Made by a program: the position numbers and the translations under genes. From NCBI GenBank assembly GCA_944381175.1, contig CALWKD010000017.1, positions 25,952-89,951 of the forward strand: a stretch of 64,000 bases of DNA, read 5' to 3'. The notes beneath the pieces were generated by a model that was given only the letters and a program-made list of their open reading frames with translations, was not told the DNA's origin and made no database searches. Origin of the DNA: an uncultured Clostridia bacterium. GTDB lineage: Bacteria; Bacillota; Clostridia; Christensenellales; UBA1242. Of the stretch, positions 1-64,000 are shown one piece after another (within the stretch, counting starts at the first letter, position 1; each line of letters opens with the position of its first letter).

Positions 1-1064
1 GCAATAACTTTTTTCAAATTTTCAACACCGTTTTTATTTTTTGTGGTGAAAAGAATTTGATTTTTCTCAATTTGAATTGGTTTTCGGAGTAAGTCGCTTT
101 TGTTCAAAATCACAAGTCTGTTGTCGGTTGCACCAAGCCCGTCAAGAATTTCATTTGTTATTTCAATATTTTTCTTGTAAAAAGGATCTGAGACATCGAC
201 AATATGAAGCACCAAATCAGCGTTTTTCACCTCTTCCAAAGTGGAAGAAAAACTCTCAACAAGTTCGTGAGGCAGTTTGCTTATAAAACCAACCGTGTCC
301 GTCAAAAGACAATACTCCCCTTCGCCCAAGAACATACGCCTGCTTGTCGTGTCCAAAGTGGCGAAAAGTTTGTCATCCGCATAGATGTTTTCTTTGGTAA
401 GAAGATTGAAAATTGAACTTTTCCCAGCATTTGTGTATCCACCCAAAACGACGCTCTTTATTCCATTCTTTTGCCTAAGCACTCGATTTTGCCTTCTGCT
501 ATTTTTTATCTTTTCAATCTCACCTTGAAGCGTCAAAATCTCCTTCTCAAGTTTTCTTCGGTCAAGTTCCAGTTTTGTCTCGCCTGGACCACGCATACCA
601 GCACCCTTTCCGCCAAAACGCCCCTGACTTCCTTTCATTGAGGAGAGTCTTGTGAGCAGATATCTGTCCTGAGCGAGTTTAACCTCAATCTTTCCCTCGC
701 TCGACTTTGCGTTCAATGCAAAAATGTCAATGATGAGCAAAATTCTGTCCAAGACCTTGATGCCAAGTTCGTCGGACAAATTTCGAAGTTGAGAGCCAGT
801 CAACTGGAAGTCCACAATCAAACAATCACACTCGTTACTTTTCAAAAACTCTTTTATCTCTTCAAGTTTTCCAACACCCATAACCGTTCTTCTGTTGAAG
901 GCGTCGATTTTTTGTGTAAAGACTTTCTCGACCTCAAGCCCCGCAGAAAAAGCCAGTCTGCAAATCTCTGCAACCTGGTATTCCTTGTCCTTTTCATTCT
1001 CAATCGGACAAAACACAATCGCTTTTTCTGTTTCGTTTTCTTCCGTCTTGTAAACTTTTTTCAT
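1..1064 (-). CDS. hflX: GTPase HflX (partial; the C-terminus runs off the window start)
   Basis: This ORF is absent from the ORF track because it is open to the window edge. My translation from the ATG at 1064..1062 reads MKKVYKTEENE...RGPGETKLELDRR...GYTNAGKSSIFN (G1), DTVGFI (G3) and NKSD (G4). That is an HflX N-domain followed by a GTPase domain. Confidence 0.85.
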   Translation of the reverse strand, partial: MKKVYKTEENETEKAIVFCPIENEKDKEYQVAEICRLAFSAGLEVEKVFTQKIDAFNRRTVMGVGKLEEIKEFLKSNECDCLIVDFQLTGSQLRNLSDELGIKVLDRILLIIDIFALNAKSSEGKIEVKLAQDRYLLTRLSSMKGSQGRFGGKGAGMRGPGETKLELDRRKLEKEILTLQGEIEKIKNSRRQNRVLRQKNGIKSVVLGGYTNAGKSSIFNLLTKENIYADDKLFATLDTTSRRMFLGEGEYCLLTDTVGFISKLPHELVESFSSTLEEVKNADLVLHIVDVSDPFYKKNIEITNEILDGLGATDNRLVILNKSDLLRKPIQIEKNQILFTTKNKNGVENLKKVI

Positions 1065-1105
1065 AGTCACATTATATCAAAACAAATCACCAAACTCAAA
1101 CAAAA

Positions 1106-1774
1106 CTACACACTTTTTGCCAAAACAGAGCCGTCAACAGTGGAAATGATGATTGAGAAACTTTCTCCGTCCACATTCACCACGGTGAAACACCAAAACA
1201 TATCTTGGAAATTGTTCATACGCTTGTCCATCACCCTAAGATAACACTCGGCATTTAAATTGGAATGTTTTTTCGCCCTTAAAATCACTTCAGAAAGTTC
1301 GCTTGACGCAATCTCAATCGCCTCATCTGCATCCACCACGAAGTCCTTTGAAACATTTTTAAGTTCAAACTCCTCTTCCATATATTCGACCGAAACGACC
1401 TCATCACCACTCATCCTTTTGCCCAAATCGACCATATATGTGTTGTTTAAGGTGTTGAGTTCCATTTCGACCTCACTCGTCACACCGTCAATGGTGAGAT
1501 TGACTTTGATGACAGAGCCGAAAACCTCATTATAAAAATTTATTGAAAAGAGAGAATAATCGGTCAACTCTCCGCTTTTTCCGTCAATGTTGTAATCAAG
1601 TTCTCGCTTTCCAGAAGAGATTGTCCCATAGACTTCTGGCGTTTCTCCAAAAAAATAAACCTCAACAGATTCGGACATATTTTCCTTCACAAAATTTTCT
1701 GTGCTCTTCCCACAACCAGCACTCAGCAGACAAACCGCAAAAAGACTCAAAACCACCGCCCCAATTTTTTTCAT
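1106..1774 (-). CDS. hypothetical lipoprotein
   Basis: 222-aa ORF with GGAGG just upstream of the ATG at 1774. The N-terminus MKKIGAVVLSLFAVCLLSAGC is a signal peptide plus lipobox. No catalytic motif was recognised. Confidence 0.6.
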   Translation of the reverse strand: MKKIGAVVLSLFAVCLLSAGCGKSTENFVKENMSESVEVYFFGETPEVYGTISSGKRELDYNIDGKSGELTDYSLFSINFYNEVFGSVIKVNLTIDGVTSEVEMELNTLNNTYMVDLGKRMSGDEVVSVEYMEEEFELKNVSKDFVVDADEAIEIASSELSEVILRAKKHSNLNAECYLRVMDKRMNNFQDMFWCFTVVNVDGESFSIIISTVDGSVLAKSV

Positions 1775-1879
1775 AAAACCTCCAAAATGTTTGTTCTAAC
1801 CCAATTATATGTTTGGAAAATTTAAAAAATATGCTAAAATAAGCATAGATTACGAAGAAAAAGGTCGATTTTTGGACAA

Positions 1880-2608
1880 ATGGAAAACAAATCACAAAAA
1901 TGTGTGCACGAAGGGCATCGTGAGAGATTGACAGAACTTGCTCTGTCTGCTGGAATTGAAAACTTGAGCAACATCCAAGCGGTTGAATTTTTCTTGACAT
2001 ACATATTCCCAAGAGGAGATGTAAACCCGCTTGCACACAAACTTCTCGACAAATTTGGTTCTTTTTCAAATATAGTTGACGCCGAAATTGCCGACTTATG
2101 CACAGTTTCGGGCATCAATGTTCGCTCTGCAAAGAAAATCAAACTATTCGGCAAAATGATTGACCTTTACAGTTTTTCAAAATTTAACCGAAAAATCAAC
2201 TTGAAAAATATGAAAGAATTTTTAAATATTCTTGAAGCCTTGTTGAAAGTTAAATCAACTGAAAATCTTTTTCTCTTTGGTTTTGACCACAGTTTCAATC
2301 TCATTCAACAAAGAAAGTATGAGATGAAAAGAGTCAGAGAAGTTGGAATCTCGCCTCTCGAACTCTATGCTTTCATCTCCTCAACAAACCCAGCCTATTT
2401 GATTGTGGCTCACAACCACCCTGGAGGCACTGCACTCGCCTCGCCTGACGACCACCAAGCCGTAAAATTTATTGAAGATATTCTCAAACACTTGGAATGC
2501 AAGTTGATTGACAGTTTGATTGTCGGCATTGACGGAATCTACAGCGAAAAGCAAGCCTCATTCATCAGACCTTACAGTCAAACTGACAAAATCATTGCTT
2601 TGCCATAG
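1880..2608 (+). CDS. radC: RadC-family JAB/MPN domain protein (paralog 1)
   Basis: 242 aa. It has the N-terminal HEGHRERL...EFFLTYIFPRGD...SGINVRSAKK (RadC HhH-like region) and the C-terminal JAMM-type motif AHNHPGGTALASPDD. Confidence 0.8.
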   Translation: MENKSQKCVHEGHRERLTELALSAGIENLSNIQAVEFFLTYIFPRGDVNPLAHKLLDKFGSFSNIVDAEIADLCTVSGINVRSAKKIKLFGKMIDLYSFSKFNRKINLKNMKEFLNILEALLKVKSTENLFLFGFDHSFNLIQQRKYEMKRVREVGISPLELYAFISSTNPAYLIVAHNHPGGTALASPDDHQAVKFIEDILKHLECKLIDSLIVGIDGIYSEKQASFIRPYSQTDKIIALP

Positions 2609-2638
2609 GTTTTTGATTTTCAAAGCACTCAATATTGT

Positions 2639-2667
2639 TTGATTTTTTGTAATGAATATGATAGAAT
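2639..2667 (+). promoter_or_regulatory. sigma-A-type promoter of the ABC-like gene
   Basis: TTGATT (2639-2644), 17-nt spacer, then TGaTAGAAT (extended -10, hexamer 2662-2667). Only 10 nt separate the -10 from the ATG at 2678, and there is no SD. Confidence 0.4.
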
Positions 2668-2677
2668 TAAAATAGAT

Positions 2678-4390
2678 ATGAGAACAAAAGCAAAAGCGCA
2701 AAAGACTAAAAAAGATAAACAAGAAAATTTGTTTAAACGCTGGTATAAATTGTGTGAACCAAACAAAAAAGTTTGGTTTTTTCAAATATTTTTCTATGTT
2801 TTGTATGCAGGCATCTATGCTTCAATGACAATCTTCGCCGCAAAGACAATAAATTGCTTATATAATTCCGATTGGAAAGGAGCATTCTTTTGGCTGGCAA
2901 TTGAATTTTTGGATATTATGCTTAGAAGTCTTGCCTACCATTGCCAGTATATCTTCTACGGGAAACATTATGGCATAATTCGCAAAAATATTACCACAAA
3001 AATCTATGATAAGTTGATGAAATGCGAAGAGAGAGGAATCAAAAAACTCTCTTCCGAGAAAATCATAAACATCGCCCAAGAAAATATGTCTTATGCGGGT
3101 GAGTTTCCTGAATATATCGCGAGTATTTGCTCCTACTTGGTACAAGTTGCCATTGCACTTGTGACAATTTTCACCGCAAACATTTACGCGGGGCTCATCG
3201 TCGCCTGCCTTGGAGTTGTAAACTTCTTCGTCTACAACGCTCTCAACAAAAAAATGGGCAGAATTATGAACAACCGTTATGAAAAGAAAGACAACTCCTT
3301 TAAGGAATATACAAAAATTCTTTCTGGAAAGGCGGTTATTCAAGAGATAGAAACGGACGAAAATTATAAAAAAAATTTGCTGAGCCACATCGACGAGTTC
3401 AATAAAGAATATTCAAAATATTACATAACCAACTCTTTCAGAGACAATGTGTATTACATAATTTGGAATGTTGTTGTGTATGCAATCACCGCATTTTTGA
3501 TTTATTTTGTTTCAAAAGGCAGATTAGAAATTTCCGTTTATTTGATCATTGTGCCATATCTGACCACCTGCACCGACAAACTCAACACCCTCTACACCAA
3601 GTTCGGTGGCGTGGAAAATATGCGTGTCGATGTCGACAGAATCAATATGATTCTAAGCCTCACCGACCGCCAACTTGTCCAATATGGAAACATAAACAAG
3701 GTTTCGGAAGGATACAATTTGGGACTTATTGATGTTTCCTACAAATCTTCGACCCCAAGCAAAGTGAACCTGAGAAACATCGACATTTCTTTCAAAATGC
3801 ACGGCGTAAACATCATCAAAGGCGACAGAGGTTGCGGAAAGAGACCAATTTTCAATATGCTCAGACGAAGAATCAAGCCAGACAGCGGAGAAATCTTGCT
3901 CGACAATTTGAATTTGTATGATTACAGCGAAAAGACATTCAAAAACAACATTGACTATTGCTCCTCACACCCGTCTTTCATAAGTGGAACTGTCAAAGAG
4001 AATTTGTTGCTTGTCAAAAACGATTTCAAGTTTATCACCGAACTTGTGAAAGAATTGGAACTTGAGGACAAAATCAACGCTCTCCCTCAAGTATACGACA
4101 CTCAAATCTCAGACATAACCGACGGCGAAACAAGATTTTGGATTGGGCTTATCCGTGCGGCACTGAGCAACTGCAAAATTTTGATGATTTATGAATATCC
4201 TGAAGAGGTCACCCCAAGTTTCCACACCACACTTCAAAAAATCATTGCAAAGTCCGAGCCTCAAAAACGAACACTTATTCTCTTCACTCATAAAGATGAT
4301 TACGACTCTCTTGCAGATATGATTTTCAAGATTCAAAATGGAAAAATCAAAATTGGAAAACCATTCAACCAAAAGAAACAAAACGCATAA
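2678..4390 (+). CDS. ABC exporter-type fused permease/ATPase with a degenerate nucleotide-binding domain
   Basis: The ORF in the track runs 2639-4390; the likely start is the ATG at 2678 (MRTKAKAQ). It has an N-terminal six-helix exporter-like TMD. The C-terminal NBD has Walker A GDRGCGKR (R in place of S/T), signature ITDGE in place of LSGGQ, Walker B ILMIYEYPE in place of hhhhDE, and retains the H-loop (LFTHK). Confidence 0.7.
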   Translation: MRTKAKAQKTKKDKQENLFKRWYKLCEPNKKVWFFQIFFYVLYAGIYASMTIFAAKTINCLYNSDWKGAFFWLAIEFLDIMLRSLAYHCQYIFYGKHYGIIRKNITTKIYDKLMKCEERGIKKLSSEKIINIAQENMSYAGEFPEYIASICSYLVQVAIALVTIFTANIYAGLIVACLGVVNFFVYNALNKKMGRIMNNRYEKKDNSFKEYTKILSGKAVIQEIETDENYKKNLLSHIDEFNKEYSKYYITNSFRDNVYYIIWNVVVYAITAFLIYFVSKGRLEISVYLIIVPYLTTCTDKLNTLYTKFGGVENMRVDVDRINMILSLTDRQLVQYGNINKVSEGYNLGLIDVSYKSSTPSKVNLRNIDISFKMHGVNIIKGDRGCGKRPIFNMLRRRIKPDSGEILLDNLNLYDYSEKTFKNNIDYCSSHPSFISGTVKENLLLVKNDFKFITELVKELELEDKINALPQVYDTQISDITDGETRFWIGLIRAALSNCKILMIYEYPEEVTPSFHTTLQKIIAKSEPQKRTLILFTHKDDYDSLADMIFKIQNGKIKIGKPFNQKKQNA

Positions 4391-4426
4391 AAAAAATCCA
4401 TCAAATCTGATGGATTTTATTTTTTC
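4391..4426. terminator. bidirectional rho-independent terminator
   Basis: Perfect 11-bp stem AAAATCCATCA (4393-4403) / TGATGGATTTT (4408-4418) with a 4-nt loop. It is flanked by an A-run and a T-run, lies between convergent genes, and overlaps the stop codon of the MBL gene. Confidence 0.65.
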
Positions 4427-5202
4427 AACCGAAACATTGTGGTAGGCCTTGTCAACGCGACATCAATCTTGAAACTCTCCCCTTCCACAAGCCCTTTCTG
4501 TGAAAGTTTTGAGGATATGTAATTAAAAGCAATCTCTGGAGCATTTGTCTCTTTGCTGAGGTGAGAGAGCACAATTTGTCTCGTCCCCGTCAAAATCAAT
4601 TTCTCCGCAAAATCGGCACTCGCGTCATTTGACAGATGCCCATTTGCACCGCCAATTCTCATTTTCAAGGAAAGCGGATACTTTGGGCAGTTTTTGAGCA
4701 TATTCAAATCGTGATTCGCTTCCAAATACACAAGAGTGCAACCTTTGACCGCGCGAAAAATTTCTTCATTTGTGTGTCCAAGGTCCGTCAAAATTCCAAT
4801 TTTTTTGTCTCCGTCTGAGACGCTTAAACCAAAGCACTTCACGTCGTGAGGAACTTCCACAGGATGAATAATAAGGTCGTTTATTGCAAAATCGTCATCA
4901 AAAACCTTTCTGTCACGCTCTTGCATTGTCAGTTTGTCACACAAACCAGATTTCCAGACCTCTTCGTGTGCATAAACTGGCGTGTGGAACTTTTTGCTGA
5001 AGACATTTATGCCTTTAATGTGGTCGGAATGTTCGTGAGTGACAACAATTGCGTCTATTGACTCTCCGTCAACCCCAATAAGTTTCAATTTCTCCGTCGC
5101 ATCCTTGCACGAAAGCCCCATATCCACCAAAATTCGTGAATGTTCTCCCTCAATATATGTCAAATTTCCATCGCTTCCAGACGACAAATTGATAACTCTC
5201 AT
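4417..5202 (-). CDS. MBL-fold metallo-hydrolase (YycJ/WalJ-like)
   Basis: Contains the HxHxDH motif VVTHEHSDHIKG. The canonical N-terminus MRVINLSSGSDGN starts at the ATG at 5202. The track ORF begins 7 codons earlier at a TTG that overlaps the promoter. Confidence 0.8.
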   Translation of the reverse strand: MRVINLSSGSDGNLTYIEGEHSRILVDMGLSCKDATEKLKLIGVDGESIDAIVVTHEHSDHIKGINVFSKKFHTPVYAHEEVWKSGLCDKLTMQERDRKVFDDDFAINDLIIHPVEVPHDVKCFGLSVSDGDKKIGILTDLGHTNEEIFRAVKGCTLVYLEANHDLNMLKNCPKYPLSLKMRIGGANGHLSNDASADFAEKLILTGTRQIVLSHLSKETNAPEIAFNYISSKLSQKGLVEGESFKIDVALTRPTTMFRLKK

Positions 5203-5211
5203 AATAGGCAC

Positions 5212-5241
5212 ATTATACACCAAACATCATCAAAAAGTCAA
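5212..5241 (-). promoter_or_regulatory. sigma-A-type promoter abutting the MBL gene start
   Basis: On the minus strand: TTGACT (5241..5236), 18-nt spacer, TATAAT (5217..5212). Then 9 nt to the ATG at 5202, with no SD. Confidence 0.45.
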
Positions 5242-5342
5242 TTTAAAATGACACATCAAGCGTTTGTATGCTCAACAAACACCAGTTCGTATTTCAAAAG
5301 TGTCGCAGTTTTTTCTCAAATAAGAAATGTTGATAAGAGGGC

Positions 5343-8159
5343 TTAAGTTTCCAACATCTTCTTCAAGAATTGCCCTGTGTAACTTTCTTTGACTTTTGCA
5401 ATCTCTTCTGGCGTGCCAGTTGCAACAATTGTTCCACCCTCATCTCCGCCTTCTGGGCCGATATCAATGATATAATCAGCACACTTGATGACATCAAGGT
5501 TGTGCTCAATGACGACAACGGAATTTCCATTTCCAATCAGCCTCTGCAAAATTGCAATAAGTTTCTTGACATCATACATATGAAGTCCAGTGGTTGGCTC
5601 ATCCAAGATATACATCGTCTTTCCTGTCTCACGCCTTGAAAGTTCGGAAGCAAGTTTAACTCTTTGTGCTTCTCCTCCAGAAAGCGTGGTCGCAGGTTGC
5701 CCGAGTTTGATGTAAGACAATCCAACATCAAAAAGTGCCTGCAATTTGTTTTTGATTGGTGGGATATTCTCAAAGAAAGAAAGTGCTTCCTCAACGGTCA
5801 TATCAAGGACATCGCTGATTGTCTTTCCCTTGTATTTCACTTCCAAAGTCTCCCTGTTGTAGCGTTTGCCGTGGCAGACTTCACAAGGAACGGTTATGTC
5901 TGGCAAAAAATACATCTCAATATCTTTGACGCCCGCACCTTCGCACGCTTCACATCTTCCACCCTTGATGTTGAAACTGAATCTTCCCGAGTTAAACCCT
6001 CTCGCCTTTGCATCTGGCGTTTGAGCAAAAAGTTCTCGAATTGCCGTAAACACCCCAGTGTATGTCGCTGGGTTGCTTCGTGGCGTTCTTCCAATCGGCG
6101 CTTGGTCGATGTTTATCACCTTGTCCAAAACCTCGGCGTTTTTTATCGCCTTAAAGTTTCCAAGTTCCAACTTGCTGTTGTTGAGCATATTGGATAGATA
6201 TGGAAAGAGGATTCCATTAACAAGGCTTGACTTTCCACTTCCCGAAACACCCGTGACAACAGTGAGTACGCCCGTCGGAATTTTGACATCGATGTTTTTC
6301 AAATTGTTTTCTTTCGCGCCCAAAATTGTGAGGTAATCTTTCGGTTTTCTCCTCTCCTTTGGCACTTCAATCTTCTCTTCTCCACGCAAAAACTTTGCAG
6401 TGATAGACCTTTTGCTTTTCATCACTTCATCGACAGTTCCGCAAGCGACAATCTCTCCTCCGTGCACTCCAGCATAAGGTCCGACATCGACCAAATAGTC
6501 CGCCGACCTAATAGTGTCCTCGTCGTGTTCAACAACAATAAGAGTGTTCCCCAAGTCTTTAAGTTTCTTAAGTGTCGCCAAAAGTTTTTCGTTGTCTCTT
6601 TGGTGCAAACCGATTGACGGCTCGTCCAAGATGTAAAGCACCCCAACAAGTCCGCTCCCAATTTGAGTCGCAAGCCTTATTCTCTGCGCCTCACCACCCG
6701 AAAGCGTCTCAGCGGAGCGGTTTAAAGTGAGATAGCCAAGCCCGACATCTTGCAAAAAGTTGAGTCTTGCCAAAACCTCTTTCAAGATAGGCTCTGCAAT
6801 CTGAGTCTCCACCTTCCCAAGTTGCAAATTTTCAAAAATTGGAATAAGATTTTTGACGCTGAAACCACAATAATCATCAATATCTTTTCTGTTGATTTTG
6901 ACAGAGAGTGCGGACTCGTTGAGCCTCTTCCCTTGGCAAACCCGACACTTTTGCTCCCTCATAAACCTTCCAATTTCAAACTTGACATATTCGCTTGAGG
7001 TCTCTTTGTATCTTCTTCGCAAGTTGTTGACAATTCCTTCAAAGACAACCGACATAACTCGCTTGCCGTGCTCACTGTCCACTTCCACATCAATCTTGTC
7101 AGTTCCCGTGCCATAGAGCAGAATTTTGACCTTGTCTTTCGGCAATTTTTTAACAGGGGTGTTCAAATCAATGTCGTATTGCTTTGAGAGTGCAACAAAA
7201 TATGCCCTTGCCATTGAGCCCTGTTCCATTCTCCAACCAGTCAGATTGAAAGCCCCCTCGCTTATTGATAGGTCGGAATTTTTCAAAACAACTCCCTCGT
7301 CAATATCCAAAGTGTAACCAAGCCCCGTGCAGTGCGGACAAGCACCATAAGGAGCATTGAAAGAGAAGAGTCTTGGAGAAATTTCTTCAAGCGTCCAACC
7401 GCACTCTGGGCAAGCATAATTTGTGGAATATAGTTCTTTTTTTTCATCGGAAGAGACATAAACAAGCCCGTCGGCAAGTTTTAATGCAGTCTCCAAACTC
7501 TCCGTAAGCCTTGTGTCCTTCCCCTCTTTCAAAACAATTCTGTCAACCACAACATTTATGTCGTGCTTGATATTTTTGTCGAGCGTGATGGTCTCATCAA
7601 GCGTAAAGATGTTCCCGTCGACCTCAACTCTGACAAAACCACTTTTTTTCAACGATTCAAAGAGTTTCTCGTGTCTACCTTTCTGCCCACGAACAACGGG
7701 AGCGAGAATTGTGATTTTTGCGCCTTCGCTCAACTCTTTGATTGCATCGACAATTTGGTCGATGGTTTGCTGTTTCACTTCCCTGTGGCAATTCGGACAG
7801 TATGGAGTTCCGACACGTGCAAAAAGAAGTCTGAGATAGTCATATATCTCAGTTACCGTCCCCACTGTCGAACGCGGATTTCTGTTTGTTGTCTTTTGGT
7901 CGATTGAAATCGCTGGAGAAAGCCCCTCAATGACCTCCACATCAGGTTTTTGCGTCTGTCCCAAAAACATTCTCGCATAAGAAGAAAGACTTTCGATATA
8001 TCTTCTTTGCCCCTCAGCAAAGATTGTCCCAAATGCAAGAGACGATTTCCCTGACCCGCTCACACCAGTGAAAACCACCAACTTGTCTCTCGGAATTTCC
8101 AAACTGACATTTTTTAGATTGTTTTCTTTTGCTCCGATAATTTTTATAGAATTTTTCAT
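5343..8159 (-). CDS. uvrA: excinuclease ABC subunit A
   Basis: 938 aa. It has two ABC modules (GVSGSGKSS twice, LSGGEAQR twice) and CxxC zinc-finger pairs. The N-terminus is the typical [13 protein letters not shown]. Confidence 0.97.
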
Positions 8160-8244
8160 AAACCACCTTCGTTCAATTTATCTTTTTAAGCATAGCAAAA
8201 TCAATACTCTTTTTCAAAAAGAATTATAGCACATTTTCGGCAAA

Positions 8245-8279
8245 AAATATCAATGAAAAAACCACAAATTTGTGGTTTT
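8245..8279 (-). terminator. rho-independent terminator overlapping the last codons of the upstream gene
   Basis: The minus strand reads AAAACCACAAATTTGTGGTTTTTT, a palindromic stem followed by a T-run. It spans the last about 10 codons and the stop of the 8250-8768 gene, upstream of uvrA. Confidence 0.5.
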
Positions 8280-8768
8280 GACAGTTTTCTCAAACAAGTC
8301 CTCTTTCAGCATCCTTGGCACTCTCTTTATCTTCTTTTTCTTTCCCCGCTTTGATTGCATTGTTTGTGGAAACAATGGTAGGAATTGAGAGGAAAACTCC
8401 TGCGGAAAACCGACCACTGCACCATACAAATTTTTGTTGTATTCAGACTCAATACTTTCCTTTGTGTCAAAATATTCTTTTGAAGCAGACGCCGAAACCA
8501 AATCACTTTGCATATATTTGTCCATGTTCTCAATCTGATTTTTTGAAAGCCTACACTCTTCCGAAATGTTTTTTGTTGGGTTTGTCACAGAATTTTCACT
8601 CTCGTTTTCAAAGCCATTTTCATAAGCAATCTCAAAGAGTGCCTTAAACATCATTTCGTCGTGTGATTTCATCTTGTCCAATGAAAATGTCGCTCCGACA
8701 AATGCAGAGATAGTGCTAACCGCACACGCACTCGCACACAGAAACAACTTCAAACTTTTGCCATTCAT
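8250..8768 (-). CDS. hypothetical secreted or membrane-anchored protein
   Basis: The likely start is the ATG at 8768 (MNGKSLKLFLCASACAVSTISAFVGA, a signal-like N-terminus), preceded by AGGGGA at 8-nt spacing. No recognisable domain. It sits between uvrB and uvrA. Confidence 0.5.
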   Translation of the reverse strand: MNGKSLKLFLCASACAVSTISAFVGATFSLDKMKSHDEMMFKALFEIAYENGFENESENSVTNPTKNISEECRLSKNQIENMDKYMQSDLVSASASKEYFDTKESIESEYNKNLYGAVVGFPQEFSSQFLPLFPQTMQSKRGKKKKIKRVPRMLKEDLFEKTVKTTNLWFFH

Positions 8769-8793
8769 AAACTTTATCCCCTTACTTGCGTCG

Positions 8794-8822
8794 ATTTTAT
8801 CACTTTTATGAAAATTTGTCAA
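8794..8822 (-). promoter_or_regulatory. sigma-A-type promoter
   Basis: On the minus strand: TTGACA (8822..8817), 17-nt spacer, TGaTAAAAT (hexamer 8799..8794). It is followed by a 25-nt leader carrying an SD. Confidence 0.5.
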
Positions 8823-8866
8823 TATCAAGATTTCTCAAAAACGGCACAAAACACAAGCATCAGTTT

Positions 8867-10837
8867 TTACTCAATTTTATCTTTTCGATTTAGTCGCTTT
8901 TTAAGAGTGTTGATTTTGTTTCTAAGTTCAATCGCTCTCTCAAAATCAAGTTGAGAGGACGCAATTTTCATCATAGAAGTGAGTCTGTCAATCTCTTTTG
9001 GAATATCCTTTCTTGAGATATTGTCGCTTTCAACTTTCTTGCTTATGTCAAGAGTGTTTTTGATTTCTTTGATAATAGTCTTTGGCACGATGTTATGCTC
9101 TTTGTTGAACTCTTCTTGAAGTTTTCTTCTTCTGTTTGTCTCATCAATCGCCCTCTGCATTGATTTTGTGATTGTGTCAGCAAACATAATCACTCTGCCA
9201 TTTTCATTTCTTGCAGCACGGCCAATGGTCTGAATAAGTGCCCCTTCGCTTCGCAAAAAGCCCTCTTTGTCCGCGTCGAGAATACAAACAAGTTCCACTT
9301 CTGGCATATCGAGCCCTTCTCGCAAAAGGTTTATTCCCACAAGCACATCAAACTCGCCCTGTCGAAGCCCGTTTATTATCTCCACTCTCTCCATTGTGTC
9401 AATTTCTGAGTGCAAATACTTCACCTTAAACTCTCTGTCCGCCAAATAGGTGGTCAAACTTTCCGCCATTTTCTTTGTAAGAGTTGTGACAAGCACCCTC
9501 GCTCCTCTGTCAATGGTCTTCTTGCACTCAATCATCAACTGCTCAACTTGATTTTTGATAGGTTTTATCTCAATAAGTGGGTCAAGCAACCCAGTCGGTC
9601 TGATGACCTGCTCCACAACTTGCCCAGCCTTTTCAAGTTCGTATGGTCCAGGAGTTGCAGAAATATAAATGGTTTGCTTAAGTTTCTTTTCAAATTCATC
9701 AAATTTGAGAGGTCTGTTGTCCTTTGCAGCCTCAAGCCTAAATCCGAAATCAACAAGCGAAGTTTTTCTTGCTTTGTCGCCGTTGTACATTGCTCTAATT
9801 TGCGGAATAGTCATATGACTTTCATCGATTATGGTCAAAAAGTCTTTCGGAAAATAATCAATAAGCGTGTAAGGTGCTTCTCCAGGTCTCCTGCCGTCAA
9901 AATATCTGGAATAGTTTTCAATTCCACTGCAGTAACCCACTTCTTTCATCATCTCAATGTCATATGCGACTCTCTGCCCAATTCTCTCCGCCTCAATAGG
10001 TTTCCCCTCAGCCTCAAATTTTGCAATCGCCTCTTCCCTGTCTTTCTCAATTTGCTCAATAGCATTTTGCAGAGTGTTTGCACCGACCGCGTAATGCGTT
10101 GATGGATAAATTGCGACATAGGAAACTTCGTTCAACATATTCCCTGTGACTGGGTCAAACTCAAAAATCTTCTCCACTTCGTCGCCGAAAAATCTCACTC
10201 TTATCGCCATTTCAGATTGGTTTGCAGGGAAAATGTCAATCACATCACCCTTCACTCTGAAAGTCGTTCGCTTGAAATCGACATCGTTTCTCGTGTATTG
10301 AATGGCAATGAGGTGATTGATAAGTTCGTCCCGATCGACCTCTTCCCCTTCTCTGAGCGAAATATGGAGGTTGTGATATTCATCAGGGCTTCCCAAACCA
10401 TAAATACAAGAAACTGACGCAACAACAATTGTGTCTCGTCTTTCCAAAAGTGAGGAGGTCGCCGATGAGCGTAATTTGTCAATGTCCTCATTGACACTCA
10501 TATCTTTTTCGATGTATGTGTCAGTTGAGACAATGTAAGCCTCTGGCTGATAATAATCATAATAACTCACAAAATATTCCACTCTGTTGTTTGGGAAAAA
10601 CTCACGGAACTCATTGCAAAGTTGTGCCGCGAGAGTCTTGTTGTGAGCAATGACAAGGGTCGGCTTCTGCACCTTTTCGATTATGTTTGCGATCGTAAAG
10701 GTCTTTCCCGAACCAGTCACCCCCAAAAGCACTTGGTCCTTAAGCCCATCCTCAATTCCCTCCACAAGTTTCTCAATCGCCTGAGGTTGATCTCCCGCAG
10801 GCTTGTATTTTGAATGTAAAACAAATTTTTCTTCCAT
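8867..10837 (-). CDS. uvrB: excinuclease ABC subunit B
   Basis: Contains Walker A GVTGSGKT and the DESH box. The canonical N-terminus [24 protein letters not shown] starts at the ATG at 10837. The track ORF has a 16-codon TTG-initiated extension that I reject. Confidence 0.97.
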
Positions 10838-10843
10838 AAGCGT

Positions 10844-10852
10844 ATTATACCA
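10844..10852 (-). promoter_or_regulatory. extended -10 element 6 nt upstream of the uvrB ATG
   Basis: The minus strand reads TGgTATAAT, then ACGCTT, then ATG (10837). There is no SD. Confidence 0.4.
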
Positions 10853-10881
10853 CACTTTGGGAAAAGTTCCACATATATAAT

Positions 10882-11304
10882 TCAACTTTTAAAAATTGCA
10901 CGCAAAATAATACCAAAAACGAAAGAAACGGTCGCCAAAAAACAACTCCTGAGCACCAACAACCCAAAAGTTCTCCTGCTCTTTTTTGTGTCCGCAACAA
11001 AGGTCTGCCCGCATTTTTTTAAAGTTACGCAATAAAAATATCCATTCTTTCCGTCGGAAACGACAAACTCAAGATAATTGTTGTTGAGGAGCGACACCAT
11101 AATCTCATCAATTTCTTCCACTGAAACAATGTATTTTTTTGCCAAAACCTGTGCAATCTCTTGAGGCGAAATCAAATAGGTCTTGTTCCTTTGACATTTG
11201 TTGCATAAATACGACATAACCATTCTTTCTTTTTTTGTCATATCAAAATAAGTTTCTCCCATTTTCGCCAAAACATACAACCTTACAGGTATATTGTTTT
11301 GCAA
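10882..11304 (-). CDS. hypothetical winged-helix-like protein with a C-terminal transmembrane anchor (paralog A)
   Basis: The start is uncertain: TTG at 11304, ATG at 11262 or ATG at 11241. It has an N-terminal about 90-aa HTH-like region ([29 protein letters not shown]), a basic linker (KKSRRTF), and one C-terminal TM helix. Confidence 0.45.
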
Positions 11305-11322
11305 GAATGGAAAAATAGAACT

Positions 11323-11706
11323 ATGATAGACACAAAGTCAAAACTTATCCTGAGCATCCTCGCCAAAGAATGTGGAAATGGGAATTACCGCATAATTGAG
11401 GTGTCGGACATAATTTTGTCTCTGCCAAGACATTTTCGGATGGACAGCGAAGCGGTCAAGCACATTTTGACCTACCTTGAGAGGCAGGACATAATCTCAA
11501 TCAAATATGACGACGGCGGAACATATTGCATCGCGGTTTTGCCATATGGCTTTGAGATTTTGGAGTCGGACAAATCAAAATTTCCAAAAATAAAACAAGA
11601 GCGGAGGAGAATAAATTTTTGGTATATTTTTCTTGTATTTATTGCATCATTTTTGGGTGCATTTTTGGGAATAATAATAAGTTTTTATTTAATAAAATTA
11701 TTTTAA
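11323..11706 (+). CDS. hypothetical winged-helix-like protein with a C-terminal transmembrane anchor (paralog B)
   Basis: The ATG at 11323 gives MIDTKSKLILSILAKECG. It has the same architecture as the divergent neighbour: an HTH-like N-domain, a basic linker (KIKQERRRINF), and a C-terminal TM helix (WYIFLVFIASFLGAFLGIIISFYLI). Confidence 0.45.
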   Translation: MIDTKSKLILSILAKECGNGNYRIIEVSDIILSLPRHFRMDSEAVKHILTYLERQDIISIKYDDGGTYCIAVLPYGFEILESDKSKFPKIKQERRRINFWYIFLVFIASFLGAFLGIIISFYLIKLF

Positions 11707-11802
11707 AAAATTAAATTAAAAATAATAAAATCTTCCATAATATCGAATTTATAGCATTTTTTAATTTTATTTTTTGTTTTTTATTTTTAATTTTCCAAAA
11801 TA

Positions 11803-11838
11803 ATAATTAAAAAATAAAGGGTTGCAAAGTGCAACCCT
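11803..11838 (-). terminator. rho-independent terminator downstream of radC paralog 2 and the giant gene
   Basis: Stem AGGGTTGCA (11818-11826) / TGCAACCCT (11830-11838). On the minus strand it is followed by TTTATTTTTTAAT. Confidence 0.55.
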
Positions 11839-11847
11839 CTATTTCTT

Positions 11848-12603
11848 TTATTTCATCACATTTTTTAATGCGGTTTTAAGTTGGTCAATGTCATAATAAG
11901 TCCTGACCAGTTTGTCGTCTCTTTGACTGTAAACTCCATCTTCTCCGACAATATATGAGTCGATAAAATTCACACCGCAGGTGGTGCAAATGCTTTCCAC
12001 CAATTTAAACGCCTCGCCGTCGCTTGAGGATGGAGTTGCTCTGCCATAAGGGTGACAGTGAGCAATGACCAAAGACGCTGGTTTTGCAGATGCAATGAAA
12101 TTTGTAAGGTCAAGGACGGAGATACTCACAGAAGACGAGTCCTTGTTTGAGATTCTTCTTTTATGAGTGATGATATTCCCAGCACTGATAGCCAGCAAAA
12201 TCATATTTTCGCTTGTCCTAAACCTGAGGCAATCTTCAATGACGCTGATGATTTCAGCCTTGCAATTGACGACATACTTTCTTCCCATTTTGGCAGTTGC
12301 GTAATAGTAAAACAATTCTCCAAACATAGAAATCATCTTTGCGGACCTGTCGTTTATTCCAGAAACGGACTTCAGGTCATTGATGTCTGCCTCAATAATT
12401 TGAGTGAAAGTCTCAAATCTTTCAAGGAGCCTGTGAGCCAGCGGATTTGTGTCACCACGAGGAAAGATGTAGGAGAGGAAAAACTCCACAACTTGCACAT
12501 CACTCATCGCATCGACGCCAGCGTTGACCGCCAAATCGGTCAGCCTTTTTCGATGTCCTTCGTGAATATTTTTCTCTTCAATTTTCAATTTCTTTTTCTC
12601 CAC
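11848..12603 (-). CDS. radC: RadC-family JAB/MPN domain protein (paralog 2)
   Basis: Contains HEGHRKRL...EFFLSYIFPRGD...SGINDRSAKM and the JAMM motif AHCHPYGRATPSSSD. The track ORF starts at the TTG at 12615. I prefer the GTG at 12603, which lies 5 nt after GGAGG (12613..12609). The giant gene's stop codon is at 12620..12618. Confidence 0.75.
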   Translation of the reverse strand: MEKKKLKIEEKNIHEGHRKRLTDLAVNAGVDAMSDVQVVEFFLSYIFPRGDTNPLAHRLLERFETFTQIIEADINDLKSVSGINDRSAKMISMFGELFYYYATAKMGRKYVVNCKAEIISVIEDCLRFRTSENMILLAISAGNIITHKRRISNKDSSSVSISVLDLTNFIASAKPASLVIAHCHPYGRATPSSSDGEAFKLVESICTTCGVNFIDSYIVGEDGVYSQRDDKLVRTYYDIDQLKTALKNVMK

Positions 12604-12617
12604 AATTTCCTCCAAAA

Positions 12618-15600
12618 TTAAGTTGTCACATTCCCGCCACCAACAAAGGTGATTTGTCCAGCAGAGTTAACCGTCTCACCGCTCGTCCAGCCAACATAGG
12701 CCCATTGCTGGTTTGAAACAACGTGATATGACCAGTAGAATGGACCAAACCATTGTCTAACAATTATATGTCCATAAAGATATATTTCTTTTGCATGTGT
12801 CGAAACTCCTTCCCCAGATCCTGAAACGCCTCCAACACTAGAATAATTTACATCACTCGTACTCGTGCTGTTAATTGACCAATAATTTTTTATTGAGTCT
12901 TCATAAGATCCATAATCATTTCGGGTATGTCCCGATTGTCCTATATTACAGTAATTATTAAGCAATGCCCCAAAGAATGCAAAATAACCCGCACCCTCAT
13001 CATTGCATTTTTTATCAAAATAATTTTTGCCATTTGAGCCATTTACACCTGTGGTTCCGCTGTTTCCAGATGTATAAATAGTGAAATTATTATAGTCACT
13101 GCCAGTAATCCTTCCAAATCCACCAACACCAGGATTTCCTGCTGATTGAGTTTGAGAGGTTGAGGTATGTGTCGAGGTTCCACTTCCAGCCGCACCAGCT
13201 CGTCCTCCTCCCAAGGCAACACTTCTGTTGTTGAAAGTTCCATTTGCTCCATCACCACCATAACCACCAATTGCTGACTGTCCGCTCATAATAATTGAAC
13301 CATTTTTCTCAGTTCCAGAAGCAACTCCTCCGCTTGCAGCACTAGAACCATTTCCACCTGACTTAGCCTCTCTATCCTTTTTGGTTGCATTTTCAACTTC
13401 AGGTCTAAGATCTCCATATTTATAGTCATCGCTGACAACATTATAGGTTTTCTCCCCATTGTTACCTTTAACCGAATCACCCGCGACAATAACAACTTTA
13501 TCGTTATCGTCCAGATCTCTTGACATAAAATCAACAGTAAATTTGTTTCCATTGCTTCCTTTGTACTCACCATTTTCACCATATTGCGCATTGTTGAGTC
13601 CGATCATTGAGGCATTATTTTCTATTGAAGTTGTTCCAGTCCCAGTCTTTGTTTCATAGTCAACATAAATTTCCCCATTGATGCTACTGCTATTGTATGC
13701 AACATTTCTTATAGTTCCAAACAATTTGACATTTTCAATTGTTACTCCTGTCGAAATGCTCCCAGCAAAAAGACCATTCACACCATCTCCGCCAGCATTT
13801 TGAGCAGTAAAAATTGTATTCTTGACAAATGTATTTGAGATTTCTTCAAAGATTGAGTCTCTTGAAGAAATAAACTTGACGATATAATCTCTTCCAACAA
13901 TATTTTTTTCAAGCGTCGATTGTGTGGCATCTCCCATACTTATATCGGCATCGAGCAGAGCAATGTCCGCTGTTTTGACTTCAGACGAATCTGCCGTAGC
14001 ACACGTAATATTTTTGCTTTTTGTCGCAGACCATCTCACTTGATAATCTCCAGGAGAAGATAATATTATTTCCGAATGATCAACTGTGGTAGTTTCACCA
14101 TTGACTGTATACTCAATTTGAGCCTCTCCGCTCTCAATTGAATCAACTCTTACCTTCACAGATTCAGGGTTTCCAATGAAAATCTCCAGCCTCATAGTTT
14201 GAGATGTTTCTTGATCCTCGAATAATTCCCCTCTAATGAACAACTCGTCCTGATTATAATCATTCTTTTCAAACCATACTTGACCTTCATCTTCGTCAAA
14301 TCCAATTGAGATGACATCCACCTTAAGGGTATATCTGTCGAGCAATTCCTGTTCTGTTGGCATACCTGTTCTTTCATTAAAAGTATCTGTCTCTAAAGTT
14401 CCGTCAACAACTTTGTTTATTTCTTTATATCCTGGACCTGCACCTTCCCATTCAATGGTAGCGGTTTGCTCCGCTCCATTATCATCAGTGTAATGAATTT
14501 CATTTTTACCATCACTAATCGCCTTTGGTAAATAAACATAATAGTATTCATTTACACCCCCAATAGGTGTGGTTGCAGAAAAGTCTAGTTCAATAAATCC
14601 ATTTTCCCAAATTGTGTAAGAATATGTATAAACATATGTTATATCATTAATTGACATTAAAATTGTCTTTTCTGTCGTAACATACGATATTTCTCCATCA
14701 TCAGGATAATACATAATTGTTCCAGTTCCTTGTGTGACCGTATAGGAAATATTTGTAGCATCCTCTTCTTCCAGTATCTTACTGCTCACAGACAAATCAA
14801 TTGAAGCGTGATCTTCAGTTTGGCTTGTCAAAAGATCAAACTCCTCACGACCATAGTTGCTTGTGAGCTTCTGATAGGATAATGTATCACCACCCTCGAG
14901 GTTAAACACAAAATTATTTGATGCGAATGCCCCACCATAATAAATCGTTTCTATTGTTTCTCCACTCGAAATCTCAAATTTGACTGCATCACTTGAACCA
15001 ATTTGGCTTTGATTCACAGTTCCAGTGATTCCATATTTGAAAGTTACATCAATATCTCTAAATCCAAGATTATCAAAAGACACCCCTTCCAAAGCAATTT
15101 CATGAACATTAACACCATCAGAGTTTGTAATGCCTTCAAAATTGGTTCCAACGAAATCCACTCTCCAGCCACCAGTCACATTCTGCAATGTGAAGTCTGT
15201 GCTAGGACTTCTGACGCCATCCGTAATCGTGACCAACCCGCCAAAAATTGTGCTGACACTTGATCCAAGACTGCCAGGAATTTCATTTGAGGTTGTGTAA
15301 TATACGTCAGACTTTGTGTAAATAGTTGAAGCCTTACCTGAAATGTTTTCAAAATAACGTTCAACATTGCTGCTTATAAATCTAAAACTAATAATGTCTT
15401 CATCTGTATTTGTCGTAATTTCCACTCCAACATCATCAGTGTCAAATTTGAAATCACTTCCATCCCAAGAAACTGCGAGTTTTGAAAAACCCTCTTCATT
15501 TAATATATAAACAAAAGGATTTTCTCTGTATCCGTCAAGCCCCGCAACTCCACTGAAGAAATCATCATACGAGATTTGATATTCTGTGTCAGAAATCTGT

Positions 15601-18600
15601 GTAAATTCGCTTAGGCTTGGCAAAGTTTGACTCAAAGTGTTTGTTGTATAATTTCTGAAAGTATATGTCCACGAGTCTGTTCCACTTGTTATTTCTGCAA
15701 TTTCTTGAGAAGCTGACTCTCCGTCACCTGTCCAAACTGCAATATTTCCATTGACTGAAACTTCAGTTGTTTCCGTGATATCAAACGCAATCTGCCTGCC
15801 ATTCAACATCTCTTCTGTCACACCAGACAAATCTTCAAAGCCGATAATCAGATCATTCCCTTCCGATATCACTGATGTTGATGTATATTCAACCTCTTCA
15901 GTTTCTATTGTGGCATTGTTTATTTTGACATTTTCACCAAGCAAATATTCCCTAGTTTCTGAGTCTACTTTCGTCAAATCAATGGTTATTGAGTTTCCAT
16001 TCAAAATTGTGTTATTTTGCACAATGGTAAACTCCAGCAACTTACTTTGATAAGAGAATTCCACAGAGATGTTTTGATTCACCTCTTCTGAGAAATACAA
16101 AACTGGTCCATTTTCGTCGTCACTTGAAGAGTGAACAAGTTTCACCTTATTATTGTCCTTGTCTTTTATGATGGCAAATTCAACAAATTGTGGAGACGTT
16201 CCTCCAACAAATGAGAAACTATCCTTCGTAATTGCATTCCAATCAATTTCATCTCCATCTCCTGCAACAGAAAACTCTATTGTCTCAATTTCTGCAATAT
16301 ATGGAGACAAAATTGTCAACAAATTGCTTGAAGTTTTCGCAACACCAACAGCATCTCCATTGACATTGATAACTTGAAGTTCCTCTGCACTGCCACTCTC
16401 AAAAGCAGAATCTATCTCTGCAATTTTTGAGTTTACAAAATCAGATATGGAAGAACCCAAAGAGTCATCTGTGGCACTTGAAAGCGTGGTCATTGAGGTG
16501 TCACCTGGGACTTCTTCACCCAAGATATAAGCATAATTGTTCAGCCTCTGAAGCACTCTGTCGTAACCATCGAGGTTAGCGTTTTCACTTCCCCACCATC
16601 TTCCAAGGATTGATGAAGCATAATAATCAACGCTTGCTTCCATTTTGTATTGATAGTCAGTAAAATTCGTTCTAGGATCTCCGTGATATCCAGCATAATC
16701 AATTTCCGAAGTTGTCGATAATGAGTCTAATGTGTCTGAAACATCAAAACTTCCAATAAAATATCCATCTTCGATTAAAGCACCCCACCAAGATTTAACT
16801 TGATCACTGTTCTCATTGACCCCTGTAAGCAAATTGTACCTATCGCCAGCTGGTTTGGTTCTTGTCGTAATAAACTTATAAAATGGATGGTATGTGCTCA
16901 ATCTACGATTTATCGTTTCAATTGAATAAACTCTTGCAGGGAAACCATAGGAATCATAACCGCTAATATACAAGCCTGTTTCTTCACCTATTTTATCCTT
17001 ATCTATACGCTTGCTTTCCAACTCGTTTGGTCTCTGGAAATTCGCTATATAATCCTCAGAAAATTTGTTTTCAAATTTTGCCTCATACATCCATTTGTCG
17101 TCACTATCTTGAACATTATCAATCATCATATTTCTGTCAAAAATCATATAACTGATTACTTCTATTTCTCCAACATTTCCGTCGTTTTTAACATTGTTTG
17201 TTGAAGAGATATTTGTGTCACCAATTTCTCCATTTTCTGCAAAGCCAAGACCAAATGCATTAACAAAACGATTGTCACCTGGATTGTAATACATATAAAT
17301 TTTCATTGCAAAATATCCAGACTGAGCTCTATAGGCAGTCTCTTTAAGGCTTCCGCTGATGTCATCAACTAAAATATAATAATCTCTGTCTTCTTTCCCG
17401 AGGGCTTGGACTGGTCCGTCGTTGACACAACCTGTCATTGTTACATTTTGTGCGTAACCAACGATTCCTCCAGCATACGCATAACTTTCACTCTCGTAAG
17501 TGCCAGAGCCCACAAGTGACGCATTGTAAGAGTTTGAAATTTTAACTCCCGAACCTTCATCTCCAGTGGCGTATCCAACAACTCCACCAGACACAACATT
17601 GATTTTTGATGTCTTGCTCGTGCCAAAGTTGCTGAGAACTGAGTTTCCATTGTAAGAATTTTCAATGGTTGACCCACTTACAGCCATTCCGACAACTCCA
17701 CCTGTGATTGCCTTCAGGCTTTCAGATGTCTCTTGAAGTGTTGGCGTCATACTCGAAGAAAATCTCATTGGTGTTATTTTCTGATCCAAGCTTCCAGCGC
17801 TACTGCTTGGATTGTTCATCAAAATTCCATTGTTTACAGCATAATTTATGCTTCCACCAAACCATCCAACAACACCACCAATGATTGCAACACCAGAACC
17901 ATTTGTGATGTTTACCAAACTCTCAAGATTCTCACCAGTATATTCAGTGGCATCTCCTCTTTTGTAAAGTATGCCAGCAATTCCTCCAACTGTTTGCCCG
18001 CTTGAGCCTACTGCACTTATGTCTCCAACGGCAGTTATATTCGACAGTCTTCCGTGAACAATGTTTGCAAGAAGTCCAACAGAAGTCGCTCCAGATTCAA
18101 CATTTCCATTGACGAGCCTCAGGTTTTGAATTGTGCCATAAACTTCACCAAACACACCTGATGTCATTGCGACACCGCTCAAATTTATGGTGTTTCCGCC
18201 ACCATCCAAAACAAAATCTTTGTCTTCTGCACCAATATTTGTACCCGCATTGAAACTCACACTATCACTCAGATCAAAGCCATACCTAAGGACAAATTTG
18301 TAGTCCATATCATAATCTGCCACAGCAACAGTTTCAACCATTTGGTCAAATTTCCCAACACTTGGAACGCCAAGATACCAAGAGTCAAACCTGTCTTGAT
18401 ATCCTATAATTTCATCTCCGTCAGTAATTACATCAACGACAACAAGTTCTGCGTAAGGAACAATTTTGTATTCCTTCTCTTCATCAACCGAAGTCTCCGT
18501 CTCATCATCAACTCCAGCATCCTCTCCACTGCCCGTGTCACCAGTGTCGACATCCGTTCCGTCAGAATCTTCGCTGGTTGAGGTGTAAACATAAGTGGTG

Positions 18601-21600
18601 GAATTTTTTAAGTATCCAAACGCGTGAGATGCATAACCATAGTTTGTCAAGCGGGAGAAATACCAAACATTATATCCGCCATTTGTTGTCTCATATCGAC
18701 CTTCACCAATCTCGGTCACAGCATCTGTGTCATCTTCCGAATCCTCGGTCTCAGGTCTTAAAGTGATTGAATTTATGGAATATCTCTCACCATTGCCATA
18801 AGAAATGGACAATTCTTCGCTTGACTTGTATCCCAAATCTGATTCTGTATCTGTAAGATCAGTTGCACCATCAGCATTCGCTGTTCCATTGATAACTTGT
18901 CTTCCAATGTTAACATTCCCCGATGTTATTGTTCCATTTCCTGCAAAGTAAATCCCACAAGAAAATGTTGTATCCCCACTCAGCACATCATTTCTTTCAA
19001 CTTGTGTAATTGAATAGCAATCTTCCAACGTTCTAACTGCATTTGTTGTTGAAGAATCACTGCCAGCAACTGCATAGGCAAATGTGTAAACATTAACATC
19101 GACATAAGTGGTTATTTTTCCAGAAGAGTATGTCGCCTTAACCATAGAACTAAGTTGATTCATATTTGCAATGCCAGAAACAACGCCTAATGTTGATGCA
19201 CCATAACTGATGTCAGCATCTTCATAACATTGTGCAACAAGCCCTTGTCTCAAATCTCCGACAATACCTGCCACACGAATATTTGCATCTCCACCGACAT
19301 ACATCTCACCTTTGACGCCGACGCCATAGATAAAGGAATTGCCAGTTGCATAACCAACGACGCCACCATAAGCATTTGTTAGCCTATTACTTATATTTGT
19401 TGTTGTTTCAAGGTTTACGATAAGTCCAGAGACGAGACTGAAATTTGGAGTATTTGTCCCTGTTGACGAATAGTCAACACCCATTCTGTCAACTATTCCT
19501 CCTTTGTAAACCACACTGCTACTTTCAATATTTTCATCTTCATCAACACTCTTTCGTGTTATCGTCCTGCCATTTCCGACAATTGCGAAGTTTGTTCCGT
19601 CAGAAGCAATAGAATTTGAAATCTCAAGATTTGCCTCCCCGACAAGCCCGTCGTCAGTGATTGCAACCCAACTGATTCCATTTGTGCTTCCAGAAACGAC
19701 TTTGCTTCCGTCTTCATTTTCCGAATCTATTTGAATATCTTTGTTTCCTTCAGAAATCATGTAAGGGTTGAGTTTTTGTCCGATTTCAGCACCATTAAGA
19801 TTGATAAATTCTGCCAATGAACTGCTCCCCAACAAAGTCAATATGTCATCAGCATAGAGAGATGTCACATCACTCGTCGAATAGAGCAAAGATGTGTAAC
19901 CAGAGAAATTTCCGACTCCATATCCACAATCTTGATTTGGAATCTCTCCACTTTCTTGAGGACTTGAACCTTCATTTTGGAAAGTCATTGTAACGATTGA
20001 GGAGTATTTGTTTCCTGAGTAATTTACGCTGTCTGCATTTGCACCCACAATTGCTCCAACATCTGACAATTCATTTGAAGTTTCATTTGTTCTGTTAAAG
20101 TTTGTGAGCAATGAGAAGCAGTTCTCGATGTTCAATCCGCTTTGTGCTGAGCCAACAATGCCACCAAAAACATAGTTGTCCAGTTGAACATTTTGATAAG
20201 TCCCGCCAACATATTCTGGATAGATGACAAACACATCACCATACGCCAAAGAGTTTGAGATTGTTGCAGAGGTCAACTCAGGAACTGCGCCATCCGCTCC
20301 ACTTGTCCAACTAAACTCTCCCACAACACCACCAGCAGTGACTTTTGCACTGTCCGAAGCGAGAATTCTGAATGTTCCACCAAAGACAAAACTATTTATA
20401 TTAATTGTGTTTGAGATTTCGGCTGAAATTCGACCAAACGCTCCACCATAAATTGAGTGAGCATTTGAAGAGATAATGCTTCCAGTATAGTTGTAACTGC
20501 CACCTGCAGAACCAACTTCAAATGACAATTCCGTGCCTGTGGTTACATCGATGTCTCCCACAACACCGCCAAGGTAAGCATTTGACGTCTTTGCTCCACT
20601 TGTTCCTATCCCATTGACATAAATATTTGTCGAGTTTGAAATCACTCCGCCAATGGTGACAGAACTGTCAACAACTTTTCCTGCAAGAGCAGAAATTGAA
20701 GTGTATATTGTTTTTGTCGTTTCTGAACTTCCAGTGCTTTCAGAATTGTATGTGTCAACAACCAGATTCCCTCCTATGTCGCAATTTCCAGCCATTGACA
20801 AACTTCCGCCATTTGAATAACCAACCACAGCGCCAACACTGTTGTCAATTCCGCCACCCAAACAGAAGGCACTCTCACTTGCCGAGTATTCAAATTGGTT
20901 TGTCGCAAGTTCATTCACATATTTTTCATAATTTGAAACTCCATCGGAATCGGTTTCATAATCAAACAGTCCAGCACCAGCGACATCAAACTTCATCCTG
21001 AGCCCATCGATATTCACAATTCCACTTGCTCTTCCAACAAGCCCGCCGATGTTTGCATTTTCAGCATAGCCACCATTTTGAACTAATTTTCCAAGTATCC
21101 ACGCATTTGGTGCATCATCAAATGAGAAATTGATTGTCGAACGACTTTCTCCGAAAGCAAGTCCAGCATAAAGATTCCCAATAATTCCATTTTGCTCAAT
21201 TGTAAGTCCAGTGCCGTCTGCCCCGTCCGTTTCGCGTTCAACAAAATTTATCTCGTCAGCACCATTAAGTCTGCCCACAAAACCTCCAATATAGAGGTTT
21301 GGAATTTGACTAGTTCCACTTCCCAAAGAAATCTTAAGGTTTATTCCATTCAATTGGTTTACACCAAGAGTAGACTTTGCCATTCCAGTCTTACTTATCT
21401 CTCCAGCAAACAAGCCAGCATAGAAATATGTGCTTGACGAACTTGTTGAAAAATCAAATTCAATGTCAATTTCCGCATCATCACTTGAATCAACGCCAAA
21501 TCTTGAGATATTGATTTCGCTGACGGTCATCTGAGAGAATGCTGATGCTTGTCTGATTCTTCCAGCAAGCAGTCCAACATACACCTCTCCAGCAGTGCCA

Positions 21601-24600
21601 GCACTTGCATTAAACGAAATTCCAGCATCTTCCTTAAACTCCACACTTATGTTGTAGAAAGAGGTTGAGGTTGCAAGTCCCGTCAATAATCCTATTGCCT
21701 TATAATTTCCGTCAGTATGAATAACTCCTGACGAAAGAGTCATTGATTTATTTATGACGACATTGATATCTCTGAAGATTGAAGCCTCCGCTTCATTGGA
21801 AACAATGCTGAATCCTGAATCCCCATCCGCTTCTTGTGGCTCCAGATAGAAATTCACGCCCTCAATTTGAGCTCCGTCTGAAATGCTTTCAAAAAGTTCT
21901 TGCTCCAAGATAATCCCGACCATATCACCGACATCTCCGCCGACAATTTGTCCGTCTTCAGTAATTGGAGCAGTCACTCGTCCGCCAGTCTCAGTGTTCA
22001 TATAATATTCGTATGAAACAAGTCTGCCTCTAAAGTTTTCGATAGTTGTGGCAATATCACGCCCATCAATCTGAGTTCCTGATTTTCTCAAGTCAATATC
22101 TGTCCTTGAGAGGTCGTTTTCATCATCAGTCACCCTCCCTCTCACGACAATTGTCAAAGAGGAATCTTCCATAGCGGCAAGCACTTCTTCTGTGTTGTAA
22201 ACATCCCAATATTGAACATTCACTTTCGGCAAAAGTTGGATAATCGGAAGAAGTGTGTTTTGTTCGTGACTCCAATATTTCTCATCCCAACCATTTGACA
22301 AGAAGTAATTTCTCATTCTTGCATAAGCAGAGGACATTTCTTGCAGTTCATCACTTCCGATGTGTTGCGCTTTAAGAATGACAGTGTCAAGAGCGGATGT
22401 GAAATCTCCCGAAACTGAAACTCTTCCAGCAAGACTCGCAAATCCAACTTCCTTCAATGTTGCTGTCACACTGCCCATCTCAATTTGCTTGTATCCGCCG
22501 ACAGTGTAAGACCCCATTGAAGTTCCAATCACAACCCCATCTCTCATATTCATTGCAATGTCATTTGTGGAATTTATGATATAGAAGCCAGACGGCAAAA
22601 TGGTGTTTTCGCTCATTATTTCATTTTCATCGGAGTCGAAGATTCTGCCGACAAGCATATAGTGTTTGTCACTCACATATCCAGTCAAACCAGTCGCAGG
22701 AGAATTCTCGTCTGCAGACAACGATGTCCCAAGATAAGAGTAATAATTCATTGCCATAACATTCTTCATTGCGACAGCCCCAGTCGAATTTCCATTCTTC
22801 TCAAGAGCACCAATGATTCCTCCAGAGAAACTAGTCTCGGAATATGTGTCACCAGAAGCATAAACCTCATAATAGAGGACAGTGACATCCATTTGTTGAG
22901 TCGTGAACCCGAGTGAGTATCTGGTTTGCGAAACTCCAGAAAGCCCGACAATGCCGCCGACAACAACCTCATTTGGATTTTCTGAGTTTGGAGTGTGAGC
23001 GATTACATTGAGTTTGTTGTAACCAACGTAAATATATCCTCCGCCCATATAACCAACAAGTCCACCTATGAAGAGAGGATTGTTTATTCTGGTCGAATAA
23101 TCTTCATCATTTTGAGTGTAAGAGAAGATAGAGAGTTGTCCTCTCTCCACAGAAGTGTTTTGATTGTAATAACTGTTTTCGTTTGTTTCAATTTCTGTTT
23201 GCAAATTCTCTTCATAACTTGCAGAGACCGCGAACAAACCGCCATAATTTTCACCAATCAACCCGCCAGCATAGAGATTTTTCGAGATGATGTAAGATGG
23301 ATTTACGCCTTGAGTTGAAAGTGCCATATTTTGATTTATTGTGACTGTTGCGTCATAAACGAGTGTCGATTTCCCGACATATCCAAAGAGTCCGCCAGCC
23401 ACTTCCGCATAGACATTCACAGAATCTGAAGCCCGAACGGTGACAACATCAAAATCGCTAGCCTCTCTTGATGTGGAGAATGTGACAGCACCCTCGTCTT
23501 GATTTTGATACATATCAACAAAACCAGCAATTGCACCCGCATAGGACAATCTCCCAACATTGTCTTTCAAAGAAGCACCATTGTCAAGATCCTCAACAAC
23601 AGACCTCAAGGTCTTGCCTCCCTCAATGTAGGAATCGTTTGCCCCAACAGTTTTGCCCTCTTCATAACTTTCAGAAGAAACGTCGACATCATTGACAGTT
23701 ATGTCACTCAGATAACTTTCTCCCAAAATCATTCCAACAACACCACCGACGATGTTGTGACCTTGAACAGCGATGCTCGCTCCCTCTTCGTCATTTTCTG
23801 ACGGAGACAGAGTTATGGACAAAATTCTGGAATCCAACGCCGTTCCTGCAAGCACACCAACCACATTCGCTTGAGTGTTGTGCACTGATTCGACAGTAAG
23901 GTCAAGATTCATAATGACAGCATTTTGAAGTCTTGCAAACAAGCCATAATTTTCGACACTTTCACTGCTTCCAAGACTTATGTCAGAAATCGTGAATCCA
24001 TTTCCGTCAAGAAGTCCTCTGAAAACCTTTTTGGATGTGGTAAGTTTGATTGTTCCCTCATCCTCAGCATCTTGAGCAATGTCAGTCATTTGGATGTTGT
24101 TCACAAGCCTATATCTTCCAGTCACTTCAGTATCAGTGTAATATTCCTTGTAAGCAGAAATCTCCGAGCCCGTCAAAGTCGCATTTCCTGTCGCCTTTGC
24201 AAAATCTTCCGCATTTCTGATGATGATTGGATTGTTTTCCCCGCCATAAGAAAGGTCAACATACTCAAGTGTGTCAGCGTTTCTTATGTTTCGGCTGTAG
24301 AAAATGCTTGTAACATTTCCAGTTGTTGTTGCATATCTGTTTGAAACAGCGATTTGATTTGCACTCACAAGAGTGATTCCGTCGTCAGTCATAACCCAAA
24401 TTCCGTCATAAGCACCGTCTGCAGAAGCAAAACTGAATCCATAGAAGGAGTCTTTTTCGTCAACCTCTGAAATTGAAATTGCACTCGTGGAGACTTTTGT
24501 TTGAATGGTCTCGTCGACACGACTTTTATTGTAGAAATAACTCAAAGAAATTGTTCCATTATTCAAAGAATTTCCAAAATCATCGACACCAGAGAATTGC

Positions 24601-27600
24601 ATTTGATTTACATCTTGCAATGCAATTTCGCAAGCAGCATAACAAAGTGAGATTGTTGCATTTTGGTTGTTCCTGTAAACAAATCCCGCAACCATTGCAC
24701 CTTTTGTTCTTGAGTTTTCAATGGCGATGTTTGAATAGGAATTTTTAACCAAAGAACTATTTTCATAAACAAAGCCAGAAATCACTCCAAGAGCCGAGAT
24801 GTTTGTGCCATTTTTGTAGACACTGTGCACAACATTTCCAAAAGAGTCTTCCTCAGGTTCTCCTTCAAGCCCCTCGACATAACTGCTTTGGATGCTCAAT
24901 GAGTTTCTGACAACAAAACCAGCGGTGATTGAGCCGTCATATTCCATAATATTGTCAATCTGTGCATTTTTAACAAATGATGCGCTGATATAGCCTGCAT
25001 TTTGATTTACAAAACCAGAAACCTCGCCTTGCCCTTCCAAGTAGAAGACGCCAAGCGACTGCGATTGAAGATAGTTCACTCCCTCGATGTCAACCACATG
25101 CATAACCGACTCGCCACCAACACGGCTGTTCATAATGGAGGAATTATTTTCAATCACAAACCCAGAAACCACGCTGTTTACATTGCTTGAGTATGAAAGG
25201 GCAATATAATCTGTGTTTGCACCTCTTGTATATTTGACAACCAATCCAGAATTTCCAGTGTTCCTTGAGATTTGGTAATTTTCATCATAATAGGAAACCA
25301 CTTCGCAGTTGTATATGACACCTTCATTTGTGATTGCAAAACCTGCAATTTGGATGTCTGTAAATTGGCGAATGTTGACCGCGATTTGCCCGCCGTTGTA
25401 GATATTCACTCTGACATTTCGCAGAGTCGTGTTTGATGTGACAGTGTCAAATAGAGCAAGTCTGAGAGTGGAACTTTCGGTATTTTGCCTGAAACTGTTT
25501 ATGTGAATTGTGAAGCCATTTCCGTCAAGACTGTCAATCAAATCTGTGCTCAGTGGAGTGTAATCTGAAAGAACAATATCGTTCATCAAGATGTAATCTC
25601 CCGCTTCTTCCGAATTTGTCGCATAATCAATAAATTCTTCTGCTGTTGTAATTTGCGTTGGAGTTTCTTCATCGCTCCAAACCTCCACCACAATCAAGAA
25701 GTAATAATCGTCGACAAGTTCGATGCCTTGATAATTGATGACCGTTCTGAGCCTCATAAGTTGGGTCCCAGCACGCTTTCCTGAAATCATAAGCCTTGTT
25801 GAGCCGTCAGAAAGTGTCTGTTCGCTTATGTTGAAATAATCATTTGGTGTGATTGTGTCTCTGTTTTCATTATATATAGCAGTTGAAGTGTCCTCGTCTG
25901 TCGCATACCAAAGTTGCTGTTTAAGTGTAATTGGATTGTAAGTTCCAGTGTCCTCGTCCAATGCATAGTTTATGTAATACCCGACATCTTCGTCATAGAA
26001 ATAGTTGTTTGTCAAGAAGTCTTCTCTGCTTTCCATCAACTTCTCAACTGCTTCCACTTGGTCTGCATCATTTCTGTCATAATTGTATTCTTCTGGAAGA
26101 ATTGGATAGTCGAAATGCAATTCGGAATTGTCATTCAAATATGCGTTAAACACATCATATGTTCTGCCGTTGTAAGTCCTCGTCCCACTGCTTCCCGAAA
26201 CAGATATTCCGTCGACATCCACTGAGAAATCCACCAAGCAAACTGTCGCCCTTGAGACTTTTATTTCCTGCTCGCCGTTGAGTTCTCTCGAAACGGAAGC
26301 ACAAACATAGAAGATTCCGCTCGTCTGATCGCCAACCAATTTCGCATCAACCCCAGCGATAAGTTGGGCAGTGTAAATTTTGTAGTTCCCAGAAGCAACC
26401 CAAGTTGGAGTTGTGAGAGTGATGTTTGACTCGTTGTTTTGGAGATACAAATTGTAAAGATTTTGGTCAATGCCGACTCTGACGGTGACAGTCGCCGTCT
26501 CACCTTTGCCAAGAAGATAAGTCGTGGCATCGTTGACCCTGACAACAGCATCTTGCAAATAATTTACTGACAATGTCTGACTTCCAGTGGCAAGCACTTG
26601 GTCACCATTGTAATATGTCACAACAAGTCTCACTCCGCTTGTTGAGGCGAATGAACTTGAGATGTAAAGTCTGAAGTAGAAAAGTCCATCTCCCGTCTTG
26701 TCCGCTTCGGTCAAGTTCACACGGATTCCATTTTCGATTGTGTTTGTGGAACTTGAATTCACATAATAGCCATACAGTGAGTTGTATGCAAGTTTTGAAA
26801 TTCCGACAGTTCCGACGCTTGTGCCTGAAACTTCATAAGTCAAAGTGAAATGCGTCATCAAAGCATATTGTGGTGTGACAGAGACAGAGATGATTGCATC
26901 TGAAGCAGGTGCAAGGGTATTCACAACCTCACTTGATGGCGTGAGATAGAGAATGGAGTTTCTTATTTGCCTTCTCTCCACTTTGTAAGTCGTTATGCTG
27001 AAATCTTCAATATCTTGAGTCTCAACTTTCAAATCAATGGTCTTCAAGCAGTTTGTGTTGTCTTGCTGGCTTTGAGCGTTTATCATAAGCACAAAGGAGT
27101 ATTCAGAAGAAACCAAATGCTTCTTGTCTTCGCTTACGCCGACCAAAACTCTGTATCTATGTTCATTTCCAACGCTTGAAACTTTTGCCCAAGACACATC
27201 CAAGGACAAGTTGCTGTCCACATCAAAACGATAAGAATTATCGCTTCCTGTCCCTCGAATCTCCACCTCTCCATATTGTAGAGTGAATACCAAATTGTCG
27301 CTTTCCTCGTCAGTCTTCAACTGAACATCAAACGACGCATATTCAGAAGGGCTGATGATGAGGTTGTTTGCATTTACAATGTCCAAACTCTCCGCACCTT
27401 CGTAAACTCTGACATCAAAGGTCCTCGAAATTTTGCTGTTCACAGCCTCCGCATAGTTTTCGTATCCCTCTTTTGCAGAGAGAGTGTTGTGTTCAAGATT
27501 TGTGTATATAGTTGTTCTGTCGTCATAGAGGTGTTTTTGAAGTCCCAAAAGCACAATTTTGTTCCCACTTCTTGTGACAGTCACATAATCTTTTGCTGTC

Positions 27601-30600
27601 GAATCTCCAACATACTCAAAATCAATGGTGTATCCGTCAGTTTGAAGAGCATATGCAGTCGTTCCGTTCAGATACAACGAACTCGTCGTATTGTAGGAAA
27701 TTGTTCTGCTTTGATTTCTTTGCAAAAGCACAACTTGTTCATCTTGAATTGGCACACCGTCAAGCACAGTGGAAAGTTGTGGCATCATATTGAGAATGAT
27801 AAACTTGAATGTCTTGATTTGTGTGAAATCCATTTTGGAATGAACACTGATGTCAAACTCGTTTATCGAAGTGCTTAAAAGTCTTATTGAATTTGAGGTG
27901 ATTGAAACGAGACTGCTGTCCGTCGTCAAAAGCAAACTTCTTGCTTGTTGTTCTGTCACTCCAAAGAGTTCTGCAAGGGAAATTGTGTTCAAGTTGTCGA
28001 GCATTGCCTTCTCACTTGCGTCCACAATTGTGCTTGTCGGATTGTACATAAACAACACGCCAGTCTCATATGTGACATCGCCGACAGTTTTATCACCCGC
28101 TGACAAAACTCTGTATCTTCCGTCGTTTTCGCTTGTCAAATCTTGGATGCCAATCTCGTCAATGTTCACTGCTGTGCTTTGAGAAACTGTCCTCAAATAA
28201 ATATACCCAAAATTGATGTCGCTGTCAGTTTTCTCCAAATTCCAAATGGTTGAATCCAGCCCAAGACCGTTTATTTTGTCCTCGTCCGTGTCGCTTCCGT
28301 CAAGCGTTATCTTGTTTGATGCAGTGCCATTTATATATTGCTCTGAAGAGTTCACAAAACTGTAGGTGACATTCTTGTATATATCTGAAACAACCTTGTC
28401 CTCATCTGCACCAAAATAGGAAACATAACTATTTTCAAGTGTGACATATTGGTTTGAAGCACTCGACAAGAAGACGTTTGAAACATTTCCAATATATCCA
28501 AAGGATTGAATAAATCTCGCCCCATTTGAACTTCCGCCCGCAAAGACGCCGACAAACCCGTTTGCACTTATTATGTTTTTGTAATTGTAATCAAAATTTG
28601 TTCCGTCAGCATTTGTCGTTGGCAAAGAATACGCATAAACATAAGATGTCCTCACGACGCTTGTGCCTCCAGCAAACCCTACGATTCCGCCGACATTTCC
28701 TGAAGAAGTTATAGTGTTAAATTCGCCCTGTCTCTCACTGCTCTTAAACCTATAGAACTCAAATCCAGTCCCTTCAATAAGCCCATTGTTCTCTCCGACA
28801 ATTCCGCCGACAAAAGTGCTTTGAGCGTTTATTGAAGCACCATAAACAAAGACATTTCTGATTGTTCCGTAGTTAAGTCCAGCGACAGCACCTGTGCGTT
28901 GGGTCGCGTAAGAAATCAATCTGCTTTCATAATACTCACTTGCGATATTTTCGTAATATACGTCAATCGCACAGCTTTCAATCAACCCGTCTTCTCCAAC
29001 TTCATTTGCAATAAATCCTGCACTTGCACCACCATTCGCAGTCACTTCCCCCACAAAAGTGAGGTCTTTGATTGTTCCCGAAAGGTTGTTCACAAATGCT
29101 TGACTTCCATTTGTAAATTTCAGCGTGACATTGGAGTCATTTCCATAAATCATACCACTCAAATTTGTATAAGACTGCCAGCCAGAGAGGGTAATGTCGT
29201 TCATAACTCTGTAATATTTAGCGGTATCGATAGCCTCCAAATCAGCCTGATTGTAAACCCTGATTGCCGTGCCTTCGCTGTTTCCGTCAGCAATGGTTAT
29301 GGCAATTCTCAAACTTATGTTGCTGTAATAAACCCTTTCGCCGTCATTATTTATGAAATAATTTGAAATATCTTGACTTCCATTGATAATCTCGTCATAT
29401 CTTTCATTCAAGTCTGACAAAGGAATGTAGAGCGAATTTTCTTTTATACTGCCAGTTTCGTCAGTTGTGTAGTTGTAGACCAAAATCTGTCGAACACCAT
29501 CGACATTCTTAACCATATCATTTGGCAAGAGATAAATATATCCTCTTCCGCCCTTGTCGGTGTTTATGTTCACATTGAAAATTTGCCCGATTGATGAGGT
29601 TGTGATTTTTATGTCATTTGTAGAACCGCTGAAAGCGTGATATACAGCAGTCAATCCAACATCATTTGCATCACTTGGCTCAACTGAAGTGGAAATTGTG
29701 AAATTCTTTTCGCTGGCATTTGAAGAGGTCAAATTCAAATAAATCTCGCCATCTGCCGTCCTATTCACCCACTGAACAGACTCCAAACGTTTTTCATTTT
29801 TGATTTCTATTTGAATTTCCGCCGTTCTGTAGAATCCGTGTTCTTCATCTGAGTAAACTACTCTCAAAATATCATTTACAGAAGTTTGCAAATTGGTTGA
29901 CTTCGCAGTAATTCTGAAAGTCAAGTTTCTCCCACCATTTGCAATTGTCACATTTGAAATTTCGTAATAATCATTTTTCCACAAAGAACTTGTCTCAGCA
30001 GAAAGTTCCTGCAGACCAGATTCAAATGAGAAATACTCAAGACTGTCGACATATGTTGGGATGTTGTCATCTTGACGCATTGTCAATGTGACATCCTCAA
30101 CAGAACGATTCATATCACTTATGCTGAGCGTATCCGCACTGTAAAGAAGAGTTGTCCTGACATTTGAAGAGAGATATCTAACAGAATAAAAACTCTCAAT
30201 TGCAAAAATTCTCACAAAGGTAATCGTTTCGTGCTCCTCGTTGTATCCTTCTGCCAGAATTGCAACAAAACCCTTAAAGTCAGAATTTGACAAGGTCAAC
30301 ATTGTTTGTGAAATTGAGAAAGGTGCATTTTCAAGCGTGTTGAAATACATATAAGGATTTGTAACTTGTCCTGCAAAATTTGTGATTGCATCAATTCCTT
30401 CGCTTGAAAACTTTTCATTTGCCAACTCCAGCAAAGCATCGTAATCATTTTCATAAGACAACCCTTCTTCAACCGCCATAAATCGCATAAATTGGTCGAA
30501 GGACATATAGCGATAAGAGATTCCATTCTCGGTTAAAGTCGCGTTTTGGACAGAGGTGGAAAGAGGAAGCGAAGCCCCTGCCTCAATCATAAGCCTAGAC

Positions 30601-32693
30601 AAAGAAGTGTTTGCATTTGAAGAGTCAGCAGACTCAGAAATAGCGTTGTTTTCCAAGAGGAAATTTTGCACCGTTGAGTCGTCCATAAAGACATTTGCTG
30701 AGGACTTGTCATTGTTTTGGACAACCAGCGAGTCAATAGGAACAAACGCCTCAACATCAAACCTCTCAGACACTTTCCCCGTGATATGCTCAAACCAGAA
30801 CGACGAAGTATCCGAAAATCTGTAACTCGTCAAGTTTACGGTGAAACTTCCAACGATGTAGCCCTCACCATTTTCTTCTCCACTCTCCAAAAGTGTAAAG
30901 TCTGAATACTCAAATCCACTCGTCCCGTCATCACAAAGCGTAAGCCCAGAGTCAGTTGAAATTCCAGTGATTTTAACAGTAAATTCAAGTTCTCTTGACG
31001 AATAAACACTTGATGAGATGTAAGTCACACTGTCAATATCCGAGTCATCTTCGTTTGTGACATTCAAAGTGGTGTCATCGGAGATTTTGTAGAAAGTGAG
31101 GTGCAACAATGTGTAGGCACTTGTGTTGTGAGTTGGAGATTCAAACCTAAACTCAATATCCTCAAGCACATCAACCTCTTCTCCAGCGGTCACATAGATG
31201 CTTGTTCCTGTCTCCAATTGATTTGAAACATAGGTGTAAGAACCGCTTCTGGTGAAAGTTAAAGATTGTCCATTTGCGGTGTAAAAGTTTGCAATTTTTG
31301 AGATGTCAGCAGGAGAACTGATTGAGACACCTGCCAAATTGTCTTGTCGAGTGTCAATCGAAATTCTGTAATATCTGTCATCAACGGCAACATCTGTCGG
31401 TCCAACCACACCCTCAATTTGATATCCAAGCCCTGTCTCATAACTTGAAAAGACATCTTGAAAGGTGTTGTTCAAACTGTATCCGTCTGCGTCATAAAGA
31501 TCAATGCTTGTCGCCGCATACGAAATGTCCAAATTCAAAGTTGTTTTTGTGTTGTTCGCCTCTGTGCCAAAAGTCGAAATTGCGTAGTTATAATCTGCAT
31601 AATCGACTTGCAAATAAAACTCAAAACTTCCGAAAATGTTTTTTGCACTGTTGTCGATGGCGTCAATTTCGATATTGTAAGTCTTCACCGTGCCTTGACT
31701 GCCACTCGTGCTTTCCGTGTAATCGAAAATGAAATAATCTTCATAGATAGACCTGTCAACAAGTTCCGCCTGCCCATTCACAACTCGATAAACGACAGCA
31801 CTGAGTCTCAACTCATTCTCTGGGCTTACATTAAGGGTCAAAGTCCCTTCAGCAGAAGAAAGATTGGAGTCATTTCTCTTGAGCGAAACTGTTGCAGATG
31901 TTGCCTGAACTATGCCGTTCCTATAAAACACATTCCCATCCACCTCAAAATTTTGAATTGTGGAATTTTCAAGCACCTCAAGCGTCAATGTTCTGCTTAT
32001 GTTTGAGTTTAGTTTGTATGTAGCGACAACATTCAAATTGTCATAGGTGTATCCGCCATAGACCAACAAAGAATTTCCACTTATCTCGGCAACCAATTCG
32101 TCATCCACAAACATTTGTTTGTCCGAATCGTTTAAATTTCCGTCATCGTTTAAATCTCCAAAAGTCCAATCAATATCACAGATATTTGCGGTTGCAGGTT
32201 CAAAATCAAAATAGTCAGTGGTGACGAGTTCTTTTCTCACACCTTTCACAGCAAACAAATTTGACCTTCCGTCCTCGGAGTCTTCAGTCGCATAAGGCAA
32301 ATCTTCCAAGACTGTGTTAACAGTGACATCGATATATTCAAATTGACTGGAATCTTCAATCGCAGACACTTTGATTTGTGCATAACCACTGTTTTTCTCT
32401 GCTTTGGTCAAAATCCTAAATGCATACTTCCCATTTGATTTTTGAGTCGTTGTGTTTGACCTGTCAAGTTCGATACAATCTTGTCCATAGATAATCTCGA
32501 CATTAACCCCCGCATTTGAGTTGTCAAGTTCGACCTCAATCTCCTTTTGCCTATTCACACCTTGGTCGTAGTTTGTGTAAAGCACCACTTCCGTCTCTGA
32601 AACAGAAAGAGAAACTTTCTTGTCGCAAGCAGACAAAAGCACCCCACCAAGTATCATAAAAACACTGAGAATACCCAAAGCAAATTTCTTCAT
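12618..32693 (-). CDS. giant (6,691 aa) surface lipoprotein with Ig-like modules and GLUG-type beta-helix repeat blocks
   Basis: Uninterrupted 20.1-kb ORF. The ATG at 32693 follows GGAGG at 5-nt spacing. The N-terminus MKKFALGILSVFMILGGVLLSAC is a signal peptide plus lipobox. A Big_2-like module follows it. I read more than 30 GG[IVL]VG / AG[FI]V motifs by eye (e.g. VGGIVGENNGLI, YAGGIVGYAQN, FIGGLVGYMGG). They are grouped in blocks, each opened by a head of the type ...YRLVNNI...LDGNGFTI. I found no LPxTG, SLH or choline-binding motif. Confidence 0.85.
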   Translation of the reverse strand: MKKFALGILSVFMILGGVLLSACDKKVSLSVSETEVVLYTNYDQGVNRQKEIEVELDNSNAGVNVEIIYGQDCIELDRSNTTTQKSNGKYAFRILTKAEKNSGYAQIKVSAIEDSSQFEYIDVTVNTVLEDLPYATEDSEDGRSNLFAVKGVRKELVTTDYFDFEPATANICDIDWTFGDLNDDGNLNDSDKQMFVDDELVAEISGNSLLVYGGYTYDNLNVVATYKLNSNISRTLTLEVLENSTIQNFEVDGNVFYRNGIVQATSATVSLKRNDSNLSSAEGTLTLNVSPENELRLSAVVYRVVNGQAELVDRSIYEDYFIFDYTESTSGSQGTVKTYNIEIDAIDNSAKNIFGSFEFYLQVDYADYNYAISTFGTEANNTKTTLNLDISYAATSIDLYDADGYSLNNTFQDVFSSYETGLGYQIEGVVGPTDVAVDDRYYRISIDTRQDNLAGVSISSPADISKIANFYTANGQSLTFTRSGSYTYVSNQLETGTSIYVTAGEEVDVLEDIEFRFESPTHNTSAYTLLHLTFYKISDDTTLNVTNEDDSDIDSVTYISSSVYSSRELEFTVKITGISTDSGLTLCDDGTSGFEYSDFTLLESGEENGEGYIVGSFTVNLTSYRFSDTSSFWFEHITGKVSERFDVEAFVPIDSLVVQNNDKSSANVFMDDSTVQNFLLENNAISESADSSNANTSLSRLMIEAGASLPLSTSVQNATLTENGISYRYMSFDQFMRFMAVEEGLSYENDYDALLELANEKFSSEGIDAITNFAGQVTNPYMYFNTLENAPFSISQTMLTLSNSDFKGFVAILAEGYNEEHETITFVRIFAIESFYSVRYLSSNVRTTLLYSADTLSISDMNRSVEDVTLTMRQDDNIPTYVDSLEYFSFESGLQELSAETSSLWKNDYYEISNVTIANGGRNLTFRITAKSTNLQTSVNDILRVVYSDEEHGFYRTAEIQIEIKNEKRLESVQWVNRTADGEIYLNLTSSNASEKNFTISTSVEPSDANDVGLTAVYHAFSGSTNDIKITTSSIGQIFNVNINTDKGGRGYIYLLPNDMVKNVDGVRQILVYNYTTDETGSIKENSLYIPLSDLNERYDEIINGSQDISNYFINNDGERVYYSNISLRIAITIADGNSEGTAIRVYNQADLEAIDTAKYYRVMNDITLSGWQSYTNLSGMIYGNDSNVTLKFTNGSQAFVNNLSGTIKDLTFVGEVTANGGASAGFIANEVGEDGLIESCAIDVYYENIASEYYESRLISYATQRTGAVAGLNYGTIRNVFVYGASINAQSTFVGGIVGENNGLIEGTGFEFYRFKSSERQGEFNTITSSGNVGGIVGFAGGTSVVRTSYVYAYSLPTTNADGTNFDYNYKNIISANGFVGVFAGGSSNGARFIQSFGYIGNVSNVFLSSASNQYVTLENSYVSYFGADEDKVVSDIYKNVTYSFVNSSEQYINGTASNKITLDGSDTDEDKINGLGLDSTIWNLEKTDSDINFGYIYLRTVSQSTAVNIDEIGIQDLTSENDGRYRVLSAGDKTVGDVTYETGVLFMYNPTSTIVDASEKAMLDNLNTISLAELFGVTEQQARSLLLTTDSSLVSITSNSIRLLSTSINEFDISVHSKMDFTQIKTFKFIILNMMPQLSTVLDGVPIQDEQVVLLQRNQSRTISYNTTSSLYLNGTTAYALQTDGYTIDFEYVGDSTAKDYVTVTRSGNKIVLLGLQKHLYDDRTTIYTNLEHNTLSAKEGYENYAEAVNSKISRTFDVRVYEGAESLDIVNANNLIISPSEYASFDVQLKTDEESDNLVFTLQYGEVEIRGTGSDNSYRFDVDSNLSLDVSWAKVSSVGNEHRYRVLVGVSEDKKHLVSSEYSFVLMINAQSQQDNTNCLKTIDLKVETQDIEDFSITTYKVERRQIRNSILYLTPSSEVVNTLAPASDAIISVSVTPQYALMTHFTLTYEVSGTSVGTVGISKLAYNSLYGYYVNSSSTNTIENGIRVNLTEADKTGDGLFYFRLYISSSFASTSGVRLVVTYYNGDQVLATGSQTLSVNYLQDAVVRVNDATTYLLGKGETATVTVRVGIDQNLYNLYLQNNESNITLTTPTWVASGNYKIYTAQLIAGVDAKLVGDQTSGIFYVCASVSRELNGEQEIKVSRATVCLVDFSVDVDGISVSGSSGTRTYNGRTYDVFNAYLNDNSELHFDYPILPEEYNYDRNDADQVEAVEKLMESREDFLTNNYFYDEDVGYYINYALDEDTGTYNPITLKQQLWYATDEDTSTAIYNENRDTITPNDYFNISEQTLSDGSTRLMISGKRAGTQLMRLRTVINYQGIELVDDYYFLIVVEVWSDEETPTQITTAEEFIDYATNSEEAGDYILMNDIVLSDYTPLSTDLIDSLDGNGFTIHINSFRQNTESSTLRLALFDTVTSNTTLRNVRVNIYNGGQIAVNIRQFTDIQIAGFAITNEGVIYNCEVVSYYDENYQISRNTGNSGLVVKYTRGANTDYIALSYSSNVNSVVSGFVIENNSSIMNSRVGGESVMHVVDIEGVNYLQSQSLGVFYLEGQGEVSGFVNQNAGYISASFVKNAQIDNIMEYDGSITAGFVVRNSLSIQSSYVEGLEGEPEEDSFGNVVHSVYKNGTNISALGVISGFVYENSSLVKNSYSNIAIENSRTKGAMVAGFVYRNNQNATISLCYAACEIALQDVNQMQFSGVDDFGNSLNNGTISLSYFYNKSRVDETIQTKVSTSAISISEVDEKDSFYGFSFASADGAYDGIWVMTDDGITLVSANQIAVSNRYATTTGNVTSIFYSRNIRNADTLEYVDLSYGGENNPIIIRNAEDFAKATGNATLTGSEISAYKEYYTDTEVTGRYRLVNNIQMTDIAQDAEDEGTIKLTTSKKVFRGLLDGNGFTISDISLGSSESVENYGLFARLQNAVIMNLDLTVESVHNTQANVVGVLAGTALDSRILSITLSPSENDEEGASIAVQGHNIVGGVVGMILGESYLSDITVNDVDVSSESYEEGKTVGANDSYIEGGKTLRSVVEDLDNGASLKDNVGRLSYAGAIAGFVDMYQNQDEGAVTFSTSREASDFDVVTVRASDSVNVYAEVAGGLFGYVGKSTLVYDATVTINQNMALSTQGVNPSYIISKNLYAGGLIGENYGGLFAVSASYEENLQTEIETNENSYYNQNTSVERGQLSIFSYTQNDEDYSTRINNPLFIGGLVGYMGGGYIYVGYNKLNVIAHTPNSENPNEVVVGGIVGLSGVSQTRYSLGFTTQQMDVTVLYYEVYASGDTYSETSFSGGIIGALEKNGNSTGAVAMKNVMAMNYYSYLGTSLSADENSPATGLTGYVSDKHYMLVGRIFDSDENEIMSENTILPSGFYIINSTNDIAMNMRDGVVIGTSMGSYTVGGYKQIEMGSVTATLKEVGFASLAGRVSVSGDFTSALDTVILKAQHIGSDELQEMSSAYARMRNYFLSNGWDEKYWSHEQNTLLPIIQLLPKVNVQYWDVYNTEEVLAAMEDSSLTIVVRGRVTDDENDLSRTDIDLRKSGTQIDGRDIATTIENFRGRLVSYEYYMNTETGGRVTAPITEDGQIVGGDVGDMVGIILEQELFESISDGAQIEGVNFYLEPQEADGDSGFSIVSNEAEASIFRDINVVINKSMTLSSGVIHTDGNYKAIGLLTGLATSTSFYNISVEFKEDAGISFNASAGTAGEVYVGLLAGRIRQASAFSQMTVSEINISRFGVDSSDDAEIDIEFDFSTSSSSTYFYAGLFAGEISKTGMAKSTLGVNQLNGINLKISLGSGTSQIPNLYIGGFVGRLNGADEINFVERETDGADGTGLTIEQNGIIGNLYAGLAFGESRSTINFSFDDAPNAWILGKLVQNGGYAENANIGGLVGRASGIVNIDGLRMKFDVAGAGLFDYETDSDGVSNYEKYVNELATNQFEYSASESAFCLGGGIDNSVGAVVGYSNGGSLSMAGNCDIGGNLVVDTYNSESTGSSETTKTIYTSISALAGKVVDSSVTIGGVISNSTNIYVNGIGTSGAKTSNAYLGGVVGDIDVTTGTELSFEVGSAGGSYNYTGSIISSNAHSIYGGAFGRISAEISNTININSFVFGGTFRILASDSAKVTAGGVVGEFSWTSGADGAVPELTSATISNSLAYGDVFVIYPEYVGGTYQNVQLDNYVFGGIVGSAQSGLNIENCFSLLTNFNRTNETSNELSDVGAIVGANADSVNYSGNKYSSIVTMTFQNEGSSPQESGEIPNQDCGYGVGNFSGYTSLLYSTSDVTSLYADDILTLLGSSSLAEFINLNGAEIGQKLNPYMISEGNKDIQIDSENEDGSKVVSGSTNGISWVAITDDGLVGEANLEISNSIASDGTNFAIVGNGRTITRKSVDEDENIESSSVVYKGGIVDRMGVDYSSTGTNTPNFSLVSGLIVNLETTTNISNRLTNAYGGVVGYATGNSFIYGVGVKGEMYVGGDANIRVAGIVGDLRQGLVAQCYEDADISYGASTLGVVSGIANMNQLSSMVKATYSSGKITTYVDVNVYTFAYAVAGSDSSTTNAVRTLEDCYSITQVERNDVLSGDTTFSCGIYFAGNGTITSGNVNIGRQVINGTANADGATDLTDTESDLGYKSSEELSISYGNGERYSINSITLRPETEDSEDDTDAVTEIGEGRYETTNGGYNVWYFSRLTNYGYASHAFGYLKNSTTYVYTSTSEDSDGTDVDTGDTGSGEDAGVDDETETSVDEEKEYKIVPYAELVVVDVITDGDEIIGYQDRFDSWYLGVPSVGKFDQMVETVAVADYDMDYKFVLRYGFDLSDSVSFNAGTNIGAEDKDFVLDGGGNTINLSGVAMTSGVFGEVYGTIQNLRLVNGNVESGATSVGLLANIVHGRLSNITAVGDISAVGSSGQTVGGIAGILYKRGDATEYTGENLESLVNITNGSGVAIIGGVVGWFGGSINYAVNNGILMNNPSSSAGSLDQKITPMRFSSSMTPTLQETSESLKAITGGVVGMAVSGSTIENSYNGNSVLSNFGTSKTSKINVVSGGVVGYATGDEGSGVKISNSYNASLVGSGTYESESYAYAGGIVGYAQNVTMTGCVNDGPVQALGKEDRDYYILVDDISGSLKETAYRAQSGYFAMKIYMYYNPGDNRFVNAFGLGFAENGEIGDTNISSTNNVKNDGNVGEIEVISYMIFDRNMMIDNVQDSDDKWMYEAKFENKFSEDYIANFQRPNELESKRIDKDKIGEETGLYISGYDSYGFPARVYSIETINRRLSTYHPFYKFITTRTKPAGDRYNLLTGVNENSDQVKSWWGALIEDGYFIGSFDVSDTLDSLSTTSEIDYAGYHGDPRTNFTDYQYKMEASVDYYASSILGRWWGSENANLDGYDRVLQRLNNYAYILGEEVPGDTSMTTLSSATDDSLGSSISDFVNSKIAEIDSAFESGSAEELQVINVNGDAVGVAKTSSNLLTILSPYIAEIETIEFSVAGDGDEIDWNAITKDSFSFVGGTSPQFVEFAIIKDKDNNKVKLVHSSSDDENGPVLYFSEEVNQNISVEFSYQSKLLEFTIVQNNTILNGNSITIDLTKVDSETREYLLGENVKINNATIETEEVEYTSTSVISEGNDLIIGFEDLSGVTEEMLNGRQIAFDITETTEVSVNGNIAVWTGDGESASQEIAEITSGTDSWTYTFRNYTTNTLSQTLPSLSEFTQISDTEYQISYDDFFSGVAGLDGYRENPFVYILNEEGFSKLAVSWDGSDFKFDTDDVGVEITTNTDEDIISFRFISSNVERYFENISGKASTIYTKSDVYYTTSNEIPGSLGSSVSTIFGGLVTITDGVRSPSTDFTLQNVTGGWRVDFVGTNFEGITNSDGVNVHEIALEGVSFDNLGFRDIDVTFKYGITGTVNQSQIGSSDAVKFEISSGETIETIYYGGAFASNNFVFNLEGGDTLSYQKLTSNYGREEFDLLTSQTEDHASIDLSVSSKILEEEDATNISYTVTQGTGTIMYYPDDGEISYVTTEKTILMSINDITYVYTYSYTIWENGFIELDFSATTPIGGVNEYYYVYLPKAISDGKNEIHYTDDNGAEQTATIEWEGAGPGYKEINKVVDGTLETDTFNERTGMPTEQELLDRYTLKVDVISIGFDEDEGQVWFEKNDYNQDELFIRGELFEDQETSQTMRLEIFIGNPESVKVRVDSIESGEAQIEYTVNGETTTVDHSEIILSSPGDYQVRWSATKSKNITCATADSSEVKTADIALLDADISMGDATQSTLEKNIVGRDYIVKFISSRDSIFEEISNTFVKNTIFTAQNAGGDGVNGLFAGSISTGVTIENVKLFGTIRNVAYNSSSINGEIYVDYETKTGTGTTSIENNASMIGLNNAQYGENGEYKGSNGNKFTVDFMSRDLDDNDKVVIVAGDSVKGNNGEKTYNVVSDDYKYGDLRPEVENATKKDREAKSGGNGSSAASGGVASGTEKNGSIIMSGQSAIGGYGGDGANGTFNNRSVALGGGRAGAAGSGTSTHTSTSQTQSAGNPGVGGFGRITGSDYNNFTIYTSGNSGTTGVNGSNGKNYFDKKCNDEGAGYFAFFGALLNNYCNIGQSGHTRNDYGSYEDSIKNYWSINSTSTSDVNYSSVGGVSGSGEGVSTHAKEIYLYGHIIVRQWFGPFYWSYHVVSNQQWAYVGWTSGETVNSAGQITFVGGGNVTT

Positions 32694-32743
32694 TGTGTCC
32701 TCCAATTTTAATATCTGCAATTAAGCAAATTTTTATATAATAT

Positions 32744-32773
32744 ATTATAAATAAAACAATTGCGAAAAGTCAA
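32744..32773 (-). promoter_or_regulatory. sigma-A-type promoter of the giant gene
   Basis: On the minus strand: TTGACT (32773..32768), 18-nt spacer, TATAAT (32749..32744). This predicts a leader of about 44 nt ending in GGAGG-N5-ATG. Confidence 0.45.
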
Positions 32774-32940
32774 ATTTTGTCGAAATAAATCGGAAAAAAT
32801 ATTTTTCTCTGATTTTTTCAAATTTTCTTAAATAAAAAAATTAAAAAAATTGCGAAAACAAATAAAAATGCTTAAAAATGCGTATTTTTGGAAAACTAAA
32901 TTATTTTCAAAAAAATCAAAAAATATGCAAAAATGAATAT

Positions 32941-32978
32941 TTTTTAAATAAAAATACATAAAAAGTGTTATTTTTATG
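32941..32978 (-). terminator. weak AT-rich hairpin downstream of spoIIID
   Basis: Stem CATAAAAA (32957-32964) / TTTTTATG (32971-32978) with only one G:C pair. A T-rich tract follows on the minus strand. Its strength as a terminator is doubtful. Confidence 0.25.
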
Positions 32979-33009
32979 CATTTTTATTATTTTTTAATTT
33001 TTAATTTAT

Positions 33010-33261
33010 TTATTTTTCTTTTTCGTATTTTGCCTTTGTCGACTGCCCGCCTCTAATATGTTTTTCTGAAAAATTTTTCTGCATCACCTTCTGAACTTCT
33101 TCATACATTTCCCTGTCCAACAGTTGCAACCTCGATGACATATCATTGTGAACAGTGCTTTTGCTCAAATGATAGATTTCTGCTGTTTTTCTCACTGTGT
33201 CCTCTGTTTCTGCAATGTGTTGAGCGACCTGCAATGTTCGCTCCTTGATATATGGTTTCAT
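33010..33261 (-). CDS. spoIIID: sporulation transcriptional regulator SpoIIID
   Basis: MKPYIKERTLQVAQHIAETEDTVRKTAEIYHLSKSTVHNDM...HIRGGQSTKAKYEKEK matches the SpoIIID HTH and basic tail that I recall from Bacillus. The ATG at 33261 is preceded by GGAGGTG. The track ORF extension is rejected. Confidence 0.9.
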   Translation of the reverse strand: MKPYIKERTLQVAQHIAETEDTVRKTAEIYHLSKSTVHNDMSSRLQLLDREMYEEVQKVMQKNFSEKHIRGGQSTKAKYEKEK

Positions 33262-33276
33262 AGCACCTCCATAAAG

Positions 33277-33306
33277 ATACTTATGAAAGTGCTTGTCAAA
33301 ATATGT
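33277..33306 (-). promoter_or_regulatory. candidate sigma-E-type promoter of spoIIID
   Basis: On the minus strand: ACATATT (33306..33300), 14-nt spacer, CATAAGTAT (33285..33277). This resembles the sigma-E consensus as I recall it (ATAtt ... CATAcanT). Weak call. Confidence 0.25.
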
Positions 33307-33323
33307 TATAATTTGTCGAAATT

Positions 33324-33360
33324 TGAAAAAAATAAAAAGCACCTGAAATTCAAGTGCTCT
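33324..33360 (-). terminator. rho-independent terminator after acpP
   Basis: The minus strand reads AGCAC-N11-GTGCT followed by TTTTTATTTTTTT. Confidence 0.4.
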
Positions 33361-33371
33361 TCAAATTTTGT

Positions 33372-33602
33372 TTATTTTGTGCTGTCCTCAATCAAAGCAA
33401 CAATTTCTCCGATTGTTTTTATTTGACTGATTTTTTCATCAGGAATAGAAATTCCGTATTCCTCTTCCAATGTCATCAACATTTCAATAACATCAAGAGA
33501 GTCTGCTCCCAAGTCTTCTAAAATCTTTGATTCCATTTTCACTGAATCTTTTGAAATTCCAAGTTGCTCAGCAACAAGTTCTGCAACCTTCTCAAAAACC
33601 AT
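33372..33602 (-). CDS. acpP: acyl carrier protein
   Basis: 76 aa from the ATG at 33602, with GGAGG 8 nt upstream. It carries the phosphopantetheine attachment motif LGADSLDVIEM. Confidence 0.85.
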   Translation of the reverse strand: MVFEKVAELVAEQLGISKDSVKMESKILEDLGADSLDVIEMLMTLEEEYGISIPDEKISQIKTIGEIVALIEDSTK

Positions 33603-33670
33603 ATCATAAACCTCCACATTGGTATGATACCATATTAGCCCAAAGATTGCAACTTATTTTCAGAATTTCC

Positions 33671-34234
33671 CTACTTATTTTCCAAATCAAGATAATTGTT
33701 TGGATCAACTTCAACGCCATCTTTCAAAAGTGTGAAATGCAAATGAGTTCCACTCTTTGACTCGTTTGAAGCGGAAGAGTCTGCTTCGCCAATTTTCTGC
33801 CCAGCCTCAACCTTGTCTCCTACAGCAACTTCTAAATTGTCAGAAAGGGATGAATAGATGCTGACAAATCCGCCATTATGAGAAATTTCAACCGAATCCC
33901 CTTCAAGCGAGTTTGAGTTCACCGCAGTCACTGTTCCGTCAGCAACTGAGAAAACTCCGCTGTTTTCGGAAGACAAATCTATTGACAAATGAATCTCCCA
34001 CCTATTCAAACTCTCATTAAACTGTAAGCGTTCGTCTGAATAATCTTTGACAATCACAGCATTTTCCATTGGCAAAGAGAATGTTGTAACTCCTGTCGAA
34101 ACTGGTGTTCCTTTCCCACTTGAGACTGTAAGTCCCACAACCAAGGCTATCACCAAGCAGAACACGCAAGTAAGTGACAAAACCCCATATCTTCTGAAAA
34201 ATTTGATGAATTTTGATTCTTTTTTGATTTCCAT
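33671..34234 (-). CDS. membrane-anchored M23/LytM-domain protein, SpoIIQ-like
   Basis: It has an N-terminal TM helix. The LytM domain shows HxxxD (HLSID) and HxH (THLHF), and the usual Y-x-HL is replaced by YSSL. It lies next to spoIIID, as spoIIQ does in Clostridia. GGAGGT precedes the ATG at 34234. Confidence 0.6.
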   Translation of the reverse strand: MEIKKESKFIKFFRRYGVLSLTCVFCLVIALVVGLTVSSGKGTPVSTGVTTFSLPMENAVIVKDYSDERLQFNESLNRWEIHLSIDLSSENSGVFSVADGTVTAVNSNSLEGDSVEISHNGGFVSIYSSLSDNLEVAVGDKVEAGQKIGEADSSASNESKSGTHLHFTLLKDGVEVDPNNYLDLENK

Positions 34235-34295
34235 ATCTTACCTCCACACCAAGAATATTGCCACAAAAATTTCTTTTATACATGATTTTTCATTT

Positions 34296-34781
34296 TTAAT
34301 AGCCTGTGAGTATAATTGGAAACCCAACCACAATTTTCTCACTCGTCATAGCAATTTGCACATTGACTTTTTTCCCATCCAAAAGAATTGAGGAATCGTA
34401 ATAAGGCGTGTATCCATACAAAATCTGAATCTCCTCCACCTCTTCCGAGGACAACTGCTGAAACTTTATATCCGAAAGCAGTTTTTTGATGTTGTCTTGG
34501 TCTGTGTAAAACTGAACTGCATCTGAGTTTTTTATGAGATTTGCATTATCTTTTGCATTTTGAAAAGAGCAAAAATTGAAAAATTTCTCACCACAAGGAA
34601 CCACCTCAAATTCACCCTCAAATTTTTCGTTTGAAACAAAACAAACCTCGCTCACTCCAGTGACGCCGAATATTTGCTCTTCCATTCTCGGAAATTGAAG
34701 ACTTGAGATTGTGATTGCTATTATAAAAAGAAAAATAACCAACTTTTTCATAAGTTGATTATTCACAGAAAAATCATTCAT
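34296..34781 (-). CDS. hypothetical membrane-anchored protein (possibly YwmB/DUF1779-like)
   Basis: It has an N-terminal TM helix and the C-terminal VNVQIAMTSEKIVVGFPIILTGY. This resembles my recollection of YwmB-family C-termini. It sits in a sporulation-gene neighbourhood. The start is ambiguous (34781 or 34751). Confidence 0.35.
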   Translation of the reverse strand: MNDFSVNNQLMKKLVIFLFIIAITISSLQFPRMEEQIFGVTGVSEVCFVSNEKFEGEFEVVPCGEKFFNFCSFQNAKDNANLIKNSDAVQFYTDQDNIKKLLSDIKFQQLSSEEVEEIQILYGYTPYYDSSILLDGKKVNVQIAMTSEKIVVGFPIILTGY

Positions 34782-34837
34782 TATTCAAGAAAACTCGTTC
34801 CGAATCGCATTTTTGCCGAAAATTCATAAGTCAAAAA

Positions 34838-35185
34838 CTATTTTATCAAGAAATAAATGCACAAACCTATCCCGACAAAAGCAATCACAAACCCAATCCA
34901 ATACAAAGCAGTTGCCATTCCTCCCTTTGCACTTCTTTGTTTTGGTTCTTTTTGCTTTTTCTCTTTTTTTGACTTTTTATCTTCGCCTATCTTCGTCACT
35001 TCTTGTGAATTTTGCACGGTCGCAGACGGAGCGGTTTGAACTTGACTTTCAGGCGAACTCTGACTTTCACTTTGCACAGCGGTTTGCTGAGCGTTTACCT
35101 CGCCTCCCTCTTTCTTTGGTGGAGGTGGTGGCATATTCCTCAATTCTTTTGGTGGAGGTGGCATAAAAGGCTTATTCTCTTCCAT
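34838..35185 (-). CDS. proline-rich, low-complexity tail-anchored membrane protein
   Basis: The N-terminus reads MEENKPFMPPPPKELRNMPPPPPKK. It is followed by Q/S-rich and K-rich tracts and a single C-terminal TM helix (LYWIGFVIAFVGIGLCIYFLI). Confidence 0.4.
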   Translation of the reverse strand: MEENKPFMPPPPKELRNMPPPPPKKEGGEVNAQQTAVQSESQSSPESQVQTAPSATVQNSQEVTKIGEDKKSKKEKKQKEPKQRSAKGGMATALYWIGFVIAFVGIGLCIYFLIK

Positions 35186-35310
35186 AAAATCTCCTTAAAA
35201 ACAAAATAGAAGCAAAGATTATGACAAAAATGAATGTTTCAAAAAATCAAAACACCAAACTCTTTCTTCTCTGTCTATTTTAAGACTTTTCACAAAAAAA
35301 GTCCAACGAT

Positions 35311-35844
35311 TTACACAGCAATTCCCCATTTTTGTTGATTTTCTTCAGAATTTTCTGCACTTTCAACAACTATTGTCAAGATATATTTCTCTTTGCTTGA
35401 AAAATTATTTTCAAGAGGAATTTGAATATAGTCGCAAAACAGCACCTTTCCTCCCACTCCAAGCACATCTTTGTAATAATAATATTCTCCGTCAAAATTA
35501 AAATTTTCGGTAGTTGAGAACTCCAACTTTTCTTCGATTGCATCACCAAAAACCTTTGCCTTAATCCTAATCAAAGTGTCATTCTCTGCGTTTTTTGCAC
35601 TAATTTGAATTTTTTGTGGAATCTTTTCATTTGGCAAATATGACCCGTCAAAAGTGAACGAAAGAACACTTGCCTCATCTGGCAAAACTTCAATCGTGGA
35701 TGTTTTTCCGACAGAAATATCCGAGTTTAATTTTGTGAAAGACATCGAAAAAAAGTATCCATTGACACCCAATATTATCGAAACTATAAGCAAAATTGCC
35801 AATGCAATCACAGCAAAAAGCCAGCCAATATTTGATTTATTCAT
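35311..35844 (-). CDS. hypothetical N-terminally anchored extracytoplasmic protein
   Basis: 177 aa. There is one N-terminal TM/signal helix (WLFAVIALAILLIVSIILGV) and a beta-rich remainder. No motif was recognised. Confidence 0.4.
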   Translation of the reverse strand: MNKSNIGWLFAVIALAILLIVSIILGVNGYFFSMSFTKLNSDISVGKTSTIEVLPDEASVLSFTFDGSYLPNEKIPQKIQISAKNAENDTLIRIKAKVFGDAIEEKLEFSTTENFNFDGEYYYYKDVLGVGGKVLFCDYIQIPLENNFSSKEKYILTIVVESAENSEENQQKWGIAV

Positions 35845-35888
35845 AATGGTATTTTTTGCTTAAATCAAAAAGTTATGCCAATTTGAAA

Positions 35889-37235
35889 TCAGTTTTTCTT
35901 ATTTTTTCGCCTAGTGGCTCTCTCCGTTCTAAAATTCTCGATTTGAATCCTTCTAAACTCTTGACTCTCAGCCTGAAGAGACCTTCGTTTTTGCACCCAA
36001 CGATACTTTTTGTTCCCATAAACCGTGTCGTAAACCATAATTCCAAGTCCCTGCAACAAGTAGAAATAATAGTCGCAGAATCTCCAAATGAGCAAAGGCC
36101 AAAAGACGCTTCCTCCAAGATATGACCTAAAGAGCCACGCAAAAGTGATTTCGTTCAAGACCAATCCACCAGGAAGAGGAATAAACACAGTCGCTAAATC
36201 GACAAGCACGGTGTAGACAAAAAAGTCCCCATAAATACTTATGTCGCAATCTCCTCTAAATGCACAACAAATAAAGAAAGGAATTGAATAAAGCAAGGCA
36301 AATCTTGCGACATTCAGCACAAATTGGTAGACTAAGTCAAACTTGCTCTTTGCAAATTCTTTCATCGACGCTTGGTAGTCCTCAATAAAAGTCACAACCT
36401 TTGAATACGCTTTGTCAAAATCTTTCAAAATTCTCATCTTGACCAAAACTTTGATCGCCCAACCTGCAACATTCAAGCAAAGTTTCTTGGAGACAGAGAA
36501 TGTGAGCATCAAAATCAACATCACCAAAGTGAAACAAAAAACAATGACACTGATGATTGACACCATACCAGTGATACCATTTGAAAATGAAATAATGAGG
36601 CAAATCATCGTAAGCAAAAGCCACGCAGTGTTTTGAAACATCAATTTTGAGACTGGAATTGAGAGTGACGCAGCACCAGATATGTCTCTTTTTGAGAGGT
36701 AGTTGATCATAAAAGACTGCCCGCCATTTGGAATGAATGTGATTCCGTTGTAATATCTCCAAGTCGCCATTGATTTATATGACAATGCCCATCTTGACCT
36801 CAAGGTCTTTCTGTAAATCAACCTATGAACTGAAAGCACATCCAAAAAAACAATCAGAGCCAAAAAGAGAAAGACGACAACCAAAAACCAGCCATTCACA
36901 ACCTGTCCAAAAGGTGCTTCTTCGCCACTTGTGAAAATATCCCAAATCAAGATACCCACAACAAGCACTATGTTGAGAATAAAAAATATTGCCTTCCAAA
37001 TTTTCTTTTTCTTGGTTGAGGTTTGAGACTCTTCAATTTCCTTATTTACTTCTTCAAGTTTTTCCTCAACCTTTTTGTTTTCTTCCTCAGACAGCCCTTT
37101 ATCAATTTCCTTTTGTCTTGCGATTTTTCTGTCTGACCTTCTTTTTTTTATGCGCGAAAAAAGTGATTGCTTTGAAGAATCTTCAGCAATTTCAATCTCC
37201 TTTTCTTCATCTTTCACTTTTTTTTCGCCAAGCAT
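35889..37235 (-). CDS. polytopic membrane protein, flippase-like / lysyl-PG synthase TM-region family (UPF0104-like)
   Basis: 448 aa. It has a charged K/E-rich N-terminus followed by about 8 TM helices. Its composition and length resemble LPG_synthase_TM-type proteins. This is a family-level guess only. Confidence 0.45.
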   Translation of the reverse strand: MLGEKKVKDEEKEIEIAEDSSKQSLFSRIKKRRSDRKIARQKEIDKGLSEEENKKVEEKLEEVNKEIEESQTSTKKKKIWKAIFFILNIVLVVGILIWDIFTSGEEAPFGQVVNGWFLVVVFLFLALIVFLDVLSVHRLIYRKTLRSRWALSYKSMATWRYYNGITFIPNGGQSFMINYLSKRDISGAASLSIPVSKLMFQNTAWLLLTMICLIISFSNGITGMVSIISVIVFCFTLVMLILMLTFSVSKKLCLNVAGWAIKVLVKMRILKDFDKAYSKVVTFIEDYQASMKEFAKSKFDLVYQFVLNVARFALLYSIPFFICCAFRGDCDISIYGDFFVYTVLVDLATVFIPLPGGLVLNEITFAWLFRSYLGGSVFWPLLIWRFCDYYFYLLQGLGIMVYDTVYGNKKYRWVQKRRSLQAESQEFRRIQIENFRTERATRRKNKKN

Positions 37236-37249
37236 CTCATATTAATATT

Positions 37250-37292
37250 AGCAAAAAAACAACTCCTTGTCAATTTAAACAGGAGTTGTTGA
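37250..37292 (-). terminator. rho-independent terminator after the PrsA-like gene
   Basis: The minus strand reads CAACTCCT-N13-AGGAGTTG followed by TTTTTTT. Confidence 0.55.
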
Positions 37293-37298
37293 AATTTT

Positions 37299-39032
37299 TT
37301 AATACAAATCTTTGATATTTTCGGTGTGAATTTCGATAGATTTTGTTTTATCTCTCAAATCATTCATATCCATATTTTGGAAAACCGAGAAATTGTCAGA
37401 CGCAAGTTCGTCATACAAAAGGTCAAGAAGTGTTTTGCTTGAGAATACATTCAACTTTGTTGAAGCAAGAATTTTGATATTCTCTTGGTCACTGGAAGCA
37501 TCAAATGATGATGTGACATCAAAGAGGTTTTGAACCTTGCCTGCATAGAAGAAAACATAAAATCCGTCGTCAGCCTGCACAATTTCGGACATATCACCAA
37601 TCTCAGCATTCCCGTCATTATACAACTTCAAAATTGCCTCTTGGATTGCCTCATCTTCATATCCTTCAGGAGTGATAGCCTCCGTGCCAGAAGCATTTAC
37701 ACCAAAGACAGCATTATAATCTGCATTTTTGTATGTGTCGTCATCATTATATAAGTAGAAATATTTCCTGTATTGTTCAACCTTGTTCTCAGTCGAACCT
37801 TTTACATCTCTTTGAAGATATGTTTCAAGGGTGTTTACAGAGATTGTGTCTTCCACCTTACCTGTCTCGGCATTTCTAACAGAGACAAGTTCTTTGTTCC
37901 TATCAAACAATTTTTGAACTTCAATATTGTATTGAGCGTTTGAAATCTCACCATTATCCCTTTGTGTTTGAAGTTCGCTCAACCCATCAACCGATATTTT
38001 GATTGGTGCAACATAGAAATAATTCCCAGCACTTGCATTATCTTTGTTTTCAACGATATAGTCTACATTTGCTATGTCAGTAAGCACAGAACTTTCAAAA
38101 GAGGAGAAATTTTCTTCCATAACATAGTTTGTGTAATCAACTCTCACTCTTTGTGAGTATGCTTTCAAAACGTCTGTCACAGTGACATTTGAGATATCTC
38201 CATTTGCCTTGTTGTATAAATCTTCATATTTTTCAACAATATAATTGTCCCTCAAAATCTCATAGACTCTGTTGATTTCAAACTTAAACCACTCGTCGCC
38301 TTTGAGATTTTTGTAAGAGTAATTATCTTTAATATCTTCCAAATATCTGTTGTAAGCAACGCTCCAAGCCTTTTCTTCAGTCATTGCATAAATATTTTCA
38401 AACATCAAATCTTGGAAAGGATATTCTCCGTCAACTTCCAATTCAAAATCAAAATTTCCATACTCATTTGAATGAACAGTGTAATTTCCTCTGATTGCAG
38501 TGTCAGTGTTCTTTTTCTTTATAGCCCAATTTCCGTTTTCATCTTGCACCAAAGAGTCGATTTGAGAACTGTAATCAGTAAACACGGAAGCATCAGTGTT
38601 TGTCGAAGAGGAATCGCCCTCAGGCTCTTCATAGCCTTCAAGATATGATTTCAAGTTTGAAAGCACCGCATCATAAGTTGAATCCCAAAGATACGACTTT
38701 TCACTTGCATCAAAAAGTTCCTTTCCCATTGCTTCATATCTATCTTTAACATCTTTGATTGTCAAATATTTTTCAACTATTGTCTCAATTGTGGTTTTGA
38801 CTGCCTGTTCTGTTGTTTGTCCATAGTTTTGAACATAGTTGTATCCATAACTGTTGAAAGCGGTGATAAGTTCCCTCTTTGTAATCTCTTGAGTGGAGTT
38901 GTCTTGATAAGTTATCGTCGCAACAACCGCCTCATAATATTTCTCATCTTTTCTTTCGACCAGTGCACAACCTGTAAAAACAGAGAAACACATCATAAAC
39001 ACAAGCAATAACGATAAAATCTTCTTTTTCAC
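37299..39032 (-). CDS. PrsA/SurA-like foldase-family lipoprotein (parvulin region degenerate)
   Basis: The GTG at 39032 follows GGAGA. The lipobox is VFTGC. It has a SurA-N-like region and a C-terminal GDMSEIVQADDGFYVFFY reminiscent of a parvulin end. It lies directly downstream of mfd, as prsA does in Clostridia. Confidence 0.45.
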   Translation of the reverse strand: MKKKILSLLLVFMMCFSVFTGCALVERKDEKYYEAVVATITYQDNSTQEITKRELITAFNSYGYNYVQNYGQTTEQAVKTTIETIVEKYLTIKDVKDRYEAMGKELFDASEKSYLWDSTYDAVLSNLKSYLEGYEEPEGDSSSTNTDASVFTDYSSQIDSLVQDENGNWAIKKKNTDTAIRGNYTVHSNEYGNFDFELEVDGEYPFQDLMFENIYAMTEEKAWSVAYNRYLEDIKDNYSYKNLKGDEWFKFEINRVYEILRDNYIVEKYEDLYNKANGDISNVTVTDVLKAYSQRVRVDYTNYVMEENFSSFESSVLTDIANVDYIVENKDNASAGNYFYVAPIKISVDGLSELQTQRDNGEISNAQYNIEVQKLFDRNKELVSVRNAETGKVEDTISVNTLETYLQRDVKGSTENKVEQYRKYFYLYNDDDTYKNADYNAVFGVNASGTEAITPEGYEDEAIQEAILKLYNDGNAEIGDMSEIVQADDGFYVFFYAGKVQNLFDVTSSFDASSDQENIKILASTKLNVFSSKTLLDLLYDELASDNFSVFQNMDMNDLRDKTKSIEIHTENIKDLY

Positions 39033-39091
39033 ATTAAATCTCCATTTTTGTAAATAGGGGAATCCCTGCATTTTGTCTCTTAAACTGTAGT

Positions 39092-39120
39092 ATTATATAA
39101 TAAAACGAGACAAATTTCAA
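39092..39120 (-). promoter_or_regulatory. sigma-A-type promoter of the PrsA-like gene
   Basis: On the minus strand: TTGAAA (39120..39115), 17-nt spacer, TATAAT (39097..39092). Confidence 0.45.
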
Positions 39121-39138
39121 GCAAAAGAGTGCAAATTC

Positions 39139-42100
39139 TTAATCTTTTTTAAATCCAACCGCATTTGAGAAAATCTCAATCAAAAGGTCAACCTTTTCTG
39201 CCACTTTCCCGTTTGAATTCACACTTAGAATTGGCAAATCTTCAAATTTTAGTCGGGTGTCGTAAAATTTGATAACATTCGACAATCTTCCGTCAATTAC
39301 CTCCTCATTCTTATAGAAATACACAAGACAATCTTTTGCATTTATTTTTATTTTGAAGACATTGAAATTTTTGGCAAGATTTTTTAGGTATGCCACTTTG
39401 CAAAGGTTTTCAACCTCAGTCGGCATATCGCCATAACTGTCCACGAGATTTTCCGTCGTCTGACGATATTGCTCAATAGTGGAAATTCTGCTGATTTTGT
39501 TGTAGAAGATAATTCTCTCCTCTTGCGACGAGATATAATCCTCCCCAATAAATGCGTCGAGCATAAGTTCCATTTTGATTTCTTTCTCCGCCTGCGGTTT
39601 TTCACCAGCAATCTCCTTTGTGACCTCTTCCAAGAGTTTGACATAGAGGTCATAACCCACTTTTTGCATATGACCGTGTTGTTCTTTTCCCAAAATGTTT
39701 CCCGCTCCACGAATCTCCAGGTCTCTCATAGCAATCTTGAAACCGCTTCCAAGTTCCCTAAACTCCTTGATAGCCTCAAGCCTCTTGTAAGCATCTTCGG
39801 TGAGCACCTTTCCTCCGTCATAGGTCAGATACGCATATGCGAGTTTGTCGGACCTTCCAATTCTTCCTCGAATTTGATACAACTGACTTAAGCCCAAATT
39901 GTCGCAATCGACGACAAAAAGTGTGTCTAGTGCAGGCAAATCAATGCCGTTTTCAATCAAAGTGGTGGAGATAAAGAGGTTGAACTTCCCGTCATACAGA
40001 TCCGCAATCACCTTTGCAAGTTCCTTTTCATACATTTGCCCGTGTGCAACCCCGATGCTTGCCTGAGGCAAAAACGATGCAACGTGAGATCTAAAATTGT
40101 AAATTTCCGCAACTTTATTAAACAAAACCAACGCCTTCCCACCACGAGACAACTCCCTTGAGACAACATCTTGAAGTAGTTGGTCGCTGTAAGGCGTGAC
40201 ATAGGTTTGAATTGGAAGTCTGTCTTTCGGCGGTGTCGCGATGACACTTATGTCTCTGATTCCAGAAAGTGACATATGCAAAGTTCTCGGAATTGGAGTT
40301 GCAGACAAGGTCAAAACATCAATATTTGTCTTGATTTTTTTGATTTTTTCCTTATCTTTGACGCCAAAACGCTGTTCTTCGTCCAAAACGAGAAGCCCAA
40401 GGTCCTTAAATCGCAGTTTTTCGTTGAGAATTTTGTGAGTGCCAATCAAAAGGTCAACTCTCCCCTCTTCCACCTTTTTATAAATCTCTTGTGTTTCTTT
40501 TTCCGACTTAAACCTATTTAAAATCTCAATTCTCACTCCGAAATCTGACATTCTTTTCATTGCCGAGCGATAATGCTGTTCGCTCAAAATTGTGGTCGGA
40601 CACAAAAACGCAACTTGTTTTCCATTGTAAATTGCCTTAAACATCGCCCGAAACGCAACTTCCGTCTTTCCAAAGCCCACATCACCGCAAAGAAGTCTGT
40701 CCATAATCTTTGGGCTTTCCATATCTTTGTCTATATCAACAACCGCCATTGCTTGGTCAGGCGTCAACTCAAACTCAAAAGCATCAGAAAACTCTTTTTC
40801 AAGTTCTTCATCTCGGTGAAAGACAATTCCCTTGCTCTCCTCTCTTTCCTTGTAAATCTTTGCAAGTGAAATTGCCACTTCTTTCAAATCTTCTTTGACT
40901 TTTTGCTTAAGTTTGCTCCATTCGTTCGAGCCAAGAGCATTGAGTTTTGGGTTGTCTCCGCCCACATAAGCGGTGACGAGGTTCGCCTGCTCGGTTGGAA
41001 GATACAAAAGTGCACCGTTTTTGTATTCCAGAACAAAATAATCTTTTTCAAAATGCGAAAGTTTCAAGCGCACAATATCTTTGCATTTTCCGATTCCATA
41101 AAAAGAATGGACGACATAATCTCCAACTTTTGGCAAATATGAAAAATTCTGCTTTCCAGTGCGGAAATCAGTTCTGTTGCTTCGATACATATCATCAGTG
41201 CCAATTCCAACAACACCTTTTGAAAGAAAACTGAAAGAATATGGGAAATAATCTCTACACAAATAGATTGAATTTTCGTCGGTGACATTCCCGTCAAAAA
41301 CCTTGTAAGGAACACCATTCGTAACCAAAAATTCTCTCAACATCTCAAAAAAACTTCCAGCATACAAAAAGACCTTAATCCGTCCGTCTGCATACATTAA
41401 AATGTCTTTTTTGAGGGCCATAAAATCAGTCACATAACTTTTCTGCCCAATCGTTTTGTTTTCAAAATCGCACTTTTCGGTGTTTGAAAAAATGACACAC
41501 TTTGACAAATCTGTTTTTCCGAAATCAAGAAAGACTTTCTCAACATTCCAAGACAATTCCGCTCTGCTTTTTGCCAAAATATTGCATTCGTTCTCAATTT
41601 TTTGCGGTTCTTCAACAATAATTGAATCGCACAAATCAAAAACTGTATTCTCTCCAAACTTCAAAAAAAGTGGCGAAATTGCAACTTTTTGCACAATTTG
41701 TTGTGTTTTCATATTTGAAAAATCAAAGGAAATTATCTTCTCAATCTCGTCATCAAAATACTCCACACGATAAGGAAATTCTTGCCCAGCCGAAAAGATG
41801 TCAACCACCTCTCCCCTCACCGCAAATTGCCCAACAGCAGAAACATATTCCACCCTCTCAAAGCCGAAATCGGAAAGTTTTCTTGAAAGTTTTTCAATTG
41901 GAAATTCCTCGCCCGCCTCAAATCTTATTTTCTCATCAAGAAAGTCCATATCAAATTTGGTTGTAAGTGAGGACGGCAAAAAAATAAGCACATCAATCTT
42001 ATCGTTCAAAAACCCTGAAACAGCAGAGGCAAACGGAAAGAGGTTTTCATCTTTTTCGTTTTCATTTTCCCTTCCGCAAGAGACAATCTCAACATTTCTC

Positions 42101-42273
42101 CCACAATCTGCCAAGCCTTTTTTAAGTTTGCTTGCACTGACAAAATCGGAGCAAAGATAGACAAGTTTTCCCTTCGACGCACAATACAAGACTTTTTCTC
42201 CGACAAAAAAACCGCCCAACTTTCTTTCGTTTGGCAAAATGTTGTTTTTCAGATACTCAACAAAATTATCCAT
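39139..42273 (-). CDS. mfd: transcription-repair coupling factor
   Basis: Contains a CarD/TRCF domain (GDYVVHSFYGIGKC) and SF2 helicase motifs GDVGFGKTEVA and DEEQRFG. The MDNFVEYL start at the ATG at 42273 lies 2 nt after the pth stop codon. Confidence 0.93.
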   Translation of the reverse strand: MDNFVEYLKNNILPNERKLGGFFVGEKVLYCASKGKLVYLCSDFVSASKLKKGLADCGRNVEIVSCGRENENEKDENLFPFASAVSGFLNDKIDVLIFLPSSLTTKFDMDFLDEKIRFEAGEEFPIEKLSRKLSDFGFERVEYVSAVGQFAVRGEVVDIFSAGQEFPYRVEYFDDEIEKIISFDFSNMKTQQIVQKVAISPLFLKFGENTVFDLCDSIIVEEPQKIENECNILAKSRAELSWNVEKVFLDFGKTDLSKCVIFSNTEKCDFENKTIGQKSYVTDFMALKKDILMYADGRIKVFLYAGSFFEMLREFLVTNGVPYKVFDGNVTDENSIYLCRDYFPYSFSFLSKGVVGIGTDDMYRSNRTDFRTGKQNFSYLPKVGDYVVHSFYGIGKCKDIVRLKLSHFEKDYFVLEYKNGALLYLPTEQANLVTAYVGGDNPKLNALGSNEWSKLKQKVKEDLKEVAISLAKIYKEREESKGIVFHRDEELEKEFSDAFEFELTPDQAMAVVDIDKDMESPKIMDRLLCGDVGFGKTEVAFRAMFKAIYNGKQVAFLCPTTILSEQHYRSAMKRMSDFGVRIEILNRFKSEKETQEIYKKVEEGRVDLLIGTHKILNEKLRFKDLGLLVLDEEQRFGVKDKEKIKKIKTNIDVLTLSATPIPRTLHMSLSGIRDISVIATPPKDRLPIQTYVTPYSDQLLQDVVSRELSRGGKALVLFNKVAEIYNFRSHVASFLPQASIGVAHGQMYEKELAKVIADLYDGKFNLFISTTLIENGIDLPALDTLFVVDCDNLGLSQLYQIRGRIGRSDKLAYAYLTYDGGKVLTEDAYKRLEAIKEFRELGSGFKIAMRDLEIRGAGNILGKEQHGHMQKVGYDLYVKLLEEVTKEIAGEKPQAEKEIKMELMLDAFIGEDYISSQEERIIFYNKISRISTIEQYRQTTENLVDSYGDMPTEVENLCKVAYLKNLAKNFNVFKIKINAKDCLVYFYKNEEVIDGRLSNVIKFYDTRLKFEDLPILSVNSNGKVAEKVDLLIEIFSNAVGFKKD

Positions 42274-42275
42274 CG

Positions 42276-42776
42276 CTAAATTCTCGCACAAATCTCATCG
42301 ACCGCTTTTGCGATAATAGGCTCAAAAACGCTTCTGTCAAACTTTGAAAGCACATAATCTGCAAGGTCCATTGAAATATCTCTTCCAATGCCAATTTTGA
42401 CACGCTCAAAATCTTGACCGATGTATGAGACAATGCTCCTAAGTCCATTGTGTGTGCCAGCAAAGCCGTGTTCTCGATAGCGAATATTCCCTTTTGGCAA
42501 ATCAATATCATCCACCACAACGATTATTTTTGCATCTTTAAACTTTTCTTTGACCAAAACGACACACTCTCCGCTCAGATTCATATAAGTTTGAGGTTTG
42601 ACAAGCAAAACTTTTTCCCCGTTTATCACGCCCTCGCCCACAAGAGCCTTAAATTTTTTCTTGTCGACGGAAATACCGAAACGCTCTGCCAGAGCATCAA
42701 TCGTTTCAAATCCAATATTATGATAAGTCCCTGCATACTTTGCGTCGGGATTTCCAAGTCCAACCACAATCACCAT
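42276..42776 (-). CDS. pth: peptidyl-tRNA hydrolase
   Basis: Contains VGLGNPDAKYAGTYHNIGF and GTHNGLRS, the canonical Pth motifs. Confidence 0.9.
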   Translation of the reverse strand: MVIVVGLGNPDAKYAGTYHNIGFETIDALAERFGISVDKKKFKALVGEGVINGEKVLLVKPQTYMNLSGECVVLVKEKFKDAKIIVVVDDIDLPKGNIRYREHGFAGTHNGLRSIVSYIGQDFERVKIGIGRDISMDLADYVLSKFDRSVFEPIIAKAVDEICARI

Positions 42777-42777
42777 T

Positions 42778-43539
42778 TCAAATTTTTTCCTTTATAATTC
42801 TTGCAAATGGGCCGACGGTTCTCTCATTCTCAATCTTCCCACTTTCAATGTAACTTTGACAGATAAACGCTCCGTCGCAAACAATGCTATCTATGATATA
42901 ATTTCCACTTTCCAAAATGACACCTTTGCCGATGTAGGTCTGCCCTTTGAGGATGTTGTTTGGATAAACAATCGTTCCGCCCTCAATCTCAACATCCGCG
43001 TCAATAAAAATGGTGTTTTCTCCAAACAAAATGACGCCATTTTCTTTGTGATAGGACAAAATTCTCTCATTCAAAACCTTGTAAGCGAAGGAGATTTTCG
43101 CAGTTTCATCAACAACAAAGAAATCGTCCTTTCCAAAAGACATCTCCCCTGTGGACATCAACATCTTTGCGTTTTTCAAATACTCAGACTTAAACACAAC
43201 CCCACGAGGAAGTCTCATAAAATTTAAACCATTCGCAGTGAAATAATTCATCATTTCAAGAAATGTCGCCTTCTGCAAAAGTGGTGCATCGCTATACAAA
43301 ACGACGACAAAACTTGCCCTGTCAGCATACGGTCTTGCCACATCAAGCACATCCACATCTGTTCTCTCTTCCAAAATCACCTGCTCGCACCCCGAACTTG
43401 CAAGCCTCACCCAGTCCAACATCGACTTCCCACAAAGACTGAAATCGGCATTCATTTTTTTTGATTTCAAAATCAAAACGAGCGTATCCTCAGCAGACCA
43501 ATCCACGATTTGCCCTTTTGCGAGAGGTTTTGTTTTCAT
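42778..43539 (-). CDS. GlmU-like nucleotidyltransferase / left-handed beta-helix protein, short and degenerate
   Basis: The likely start is the ATG at 43539, with GGAG 6 nt upstream; an alternative ATG is at 43698. The 417-aa track ORF overlaps the divergent gene, so I trimmed it. It has hexapeptide-like repeats at the C-terminus. The GxGTRM signature is replaced by KSKKMN. It occupies the glmU position upstream of pth-mfd. Confidence 0.5.
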   Translation of the reverse strand: MKTKPLAKGQIVDWSAEDTLVLILKSKKMNADFSLCGKSMLDWVRLASSGCEQVILEERTDVDVLDVARPYADRASFVVVLYSDAPLLQKATFLEMMNYFTANGLNFMRLPRGVVFKSEYLKNAKMLMSTGEMSFGKDDFFVVDETAKISFAYKVLNERILSYHKENGVILFGENTIFIDADVEIEGGTIVYPNNILKGQTYIGKGVILESGNYIIDSIVCDGAFICQSYIESGKIENERTVGPFARIIKEKI

Positions 43540-43718
43540 ATCTTGCTCCAGAAAATCAAAACTAATCTGATTTTCCAAAGTTTCTGTTTCCATTTCCAAA
43601 ATCATATTATCCATATGATTATTATAATTTTTCTTGCCGTCTTTGTCAACCAAGATAGACTCTCCCACAAAATTATAGACAAAAATTCTTAAATTCATTT
43701 TTAAAATGACAAAAAATA

Positions 43719-43727
43719 TGATAAAAT
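43719..43727 (+). promoter_or_regulatory. extended -10 element 5 nt upstream of the ATG at 43733
   Basis: TGaTAAAAT (hexamer 43722-43727), then AAACT, then ATGATG. No SD. Confidence 0.35.
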
Positions 43728-43732
43728 AAACT

Positions 43733-44902
43733 ATGATGAAAGCAAAAAGCGTGCAAATTTGTATGTTGGTGTTTTTGGTGGTGTTTCTTCCAGCAATGAT
43801 TTTCACTTTCGCCAGCACGGCAAGATTCCATAGTGCCCAAGCGGAAGAAAGTTCTGTGATAATTGAAGATCCCACGCAAACCGAAGAGCCTCTCTCTTCA
43901 AATGCCACGATTGAGGACCTGACGGACAGCGACGGGTTCTTCACAGTGAAATCAGCTCCAGTCGGCAGGACATCAGCCACTCCAAATTGCACACTCCAAA
44001 CGACGATGACCGACAGTGGAGAAACCATCACATATTACTGCTTCAAATGGAGAGACATATCTTCAATAACCTTCAGTTTTTCTTCAAATCTTTCAAATTC
44101 GAGATATCTTTTCACAAATTATGAGTTTATTGTGACTTCAATACAAAACGAAAATCTTGAGACACCAATTGGACAAGGCAAGACCCAAACTCTTCTGTCA
44201 AACACGATAGCAAACAATCGTCCGTCTTTCCCAAATGTGTATTATTATTTTGACAGCGATGTCGACACCTCAGGTTCTGCGACAATGTTCAACGGAACCG
44301 ACTTCGGACTTTACAAATTTGATTTCAACTATACCTACACAGAAAACACATCCGACGCAACTTCTCACACCATTTCAATCGGAGAAATTTACATCGCAAT
44401 AATTCCAGACGACATTGACCCAATCTCCGCTTCGCAGATAAGTTTGACTTATTCAGTCTCCAGTTCAAACCAACTTATGAATGTTTACAATCTCTCTTTT
44501 TCAAACAAGGATACTTTCAGATATGTAAACCCAAAATACATCAAATGGACGGTGATTGGAGAAGACAAGAGAAATGTTGATTATGTTTTGACAAAGCAAT
44601 ACAGAGATGAGTTTTATCCTTCATATTCATACATTTGGTCGGCACTTCCAGATGATATGCAAGAAGGTGACAATTTCATTTTGGACACAAACAACATTGA
44701 AGGAGAGTGGAGAGTTTATTGCACAATCTACAATTCTGATGACACCGTGAAAGCAGTTTTGTCGACAGAAATTTTGTCCACAATAAAATATGAAGAAGAG
44801 TCAAATCTCTGGCTGATACTCCTCATAATTTTGATAATAATTTTGATTGCAATAATAATTTCTCTCATAATTTATCGCCATAAAAATAAAGAAAAAGTAT
44901 AA
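43733..44902 (+). CDS. hypothetical type-I membrane / surface protein
   Basis: 389 aa. It has an N-terminal signal peptide (VQICMLVFLVVFLPAMIFTFASTA), a beta-rich N/S/T/Y-rich ectodomain, and a C-terminal TM helix followed by YRHKNKEKV. Confidence 0.5.
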   Translation: MMKAKSVQICMLVFLVVFLPAMIFTFASTARFHSAQAEESSVIIEDPTQTEEPLSSNATIEDLTDSDGFFTVKSAPVGRTSATPNCTLQTTMTDSGETITYYCFKWRDISSITFSFSSNLSNSRYLFTNYEFIVTSIQNENLETPIGQGKTQTLLSNTIANNRPSFPNVYYYFDSDVDTSGSATMFNGTDFGLYKFDFNYTYTENTSDATSHTISIGEIYIAIIPDDIDPISASQISLTYSVSSSNQLMNVYNLSFSNKDTFRYVNPKYIKWTVIGEDKRNVDYVLTKQYRDEFYPSYSYIWSALPDDMQEGDNFILDTNNIEGEWRVYCTIYNSDDTVKAVLSTEILSTIKYEEESNLWLILLIILIIILIAIIISLIIYRHKNKEKV

Positions 44903-44932
44903 AAAACACACTCCGTAGTGTGTTTTTTGTTT
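44903..44932. terminator. rho-independent terminator
   Basis: Perfect stem AACACACT (44905-44912) / AGTGTGTT (44917-44924) with loop CCGT, extendable by A:T pairs. It is followed by TTTTGTT and starts immediately after the stop codon at 44902. Confidence 0.65.
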
Positions 44933-45029
44933 ATTTTTAAAGATTTTATTGTCTTAAATTTAAAAATTAAAATTCCAAAAATCAGAAAAAATAAATTCAT
45001 TTATTTCTTAAAAATTTTAAATAAAAAAT

Positions 45030-45434
45030 CTAAAGGATATTATGGAAACTAGCACCCATAAAATGTTGGAATGTTTCAACATAGTGTTTTATTATTTCAA
45101 GTGAAGTGAAAAACTCAATTTCTTCCTCTTCGTCTATGTAAGTTTTAAGTCTGACGATTTCCACTCCCAACTGTTCAATAGATTTGTGATTCACCATAAA
45201 ACACAGCCTCCCCTCATTTTCCTTCCAGGACACTTCCAAATTGTCGACGAGGGAAGCAACCTCTCCGTTTATTATTCCGCCATTCTCTTCCGAGGCGAGT
45301 TCAATTGCATAGCAATAGTTCTTCACTTCCATCAAAGAGCCCGCAACAAGCCTGTCTTCAATCACACAAATTGCAGTCAAAAGTGCCAAAATCACCAAAA
45401 AAGAGACCAATTTAAAAACCCCAACCTTAGTCAT
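45030..45434 (-). CDS. DUF4363-family protein
   Basis: 134 aa. It has an N-terminal TM helix and a C-terminal ...HFMGASFHNIL. Its start overlaps the stop of the upstream DUF421 gene by 4 nt, which is a typical pairing. Confidence 0.6.
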   Translation of the reverse strand: MTKVGVFKLVSFLVILALLTAICVIEDRLVAGSLMEVKNYCYAIELASEENGGIINGEVASLVDNLEVSWKENEGRLCFMVNHKSIEQLGVEIVRLKTYIDEEEEIEFFTSLEIIKHYVETFQHFMGASFHNIL

Positions 45435-46150
45435 TCTTCCACCTTCCCGAGAGGTTTGGTCTGAAACGTTTGGTATTTTTCTCCATATTTTTGAAGATAA
45501 ACCGCACCATTTTTGTCGATGGTCATAAGCAAAACATCTTTTATCTTTTTTATTTTTGCCTTATTCAAAATGTTTAAGACTTGAGTTTTGTCAATCTTTG
45601 CGATTTCAAGATTGTTGTTTAAAATTCTTCCTTCATTTATGATATTTACTGGGATGACGCTTTTGTCAATCTCAAGTTTCATATCTTGAATTGTGACAGG
45701 CGAATACTGACTTTTCGGCAAAACACTCATCTTTCCGTTCGTTTCCATAATCGCATACTGCACCTGCTCCACACTGAAATACCCACAACCTCTTATCGCC
45801 TCAAAGACATCGTCGACGGAAAGGTTGAGATTTTTCAACGCTTTGTAATCGATGCCATTTGGGTTTATCACAATCACTGGCTTCCCACTCAAAAAAGAAG
45901 AAAATTTGTGGCTTATCGAACTTAAAAATGTGAGCACAAAATGCAAAAGCACTAAAGTAAGCACAGGCACAATGCCGTGCAAAACTGGGACAGACACCTC
46001 AGCCATAGGAATTGTTGCAAGGTCGGCAATGATAAGCGTGAGGACAAGTTCAAAAGGTTGCATCTGCCCGAGTTGGCGTTTGCCCATCAACCTATAAAGA
46101 AACAAGACCACCAAATAAATTATGATTGCTCTAACTACTATCGTCAACAT
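45431..46150 (-). CDS. DUF421 (YetF/YrbG-like) membrane protein
   Basis: Contains LMGKRQLGQMQPFELVLTLIIADL and YAIMETNGKMSVLPKS, both close to Bacillus YetF as I recall it. Confidence 0.75.
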   Translation of the reverse strand: MLTIVVRAIIIYLVVLFLYRLMGKRQLGQMQPFELVLTLIIADLATIPMAEVSVPVLHGIVPVLTLVLLHFVLTFLSSISHKFSSFLSGKPVIVINPNGIDYKALKNLNLSVDDVFEAIRGCGYFSVEQVQYAIMETNGKMSVLPKSQYSPVTIQDMKLEIDKSVIPVNIINEGRILNNNLEIAKIDKTQVLNILNKAKIKKIKDVLLMTIDKNGAVYLQKYGEKYQTFQTKPLGKVEE

Positions 46151-46170
46151 ATCCGTATTATGAGCATAAA

Positions 46171-47733
46171 TTATTTTTTCTTTCTAGATTTTTTGAAAAA
46201 TACCGCAATTTTTGCTGTTTTTCCCTTCTTTTTTATGAATTTTTCTTTGAATTGAACCAAATAAACAGAAAAATTTACAACATTAAACACCATACAGAGC
46301 GTGACAAAAATCAAAACTCCAATCATTCCAGAAAGCAAGATATTGAAAAAACTTGGCATAATAAAAGCAAAAATGGAACTCAAAAATGAGGTGATTGCAA
46401 CGGTCGGCAAAGATAGAAGAATCATCGTCAAAAGCATTTTTGATAAGCCCACTTTGATTTTCAACCTCTTTTTCAACATCAAAATGTTTAAAGTGGAGGA
46501 GATGACGGCCGAAAGCCCCATTCCGATTATCAACGCATTTATCCCGACAAATTGTGGCAGGATGAAAATCGCAAGGAACATAAAAACATCGCCAATGACA
46601 TAATTTACGAAAGATTTGACCTCAAGCCCTACGGAATTTAAGATTGCAGAAGCAATGTTGGATATTCCCATTGGAATCATTATCCACGCCGAATACTGCA
46701 AAAGTGTTCCGCTTAGAGCATCGTCATACAAAAACAACCCAATCCTATCCCCAATTGCGATGAAAACTGGAACAATCATAAACGAGACAAAAATCGCAAA
46801 CATAAGAGAAGATTTGACTCTTTTTTCAATGTGTTCGTTGTCATTTTTCACAAGTGCCATTGAGATGTCTGGAACAAGTGCCGTCGCAAGCGAACCAATG
46901 AGAGCGGACGGCAAAAACAAAAGCGGAAAAGTCATTCCGAGAGCGACCCCATAGATGCTCATTGCCTGCTCCAAAGTGTATCCTGTCGCCATAAGTCTCG
47001 CAGGAAGAATGAGAGCGACAAGAGGCTGGGTGAAACTGCTCAAAACCCTCACTCCTGTGATTGGTGCAGATTGGCGAATGACCTTTTTGTAAATCTTGGT
47101 AGGCTTGGACATTTTCCCGCCATAGAAAAAATACAACAGCACAACAAACAACGCAGAGACAAAGCAAGAAAGTGTGAAAGACCAAGCGACAGCCATTGCA
47201 TTTTGGAGAGCGGTCATTCCCGAGGCGAGCACCAAAACGCAAACAACAATCTTGACAATTTGTTCCAAAAGTTCTGAGACGCAAAGTCCAAAATAGTTGT
47301 CCGATCCCCACATTGCACCGCGAAAAACGCTGTAAATTGAAGAGAAAATCAAAGACGGAAGAAGAATAATCAAAATATTCATACAATTTTGGTCGGTGAA
47401 GATATTTTGAAAAAGATTTCTGAAAATCAAAATCACAAGGCACAAAAAGATGCTGACTGCAAGTCCAATAAAAACACTGGTCGTGACAAGACTTCCAATT
47501 GCCTTTTTGTCAGATGAGACTCTATAACTTGCGGTCATTCGAGAAATAATCAGCGTAAATCCGCTTGACACCACCGTCAAAAGCACCATAAAAATGGAAA
47601 GCGCAACTTGATAAAGTCCAAGCGCCTGTGCACCAATCGTCCTTGAAAGGAATATCCTAAACAAGAAGCCCAAAAGCCTTGTCAGGACGGAAAACATTGT
47701 TATGAGTGCGACATTCTTAAAAATAGATTTCAT
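46171..47733 (-). CDS. MOP-superfamily flippase (SpoVB / YabM / MurJ-like)
   Basis: About 14 TM helices. The N-terminus from the ATG at 47733 reads MKSIFKNVALITMFSVLTRLLGFLFRIFLSRTIGAQALGLYQVALSIF. It has a K-rich C-terminal tail. Confidence 0.75.
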   Translation of the reverse strand: MKSIFKNVALITMFSVLTRLLGFLFRIFLSRTIGAQALGLYQVALSIFMVLLTVVSSGFTLIISRMTASYRVSSDKKAIGSLVTTSVFIGLAVSIFLCLVILIFRNLFQNIFTDQNCMNILIILLPSLIFSSIYSVFRGAMWGSDNYFGLCVSELLEQIVKIVVCVLVLASGMTALQNAMAVAWSFTLSCFVSALFVVLLYFFYGGKMSKPTKIYKKVIRQSAPITGVRVLSSFTQPLVALILPARLMATGYTLEQAMSIYGVALGMTFPLLFLPSALIGSLATALVPDISMALVKNDNEHIEKRVKSSLMFAIFVSFMIVPVFIAIGDRIGLFLYDDALSGTLLQYSAWIMIPMGISNIASAILNSVGLEVKSFVNYVIGDVFMFLAIFILPQFVGINALIIGMGLSAVISSTLNILMLKKRLKIKVGLSKMLLTMILLSLPTVAITSFLSSIFAFIMPSFFNILLSGMIGVLIFVTLCMVFNVVNFSVYLVQFKEKFIKKKGKTAKIAVFFKKSRKKK

Positions 47734-47790
47734 ACAATTTAATTTACAAGCATTTGATAGAATATATTCCAAAAAAGAGGAGAGAATTTT

Positions 47791-47958
47791 ATGAGTATAA
47801 AAAAAATCTCATTCCCATATTATCAAGTCAAAGCAGGAGAAAATTTGCGAACAATCTCCCAAAAATTCAACATCGATAGCACAAAAATTCTCCTTGACAA
47901 CCACCTCGCACCAAAACAAATCAAAGAGGGAGTTTTTATTATATTGAAAAAAGATTAA
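47791..47958 (+). CDS. 55-aa single LysM-domain protein (below the ORF-track size cut-off)
   Basis: AAGAGGAGAG lies 5 nt upstream of the ATG at 47791. My translation is MSIKKISFPYYQVKAGENLRTISQKFNIDSTKILLDNHLAPKQIKEGVFIILKKD. It fits the LysM pattern Y-x-V-x-x-G-[DE]-x-L-x-x-I. Confidence 0.6.
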   Translation: MSIKKISFPYYQVKAGENLRTISQKFNIDSTKILLDNHLAPKQIKEGVFIILKKD

Positions 47959-48083
47959 AATAAAAACATCAAATTTTGAATATTTTTTATTTTATATTTT
48001 TATTATTTTTAATGCAAAAAAATACATTAAAAAAATAAAAAATGCAATTTTTAACACTTTTTCTGCCAGAAAATATGCAATAT

Positions 48084-48929
48084 TTAGCATTTTTTATTAT
48101 TCTTGTCTTTATTTTCTTTTTCCTTTTTTATTTTTTCTTTTTTATTTTTAATTTTATCAAATTTAGTTTTTATTTTTTCCTCTCCCGCCTCAATATTTGT
48201 CACAATATTTTTCGTAACTTTGTTTTTTATAAAATTCTCAATATTTTCGCGATACTTGAAAGACAGATACAAGACAACTCCGACCAAAACCAAAATTCCA
48301 GCCCAAACTGCAAGTCCCCAACCCTTGTATGGAATTATCGTTCCACTTCCAAGATAACACGTCAAAAAGATTCCAATTGTTCTCGAAACCAAGTTTGTCA
48401 CAACAAAGAAACTCCAAGTCATATTTGTAAGTCCAGCAACAAGACAAAGTATGTCATCTGGAAAAATTGGCAAAATCATCATCACGACAAAAGAATATTT
48501 TCCATTTGTCAAAAATTTTGTCCACTTTTTGCAACTTTCTTCTCCCACCATATATGAGACCAATTTTCTTCCAAACTTTCTCCCAAGCCAAAAAGCAAAG
48601 ACGCTCCCAAGCAAAATTCCAGAAAGGCTCAAAAGAGCGGCTTGCAGTGGTCCATACACCAAGACGCCCGCCAAGGTCGAGACGGCGGAGGGAATAGGCA
48701 AAAATGTCACCTGCAAGAATTGAATCAAAACAAATGCAAGTCTCCCCCAAAATCCCAAAGAGAGGATAAGTTGACGAATCTTGTCAACCGAATTGATATA
48801 ATTCCAAAGTCCAGTCCAAACCATAATAAAATATGACAAAACAAGTATCGCAATCAATGAAACGATCACAATACTTGTGTGAATAATTTTTTTCTTCTTG
48901 GACATTTTCTTTTCAGGACTTGATTTCAT
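48084..48929 (-). CDS. TVP38/TMEM64 (DedA-related) family membrane protein
   Basis: Contains VTFLPIPSAVSTLAGVLVYGPLQAALLSLSGILLGSVFAFWLGRKFGRKLV, which is typical of the family. It has a Lys-rich C-terminal tail. Confidence 0.75.
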   Translation of the reverse strand: MKSSPEKKMSKKKKIIHTSIVIVSLIAILVLSYFIMVWTGLWNYINSVDKIRQLILSLGFWGRLAFVLIQFLQVTFLPIPSAVSTLAGVLVYGPLQAALLSLSGILLGSVFAFWLGRKFGRKLVSYMVGEESCKKWTKFLTNGKYSFVVMMILPIFPDDILCLVAGLTNMTWSFFVVTNLVSRTIGIFLTCYLGSGTIIPYKGWGLAVWAGILVLVGVVLYLSFKYRENIENFIKNKVTKNIVTNIEAGEEKIKTKFDKIKNKKEKIKKEKENKDKNNKKC

Positions 48930-48971
48930 AATTTATTCTATTCTCATATCTTTTCATTTTTCCCAATTAAA

Positions 48972-50561
48972 TTAAGGATTATATTCGCTTGGATTTGTGT
49001 TTTTCAATTTGTTCTTGACCGCCTCAACATTCTCTTTCGTCACCTTTTGAGGCTTTATGAGTTTGACATCACTTGCTGGAATCGTCATCCCTTCCACAGT
49101 GTCCTCAATTCCTTCCATAACAATTCCGTCTTGCGCTTGATAAAAATCGTGTCTGATTTCCTTTTCGCTGACGAGTTCTCCATTTTTATAATATTGCAAA
49201 AACGCCTTGCTTTCATACCCCTCTCTTGGATATTTGATACGCAAATACTCGCCTTTGTAGAGAATTTTGTTTGCATACAAACCTTTCTCATCTTTCACAA
49301 CTCTGTCACCGTTATGTGGCAAAATTTTCACAAGTTCCGACCTAACCTTGACCGACTCTCCGTCCTCAAACTTCTGCCCATAAATCTCCACCTTGACCGT
49401 CTTGTCATCGCAACTGGTTTTGATGTAAATTGGACTTTCCAAATTGTTTTGAAAAACAAGGTCGGAATAATCTCCAGAAACCATTGCATCAAGCGAAAGT
49501 GGAACATAAGATGCTGGCAAAGAGTGATGATTTACACTCAAAACATCTATATCTGAGAGCAAGAGAGCATTGTAAAGTGTGGTCGACGCCTGACAAACCC
49601 CTCCGCCAACTCCGTCAACATAAACCCCGCCCACAATTATGTGTGCATTTTTGTATCCCGCCTCTTCTGTCCTTGCACCAGTTGTCTCATTGAATGAAAC
49701 GGTTTGTCCTGGCTGAACAATCATCCCATTGAAACAGTCAAGTGCTTTTTTGATGTTGCTTTTTCTTGCACTTCCGCTCTTTTCATAGGAAGTAGAAAAT
49801 TCCGAACGTTTGACCACACTGTCCTCAAGGTCTTGAAGATTTATTTCTTCTCCGATTTCAAAAATTGGAATCTCAATCTTCACCTTTGTTCCCATTTTCA
49901 ACGCATTGTCAATCTCTTGATAGAGTTTGTCTCTGTTCACAAGAATTGCATTCTGCCCAGCGTCAACAGAAAATGGTTTTTCATTTTCAGGATTAAAAAT
50001 CAAACTTGCACTTCTCGCCTCTTGCTCCACCTCAGAAATTATCTCATCAAGTTTCTCATTCATATTCGCAAGCACACAAGTGTAAGACACCTGAAAATCT
50101 TTTCCATTTTCCTTTATCTTTTTTGATTTTGACAAATTTTGGAAAAAGTTTCCATCTCTTCCATATTTGGACAATTGCGAGATGACAGGCTGAATTTTGT
50201 TGTAAACCTCAAAATCGTTGCCTTTCAAGACCCAAGTCTTATCTTTGCACGAGAGTTCTATTTCGATGTCTTTTTTGTTGTTCAACATATCTGTCAAAAC
50301 GACGTTCTCCGCTTCCGCGACAGACATCCCTCCCACATCAATTCCATTTATTCTTGTGTTCTCATAAAATTTTTCGTTTCCAGTCAAGACATTTTCAAAG
50401 AAAAACTGACAAGAAATAAGCAGAGTGACCGACAATGCAGAAACTCCCAAAAACCAAAAAAATCCAGTCTTTTTCTTTGATTTTTGCTTCTTTTTCTCTT
50501 CAATTTTTGTCTCTTTATTTTTTTTGATATTTTCCGATTTTGATTTCTTTTCTTTTTTCAT
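48972..50561 (-). CDS. VanW-family protein
   Basis: It has a K-rich N-terminus and a TM helix. The VanW core is GYKNAHIIVGGVYVDGVGGGVCQASTTLYNALL...VNHHSLPASYVP. Confidence 0.8.
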   Translation of the reverse strand: MKKEKKSKSENIKKNKETKIEEKKKQKSKKKTGFFWFLGVSALSVTLLISCQFFFENVLTGNEKFYENTRINGIDVGGMSVAEAENVVLTDMLNNKKDIEIELSCKDKTWVLKGNDFEVYNKIQPVISQLSKYGRDGNFFQNLSKSKKIKENGKDFQVSYTCVLANMNEKLDEIISEVEQEARSASLIFNPENEKPFSVDAGQNAILVNRDKLYQEIDNALKMGTKVKIEIPIFEIGEEINLQDLEDSVVKRSEFSTSYEKSGSARKSNIKKALDCFNGMIVQPGQTVSFNETTGARTEEAGYKNAHIIVGGVYVDGVGGGVCQASTTLYNALLLSDIDVLSVNHHSLPASYVPLSLDAMVSGDYSDLVFQNNLESPIYIKTSCDDKTVKVEIYGQKFEDGESVKVRSELVKILPHNGDRVVKDEKGLYANKILYKGEYLRIKYPREGYESKAFLQYYKNGELVSEKEIRHDFYQAQDGIVMEGIEDTVEGMTIPASDVKLIKPQKVTKENVEAVKNKLKNTNPSEYNP

Positions 50562-50640
50562 ATTGCTATTATGTCAAATAATCAAAAAAATATGAAAACA
50601 TCAAATTTTGCATAAAAAATAAAAAAATTACTAGAAAAAA

Positions 50641-51873
50641 CTAGTAATTTTGCAGGTTTTTCTCGATTTCAGCAAGAAGTTGTTTCTTATCATTTTGCAA
50701 TTTCCCATCAAAAACTTTGCTCAAAAGATTTTGCAAAATCTTGTTATAATTTCTTTTGTCGATGTTTTTAAAGTTGTTTTTTATATCATTCTCATTGATT
50801 TTCAAATCAGAAATTTGGATGACAAGCCCGTGCTCGATGATGTATTGATAAAAGAAATTGTATTTGTTTTGCACCCTCTTGCTTTTCCCTCCCAAAAGAG
50901 AATAGATGTTTGCCCAATCTTCATAATACTTGAAGAAATATTCCTTGTTTTTCATTCCCAAAAGAGCGTTGTAATATCCCGCAAGGTAGACAAAAATCTT
51001 TTCGGAAAGTGCACTCGGCAACTGGAATTGTTCTTTCAAAAACCTCTCCAAAAATGCTTCCAAACAATCTGGCTTTTGCGTGTCAACAATATCCACCAAA
51101 AGTCCCAAAAATCTATCTTCAACTTTGTAGACCATATTATATTTGACAGTGGAATTTTTGAGCCCAAAATATTTCCAAACTTCAAGCACATTCAAAAGTC
51201 TTAAAGCCCGAGCCAAACTTTTTTTGTTTATGTTGTATCTCTTGTCGCAATACAAGATTTTCTCAATTTCAAGATATTTCCTCGTCCCCGAGATATCTTG
51301 AAGGTTTGATGCATACTTTATGGCGGAAGATAGAGTGCTCTTGTCTATTGAAAAGTTCAGTTCTCCAGCAATTCTGACCATTCTCAAAATCCTCTCGCCA
51401 TCCGACTTCAAAACTTCATCAGGATTTGTGTTGCATCTGATTATCCCCTGTTTCAAATCAATTATTCCGTGATAAAAATCGACGCTTTCGTCTTTGTTTA
51501 TGTTGTAATAAATTGAATTGATTGAGAAATCCCTTCTCTTTGCATCCTCAGCAATATCCTTTGTCCTCTCAACTCTTATTGGGGTGTGAGAGCCGTCATC
51601 CGCGTAAACATCCTTTCTAAAACAAGTGTACTCATACTTTTCGTCACCTATTGAAATAAGAATAGACCCACATTTAAGATTCTTAATCTTCGTGGAAAAC
51701 TCACTGCCACTGAGCCTTTTTGTGACCTCCTCAATATCCACAGGACTTGCCAAGTCGACATCGCCTGAGGCAATTCCAAGCAACTTATTCCTGACATAAC
51801 CTCCCACGACATACAGATTCTCAGGGAAAAATTTTGCCAACTTTCTAAGATTTTCGGAAACTTCAATAAACAT
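50641..51873 (-). CDS. cca: CCA-adding enzyme / poly(A) polymerase-family tRNA nucleotidyltransferase
   Basis: Contains LYVVGGYVRNKLLG..GDVDLA and RRDFSINS, the class II nucleotidyltransferase motifs. GGAG lies upstream of the ATG. Confidence 0.8.
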   Translation of the reverse strand: MFIEVSENLRKLAKFFPENLYVVGGYVRNKLLGIASGDVDLASPVDIEEVTKRLSGSEFSTKIKNLKCGSILISIGDEKYEYTCFRKDVYADDGSHTPIRVERTKDIAEDAKRRDFSINSIYYNINKDESVDFYHGIIDLKQGIIRCNTNPDEVLKSDGERILRMVRIAGELNFSIDKSTLSSAIKYASNLQDISGTRKYLEIEKILYCDKRYNINKKSLARALRLLNVLEVWKYFGLKNSTVKYNMVYKVEDRFLGLLVDIVDTQKPDCLEAFLERFLKEQFQLPSALSEKIFVYLAGYYNALLGMKNKEYFFKYYEDWANIYSLLGGKSKRVQNKYNFFYQYIIEHGLVIQISDLKINENDIKNNFKNIDKRNYNKILQNLLSKVFDGKLQNDKKQLLAEIEKNLQNY

Positions 51874-51910
51874 ATAAAAACTCCAAAATTCAACAATAAT
51901 TATACTAAAT

Positions 51911-51939
51911 AATTTAATTTAAAAAATTAAAAAAGTCAA
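51911..51939 (-). promoter_or_regulatory. candidate promoter of cca
   Basis: On the minus strand: TTGACT (51939..51934), 17-nt spacer, TAAATT (51916..51911). Confidence 0.35.
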
Positions 51940-51945
51940 ATATAT

Positions 51946-51974
51946 TTGACATTTAAAATAAATTTTAATATCAT
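51946..51974 (+). promoter_or_regulatory. sigma-A-type promoter of the P-type ATPase gene
   Basis: TTGACA (51946-51951), 17-nt spacer, TATCAT (51969-51974). The -35 is part of the 16-bp palindrome at 51935-51950. Confidence 0.45.
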
Positions 51975-52029
51975 AGACTATATTGAACAAACCAATGCCA
52001 AATGTGGCAGAAAAATTAAGGATTAGAAT

Positions 52030-54759
52030 GTGAAAAAAATTAAGCGAAACAAAAAAAAGAAAGCGGTCATTCAGGACATTCCAATTGTTAGATACCAAAC
52101 TGACATTGATATCGGTCTTTCTGAAGAACAGATAAATGAGAGAATCGAGCATCATCTTGTAAACGACACAAAAATTAAAACTTCAAACTCCTATCTCACC
52201 ATAATCAGAAAAAACCTTTTCACCATATTCAATATGATTTGGATTGTGATTGCGGTGGCACTTATGTGCGTTGGAGCGTGGAGCGATTTGCTCTTTTTGT
52301 TTGTCGTGATTGCAAACACCGCCATTTCAATTTTCCAAGAAATCAAATCAAAGATAACCGTTGAAAGACTCTCAATGGTCTCCGTGCCAAAAATAAAAGT
52401 CATAAGAATGGGCGTCCAACTTGAAGTCAAAAGCGAAGACCTTTTGCTTGATGACATCATTATTCTTGAAAACGGGAACCAAATCCCTGCGGACTGCATA
52501 ATCGTGGATGGCACAGTTGAGGCAAATGAAAGTTTGCTCACAGGAGAGTCAAACGCAATCAAGAAAGTCGCTGGAGACACTTTGCTTGCGGGAAGTTTCT
52601 TGGCATCTGGGGTTTGTTATGCGAGAGTGGACAAAGTCGGAAAAAACAACTACATCCAAACCGTCGCCGAGAGAACAAAGGACTTCAAACCTCAGACCTC
52701 AAACCTTTTCAAGGATTTGAACAGTTTGATAAAGGTCATAATCGTCATCTTGATTCCTGTCGGCGTGTTGACTTTCTGTAAAGAGTTCTTCATCGCGGGA
52801 ACGAACATTGAGGATTCCATAACCAGCACAAGTGGTGCTCTTGAAGGGATGATTCCTGCTGGGATGTACCTGCTTATCACGGTTGGGCTTACGGTCGGAG
52901 TTATGAAACTTGCAAGAAAACGCACACTCGTGAAAAACATCTACTCCATTGAAATGCTTGCAAGAGCGAATGTCTTGTGCCTCGACAAAACAGGAACAAT
53001 CACCGACGGAACAATGAATGTGGTGAGTGTGGAACTTCAAAATGGTGCAACAAGTGAGAAAGTTGAGAAGATTATGAAGTCAATCTTGGCAAACCAAAAG
53101 TCCTCAAACGCAACCAGTGTCGCTCTTATCGACCATTTTGGAAAAGATTTGACTGCTGAAGCAAAAAATGTCATCGAATTTTCTTCTCAAAGAAAATATA
53201 GTGCAACAACATTGACAAATGGAAAGACATATTACATTGGTGCGATTGGCTTCATCAAATGTGCCATCACCTCTGCACAAAAGAAACTTATGAACTCCTA
53301 TATGGAGAAAGGTTTGCGTGTAATTTCCCTCGTCGAAGACGCAAACTCCTACAACGAAAAAAGTGCGGGCAAAATGGGAAAACTTTTGGCGTTCTTCATC
53401 CTGGAGGACCACATAAGAAAAGATGCCGTTGAGACGATTGAGTGGTTCAAACAAAACAATGTTGAAATCAAAATCATCTCTGGTGACGATGCCTTGACTG
53501 TTTCAAAAATCGCAAAACGCGTCGGAGTGAAGGACAGTGACAAATATATCTCACTTGAAAATATGAGTCTCCAAGAAGTCGCACAAATCGCAGACAAGTT
53601 CACTGTTTTCGGTCGTGTAACTCCCGAACAAAAACACGCCATTGTCAAGACATTGAAAACTCAAGGCAATGTCGTTGCAATGACTGGTGACGGCGTCAAT
53701 GACACCCTCGCTCTCAAGGAAGCAAATTGCTCAATCGCAATGGCCGACGGAAGTGAGGTCGCAAGAAATATCTCTCATTTGGTGCTTATGGAAAGCAACT
53801 TCTCAGCCCTCCCGTCAATCGTCAAAGAAGGAAGAAAGATTGTGAACAACGTGCAAAACTCCTCTGTTTTGTATCTGATGAAAACGCTGTTTACGATAAT
53901 GCTTTGCATAACCACACTTATTCTTCGTATCTCCTACCCGTTCACGCCAAAGCAAATGCTTCTTCTTGAGATGTTTGTGATTGGACTTCCTTCGTTTATG
54001 ATGACCTTCCAGCCGAACGACGAACTCATCCGAGGAAACTTTATTCCTCAGGTTTTGAAAAAGACCATTCCTTGTGCACTTTTGATGTTCATCAACATCT
54101 TGATTGTAGTAATTCTAAATGAAAACACAACCACGCTCAGCGAAAGTGAATATTCCACACTTTGTACATTGCTTATGACTGCCGTTGGGTTTATAAATTT
54201 GGTGTCAATTTGCATCCCTTTAAACTGGTATCGCACAATTGTCGTCGTTTTGCCAGCCGTGCTGATTGTCTCCGCAATAATTGGACTTGGGAAATTCTTT
54301 ATGATAACCGACTTCACTTTCCCAGTCATCACAACTCTCACAACTATGACGCTTTGCTCGGCACTTGTCGCCACCGCCTTCCATTATCTGAAGGAATGGC
54401 TTATTAAAAGGAGACAATTTGCGACTGCAAATGGTGCGAAAGAAAACAAATTTATGGCAAAAATCACGGATATGTTTGAGAAATATGAAAAAGATGAGAC
54501 TTTGCCAGAGTCAGAGGAAACGGCAGAAAGTGGCAAAAAGACTTCCGAAAATGAAACTAAAGTGGTTGCTGACAGCGTCGCTTTGAGTGAAGACGAAAAA
54601 ACAAAGCAAAAGACGAAAGGAAAACCTAAAACCAAATCAGCCAAGTCAAAAAGCGAAAGTAAAGCCAGCACAAAGACAAAATCTTTAAACTCAAAAACGA
54701 CAAAATCAAAAGTTTCAAAGTCCGCAACGACAAAGAGTAAAACGAAAAACAAAAAATAG
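52030..54759 (+). CDS. cation-transporting P-type ATPase (type II-like) with a K/S/T-rich C-terminal tail
   Basis: GTG start after AAGGA. Contains DKTGTITDG (phosphorylation site) and TGDGVNDTLALKEA. There is no CPx metal motif. The last about 125 aa are low-complexity (KTKQKTKGKPKTKSAKSKSESK...). Confidence 0.9.
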   Translation: MKKIKRNKKKKAVIQDIPIVRYQTDIDIGLSEEQINERIEHHLVNDTKIKTSNSYLTIIRKNLFTIFNMIWIVIAVALMCVGAWSDLLFLFVVIANTAISIFQEIKSKITVERLSMVSVPKIKVIRMGVQLEVKSEDLLLDDIIILENGNQIPADCIIVDGTVEANESLLTGESNAIKKVAGDTLLAGSFLASGVCYARVDKVGKNNYIQTVAERTKDFKPQTSNLFKDLNSLIKVIIVILIPVGVLTFCKEFFIAGTNIEDSITSTSGALEGMIPAGMYLLITVGLTVGVMKLARKRTLVKNIYSIEMLARANVLCLDKTGTITDGTMNVVSVELQNGATSEKVEKIMKSILANQKSSNATSVALIDHFGKDLTAEAKNVIEFSSQRKYSATTLTNGKTYYIGAIGFIKCAITSAQKKLMNSYMEKGLRVISLVEDANSYNEKSAGKMGKLLAFFILEDHIRKDAVETIEWFKQNNVEIKIISGDDALTVSKIAKRVGVKDSDKYISLENMSLQEVAQIADKFTVFGRVTPEQKHAIVKTLKTQGNVVAMTGDGVNDTLALKEANCSIAMADGSEVARNISHLVLMESNFSALPSIVKEGRKIVNNVQNSSVLYLMKTLFTIMLCITTLILRISYPFTPKQMLLLEMFVIGLPSFMMTFQPNDELIRGNFIPQVLKKTIPCALLMFINILIVVILNENTTTLSESEYSTLCTLLMTAVGFINLVSICIPLNWYRTIVVVLPAVLIVSAIIGLGKFFMITDFTFPVITTLTTMTLCSALVATAFHYLKEWLIKRRQFATANGAKENKFMAKITDMFEKYEKDETLPESEETAESGKKTSENETKVVADSVALSEDEKTKQKTKGKPKTKSAKSKSESKASTKTKSLNSKTTKSKVSKSATTKSKTKNKK

Positions 54760-54791
54760 TATACTAAGGCTCAAAAGACTCTGAAACTTGC

Positions 54792-54831
54792 AAAAAAAGA
54801 TAGCGGAAACAATGTTTACCGCTATTTTTTT
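54792..54831. terminator. bidirectional rho-independent terminator
   Basis: A7, then ATAGCGG...CCGCTAT, then T7. It lies between the convergent ATPase and recD2 genes. Confidence 0.6.
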
Positions 54832-54869
54832 GTTCGTTTGAAAATTTATTGACCAAAAAGTGTATCTTT

Positions 54870-57107
54870 TTATTCAAACATTGTCTTGAGTTTCTCGTTC
54901 GCCGAAATGAGCAGTTTTTTCAAAAGTGTAAACCTTGTCGCCGTGTATTTGTTTGACACCATTCTGTGAAGATATTGCTTTTCGCCGACAATAACCACCA
55001 TTTTCTTTGCACGAGTGACTGCTGTGTAGATAAGGTTTCTGGTGAGAATTATGCTTGGTCCAGCAATCGCTGGAATTATCACAACATCAAACTCAGATCC
55101 CTGACTTTTGTGAATTGTGATTGCATATGAAAGAGACAAATCAATGAGGTCAGGCCTTGTGTAAAGACAAATTCTTCCGTCCTCAAACTCCACAATCACT
55201 TCGCTTGTTTGAGGGTCAACCGTTTGAATAATGCCAATGTCACCATTGAACACCCCCTGCCCAGTCTCATCTGCAAAACGTCCGTGCCTTTTCCATTCAA
55301 GGTCATAGTTGTTGCTCATCTGCATAACCTTATCTCCCTCGCGGAAAATAGTCCTGCCAAACTCGACTTGTCTTTTGGTCGAAGCATAAGGGTTTATTTT
55401 CTCCTGCAAAACCTTGTTCAAATTTTCAATTCCGCACACGCCCGCCTTGAGCGGAGCAAGCACTTGAATTTGTTGGGCATCAATCTTCAAAAATTTCGGA
55501 AGCCTCGTTGTCACCAAATCGACAATGGTGTTTTTGATAATCTCTGGGTCATTTTTGCTCTCAAAAAAGAAATCGAGACTTGAATTGTCAATAAGAGGCA
55601 TTTTGCCTTCGTTTATGAGGTGGGCGTTTGTGATAATCAAACTCTTCTCTTCCTGCCTGTAAATCTTGGTGAGCATACAATATTTTATCACACCACTTTG
55701 CAATATGTCCGCCAAGACATTTCCAGCCCCAACACTTGGCAACTGGTCCTTGTCTCCCACCAAAATCAACTTGCAATCTCGAGGCAAAGCCTTCAACAGC
55801 GAACACATAAGTGCAGCATCAACCATTGAGACCTCATCGACAATGACAACATCAGTTTTGAGCGGATTGCTTTCATTGTGCACAAAGAAACTCTGGTCGG
55901 ACTGGATTGCGTTAACTTCCAAAAGCCTGTGAATCGTCTTGGCTTCCTTGCCCGTGCTGTCACTCATTCTCTTCGCTGCACGCCCTGTCGGTGCTGCAAG
56001 AGAGACTGTCTTTTGTTGATTTGACAAAATCTCCAAAATGCACTTGATAATCGTGGTTTTTCCAGTTCCTGGTCCACCCGTGATGACAAAGACCCCATTG
56101 TTTATCGCCCCGACAACAGCATTTTTTTGTTCGTCGTGGAATTTTATGTCATTTCTCTGCTCGAAACTCTCAATTTCCTCAGAGACATCAAAATTTTCCT
56201 CTTTTTGACAATTTGCAAGCCAAACAAGTTTTTGTGCAATGGAATTTTCATAATAATAGTATTTGGAGAGCATAACAATCTCAACATTGTCCAGCCAAAT
56301 CACCACCGCTGTTCTGTCAAGAGTGAGGCTGTCAAACGCCTGCTTAAACTTCTCCTCGTTCTCCTCAAAAGGCAGTTCCAAAGCCTTTGACGACTCTTCC
56401 ATAAGCATTTTTTTCGGCAAATAAGTGTTTCCATTTTTCTCACAAGAGGTTTTCAAAATGTGAATCAGCCCCGCCCTTATCCTAAACAAACTATCCTTCG
56501 GCAGTCCTGCATTTTGAGCAATTCTGTCCGCCGTCAAAAAGCCAATGCCGTCGACATCTTCAACAAGTTTATACGGGTTGTTTTTGACAATATCCGTCGT
56601 CTTTTCCTTGTAAACATTGTAGATTTTGAGTGCCATATTTGTGGTGATGTTGAAATTTTGAAGAAACATTATGGTGTTTTGCACATCTCTGTGCTCTTTG
56701 AAAGAAAAACCAATCTCCGTCGCCTTTTTCTCGCTTATTCCTTGAATTTGAGAAAGTTTGTGTGGAGCATATTCCAAAACATCAAGCGTCTCCTCTCCAA
56801 ACCGCTCAACAATCTTCTTCGCGGTCACTGGGCCAACACCTCTTATAAGTCCGCTTCCCAAATATTTCTCAATCCCCTCAAGAGACTTCGGCATTGACAT
56901 TTCGTAAGTGTCGAAAACATACTGCACGCCATATTTGGTCTTTTCAAATTTTCCATTCAGAGTCACCATTGCCCCGACTTGAATATCAATAAACTTTCCC
57001 ACAACTGTCACAAAATTGTCATCATTTTCCAATCTTGCCACCGTGTAGCCGTTCTCATCATTCCTATAAACAATATCCTCAATCGTCCCTGTTAAAGCCA
57101 TAGTCAT
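54870..57107 (-). CDS. recD2: SF1B helicase RecD2 (RecD/TraA family)
   Basis: 745 aa. It has an N-terminal OB-like MALTGTIEDIVYRNDENGYTVARLE, HhH regions, Walker A GGPGTGKTT, and a C-terminal SH3/2B domain. The start is the ATG at 57107 or the ATG at 57101. Confidence 0.9.
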   Translation of the reverse strand: MTMALTGTIEDIVYRNDENGYTVARLENDDNFVTVVGKFIDIQVGAMVTLNGKFEKTKYGVQYVFDTYEMSMPKSLEGIEKYLGSGLIRGVGPVTAKKIVERFGEETLDVLEYAPHKLSQIQGISEKKATEIGFSFKEHRDVQNTIMFLQNFNITTNMALKIYNVYKEKTTDIVKNNPYKLVEDVDGIGFLTADRIAQNAGLPKDSLFRIRAGLIHILKTSCEKNGNTYLPKKMLMEESSKALELPFEENEEKFKQAFDSLTLDRTAVVIWLDNVEIVMLSKYYYYENSIAQKLVWLANCQKEENFDVSEEIESFEQRNDIKFHDEQKNAVVGAINNGVFVITGGPGTGKTTIIKCILEILSNQQKTVSLAAPTGRAAKRMSDSTGKEAKTIHRLLEVNAIQSDQSFFVHNESNPLKTDVVIVDEVSMVDAALMCSLLKALPRDCKLILVGDKDQLPSVGAGNVLADILQSGVIKYCMLTKIYRQEEKSLIITNAHLINEGKMPLIDNSSLDFFFESKNDPEIIKNTIVDLVTTRLPKFLKIDAQQIQVLAPLKAGVCGIENLNKVLQEKINPYASTKRQVEFGRTIFREGDKVMQMSNNYDLEWKRHGRFADETGQGVFNGDIGIIQTVDPQTSEVIVEFEDGRICLYTRPDLIDLSLSYAITIHKSQGSEFDVVIIPAIAGPSIILTRNLIYTAVTRAKKMVVIVGEKQYLHRMVSNKYTATRFTLLKKLLISANEKLKTMFE

Positions 57108-57136
57108 ATTTTAATAACTTTTTGTTTAAAAGGCAA
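57108..57136 (-). promoter_or_regulatory. sigma-A-type promoter abutting the recD2 start
   Basis: On the minus strand: TTGCCT (57136..57131), 17-nt spacer, TAAAAT (57113..57108). It is directly followed by ATGACTATG. The second ATG (57101) lies 6 nt after the -10. Confidence 0.4.
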
Positions 57137-57145
57137 GCATTTTAG

Positions 57146-57174
57146 TTGCAAAAATCAATTCCATTGTCTATAAT
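57146..57174 (+). promoter_or_regulatory. sigma-A-type promoter abutting the marR-family gene start
   Basis: TTGCAA (57146-57151), 17-nt spacer, TATAAT (57169-57174). Then 7 nt to the ATG at 57182. No SD. Confidence 0.5.
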
Positions 57175-57181
57175 TATAAAT

Positions 57182-57565
57182 ATGAAAAATATTGAAAGAC
57201 TGCTTGAAATTGAAGCACTTGCGGAAAACTTAACAAAACACATCGCAAACAACAATTTGTTAAAAATCAAAGTGTTGTATTTCATTTCCCAATATGAAAA
57301 CCTTTCTGTAGGGATGATTATCGACAAACTGGGCTTAAAAAAATCGAATTTTGCACTTATGGCAAAAGAATTGGAGTCTCAAGGGCTGGTTCTTTCAAGA
57401 CAAGGCGAAATTGACAAGCGTTGCAAAATGATGTATCTCACAGAAAAAGGGAAAGCAGAACTCAAAGAATTTATGGACACCTTGGACAGTTATTTTGAAG
57501 AAAAAAATCCTGAAATTGAACACTGTTTGGAGACTCTTTCCATATATCTTAACAAAAAGATTTAA
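57182..57565 (+). CDS. MarR-family transcriptional regulator
   Basis: 127 aa from the ATG at 57182. It has a wHTH region (LSVGMIIDKLGLKKSNFALMAKELESQGLVLSRQGEIDKRCKMMYLTEKG). Confidence 0.75.
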   Translation: MKNIERLLEIEALAENLTKHIANNNLLKIKVLYFISQYENLSVGMIIDKLGLKKSNFALMAKELESQGLVLSRQGEIDKRCKMMYLTEKGKAELKEFMDTLDSYFEEKNPEIEHCLETLSIYLNKKI

Positions 57566-57584
57566 AAAAATCGGAGGCTTTTAT

Positions 57585-58976
57585 ATGAAGTTGTATAACT
57601 CCTTGACAAGAACAAAGGAGGAATTTGTTCCACTTGATGGAAAAAATGTCAAAATGTATGCCTGTGGTATAACTCCGTCCGCAGAGGCACACATCGGACA
57701 TCTTTATCAAGCACTTATATATGATATAATGAGAAAATTCCTTGAAAAAGAGGGATTTTCAGTTGTTTATGCAAGAAATTACACCGATGTCGATGACAAG
57801 ATAATCGCAAAGTCAAACGAACTCAACATCCCAGCACAAGAATATGCGGAAAAGATGATTGAGAATATCGACAACGAAATGCATATATTTCAGATTGATG
57901 AACCTAATGTTTGGCTTTATGCAACAAAAAACATCGACAATATGATTGATTTCATTGAGAAACTCATCGAAAAAGGGCACGCCTATCCGACTTCAAAGGG
58001 CGATGTGTATTTTTCTGTTGAGACATTTCCAAGTTATGGCAAACTCTCTGGAAGAAAAACCGATGACGCTCTCGACGGAGTCCGCGTGGAAAACGACGAA
58101 GAGAAAAAAGCACCTCTTGATTTCGCTCTTTGGAAATCTGCAAAAGAGGGAGAACCATTTTGGAATTCACCTTGGGGAAAAGGCAGACCAGGCTGGCATA
58201 TTGAATGTTCGGTTATGAACTATGTGACTTTTGGCGACCAAATCGATATCCACGGCGGCGGAAGAGACCTTCTTTTTCCTCACCACGAAAATGAAATCGC
58301 ACAGACTGAGAGTTTGACGGAAAAGCCTTTTGCAAAATATTGGGTTCACAACGGACTTATAAGAGTGAATGGTCAAAAGATGAGCAAGAGTCTTGGAAAT
58401 TCTCTTCTTATGAGCGACCTGAGGAAGCAATTCCACATTGAATCTGTCAAATTTGCACTCTTGCAAAACTCCTACCACACCGACATAAACATCACCGACA
58501 CCCTGTTTTCTGATGCAGAAAAACATCTTTTTGGGTTTTATCAAATTCTCCAAGAAGCAACACAAAAATTTGGAAAACTTGAAGGAAAAGAGGTTTCTGT
58601 TGAGGAAAATTTCGACAACGCAATGCGAGATGACTTAAACACTGCAAAGGCAATCTCCTACCTGTTTGGCATTTTCAAAACTGCAAAAGAAAAAATCTCC
58701 GAGGGTGATAAGAGCGTGCTTGCACTGCTGAACTCTGTCGTAAACACCTATCGTCTGCTCGGACTTTTCAAGGCAAATCCAGATGATTTTGTCTCTTATG
58801 TGAAAGAGAAATCACAAGTTGAAATTCCACCAGAAGTACAAAAAAAAGCGGAAGAAAGGTGGCTTGCAAAAAAGAACAAAGATTTTGCACTCGCTGACAA
58901 ACTCAGAGATGAGATTTCAGAACTAGGCTTTGTCGTCAAAGACACAAAAGAGGGCTTCCAAATTCTGAAAAAATAA
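57585..58976 (+). CDS. cysS: cysteine--tRNA ligase
   Basis: The ATG at 57585 follows GGAGG (57573-57577). Contains HIGH (AHIGH) and KMSKS motifs and the CysRS pattern MKLYNSLTRTKEEF. The track ORF extension overlapping marR is rejected. Confidence 0.95.
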   Translation: MKLYNSLTRTKEEFVPLDGKNVKMYACGITPSAEAHIGHLYQALIYDIMRKFLEKEGFSVVYARNYTDVDDKIIAKSNELNIPAQEYAEKMIENIDNEMHIFQIDEPNVWLYATKNIDNMIDFIEKLIEKGHAYPTSKGDVYFSVETFPSYGKLSGRKTDDALDGVRVENDEEKKAPLDFALWKSAKEGEPFWNSPWGKGRPGWHIECSVMNYVTFGDQIDIHGGGRDLLFPHHENEIAQTESLTEKPFAKYWVHNGLIRVNGQKMSKSLGNSLLMSDLRKQFHIESVKFALLQNSYHTDINITDTLFSDAEKHLFGFYQILQEATQKFGKLEGKEVSVEENFDNAMRDDLNTAKAISYLFGIFKTAKEKISEGDKSVLALLNSVVNTYRLLGLFKANPDDFVSYVKEKSQVEIPPEVQKKAEERWLAKKNKDFALADKLRDEISELGFVVKDTKEGFQILKK

Positions 58977-59082
58977 TTTTTTGATGTTTTTAATAAGAAA
59001 AATATGCAAAATTAACACTTTTTGCTTAAAAATATTAAAAAATTTGCCACAATTCAAACTTTTATTTTAATCAAAATTATAT

Positions 59083-59113
59083 AAAAAAGCGGACTAACTT
59101 TCGTCCGTTTTTT
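59083..59113. terminator. bidirectional rho-independent terminator overlapping the comFC stop
   Basis: A6, then GCGGAC, 8-nt loop, GTCCGT, then T5. It reads as a hairpin plus T-run on both strands. Confidence 0.6.
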
Positions 59114-59864
59114 CTTTGTATCTGTTTCTTGCAATCGCACAGGCATAAACCTCTTTGACCTTGTTTGCACAAAGCCCAGCACAATAATTCACTGTTGCAC
59201 CAGTTGTGATGACATCGTCAACAATCAAAACTGTGTCCGTTTTCTTAAGTTTCTCGCCAGAAAGAGAATACATCCCCTTCATATTCTGCTGTCTTTCTTT
59301 ATAATTTGAAAACTTCTGAGTCTTTGCATCTTTGTTTTTGACAAACAGTCTCTTGACAGGAATCTTGAGACATTTTCCAAGTTCCTCTGCCAAAAGTTCC
59401 GCTTGGTCGAATCCTCTCTTTCGCCTTTTCTTGTCCGTGAGCGGAACATAAGTGATGATGTCAAACTTAATTTCGCTTTCAGAGACCTCTTTTGCAATAA
59501 ACTTTGTAAAGACGCTCGCAAGATATCTCTTGTTTGAATCTTTGTATCCAAGAATTGCGGACCTCACCTTCCCTGAATAAACAAAAGGGCAAAATGCTTT
59601 CTTGAAATAACGTTTTTCTTTTTGACAAAAGTCACAAATCATTGCCTCATTTTCTATCGGAGCACTGCAAATCAAGCATTTGTTCCCGTTGTTAAACTCA
59701 ACCTCTTTCTCACAACTCTCACAAAAAGGTTTGTTTTCATAATCTGGAATATCATTGTCACAAAATATACAACGGAAATTGATCGGGAAAAGGGTTTCGT
59801 CCAATAAAAGCCCAAACTTTTTGAAGAACATTTTCACTTTATCTTTAAATCTTCCACTTTTCAT
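59094..59864 (-). CDS. comFC: ComF-family protein (ComFC-like phosphoribosyltransferase)
   Basis: It has N-terminal paired CxxC motifs (four pairs) and the C-terminal PRT motif VLIVDDVITTGATV. Confidence 0.8.
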   Translation of the reverse strand: MKSGRFKDKVKMFFKKFGLLLDETLFPINFRCIFCDNDIPDYENKPFCESCEKEVEFNNGNKCLICSAPIENEAMICDFCQKEKRYFKKAFCPFVYSGKVRSAILGYKDSNKRYLASVFTKFIAKEVSESEIKFDIITYVPLTDKKRRKRGFDQAELLAEELGKCLKIPVKRLFVKNKDAKTQKFSNYKERQQNMKGMYSLSGEKLKKTDTVLIVDDVITTGATVNYCAGLCANKVKEVYACAIARNRYKEKTDES

Positions 59865-59871
59865 CAGTGTA

Positions 59872-59901
59872 AGATTACCACCAAAAGAGCATTTAAGTCA
59901 A
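59872..59901 (-). promoter_or_regulatory. promoter abutting the comFC start
   Basis: On the minus strand: TTGACT (59901..59896), 18-nt spacer, TGgTAATCT (hexamer 59877..59872). Then 7 nt to the ATG at 59864. No SD. Confidence 0.4.
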
Positions 59902-59941
59902 ATTTTGTCTAAAAATAAAAGAAATATTTTCAAAAAAACAC

Positions 59942-59971
59942 TTGACTTTCGGCTTAAACTTATATTATACT
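59942..59971 (+). promoter_or_regulatory. sigma-A-type promoter of tRNA-Glu
   Basis: TTGACT (59942-59947), 18-nt spacer, TATACT (59966-59971). It lies about 43 nt upstream of the mature tRNA 5' end. Confidence 0.45.
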
Positions 59972-60014
59972 CAATGAGTAACAGTTCAAACGCCTTTAAG
60001 CGTTGGATAAATGT

Positions 60015-60089
60015 GGCCCCGTGGTCAAGTGGTTAAGACACCGCCCTTTCACGGCGGTATCATGGGTTCGAGTCCCGTCGGGGTCACCA
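60015..60089 (+). tRNA. tRNA-Glu (anticodon UUC), CCA encoded
   Basis: Acceptor stem GGCCCCG / CGGGGTC. Anticodon arm CCGCC-CTTTCAC-GGCGG. T-arm ATGGG-TTCGAGT-CCCGT. Discriminator A plus CCA. It is near-identical in pattern to the Bacillus tRNA-Glu that I recall. Confidence 0.9.
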
Positions 60090-60094
60090 AAACG

Positions 60095-60122
60095 AAGAGA
60101 GTTGATAAAACTCTTTTTTTTG
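60095..60122 (+). terminator. rho-independent terminator after tRNA-Glu
   Basis: Stem AGAGTT (60098-60103) / AACTCT (60109-60114), followed by T8. Confidence 0.55.
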
Positions 60123-60140
60123 TATATTTTTGCTTCTTAA

Positions 60141-60262
60141 GGGACTCGAACGGGCAGTGAGCGGGTCCAGTGGACCAAAAAAAGCGAACTGCCCTGGCGT
60201 GATAGTCTCGACATAATTTGTTTAAATTTCCGTTTTGTTTATGTCGAGACGGAGCGAGTCCC
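60141..60262 (+). other. foldable three-way-junction element between the tRNA-Glu gene and a duplicate of its 3' end
   Basis: The closing helix is GGGACTC (60141-60147) / GAGTCCC (60256-60262). Arm 1 is GGGCAGT (60152-60158) / ACTGCCC (60188-60194), with an inner GGTCC / GGACC hairpin. Arm 2 is a perfect 12-bp stem, GTCTCGACATAA (60205-60216) / TTATGTCGAGAC (60239-60250). Confidence 0.4.
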
Positions 60263-60278
60263 GTCGGGGTCACCAAAA
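60255..60278 (+). repeat. perfect 24-nt direct repeat of the tRNA-Glu 3' end (att-like)
   Basis: CGAGTCCCGTCGGGGTCACCAAAA at 60255-60278 is identical to 60069-60092, which covers the T-loop through CCA plus 3 flanking nt. Confidence 0.8.
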
Positions 60279-60512
60279 AATAAAAAAACTGCGCTCTTGG
60301 CTCGTTTTTAAACAAGTTTAAAAAGCATCGCTTTTTGCTTGTTTTTTTATTCACGACCAAGCGAAAATCTCGCTAACGCTGCGATTTTGTCGTGACTTAC
60401 ATATTGAATTTTTAGATAATGAGGTCTTTAAAAGAGAAGATTTGGAATATATGTAAAATTTACTATTCTTATTTCTTATAATTTAATCAAAATAGAAGAA
60501 GGAGAAGTTTTT

Positions 60513-60836
60513 ATGTATTGCTAAAATTGTGGAAGTGAAATCCCTGAAAATTCATCTTTTTGTCCAAAATGTGGCAAGGAAACTGGCGAAAATCAAGTTG
60601 AGAGGCAAAACACAAACGGCAAAGTGACCGCCGCAAAAGTGTTTATTATATTGGGGAGCATTTTTGGTGCAATTTTGCTGTTCATCCCAACAATCATTGG
60701 AATTATTGCCTACAAAAGACTTGGGACTGCAAAGACCAGAGATGATTTGGTCGCAATTTCCGTCGTAACTCTATTGTTTTGCAGTTTGATTGGCGGAATA
60801 ATTATGTTGACAATAAGTGACGAAGATTTGGTGTAA
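60513..60836 (+). pseudogene. zinc-ribbon plus two-TM membrane protein gene interrupted by an in-frame TAA at codon 4
   Basis: There is a strong RBS (GAAGGAGAAG) 5 nt before the ATG at 60513. The reading is M-Y-C-TAA-N-C-G-S-E-I-P-E-N-S-S-F-C-P-K-C-G. It continues in the same frame into the track ORF 60624-60836. The CxxC-N14-CxxC zinc ribbon needs the stop position to be a sense codon. Confidence 0.6.
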
Positions 60837-60842
60837 AAATTT

Positions 60843-61676
60843 TCACAATTTATCCAATTCTTCCAAACAGAACTCCAAAGCCTCAAAAAGGTTTTTGGAG
60901 TTTTTTTCTATTTCGCCAAGATGTTCCTCTCCAATCGGATGAGAAAGTGAGTTTTTCCCAAACTCAATCGTAAACGACGGAATATCAAGTTTATCCACCG
61001 CCCAATCTTTGTATCCCCCGCAAGAAGAGAAACTCCTCAAAAGTGGAAAACCAAGTGCATCCGAGATTTTCCTTCCCAAAATTTCATCTCGTCTAAGAGA
61101 TTTCTCACTTTGCGTGTCAAAACCAAAATAAACAACTTCACCCTTTGTGTGATAAGACAAAGTGAGGGCAGGACGAATTTCTTTTGTGAAGTTAACCAAA
61201 TTTCTCGTCTCCACCTCGCTTTCAGGGCTTTCTCCGATGTAATTTTCAAAATTTGGAGTTTTGATATTTGAAGCACCCTGCCCCCAAAGGGCATCGAAAT
61301 TTGTGTTTAAATCTACCAAATTTGCGTTTGCTTTGAAGAGTTTGTGCTCAAAACCCCTCTCTACGCAAAAAACTCTCTCTTTTTCTTTCAATGTTGAAAA
61401 CCCGTCAAGCACAACACTTACTCCATCTGGATTTGAACAAAAAACAAAATAGACCCCAAAGGGCAAATCTGTCCCTTGAAGCCTTTCTGCCTGCACAAGA
61501 GCCAGCAGTGATGTGATGTATTCTCTTGCGTGGATGCCTGCTTGAATGAGAACTTGCTTTCCCTCACTCTTTCCAATGTGGCACGCCAAAATCTCCTGCC
61601 CCAACGCAGATTTTCCAATCGAAAATGTCTGCAAATTGCTGGTTTTAATTCTTTTCTCAAACTCATCAAATTTCAT
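60843..61676 (-). CDS. M14-family zinc carboxypeptidase (gamma-D-glutamyl-diamino-acid peptidase-like)
   Basis: Contains the HxxE zinc motif (IQAGIHAREYITS), a downstream His in LSYHTKGEV, and a size of 277 aa, as in cytoplasmic/spore-cortex-type M14 enzymes. Confidence 0.75.
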   Translation of the reverse strand: MKFDEFEKRIKTSNLQTFSIGKSALGQEILACHIGKSEGKQVLIQAGIHAREYITSLLALVQAERLQGTDLPFGVYFVFCSNPDGVSVVLDGFSTLKEKERVFCVERGFEHKLFKANANLVDLNTNFDALWGQGASNIKTPNFENYIGESPESEVETRNLVNFTKEIRPALTLSYHTKGEVVYFGFDTQSEKSLRRDEILGRKISDALGFPLLRSFSSCGGYKDWAVDKLDIPSFTIEFGKNSLSHPIGEEHLGEIEKNSKNLFEALEFCLEELDKL

Positions 61677-61718
61677 ATCTTTGCATATTCAAAAAAGAAA
61701 ATAAAAGTTAATATTTCT

Positions 61719-61747
61719 TTGCAAAGCTTTTGTTAATATGTTAAAAT
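61719..61747 (+). promoter_or_regulatory. sigma-A-type promoter abutting the ATG at 61754
   Basis: TTGCAA (61719-61724), 17-nt spacer, TAAAAT (61742-61747). Then 6 nt to the ATG. No SD. Confidence 0.5.
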
Positions 61748-61753
61748 TGCGAT

Positions 61754-62956
61754 ATGGAAACCAAAATTCAATACAAAAACAATTTCAGAAGAAACTTCAG
61801 AAACGCGCTTATCCTTTCTGTGCTTTTTCTTGTGCTTTTTGCAATCGGGCTTGGAATCTTTGCAAATCAATATACCTATTCGGAAAAAGATGTCTCGACT
61901 GTGACTGGCACACTTGAGGATGTCACATATGAAGATAATTGTTGCGACCTCAAAATCGGTGAAAACACTTATCGAATAACCGCAAAGATGCTTGAGGACC
62001 TTGACACAGACACGATTGAGTCTCTGATCGGAGAAGAGATAACAATCTCCCACCTTGACAACGACCCATACTATTTCATTGTTGGCATTGAGTCGTCGCA
62101 AATAAATATTTCGGTTGAGGACGGACTGAAAACAATCAAAAATCTCGCTGGTCTTGTTTGCTTTGCGGTTTTGACGGCGATTGTCCTTGCCTGCACAATT
62201 TTCTTCCTTTACAAATTTGTCAAATCACCAGCCACTGTCGAATGTGACGCAACGCTCTTTGCACTCGTGAAAAAGGTGGAACAGACTCCGACAAACAAAA
62301 AACTTATGAGATTTACGATTTCATCTGCATTCTTAATCTTCGTCTTAGCGATTGTAACTGTAATTCTTGGAGAGTCAAACGACAACAGCGTCGCATTTTA
62401 TGTCTTCTTGGGACTCACTTGCTTCTTTGCTCTTGCTTTCTGCATTTGCACTCCATTTCTTCTGCGTTGGAACAGAAAACATTCAATCGCCTACACCTTG
62501 GATTATTACAAAGACATAGAACAAAAAGCCGAAGGAAACAACATTTTCTACAGTTTTCCAGGAAGTTATTGCAAGTTTGAAGCGGAAAAATTGACAGTTT
62601 ACTCTGACAATGACGACCTTTTTGAAAACATCTCAGCAAACAAATATCAAAAAGTGGTTGCTTACAAACAGATAAATTTTGTCGCAAAAGCACTGTTCAA
62701 AACAAACGGCACCATCTCAATCGTGGTCTGTGGAGAGACAAAAACTGGAACTCCTCTCATCTTTGATTTGGATGCTGATTTGTTCAAAATAATCAAAGAT
62801 TTCAAGATTGAAGTTTCTGGACTTGAGTTTTTGATTTCAAATTTGTCACTGCTTATGGAAAGATATAAAGGCAAATTGTATTTCGTTTCATTTGACAAAC
62901 AGGGGGTGTCCGAAGCAAGAAAAATTTCGTTTAAAGAGCAAATGAAATATCTATAA
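61754..62956 (+). CDS. hypothetical four-TM membrane protein
   Basis: 400 aa. It has TM helices near residues 20, 135, 190 and 215, and soluble N-proximal and C-terminal domains. No motif was recognised. Confidence 0.5.
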   Translation: METKIQYKNNFRRNFRNALILSVLFLVLFAIGLGIFANQYTYSEKDVSTVTGTLEDVTYEDNCCDLKIGENTYRITAKMLEDLDTDTIESLIGEEITISHLDNDPYYFIVGIESSQINISVEDGLKTIKNLAGLVCFAVLTAIVLACTIFFLYKFVKSPATVECDATLFALVKKVEQTPTNKKLMRFTISSAFLIFVLAIVTVILGESNDNSVAFYVFLGLTCFFALAFCICTPFLLRWNRKHSIAYTLDYYKDIEQKAEGNNIFYSFPGSYCKFEAEKLTVYSDNDDLFENISANKYQKVVAYKQINFVAKALFKTNGTISIVVCGETKTGTPLIFDLDADLFKIIKDFKIEVSGLEFLISNLSLLMERYKGKLYFVSFDKQGVSEARKISFKEQMKYL

Positions 62957-62985
62957 AGAAAAGACCGAATTTGGTCTTTTTTTAT
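62957..62985. terminator. bidirectional rho-independent terminator
   Basis: AAAGACC, loop GAATTT, GGTCTTT, followed by T-run. It overlaps the stop of the convergent lipoprotein gene at 62982. Confidence 0.6.
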
Positions 62986-63491
62986 TCGATTTCTCCATCT
63001 TTATTCATAAATTTTGTTCCAGAAGCGATGATAAGTTTATATTTTTGCTCCTTCGTTTTTTCTTGCCAAGTTATAGAAAACTCGACCGTGTCATCTTGCT
63101 TTGAAACCGCTGGATAGATGTTGAAAAACCTCTGAGGTTTGTCGTTTATCTTTTCAAGGAAATTCCCCATTGAATATTTGATATCATTCATTTCAAGCGT
63201 TGCGGTCGAAAGGTCAAGTTCTTCATCTGGAGCGGTTATTTTAAGCCCAACTCTACACCCCTCCTCAAAGCCCAAGGCGTCATTTGCAGAGGAATATTGA
63301 ATAACCTCTCCCTCTCCGCCAACATATATCTTTCTCGTGTCCTTGTTGTAAACAAAACTAAGGCTTCCGCCAGTCCTTGCGTCGTCTCTGGTTATACTTG
63401 CACTTTCAAGTTCCCTTCCTCCGCAACCGAAAGAAAAAACCGTCGTCAAAATCAGACTCATCAACAAAAAAATCTTAATCTTTCTTTTCAT
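62982..63491 (-). CDS. hypothetical lipoprotein
   Basis: MKRKIKIFLLMSLILTTVFSFGC is a signal peptide plus lipobox. The mature part of about 145 aa is beta-rich. Confidence 0.6.
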   Translation of the reverse strand: MKRKIKIFLLMSLILTTVFSFGCGGRELESASITRDDARTGGSLSFVYNKDTRKIYVGGEGEVIQYSSANDALGFEEGCRVGLKITAPDEELDLSTATLEMNDIKYSMGNFLEKINDKPQRFFNIYPAVSKQDDTVEFSITWQEKTKEQKYKLIIASGTKFMNKDGEIE

Positions 63492-63524
63492 AACATTATT
63501 TTGTTGAAAAAAATTGGTATTATT

Positions 63525-64000
63525 CTATTTTTTGACTAAATTGTTTGCCTGTTTTGCCAACTTTTTCTCTGGATTTTCGTTCGCTTTTATTTGCACCTTC
63601 AAAACATCCGCCCTCTTGATGCTGTATTTGGAAAAAATGAAAATCGCACAAGAAAGAGCAATTGCACTACCAAAAAAGACGATTTTCCCAAGTCCCGCTT
63701 GAACGGACAGCGCTTGAACAGGTTGAGATGAGTCAAATTTCACCAGATCGAGCAAAATTCCAATGAACAAGAGTGCAATGGAGTTTGAGAAATTGTAGGT
63801 GAAAGTGTAATAGCCAGTGTAACGCCCAGCATTGTTTTCGCCTGTTTTATACTGCTCCATTGTCACAACATCTGCGTACATCGAATGAGGCAAAGAATAC
63901 AGCGCCCCAGCACCAATGCCACACACAAAAAGACTCGGAGCGACGAAGTAAAAAATGAAATTTGCACTGCAATAAAGCCTGAAAAGGAAAGTTATGCTCA
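63525..64000 (-). CDS. MFS / GPH-family sugar:cation symporter-like transporter (partial; N-terminus beyond the window end)
   Basis: The reading frame stays open from 63926 to the window edge (...SITFLFRLYCSANFIFYFVAPSLFVCGIGAG...). The C-terminal half reads YADVVTMEQYKTGENNAGRYTGYYTF, typical of GPH/MFS_2 proteins. Confidence 0.6.
   Translation of the reverse strand, partial: SITFLFRLYCSANFIFYFVAPSLFVCGIGAGALYSLPHSMYADVVTMEQYKTGENNAGRYTGYYTFTYNFSNSIALLFIGILLDLVKFDSSQPVQALSVQAGLGKIVFFGSAIALSCAIFIFSKYSIKRADVLKVQIKANENPEKKLAKQANNLVKK

Follow-up and report, generated by a model that had tools for sequence, protein, structure and literature searches.

A conserved 6,691-residue protein with diverged beta-helix blocks and a putative lipid anchor in uncultured gut Clostridia

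What is made from a single reading frame of 20 kb in the genome of an uncultured gut bacterium, and what might a protein of that size do for the cell? The frame lies on the minus strand of the 64,000-nucleotide stretch of Clostridia DNA analysed here (the window). An earlier note, made from the sequence, described its product as a lipid-anchored surface protein composed of Ig-like modules and GLUG-type beta-helix blocks. The reality of the gene, the architecture of the protein and its possible functions are considered here in that order.

The gene and its expression signals

The open frame is unbroken from 12618 to 32720, and translation from the ATG at 32693 yields 6,691 residues with one terminal stop. 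The features of the locus are as follows.

11809..11847, minus strand: intrinsic-terminator-like hairpin 3' of radC, with an 18-bp stem and a T run
11848..12615, minus strand: radC-like gene adjoining the stop codon of the giant gene
12618..32693, minus strand: the complete giant gene, with 6,691 codons and its stop at 12618-12620, established by translation and intact orthologues
32699..32703, minus strand: ribosome-binding site GGAGG, separated by a 5-nt spacer from the ATG at 32693-32691; invariant in five orthologues
32713..32730, minus strand: small 5'-UTR hairpin, ATTTGC-N6-GCAGAT, read from the alignment
32744..32773, minus strand: sigma-70-type promoter TTGACT-18-TATAAT, matching the consensus at 11/12 positions; invariant in five orthologues
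32778..32784, plus strand: TGTCGAA, which reads TTCGACA on the gene strand and fits the Spo0A 0A-box consensus; placed immediately upstream of the -35 box and invariant in five orthologues
33010..33342, minus strand: spoIIID, the conserved neighbour upstream of the giant gene

Intact orthologous frames of 6,590, 6,644 and 6,698 residues (loci L003, L004 and L006) are present in three independent MAG assemblies. A fourth copy (L005) is incomplete, ending at a contig edge, and a 1,415-residue fragment identical to the giant at 100% of positions comes from a separate ENA assembly. The gene is under purifying selection, with pN far below pS in all segments when orthologues are compared. Tandem repeats are absent from the gene, and no direct repeat in its DNA exceeds 34 nt. 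Misassembly and chance are therefore excluded, since the three intact orthologues are independent and syntenic, selection is evident in pN and pS, and the DNA offers no repeats able to mislead an assembler. The contrary proposal, that the assembly is chimeric or the open frame non-coding, found nothing in its favour; the full-length protein of the window is absent from the protein database, where only the 1,415-residue fragment is found. The conservation of the regulatory signals likewise speaks against it, and an artefact is so improbable that it can be set aside. The 6,691-codon frame was thus correctly taken as real in the earlier note. Its ranking of the product among the largest bacterial proteins was overstated, as sizes of up to 85,804 residues, and of more than 30,000 residues in Firmicutes, have been reported (bioRxiv 10.1101/2023.11.21.568195).

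The consensus promoter and the GGAGG-N5-ATG start that had been read from this single sequence are both upheld by their invariance in the orthologues. In the 5'-UTR hairpin, as judged by reading the alignment, the stem is preserved with G.U changes whilst the loop is variable. The gene order M23-spoIIID-giant-radC is conserved at the orthologous loci, and the conserved neighbourhood on the upstream side reads SpoIIT-M23-spoIIID-giant. The hairpin at 11809..11847 is the first terminator-like hairpin 3' of the giant gene on its own strand, and the giant and the radC-like gene are probably co-transcribed. The heptamer TTCGACA occurs 18 times in the window, where 13 occurrences are expected; in view of this lack of enrichment, regulation by Spo0A was dropped as an established feature, and any regulatory role for the 0A-box-like heptamer would be hypothetical.

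Architecture of the protein

Along the minus strand, the protein is laid out from its N-terminus to its C-terminus in the following segments.

32625..32693, minus strand: putative lipoprotein signal peptide with lipobox L-S-A-C (Cys23), from sequence and orthologues
32310..32624, minus strand: first module of the presumed extracellular part, aa 24-128, modelled as all-beta with about eight strands (pLDDT 65-80 over aa ~52-122)
29277..32309, minus strand: N-terminal region, aa 129-1139, 47-73% conserved among orthologues; model pLDDT below 50
28188..29276, minus strand: block B1, aa 1140-1502, a GLUG-like beta-helix block related to B6 (E=2.3e-6) and B3 (E=1.7e-4)
25659..28187, minus strand: inter-block region, aa 1503-2345, without motifs, 51-74% conserved
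24534..25658, minus strand: block B2, aa 2346-2720, an AGFV-type right-handed beta-helix (pLDDT ~85) preceded by the head ITTAEEF...LDGNGFTI
22749..24227, minus strand: block B3, aa 2823-3315, a GGxVG-type beta-helix preceded by the head IIIRNAEDF...LLDGNGFTI
19899..22232, minus strand: block B4, aa 3488-4265, clusters of GLUG-like motifs with weak profile links
18900..19700, minus strand: block B5, aa 4332-4598, a cluster of GLUG-like motifs
17400..18302, minus strand: block B6, aa 4798-5098, in which GGxVG units come after the head FVLDGGGNTINL; a paralogue of B1 and B3
13494..17093, minus strand: fast-evolving distal region, aa 5201-6400, 21-29% identical among orthologues and still colinear
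12621..13493, minus strand: conserved Gly-rich C-terminal module, aa 6401-6691, with IGGYGGDG, GGGxAGAAG, GNxGxGGFGRI and the terminal SWTSGETVNSAG

The N-terminus, MKKFALGILSVFMILGGVLLSAC, comprises a KK pair, a hydrophobic core and the lipobox L-S-A-C, whose cysteine is Cys23. It thereby presents a positively charged n-region, a hydrophobic h-region and, inside the first ~35 residues, a lipobox of the form [LVI][ASTVI][GAS]C, and the box reads LLSAC or LLSGC in 5/5 orthologues, so that the LLSAC lipobox of the earlier note stands. Lipidation of Cys23 would be expected from these features. The signal peptide is the sole hydrophobic segment of the whole protein, none being found at the C-terminus. 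A pattern search for LP.T[GAS] found no sortase motif, and no SLH or CW_binding domain was matched in Pfam, in agreement with the earlier statement that LPxTG, SLH, cell-wall-binding and C-terminal transmembrane anchors are all missing.

The first module is plausibly Ig-like, judging from its model. The Big_2-like identity once given to it finds no counterpart in Pfam, where neither Big_2 nor any other Ig-like family was matched at E<=10 on any tile of the protein. Beyond this module the models give little guidance on the remaining ~1,000 residues that the earlier note had read as Ig-like: with an alignment of n=3 sequences, AlphaFold returned a mean pLDDT of 36 for the N-terminal region, with values below 50 throughout aa 23-1200 outside the first module. 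The tandem beta-sandwiches that dominate the Foldseek matches of this region derive from that same unreliable model.

The heads quoted in the earlier note are present where it had placed them: ITTAEEFIDY at aa 2348, LDGNGFTI at aa 2389 and 2895, IIIRNAEDFAK at aa 2823 and FVLDGGGNTINL at aa 4827. Its estimate of more than 30 GG[IVL]VG and AGF[VI] motifs was too high for the strict patterns, which occur 14 and 4 times, respectively; G[GA][IVLF][VIA]G occurs 22 times, and only the looser [GAS]G[IVLF][VIA], with 40 occurrences, exceeds 30. Even so, the 14 strict GG[IVL]VG motifs compare with a mean of 0.1 in shuffled sequences, an enrichment of about 140-fold. A custom unit HMM, seeded from the giant itself, detected 22-26 units scoring above all shuffled and reversed controls, in which there were none. 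In hhalign comparisons, the best 11 of 136 pairs were all block-to-block. Blocks B1-B6 are paralogous and mutually recognisable by profile-profile comparison. Six of the seven blocks originally proposed are thus retained on the strength of motif clusters and profile links, which lie within the coordinates first given for them, while the seventh, a short one at 13690-13900, could not be distinguished from background by hhalign. The protein is not, however, repetitive in sequence. Self-comparison revealed no internal repeat at BLASTP E<0.02, and window HMMs gave only marginal off-diagonal scores; the blocks have diverged beyond BLAST recognition of one another.

Whether these blocks belong to the GLUG family depends on how membership is read. 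Pfam searches with 2,400-residue pieces and 760-residue tiles recovered no significant family, nor did NCBIfam or PHROGs. The best GLUG (PF07581) score on the 760-residue tiles was 7.3 bits (E=9.7, aa ~1331-1352), below the Pfam gathering threshold of 20.5 bits. Two of 12 homologues do match Pfam GLUG. The homologue P0009 scores E=7.6e-9 (35.9 bits), and its motif GGLVGYLTGGKLSYSYSRVAV aligns with GGLVGYMGGGYIYVGYNKLNV of B3 (GGLVG, aa 3210). The description 'GLUG-type' can therefore be kept only by fold and by transitive link: the motif turns, the beta-helix fold and the P0009 alignment favour it, and the Pfam score does not.

The evidence for the fold itself is strongest around B2, the best-modelled part of the protein. 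The AlphaFold model of aa 2346-3420 reaches a pLDDT of ~85 over its first 370 residues and consists of short strand triplets. Its leading Foldseek matches in the PDB are all right-handed beta-helices, with probabilities of up to 0.98 and E-values of ~1e-2. The highest probability, 0.98, belongs to 6xja (the IgA1 protease of Streptococcus pneumoniae) and 3n6z (annotated as 'putative immunoglobulin A1 protease'), both of which we take to be GLUG family members. PfbA, Ag43 and the SRRP of Lactobacillus reuteri are also matched, and many of the matches are adhesins or non-catalytic domains. Together, model and matches support the beta-helix fold claimed earlier for aa 2346-3315; the link of the blocks other than B2-B3 to this fold comes from hhalign only. 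When alignments of the orthologues over aa 23-800, 2346-2820, 2821-3420, 4801-5200 and 5901-6691 were used as sequence profiles against the PDB, nothing real was returned, and a match to designed toroid repeats was judged spurious. About 60% of the protein (aa 129-1139, 1503-2345 and 5100-6691; ~4,000 residues) has no fold match by the methods applied.

Conservation declines along the chain. Identity between orthologues is 65-79% near the anchor and 21-29% at aa 5200-6400, compared with 68-81% for the flanking genes, and dN rises from 0.19 to ~0.8. Between orthologues dS is saturated and omega lies at 0.35-0.5, not above 1. Owing to this saturation, the fast evolution of the distal region could represent relaxed constraint, as opposed to diversifying selection. 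No homologue of aa 5201-6400 was found in a database of 5.8 billion proteins, and a search with the C-terminal 1,192 residues gave no database homologues. RTX-type calcium-binding repeats were considered for the Gly-rich C-terminus and rejected, there being only one GGxGxD-like nonapeptide and no Pfam match. As far as can be read from homologue searches run below full HMMER sensitivity, the family appears to be tiny and clade-restricted, conserved in a few related species. The lack of sequence repeats, the steep gradient of conservation, the conserved Gly-rich module, the spoIIID/radC synteny and the small size of the family are all additions to the earlier note. Its members are recorded under names such as 'uncultured Christensenella sp.' and 'Clostridia bacterium'.

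Readings of function

On balance, the giant is best regarded as a cell-surface fibre, held at its N-terminus with the far end pointing outward, and most likely a non-catalytic adhesin or spacer. The signal peptide would direct export by the Sec pathway. Lgt would then add diacylglycerol to Cys23 and LspA cleave the signal peptide, leaving the mature protein in the outer leaflet of the cytoplasmic membrane. From there some 6,670 acidic residues would reach outward. The beta-rich region would lie proximally, followed by the six right-handed parallel beta-helix blocks, of degenerate GLUG type, forming a long stiff stalk in which a head with (L)DGxGxTI at its end would precede each block and unrelated linker modules would intervene. 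The distal ~1,200 residues, diverging about four times faster than the stalk, might contact host glycans or mucus, matrix or other cells in a species-specific manner, or might be a target of phage or immunity pressure, and the conserved Gly-rich module could serve as a cap. Such conservation at the extreme end is unexpected if the tip is a variable recognition element. Lipidation, surface exposure, fibre geometry and a binding function are what we infer.

A catalytic reading deserves some weight, although we consider it unlikely. At least one of the pectate-lyase-like blocks might be a polysaccharide lyase or glycoside hydrolase, making the giant a cell-tethered, multi-catalytic scaffold for the degradation of dietary or host glycans. 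The relatives of the giant come from gut MAGs, and its Foldseek matches include fucoidan lyase FdlA, pectate lyases, PL6 alginate lyases and chondroitinase B, as well as GH110, GH136 and the depolymerases of phage tailspikes; with E-values as weak as ~1e-2 and so many lyase and hydrolase beta-helices among the matches, a catalytic role keeps a small probability. To our knowledge, however, it is the GLUG class, and not the known lyase families, that is marked by turns of the GGxVG type. Searches of Pfam and NCBIfam found no enzyme family even at E<=10, and a motif search detected neither HExxH nor any other enzyme signature. The two top matches, moreover, are to the entries 6xja and 3n6z, and in IgA1 protease the beta-helix forms the NTD, apart from the catalytic residues of the MD and CTD (PMC7695701).

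Two further proposals turn on the distal region and on the neighbourhood of the gene. A beta-helical stalk that is conserved while the region towards the C-terminus is highly variable recalls the CdiA/Rhs-like effectors, in which a stalk delivers a variable C-terminal toxin in a contact-dependent manner. Yet the variable ~1,200 residues are colinear and homologous among orthologues, with no swapped cassette, and conservation is higher at the extreme C-terminus. Nor does an immunity-like small ORF follow the gene, the conserved downstream gene being radC, and no TPS, FHA, Rhs, PT-TG or toxin family was matched in Pfam. A toxin cassette was accordingly rejected as already largely refuted, and a delivery function is very improbable. 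The conserved SpoIIT-M23-spoIIID neighbourhood, together with the perfect, invariant heptamer abutting the -35 box, could instead indicate a component of the envelope or spore surface, a filament or appendage on the sporangium or spore whose expression is tied to Spo0A and sporulation. The MAGs of distant homologues carry SpoIIR, YpeB, SleB-like and SipL genes. Against this, the promoter belongs to the vegetative sigma-70/sigma-A class and not to the sigma-E/K/F/G types, the heptamer is not enriched in the window, adjacency to spoIIID does not amount to co-regulation, and the downstream partner radC is a housekeeping gene. A sporulation-linked role is accordingly improbable, albeit less remote than toxin delivery.

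Relation to known surface proteins and significance

As a putative surface fibre, the giant has partial counterparts in several known systems. It shares with the GLUG beta-helix domains (PF07581; the NTD of 6xja, and BACOVA_03286, 3n6z) the right-handed parallel beta-helix, GG[LIV][VA]G-type turns and a head ending in DGxGxTI that precedes the helix. It differs in failing the Pfam model, in having six blocks in series and in carrying no attached protease or catalytic module. The SRRP of L. reuteri (5nxk) and PfbA (4mr0) are likewise Firmicutes surface proteins with a pectate-lyase-like beta-solenoid, which in SRRP and PfbA is the binding region. Those proteins, however, have one solenoid, a serine-rich glycosylated stalk and an LPxTG sortase anchor, with aSec export for SRRPs, whereas the giant is without these features and would be lipid-anchored at the opposite end.

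Ebh, SiiE and adhesins of the LapA/BapA type are surface fibres of several thousand residues thought to hold cells to substrates, as may be the case for the giant. They are built of many near-identical tandem repeats, Ig-like or FIVAR-type, in contrast to the giant, which lacks internal repeats at BLASTP E<0.02 and repeats in its DNA. Giant1-5 of Apilactobacillus kunkeei (3,000-8,000 residues) are also huge extracellular Firmicutes proteins with little annotation; they contain beta-solenoid domains, evolve fast (shaped there by recombination) and have functions inferred from structure prediction only (PMC12863079). In Giant1-4 the distal tip is formed by a single N-terminal solenoid, the stalk consists of alpha-helical repeats, and an SH3b-like domain at the C-terminus binds the wall (PMC12863079). 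The present protein would have the reverse polarity, with an N-terminal lipid anchor, and is nearly all beta where modelled; it combines multiple solenoids with a sequence free of internal repeats, and is encoded by a single-copy syntenic gene instead of a cluster of five.

It is tempting to combine these elements into a fuller picture, although as a whole it is speculative and unlikely. The single-copy, syntenically fixed lipoprotein would form a fibre hundreds of nanometres long, in which the distal 1,200 residues, beneath the Gly-rich cap, act as a species-specific recognition device. It might serve in cell-cell aggregation, or in attachment to a partner or host, in a Christensenella-like gut lineage, be gated by Spo0A through the invariant 0A-box beside the -35 element, and represent a new family of surface fibres that includes new folds within the ~60%.

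In kind, a giant beta-helix surface protein is what specialists would expect in such genomes. Since this one is still intact in species that have reached saturation at synonymous sites, the cell must have a need for it, and 20 kb of the genome is spent on it. That 0/6,691 residues match a curated family indicates that large surface structures of common gut anaerobes are still uncatalogued. The six blocks, diverged beyond BLAST recognition, offer a natural series for exploring the sequence limits of the beta-helix fold, and the gradient of evolutionary rate from proximal to distal yields a testable prediction of the part that contacts the environment. If the giant is an adhesin, it might help to determine how its lineage associates with a host or partner.

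The giant gene, its orthologues and its upstream region

A single open frame occupies window positions 12618..32720 on the minus strand and, from the ATG at 32693, translates into 6,691 residues with one stop, at the end. An earlier note had read here a 6,691-codon frame with a promoter, a GGAGG-N5-ATG start and an LLSAC lipobox, and translation and sequence reading confirm each of these: GGAGG lies 5 nt before the ATG, a promoter-like TTGACT-18-TATAAT site (11/12) is found at 32773-32744, and the N-terminus, MKKFALGILSVFMILGGVLLSAC, is that of a bacterial lipoprotein in its charge, its hydrophobic core and its L-S-A-C lipobox. This signal is the sole hydrophobic segment of the entire giant protein, which is acidic in composition (D+E about 13%, K+R about 6%) with abundant S, G, T, N and V. 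A motif scan of the giant returned no LPxTG, in agreement with the same note, and the peptide motifs it quoted were all found where it had placed them.

When one genome for each GTDB species was scanned, four loci turned up with relatives 65-69% identical to a 1,201-aa tile of the giant. Three hold intact full-length frames (6,590, 6,644 and 6,698 aa), the fourth frame leaves the contig end after 3,477 aa, and all four share signal peptide and lipobox at the start. The records are MAGs named 'uncultured Christensenella sp.' (two, MGBC), 'uncultured Lachnospiraceae bacterium' and 'uncultured bacterium'. Further off, locus L008 encodes a relative that is 40.6% identical over aa 1-4468, colinear and in the same frame, with one in-frame TAA inside. 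This codon, at ~12788 of L008 (ENA ERZ28655269 scaffold_2088), leaves 929 aa of the homologue on one side and at least 4,129 aa on the other; similarity picks up again straight after it, frame unchanged, and a sequencing error, readthrough or a recent nonsense mutation could each account for it. A separate ENA assembly holds a 1,415-aa fragment with 100% identity to the window protein. By Nei-Gojobori counting, pN is 0.17-0.51 and pS 0.57-0.77 across all segments. The gene contains neither tandem repeats nor direct DNA repeats >34 nt, and so holds nothing to mislead an assembler. It is real and under purifying selection; that it should be an artefact is scarcely credible.

Promoter, 5'-UTR and RBS are nearly invariant across five orthologues despite saturated synonymous sites. 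In the alignment of these upstream regions (A9; window 32713-32790, minus strand), conservation starts sharply at TTTCGACAAA-ATTTGACTTT. The heptamer TTCGACA, which read on the other strand is the Spo0A 0A-box TGTCGAA, adjoins the giant's -35 box and is invariant in the orthologues; this 0A-box-like heptamer shows no enrichment. Downstream of the TTCGACA/-35 region come an invariant AT-rich stretch and then, in the 5'-UTR, a hairpin of 6 bp, ATCTGC-N6-GCAGAT; among the five orthologues its stem is preserved via G.U changes whilst its loop is variable. These elements could represent a regulator site and a 5' mRNA-stabilising hairpin serving the 20-kb transcript.

Serial blocks and the beta-helix fold

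Searches of the giant against Pfam yielded zero families in 2,400-aa pieces and only noise in 760-aa tiles at E<=10; NCBIfam and PHROGs were empty, as were five orthologue-alignment profiles against all PDB sequences. The GLUG and Big_2 families named in the earlier note have no significant Pfam match, the best GLUG score being 7.3 bits, where the cut-off is 20.5. When 300-aa tiles of the giant were compared all-against-all by BLASTP, no off-diagonal match was better than E=0.02, and at the level of sequence the protein is not repetitive in the usual sense. GG[IVL]VG occurs 14 times against 0.1 expected, and G[GA][IVLF][VIA]G 22 times, with clusters at aa 1268-1335, 2983-3291, 3803-4213, 4443 and 4903-5075 and a related AGF[VI]/SGFV series at aa 2460-2690. 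An iterated unit HMM finds 22-26 units in the giant and 0 in shuffled or reversed sequence, a count that is partly circular, its seeds having been taken from the giant.

With hhalign, eight segments from the proposed blocks and nine control regions, each as an orthologue-alignment profile, were compared all-against-all (136 pairs). The top 11 pairs are block-to-block without exception, and a control region first enters the ranking at E=0.02. Blocks B1-B6 denote aa 1140-1502, 2346-2720, 2823-3315, 3488-4265, 4332-4598 and 4798-5098.

Leading hhalign matches between block profiles
B1 with B6: E=2.3e-6
B3 with B6: E=8.2e-6
B1 with B3: E=1.7e-4
B2 with B3, heads only: E=3.5e-4
B4b with B5, and B4a with B4b: next in rank after B2 with B3

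Six of the blocks proposed earlier coincide with motif and profile clusters; a short seventh, at aa ~6265-6335, does not rise above background.

An AlphaFold2 model of aa 2346-3420, built with 12 database homologues, has a mean pLDDT of 68, with about 85 over the first 370 residues and 80-90 in the core of the second block. Short strands of 3-4 residues, in regular triplets, make up those first 370 residues. Foldseek against the PDB ranks right-handed parallel beta-helices first, with a probability of 0.98 for both the S. pneumoniae IgA1 protease 6xja and BACOVA_03286 3n6z; further matches comprise pectate lyases, fucoidan/alginate lyases, PfbA, Ag43, L. reuteri SRRP and phage tailspikes. The E-values are only about 1e-2, which is no surprise for a query of two blocks with low-confidence linkers. 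In the IgA1 protease the beta-helix is the NTD, apart from the catalytic residues (PMC7695701). Pfam GLUG is matched by two of the 12 homologues, one of which (P0009, E=7.6e-9) has a GLUG motif that falls in register with GGLVGYMGGGYIYVGYNKLNV, aa 3210 of the giant, in the alignment. Given the Foldseek beta-helices and this link, the description 'GLUG-type beta-helix blocks' is correct for fold and distant homology, albeit not for the Pfam family model.

The N-terminal region (aa 23-1200), in which the earlier note saw Ig-like modules, has two database homologues only, one of them identical, and its AlphaFold model has a mean pLDDT of 36. Within it, aa ~52-122 alone are moderately confident (pLDDT 65-80); here about eight predicted strands make up an all-beta module that would fit an Ig-like sandwich. 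In Foldseek, the model as a whole, unreliable at this pLDDT, draws tandem beta-sandwich arrays (pilins, cadherins, Ig).

Conservation gradient and distribution of the family

Identity of the giant to the three full-length orthologues
aa 1-3200: 47-79%
aa 3600-5200: 36-49%
aa 5200-6400: 21-29%
last ~290 aa: 33-37%

This gradient is repeated in every orthologue pair. Since flanking genes in the same genomes are 68-81% identical, the stalk keeps close to the genomic baseline rate, and the distal quarter evolves much faster; dN climbs from 0.19 to about 0.8 and omega, at saturated dS, from about 0.12 to about 0.35-0.5. The distal region is colinear and significantly similar among orthologues (BLASTP E of 1e-5 to 1e-37), which rules out cassette replacement and indicates accelerated divergence instead. 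It has zero homologues in a 5.8-billion-protein database. Directly after the most variable part lies a further module:

aa 6401-6691 (window 12621-13493): Gly-rich C-terminal module (17% G)

Its conserved islands are SSIGGYGGDGAHGTF (IGGYGGDGAHG), GGGKAGAAG, GNSGIGGFGRI, TSGNGGT and the terminal SWTSGETVNSAGGFT. It has no Pfam or PDB match; cap, folding nucleus and contact site are candidate roles.

The best-conserved tile finds only 12 proteins in 5.8 billion clusters at E<=1e-3. These are colinear with giant aa 1773-3908 and come from uncultured Clostridia or unnamed metagenome contigs, the majority truncated by contig ends. Two more distant sporeformer MAGs (loci L001 1-15322 and L002 118-21030) carry homologues, P0008 and P0005 respectively, beside very large Pfam-less genes. 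The row in L001 encodes 4,118, 1,056, 1,501 and 1,773 aa; that in L002 encodes 2,239 and 1,363 aa and, further along, 1,027 (faint GLUG) and 2,740 aa. These neighbours were unmatched by the giant in tblastn and may be further orphan surface giants. A stretch similar to giant aa 3042-3325, at L002 11084-11788, extends beyond the called stop of P0005 at 11030, which suggests a frameshift or pseudogene break on that contig.

Genomic setting and likely role

The giant's neighbours, all on its strand, are the ordinary gene content of a Firmicutes/Clostridia chromosome. Upstream are Pth, Mfd, two unknown proteins, a SpoIIT/DUF1779 protein, an M23 peptidase and SpoIIID (Pfam E=2.9e-29); downstream are a RadC-like gene, then UvrB and UvrA. 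The order M23-spoIIID-giant-radC is common to the orthologues, and its upstream part is preserved even in L008. That locus also has 630- and 177-aa genes after Mfd, at the positions of the first two Pfam-less ORFs listed below.

37299-39071, minus strand: Pfam-less ORF, 590 aa, between Mfd and the giant gene
35311-35844, minus strand: Pfam-less ORF, 177 aa, between Mfd and the giant gene
12615, minus strand: TTG, earliest possible start of the radC-like ORF, directly adjoining the giant's stop codon (12618-12620)
11847-11809, minus strand: terminator-like hairpin, the first on the gene's strand, past radC
10882-11304, minus strand: Pfam-less ORF, 140 aa, between radC and uvrA
8250-8828, minus strand: Pfam-less ORF, 192 aa, between radC and uvrA
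60015-60089, plus strand: tRNA-Glu(TTC), the sole RNA gene detected in the window (Rfam, ARAGORN)

The analysis establishes that the giant gene is conserved, that its product carries a lipoprotein signal and beta-helix blocks in series, and that its evolutionary rate rises from the proximal to the distal end. We lean, by somewhat better than even chances, towards a lipid-anchored surface fibre with an environment-facing distal region, export, lipidation, projection and contact being taken as one reading. The giant would be exported by Sec and lipidated on Cys23 by Lgt/LspA, giving a stiff acidic fibre that is rooted in the membrane and reaches out through the wall. The fast-evolving distal region and its conserved Gly-rich cap would then meet the environment, where the distal part may act as an adhesin or a spacer or come under phage or immune pressure. 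A tethered multi-enzyme glycan degrader would share its beta-helix fold with many lyases, but is unlikely in a protein without a family signature. The spoIIID neighbourhood and the invariant 0A-box-like heptamer would suit a sporulation-linked envelope or spore fibre; the sigma-A-type promoter and the heptamer's lack of enrichment speak against this, and it is judged quite improbable. There is very little likelihood that the giant is a polymorphic toxin.

In kind, the protein falls into a known category, that of giant beta-helix surface proteins in Gram-positive-type bacteria, together with GLUG-domain proteins, SRRP/PfbA solenoid adhesins and the A. kunkeei Giant proteins (PMC12863079). It is large, yet far from record size, contrary to its earlier placing 'among the largest'. 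Its anchor, as read from the sequence, is an N-terminal lipid instead of a C-terminal sortase or SH3b module; its polarity is thus reversed. It has six mutually unrecognisable beta-helix blocks in series rather than one solenoid plus repeats. Unlike the known systems, it lacks any sequence repeat, is undetected by all curated family libraries and is a fixed, syntenic, single-copy gene.

The gap between the giant gene and radC is 16 nt in L003, the orthologue locus of 6,590 aa. The position of the first terminator-like hairpin after radC suggests that the two genes form one transcript. If they are indeed co-transcribed, transcription of a DNA-repair-associated gene would be coupled to that of a 20-kb gene for a surface protein.
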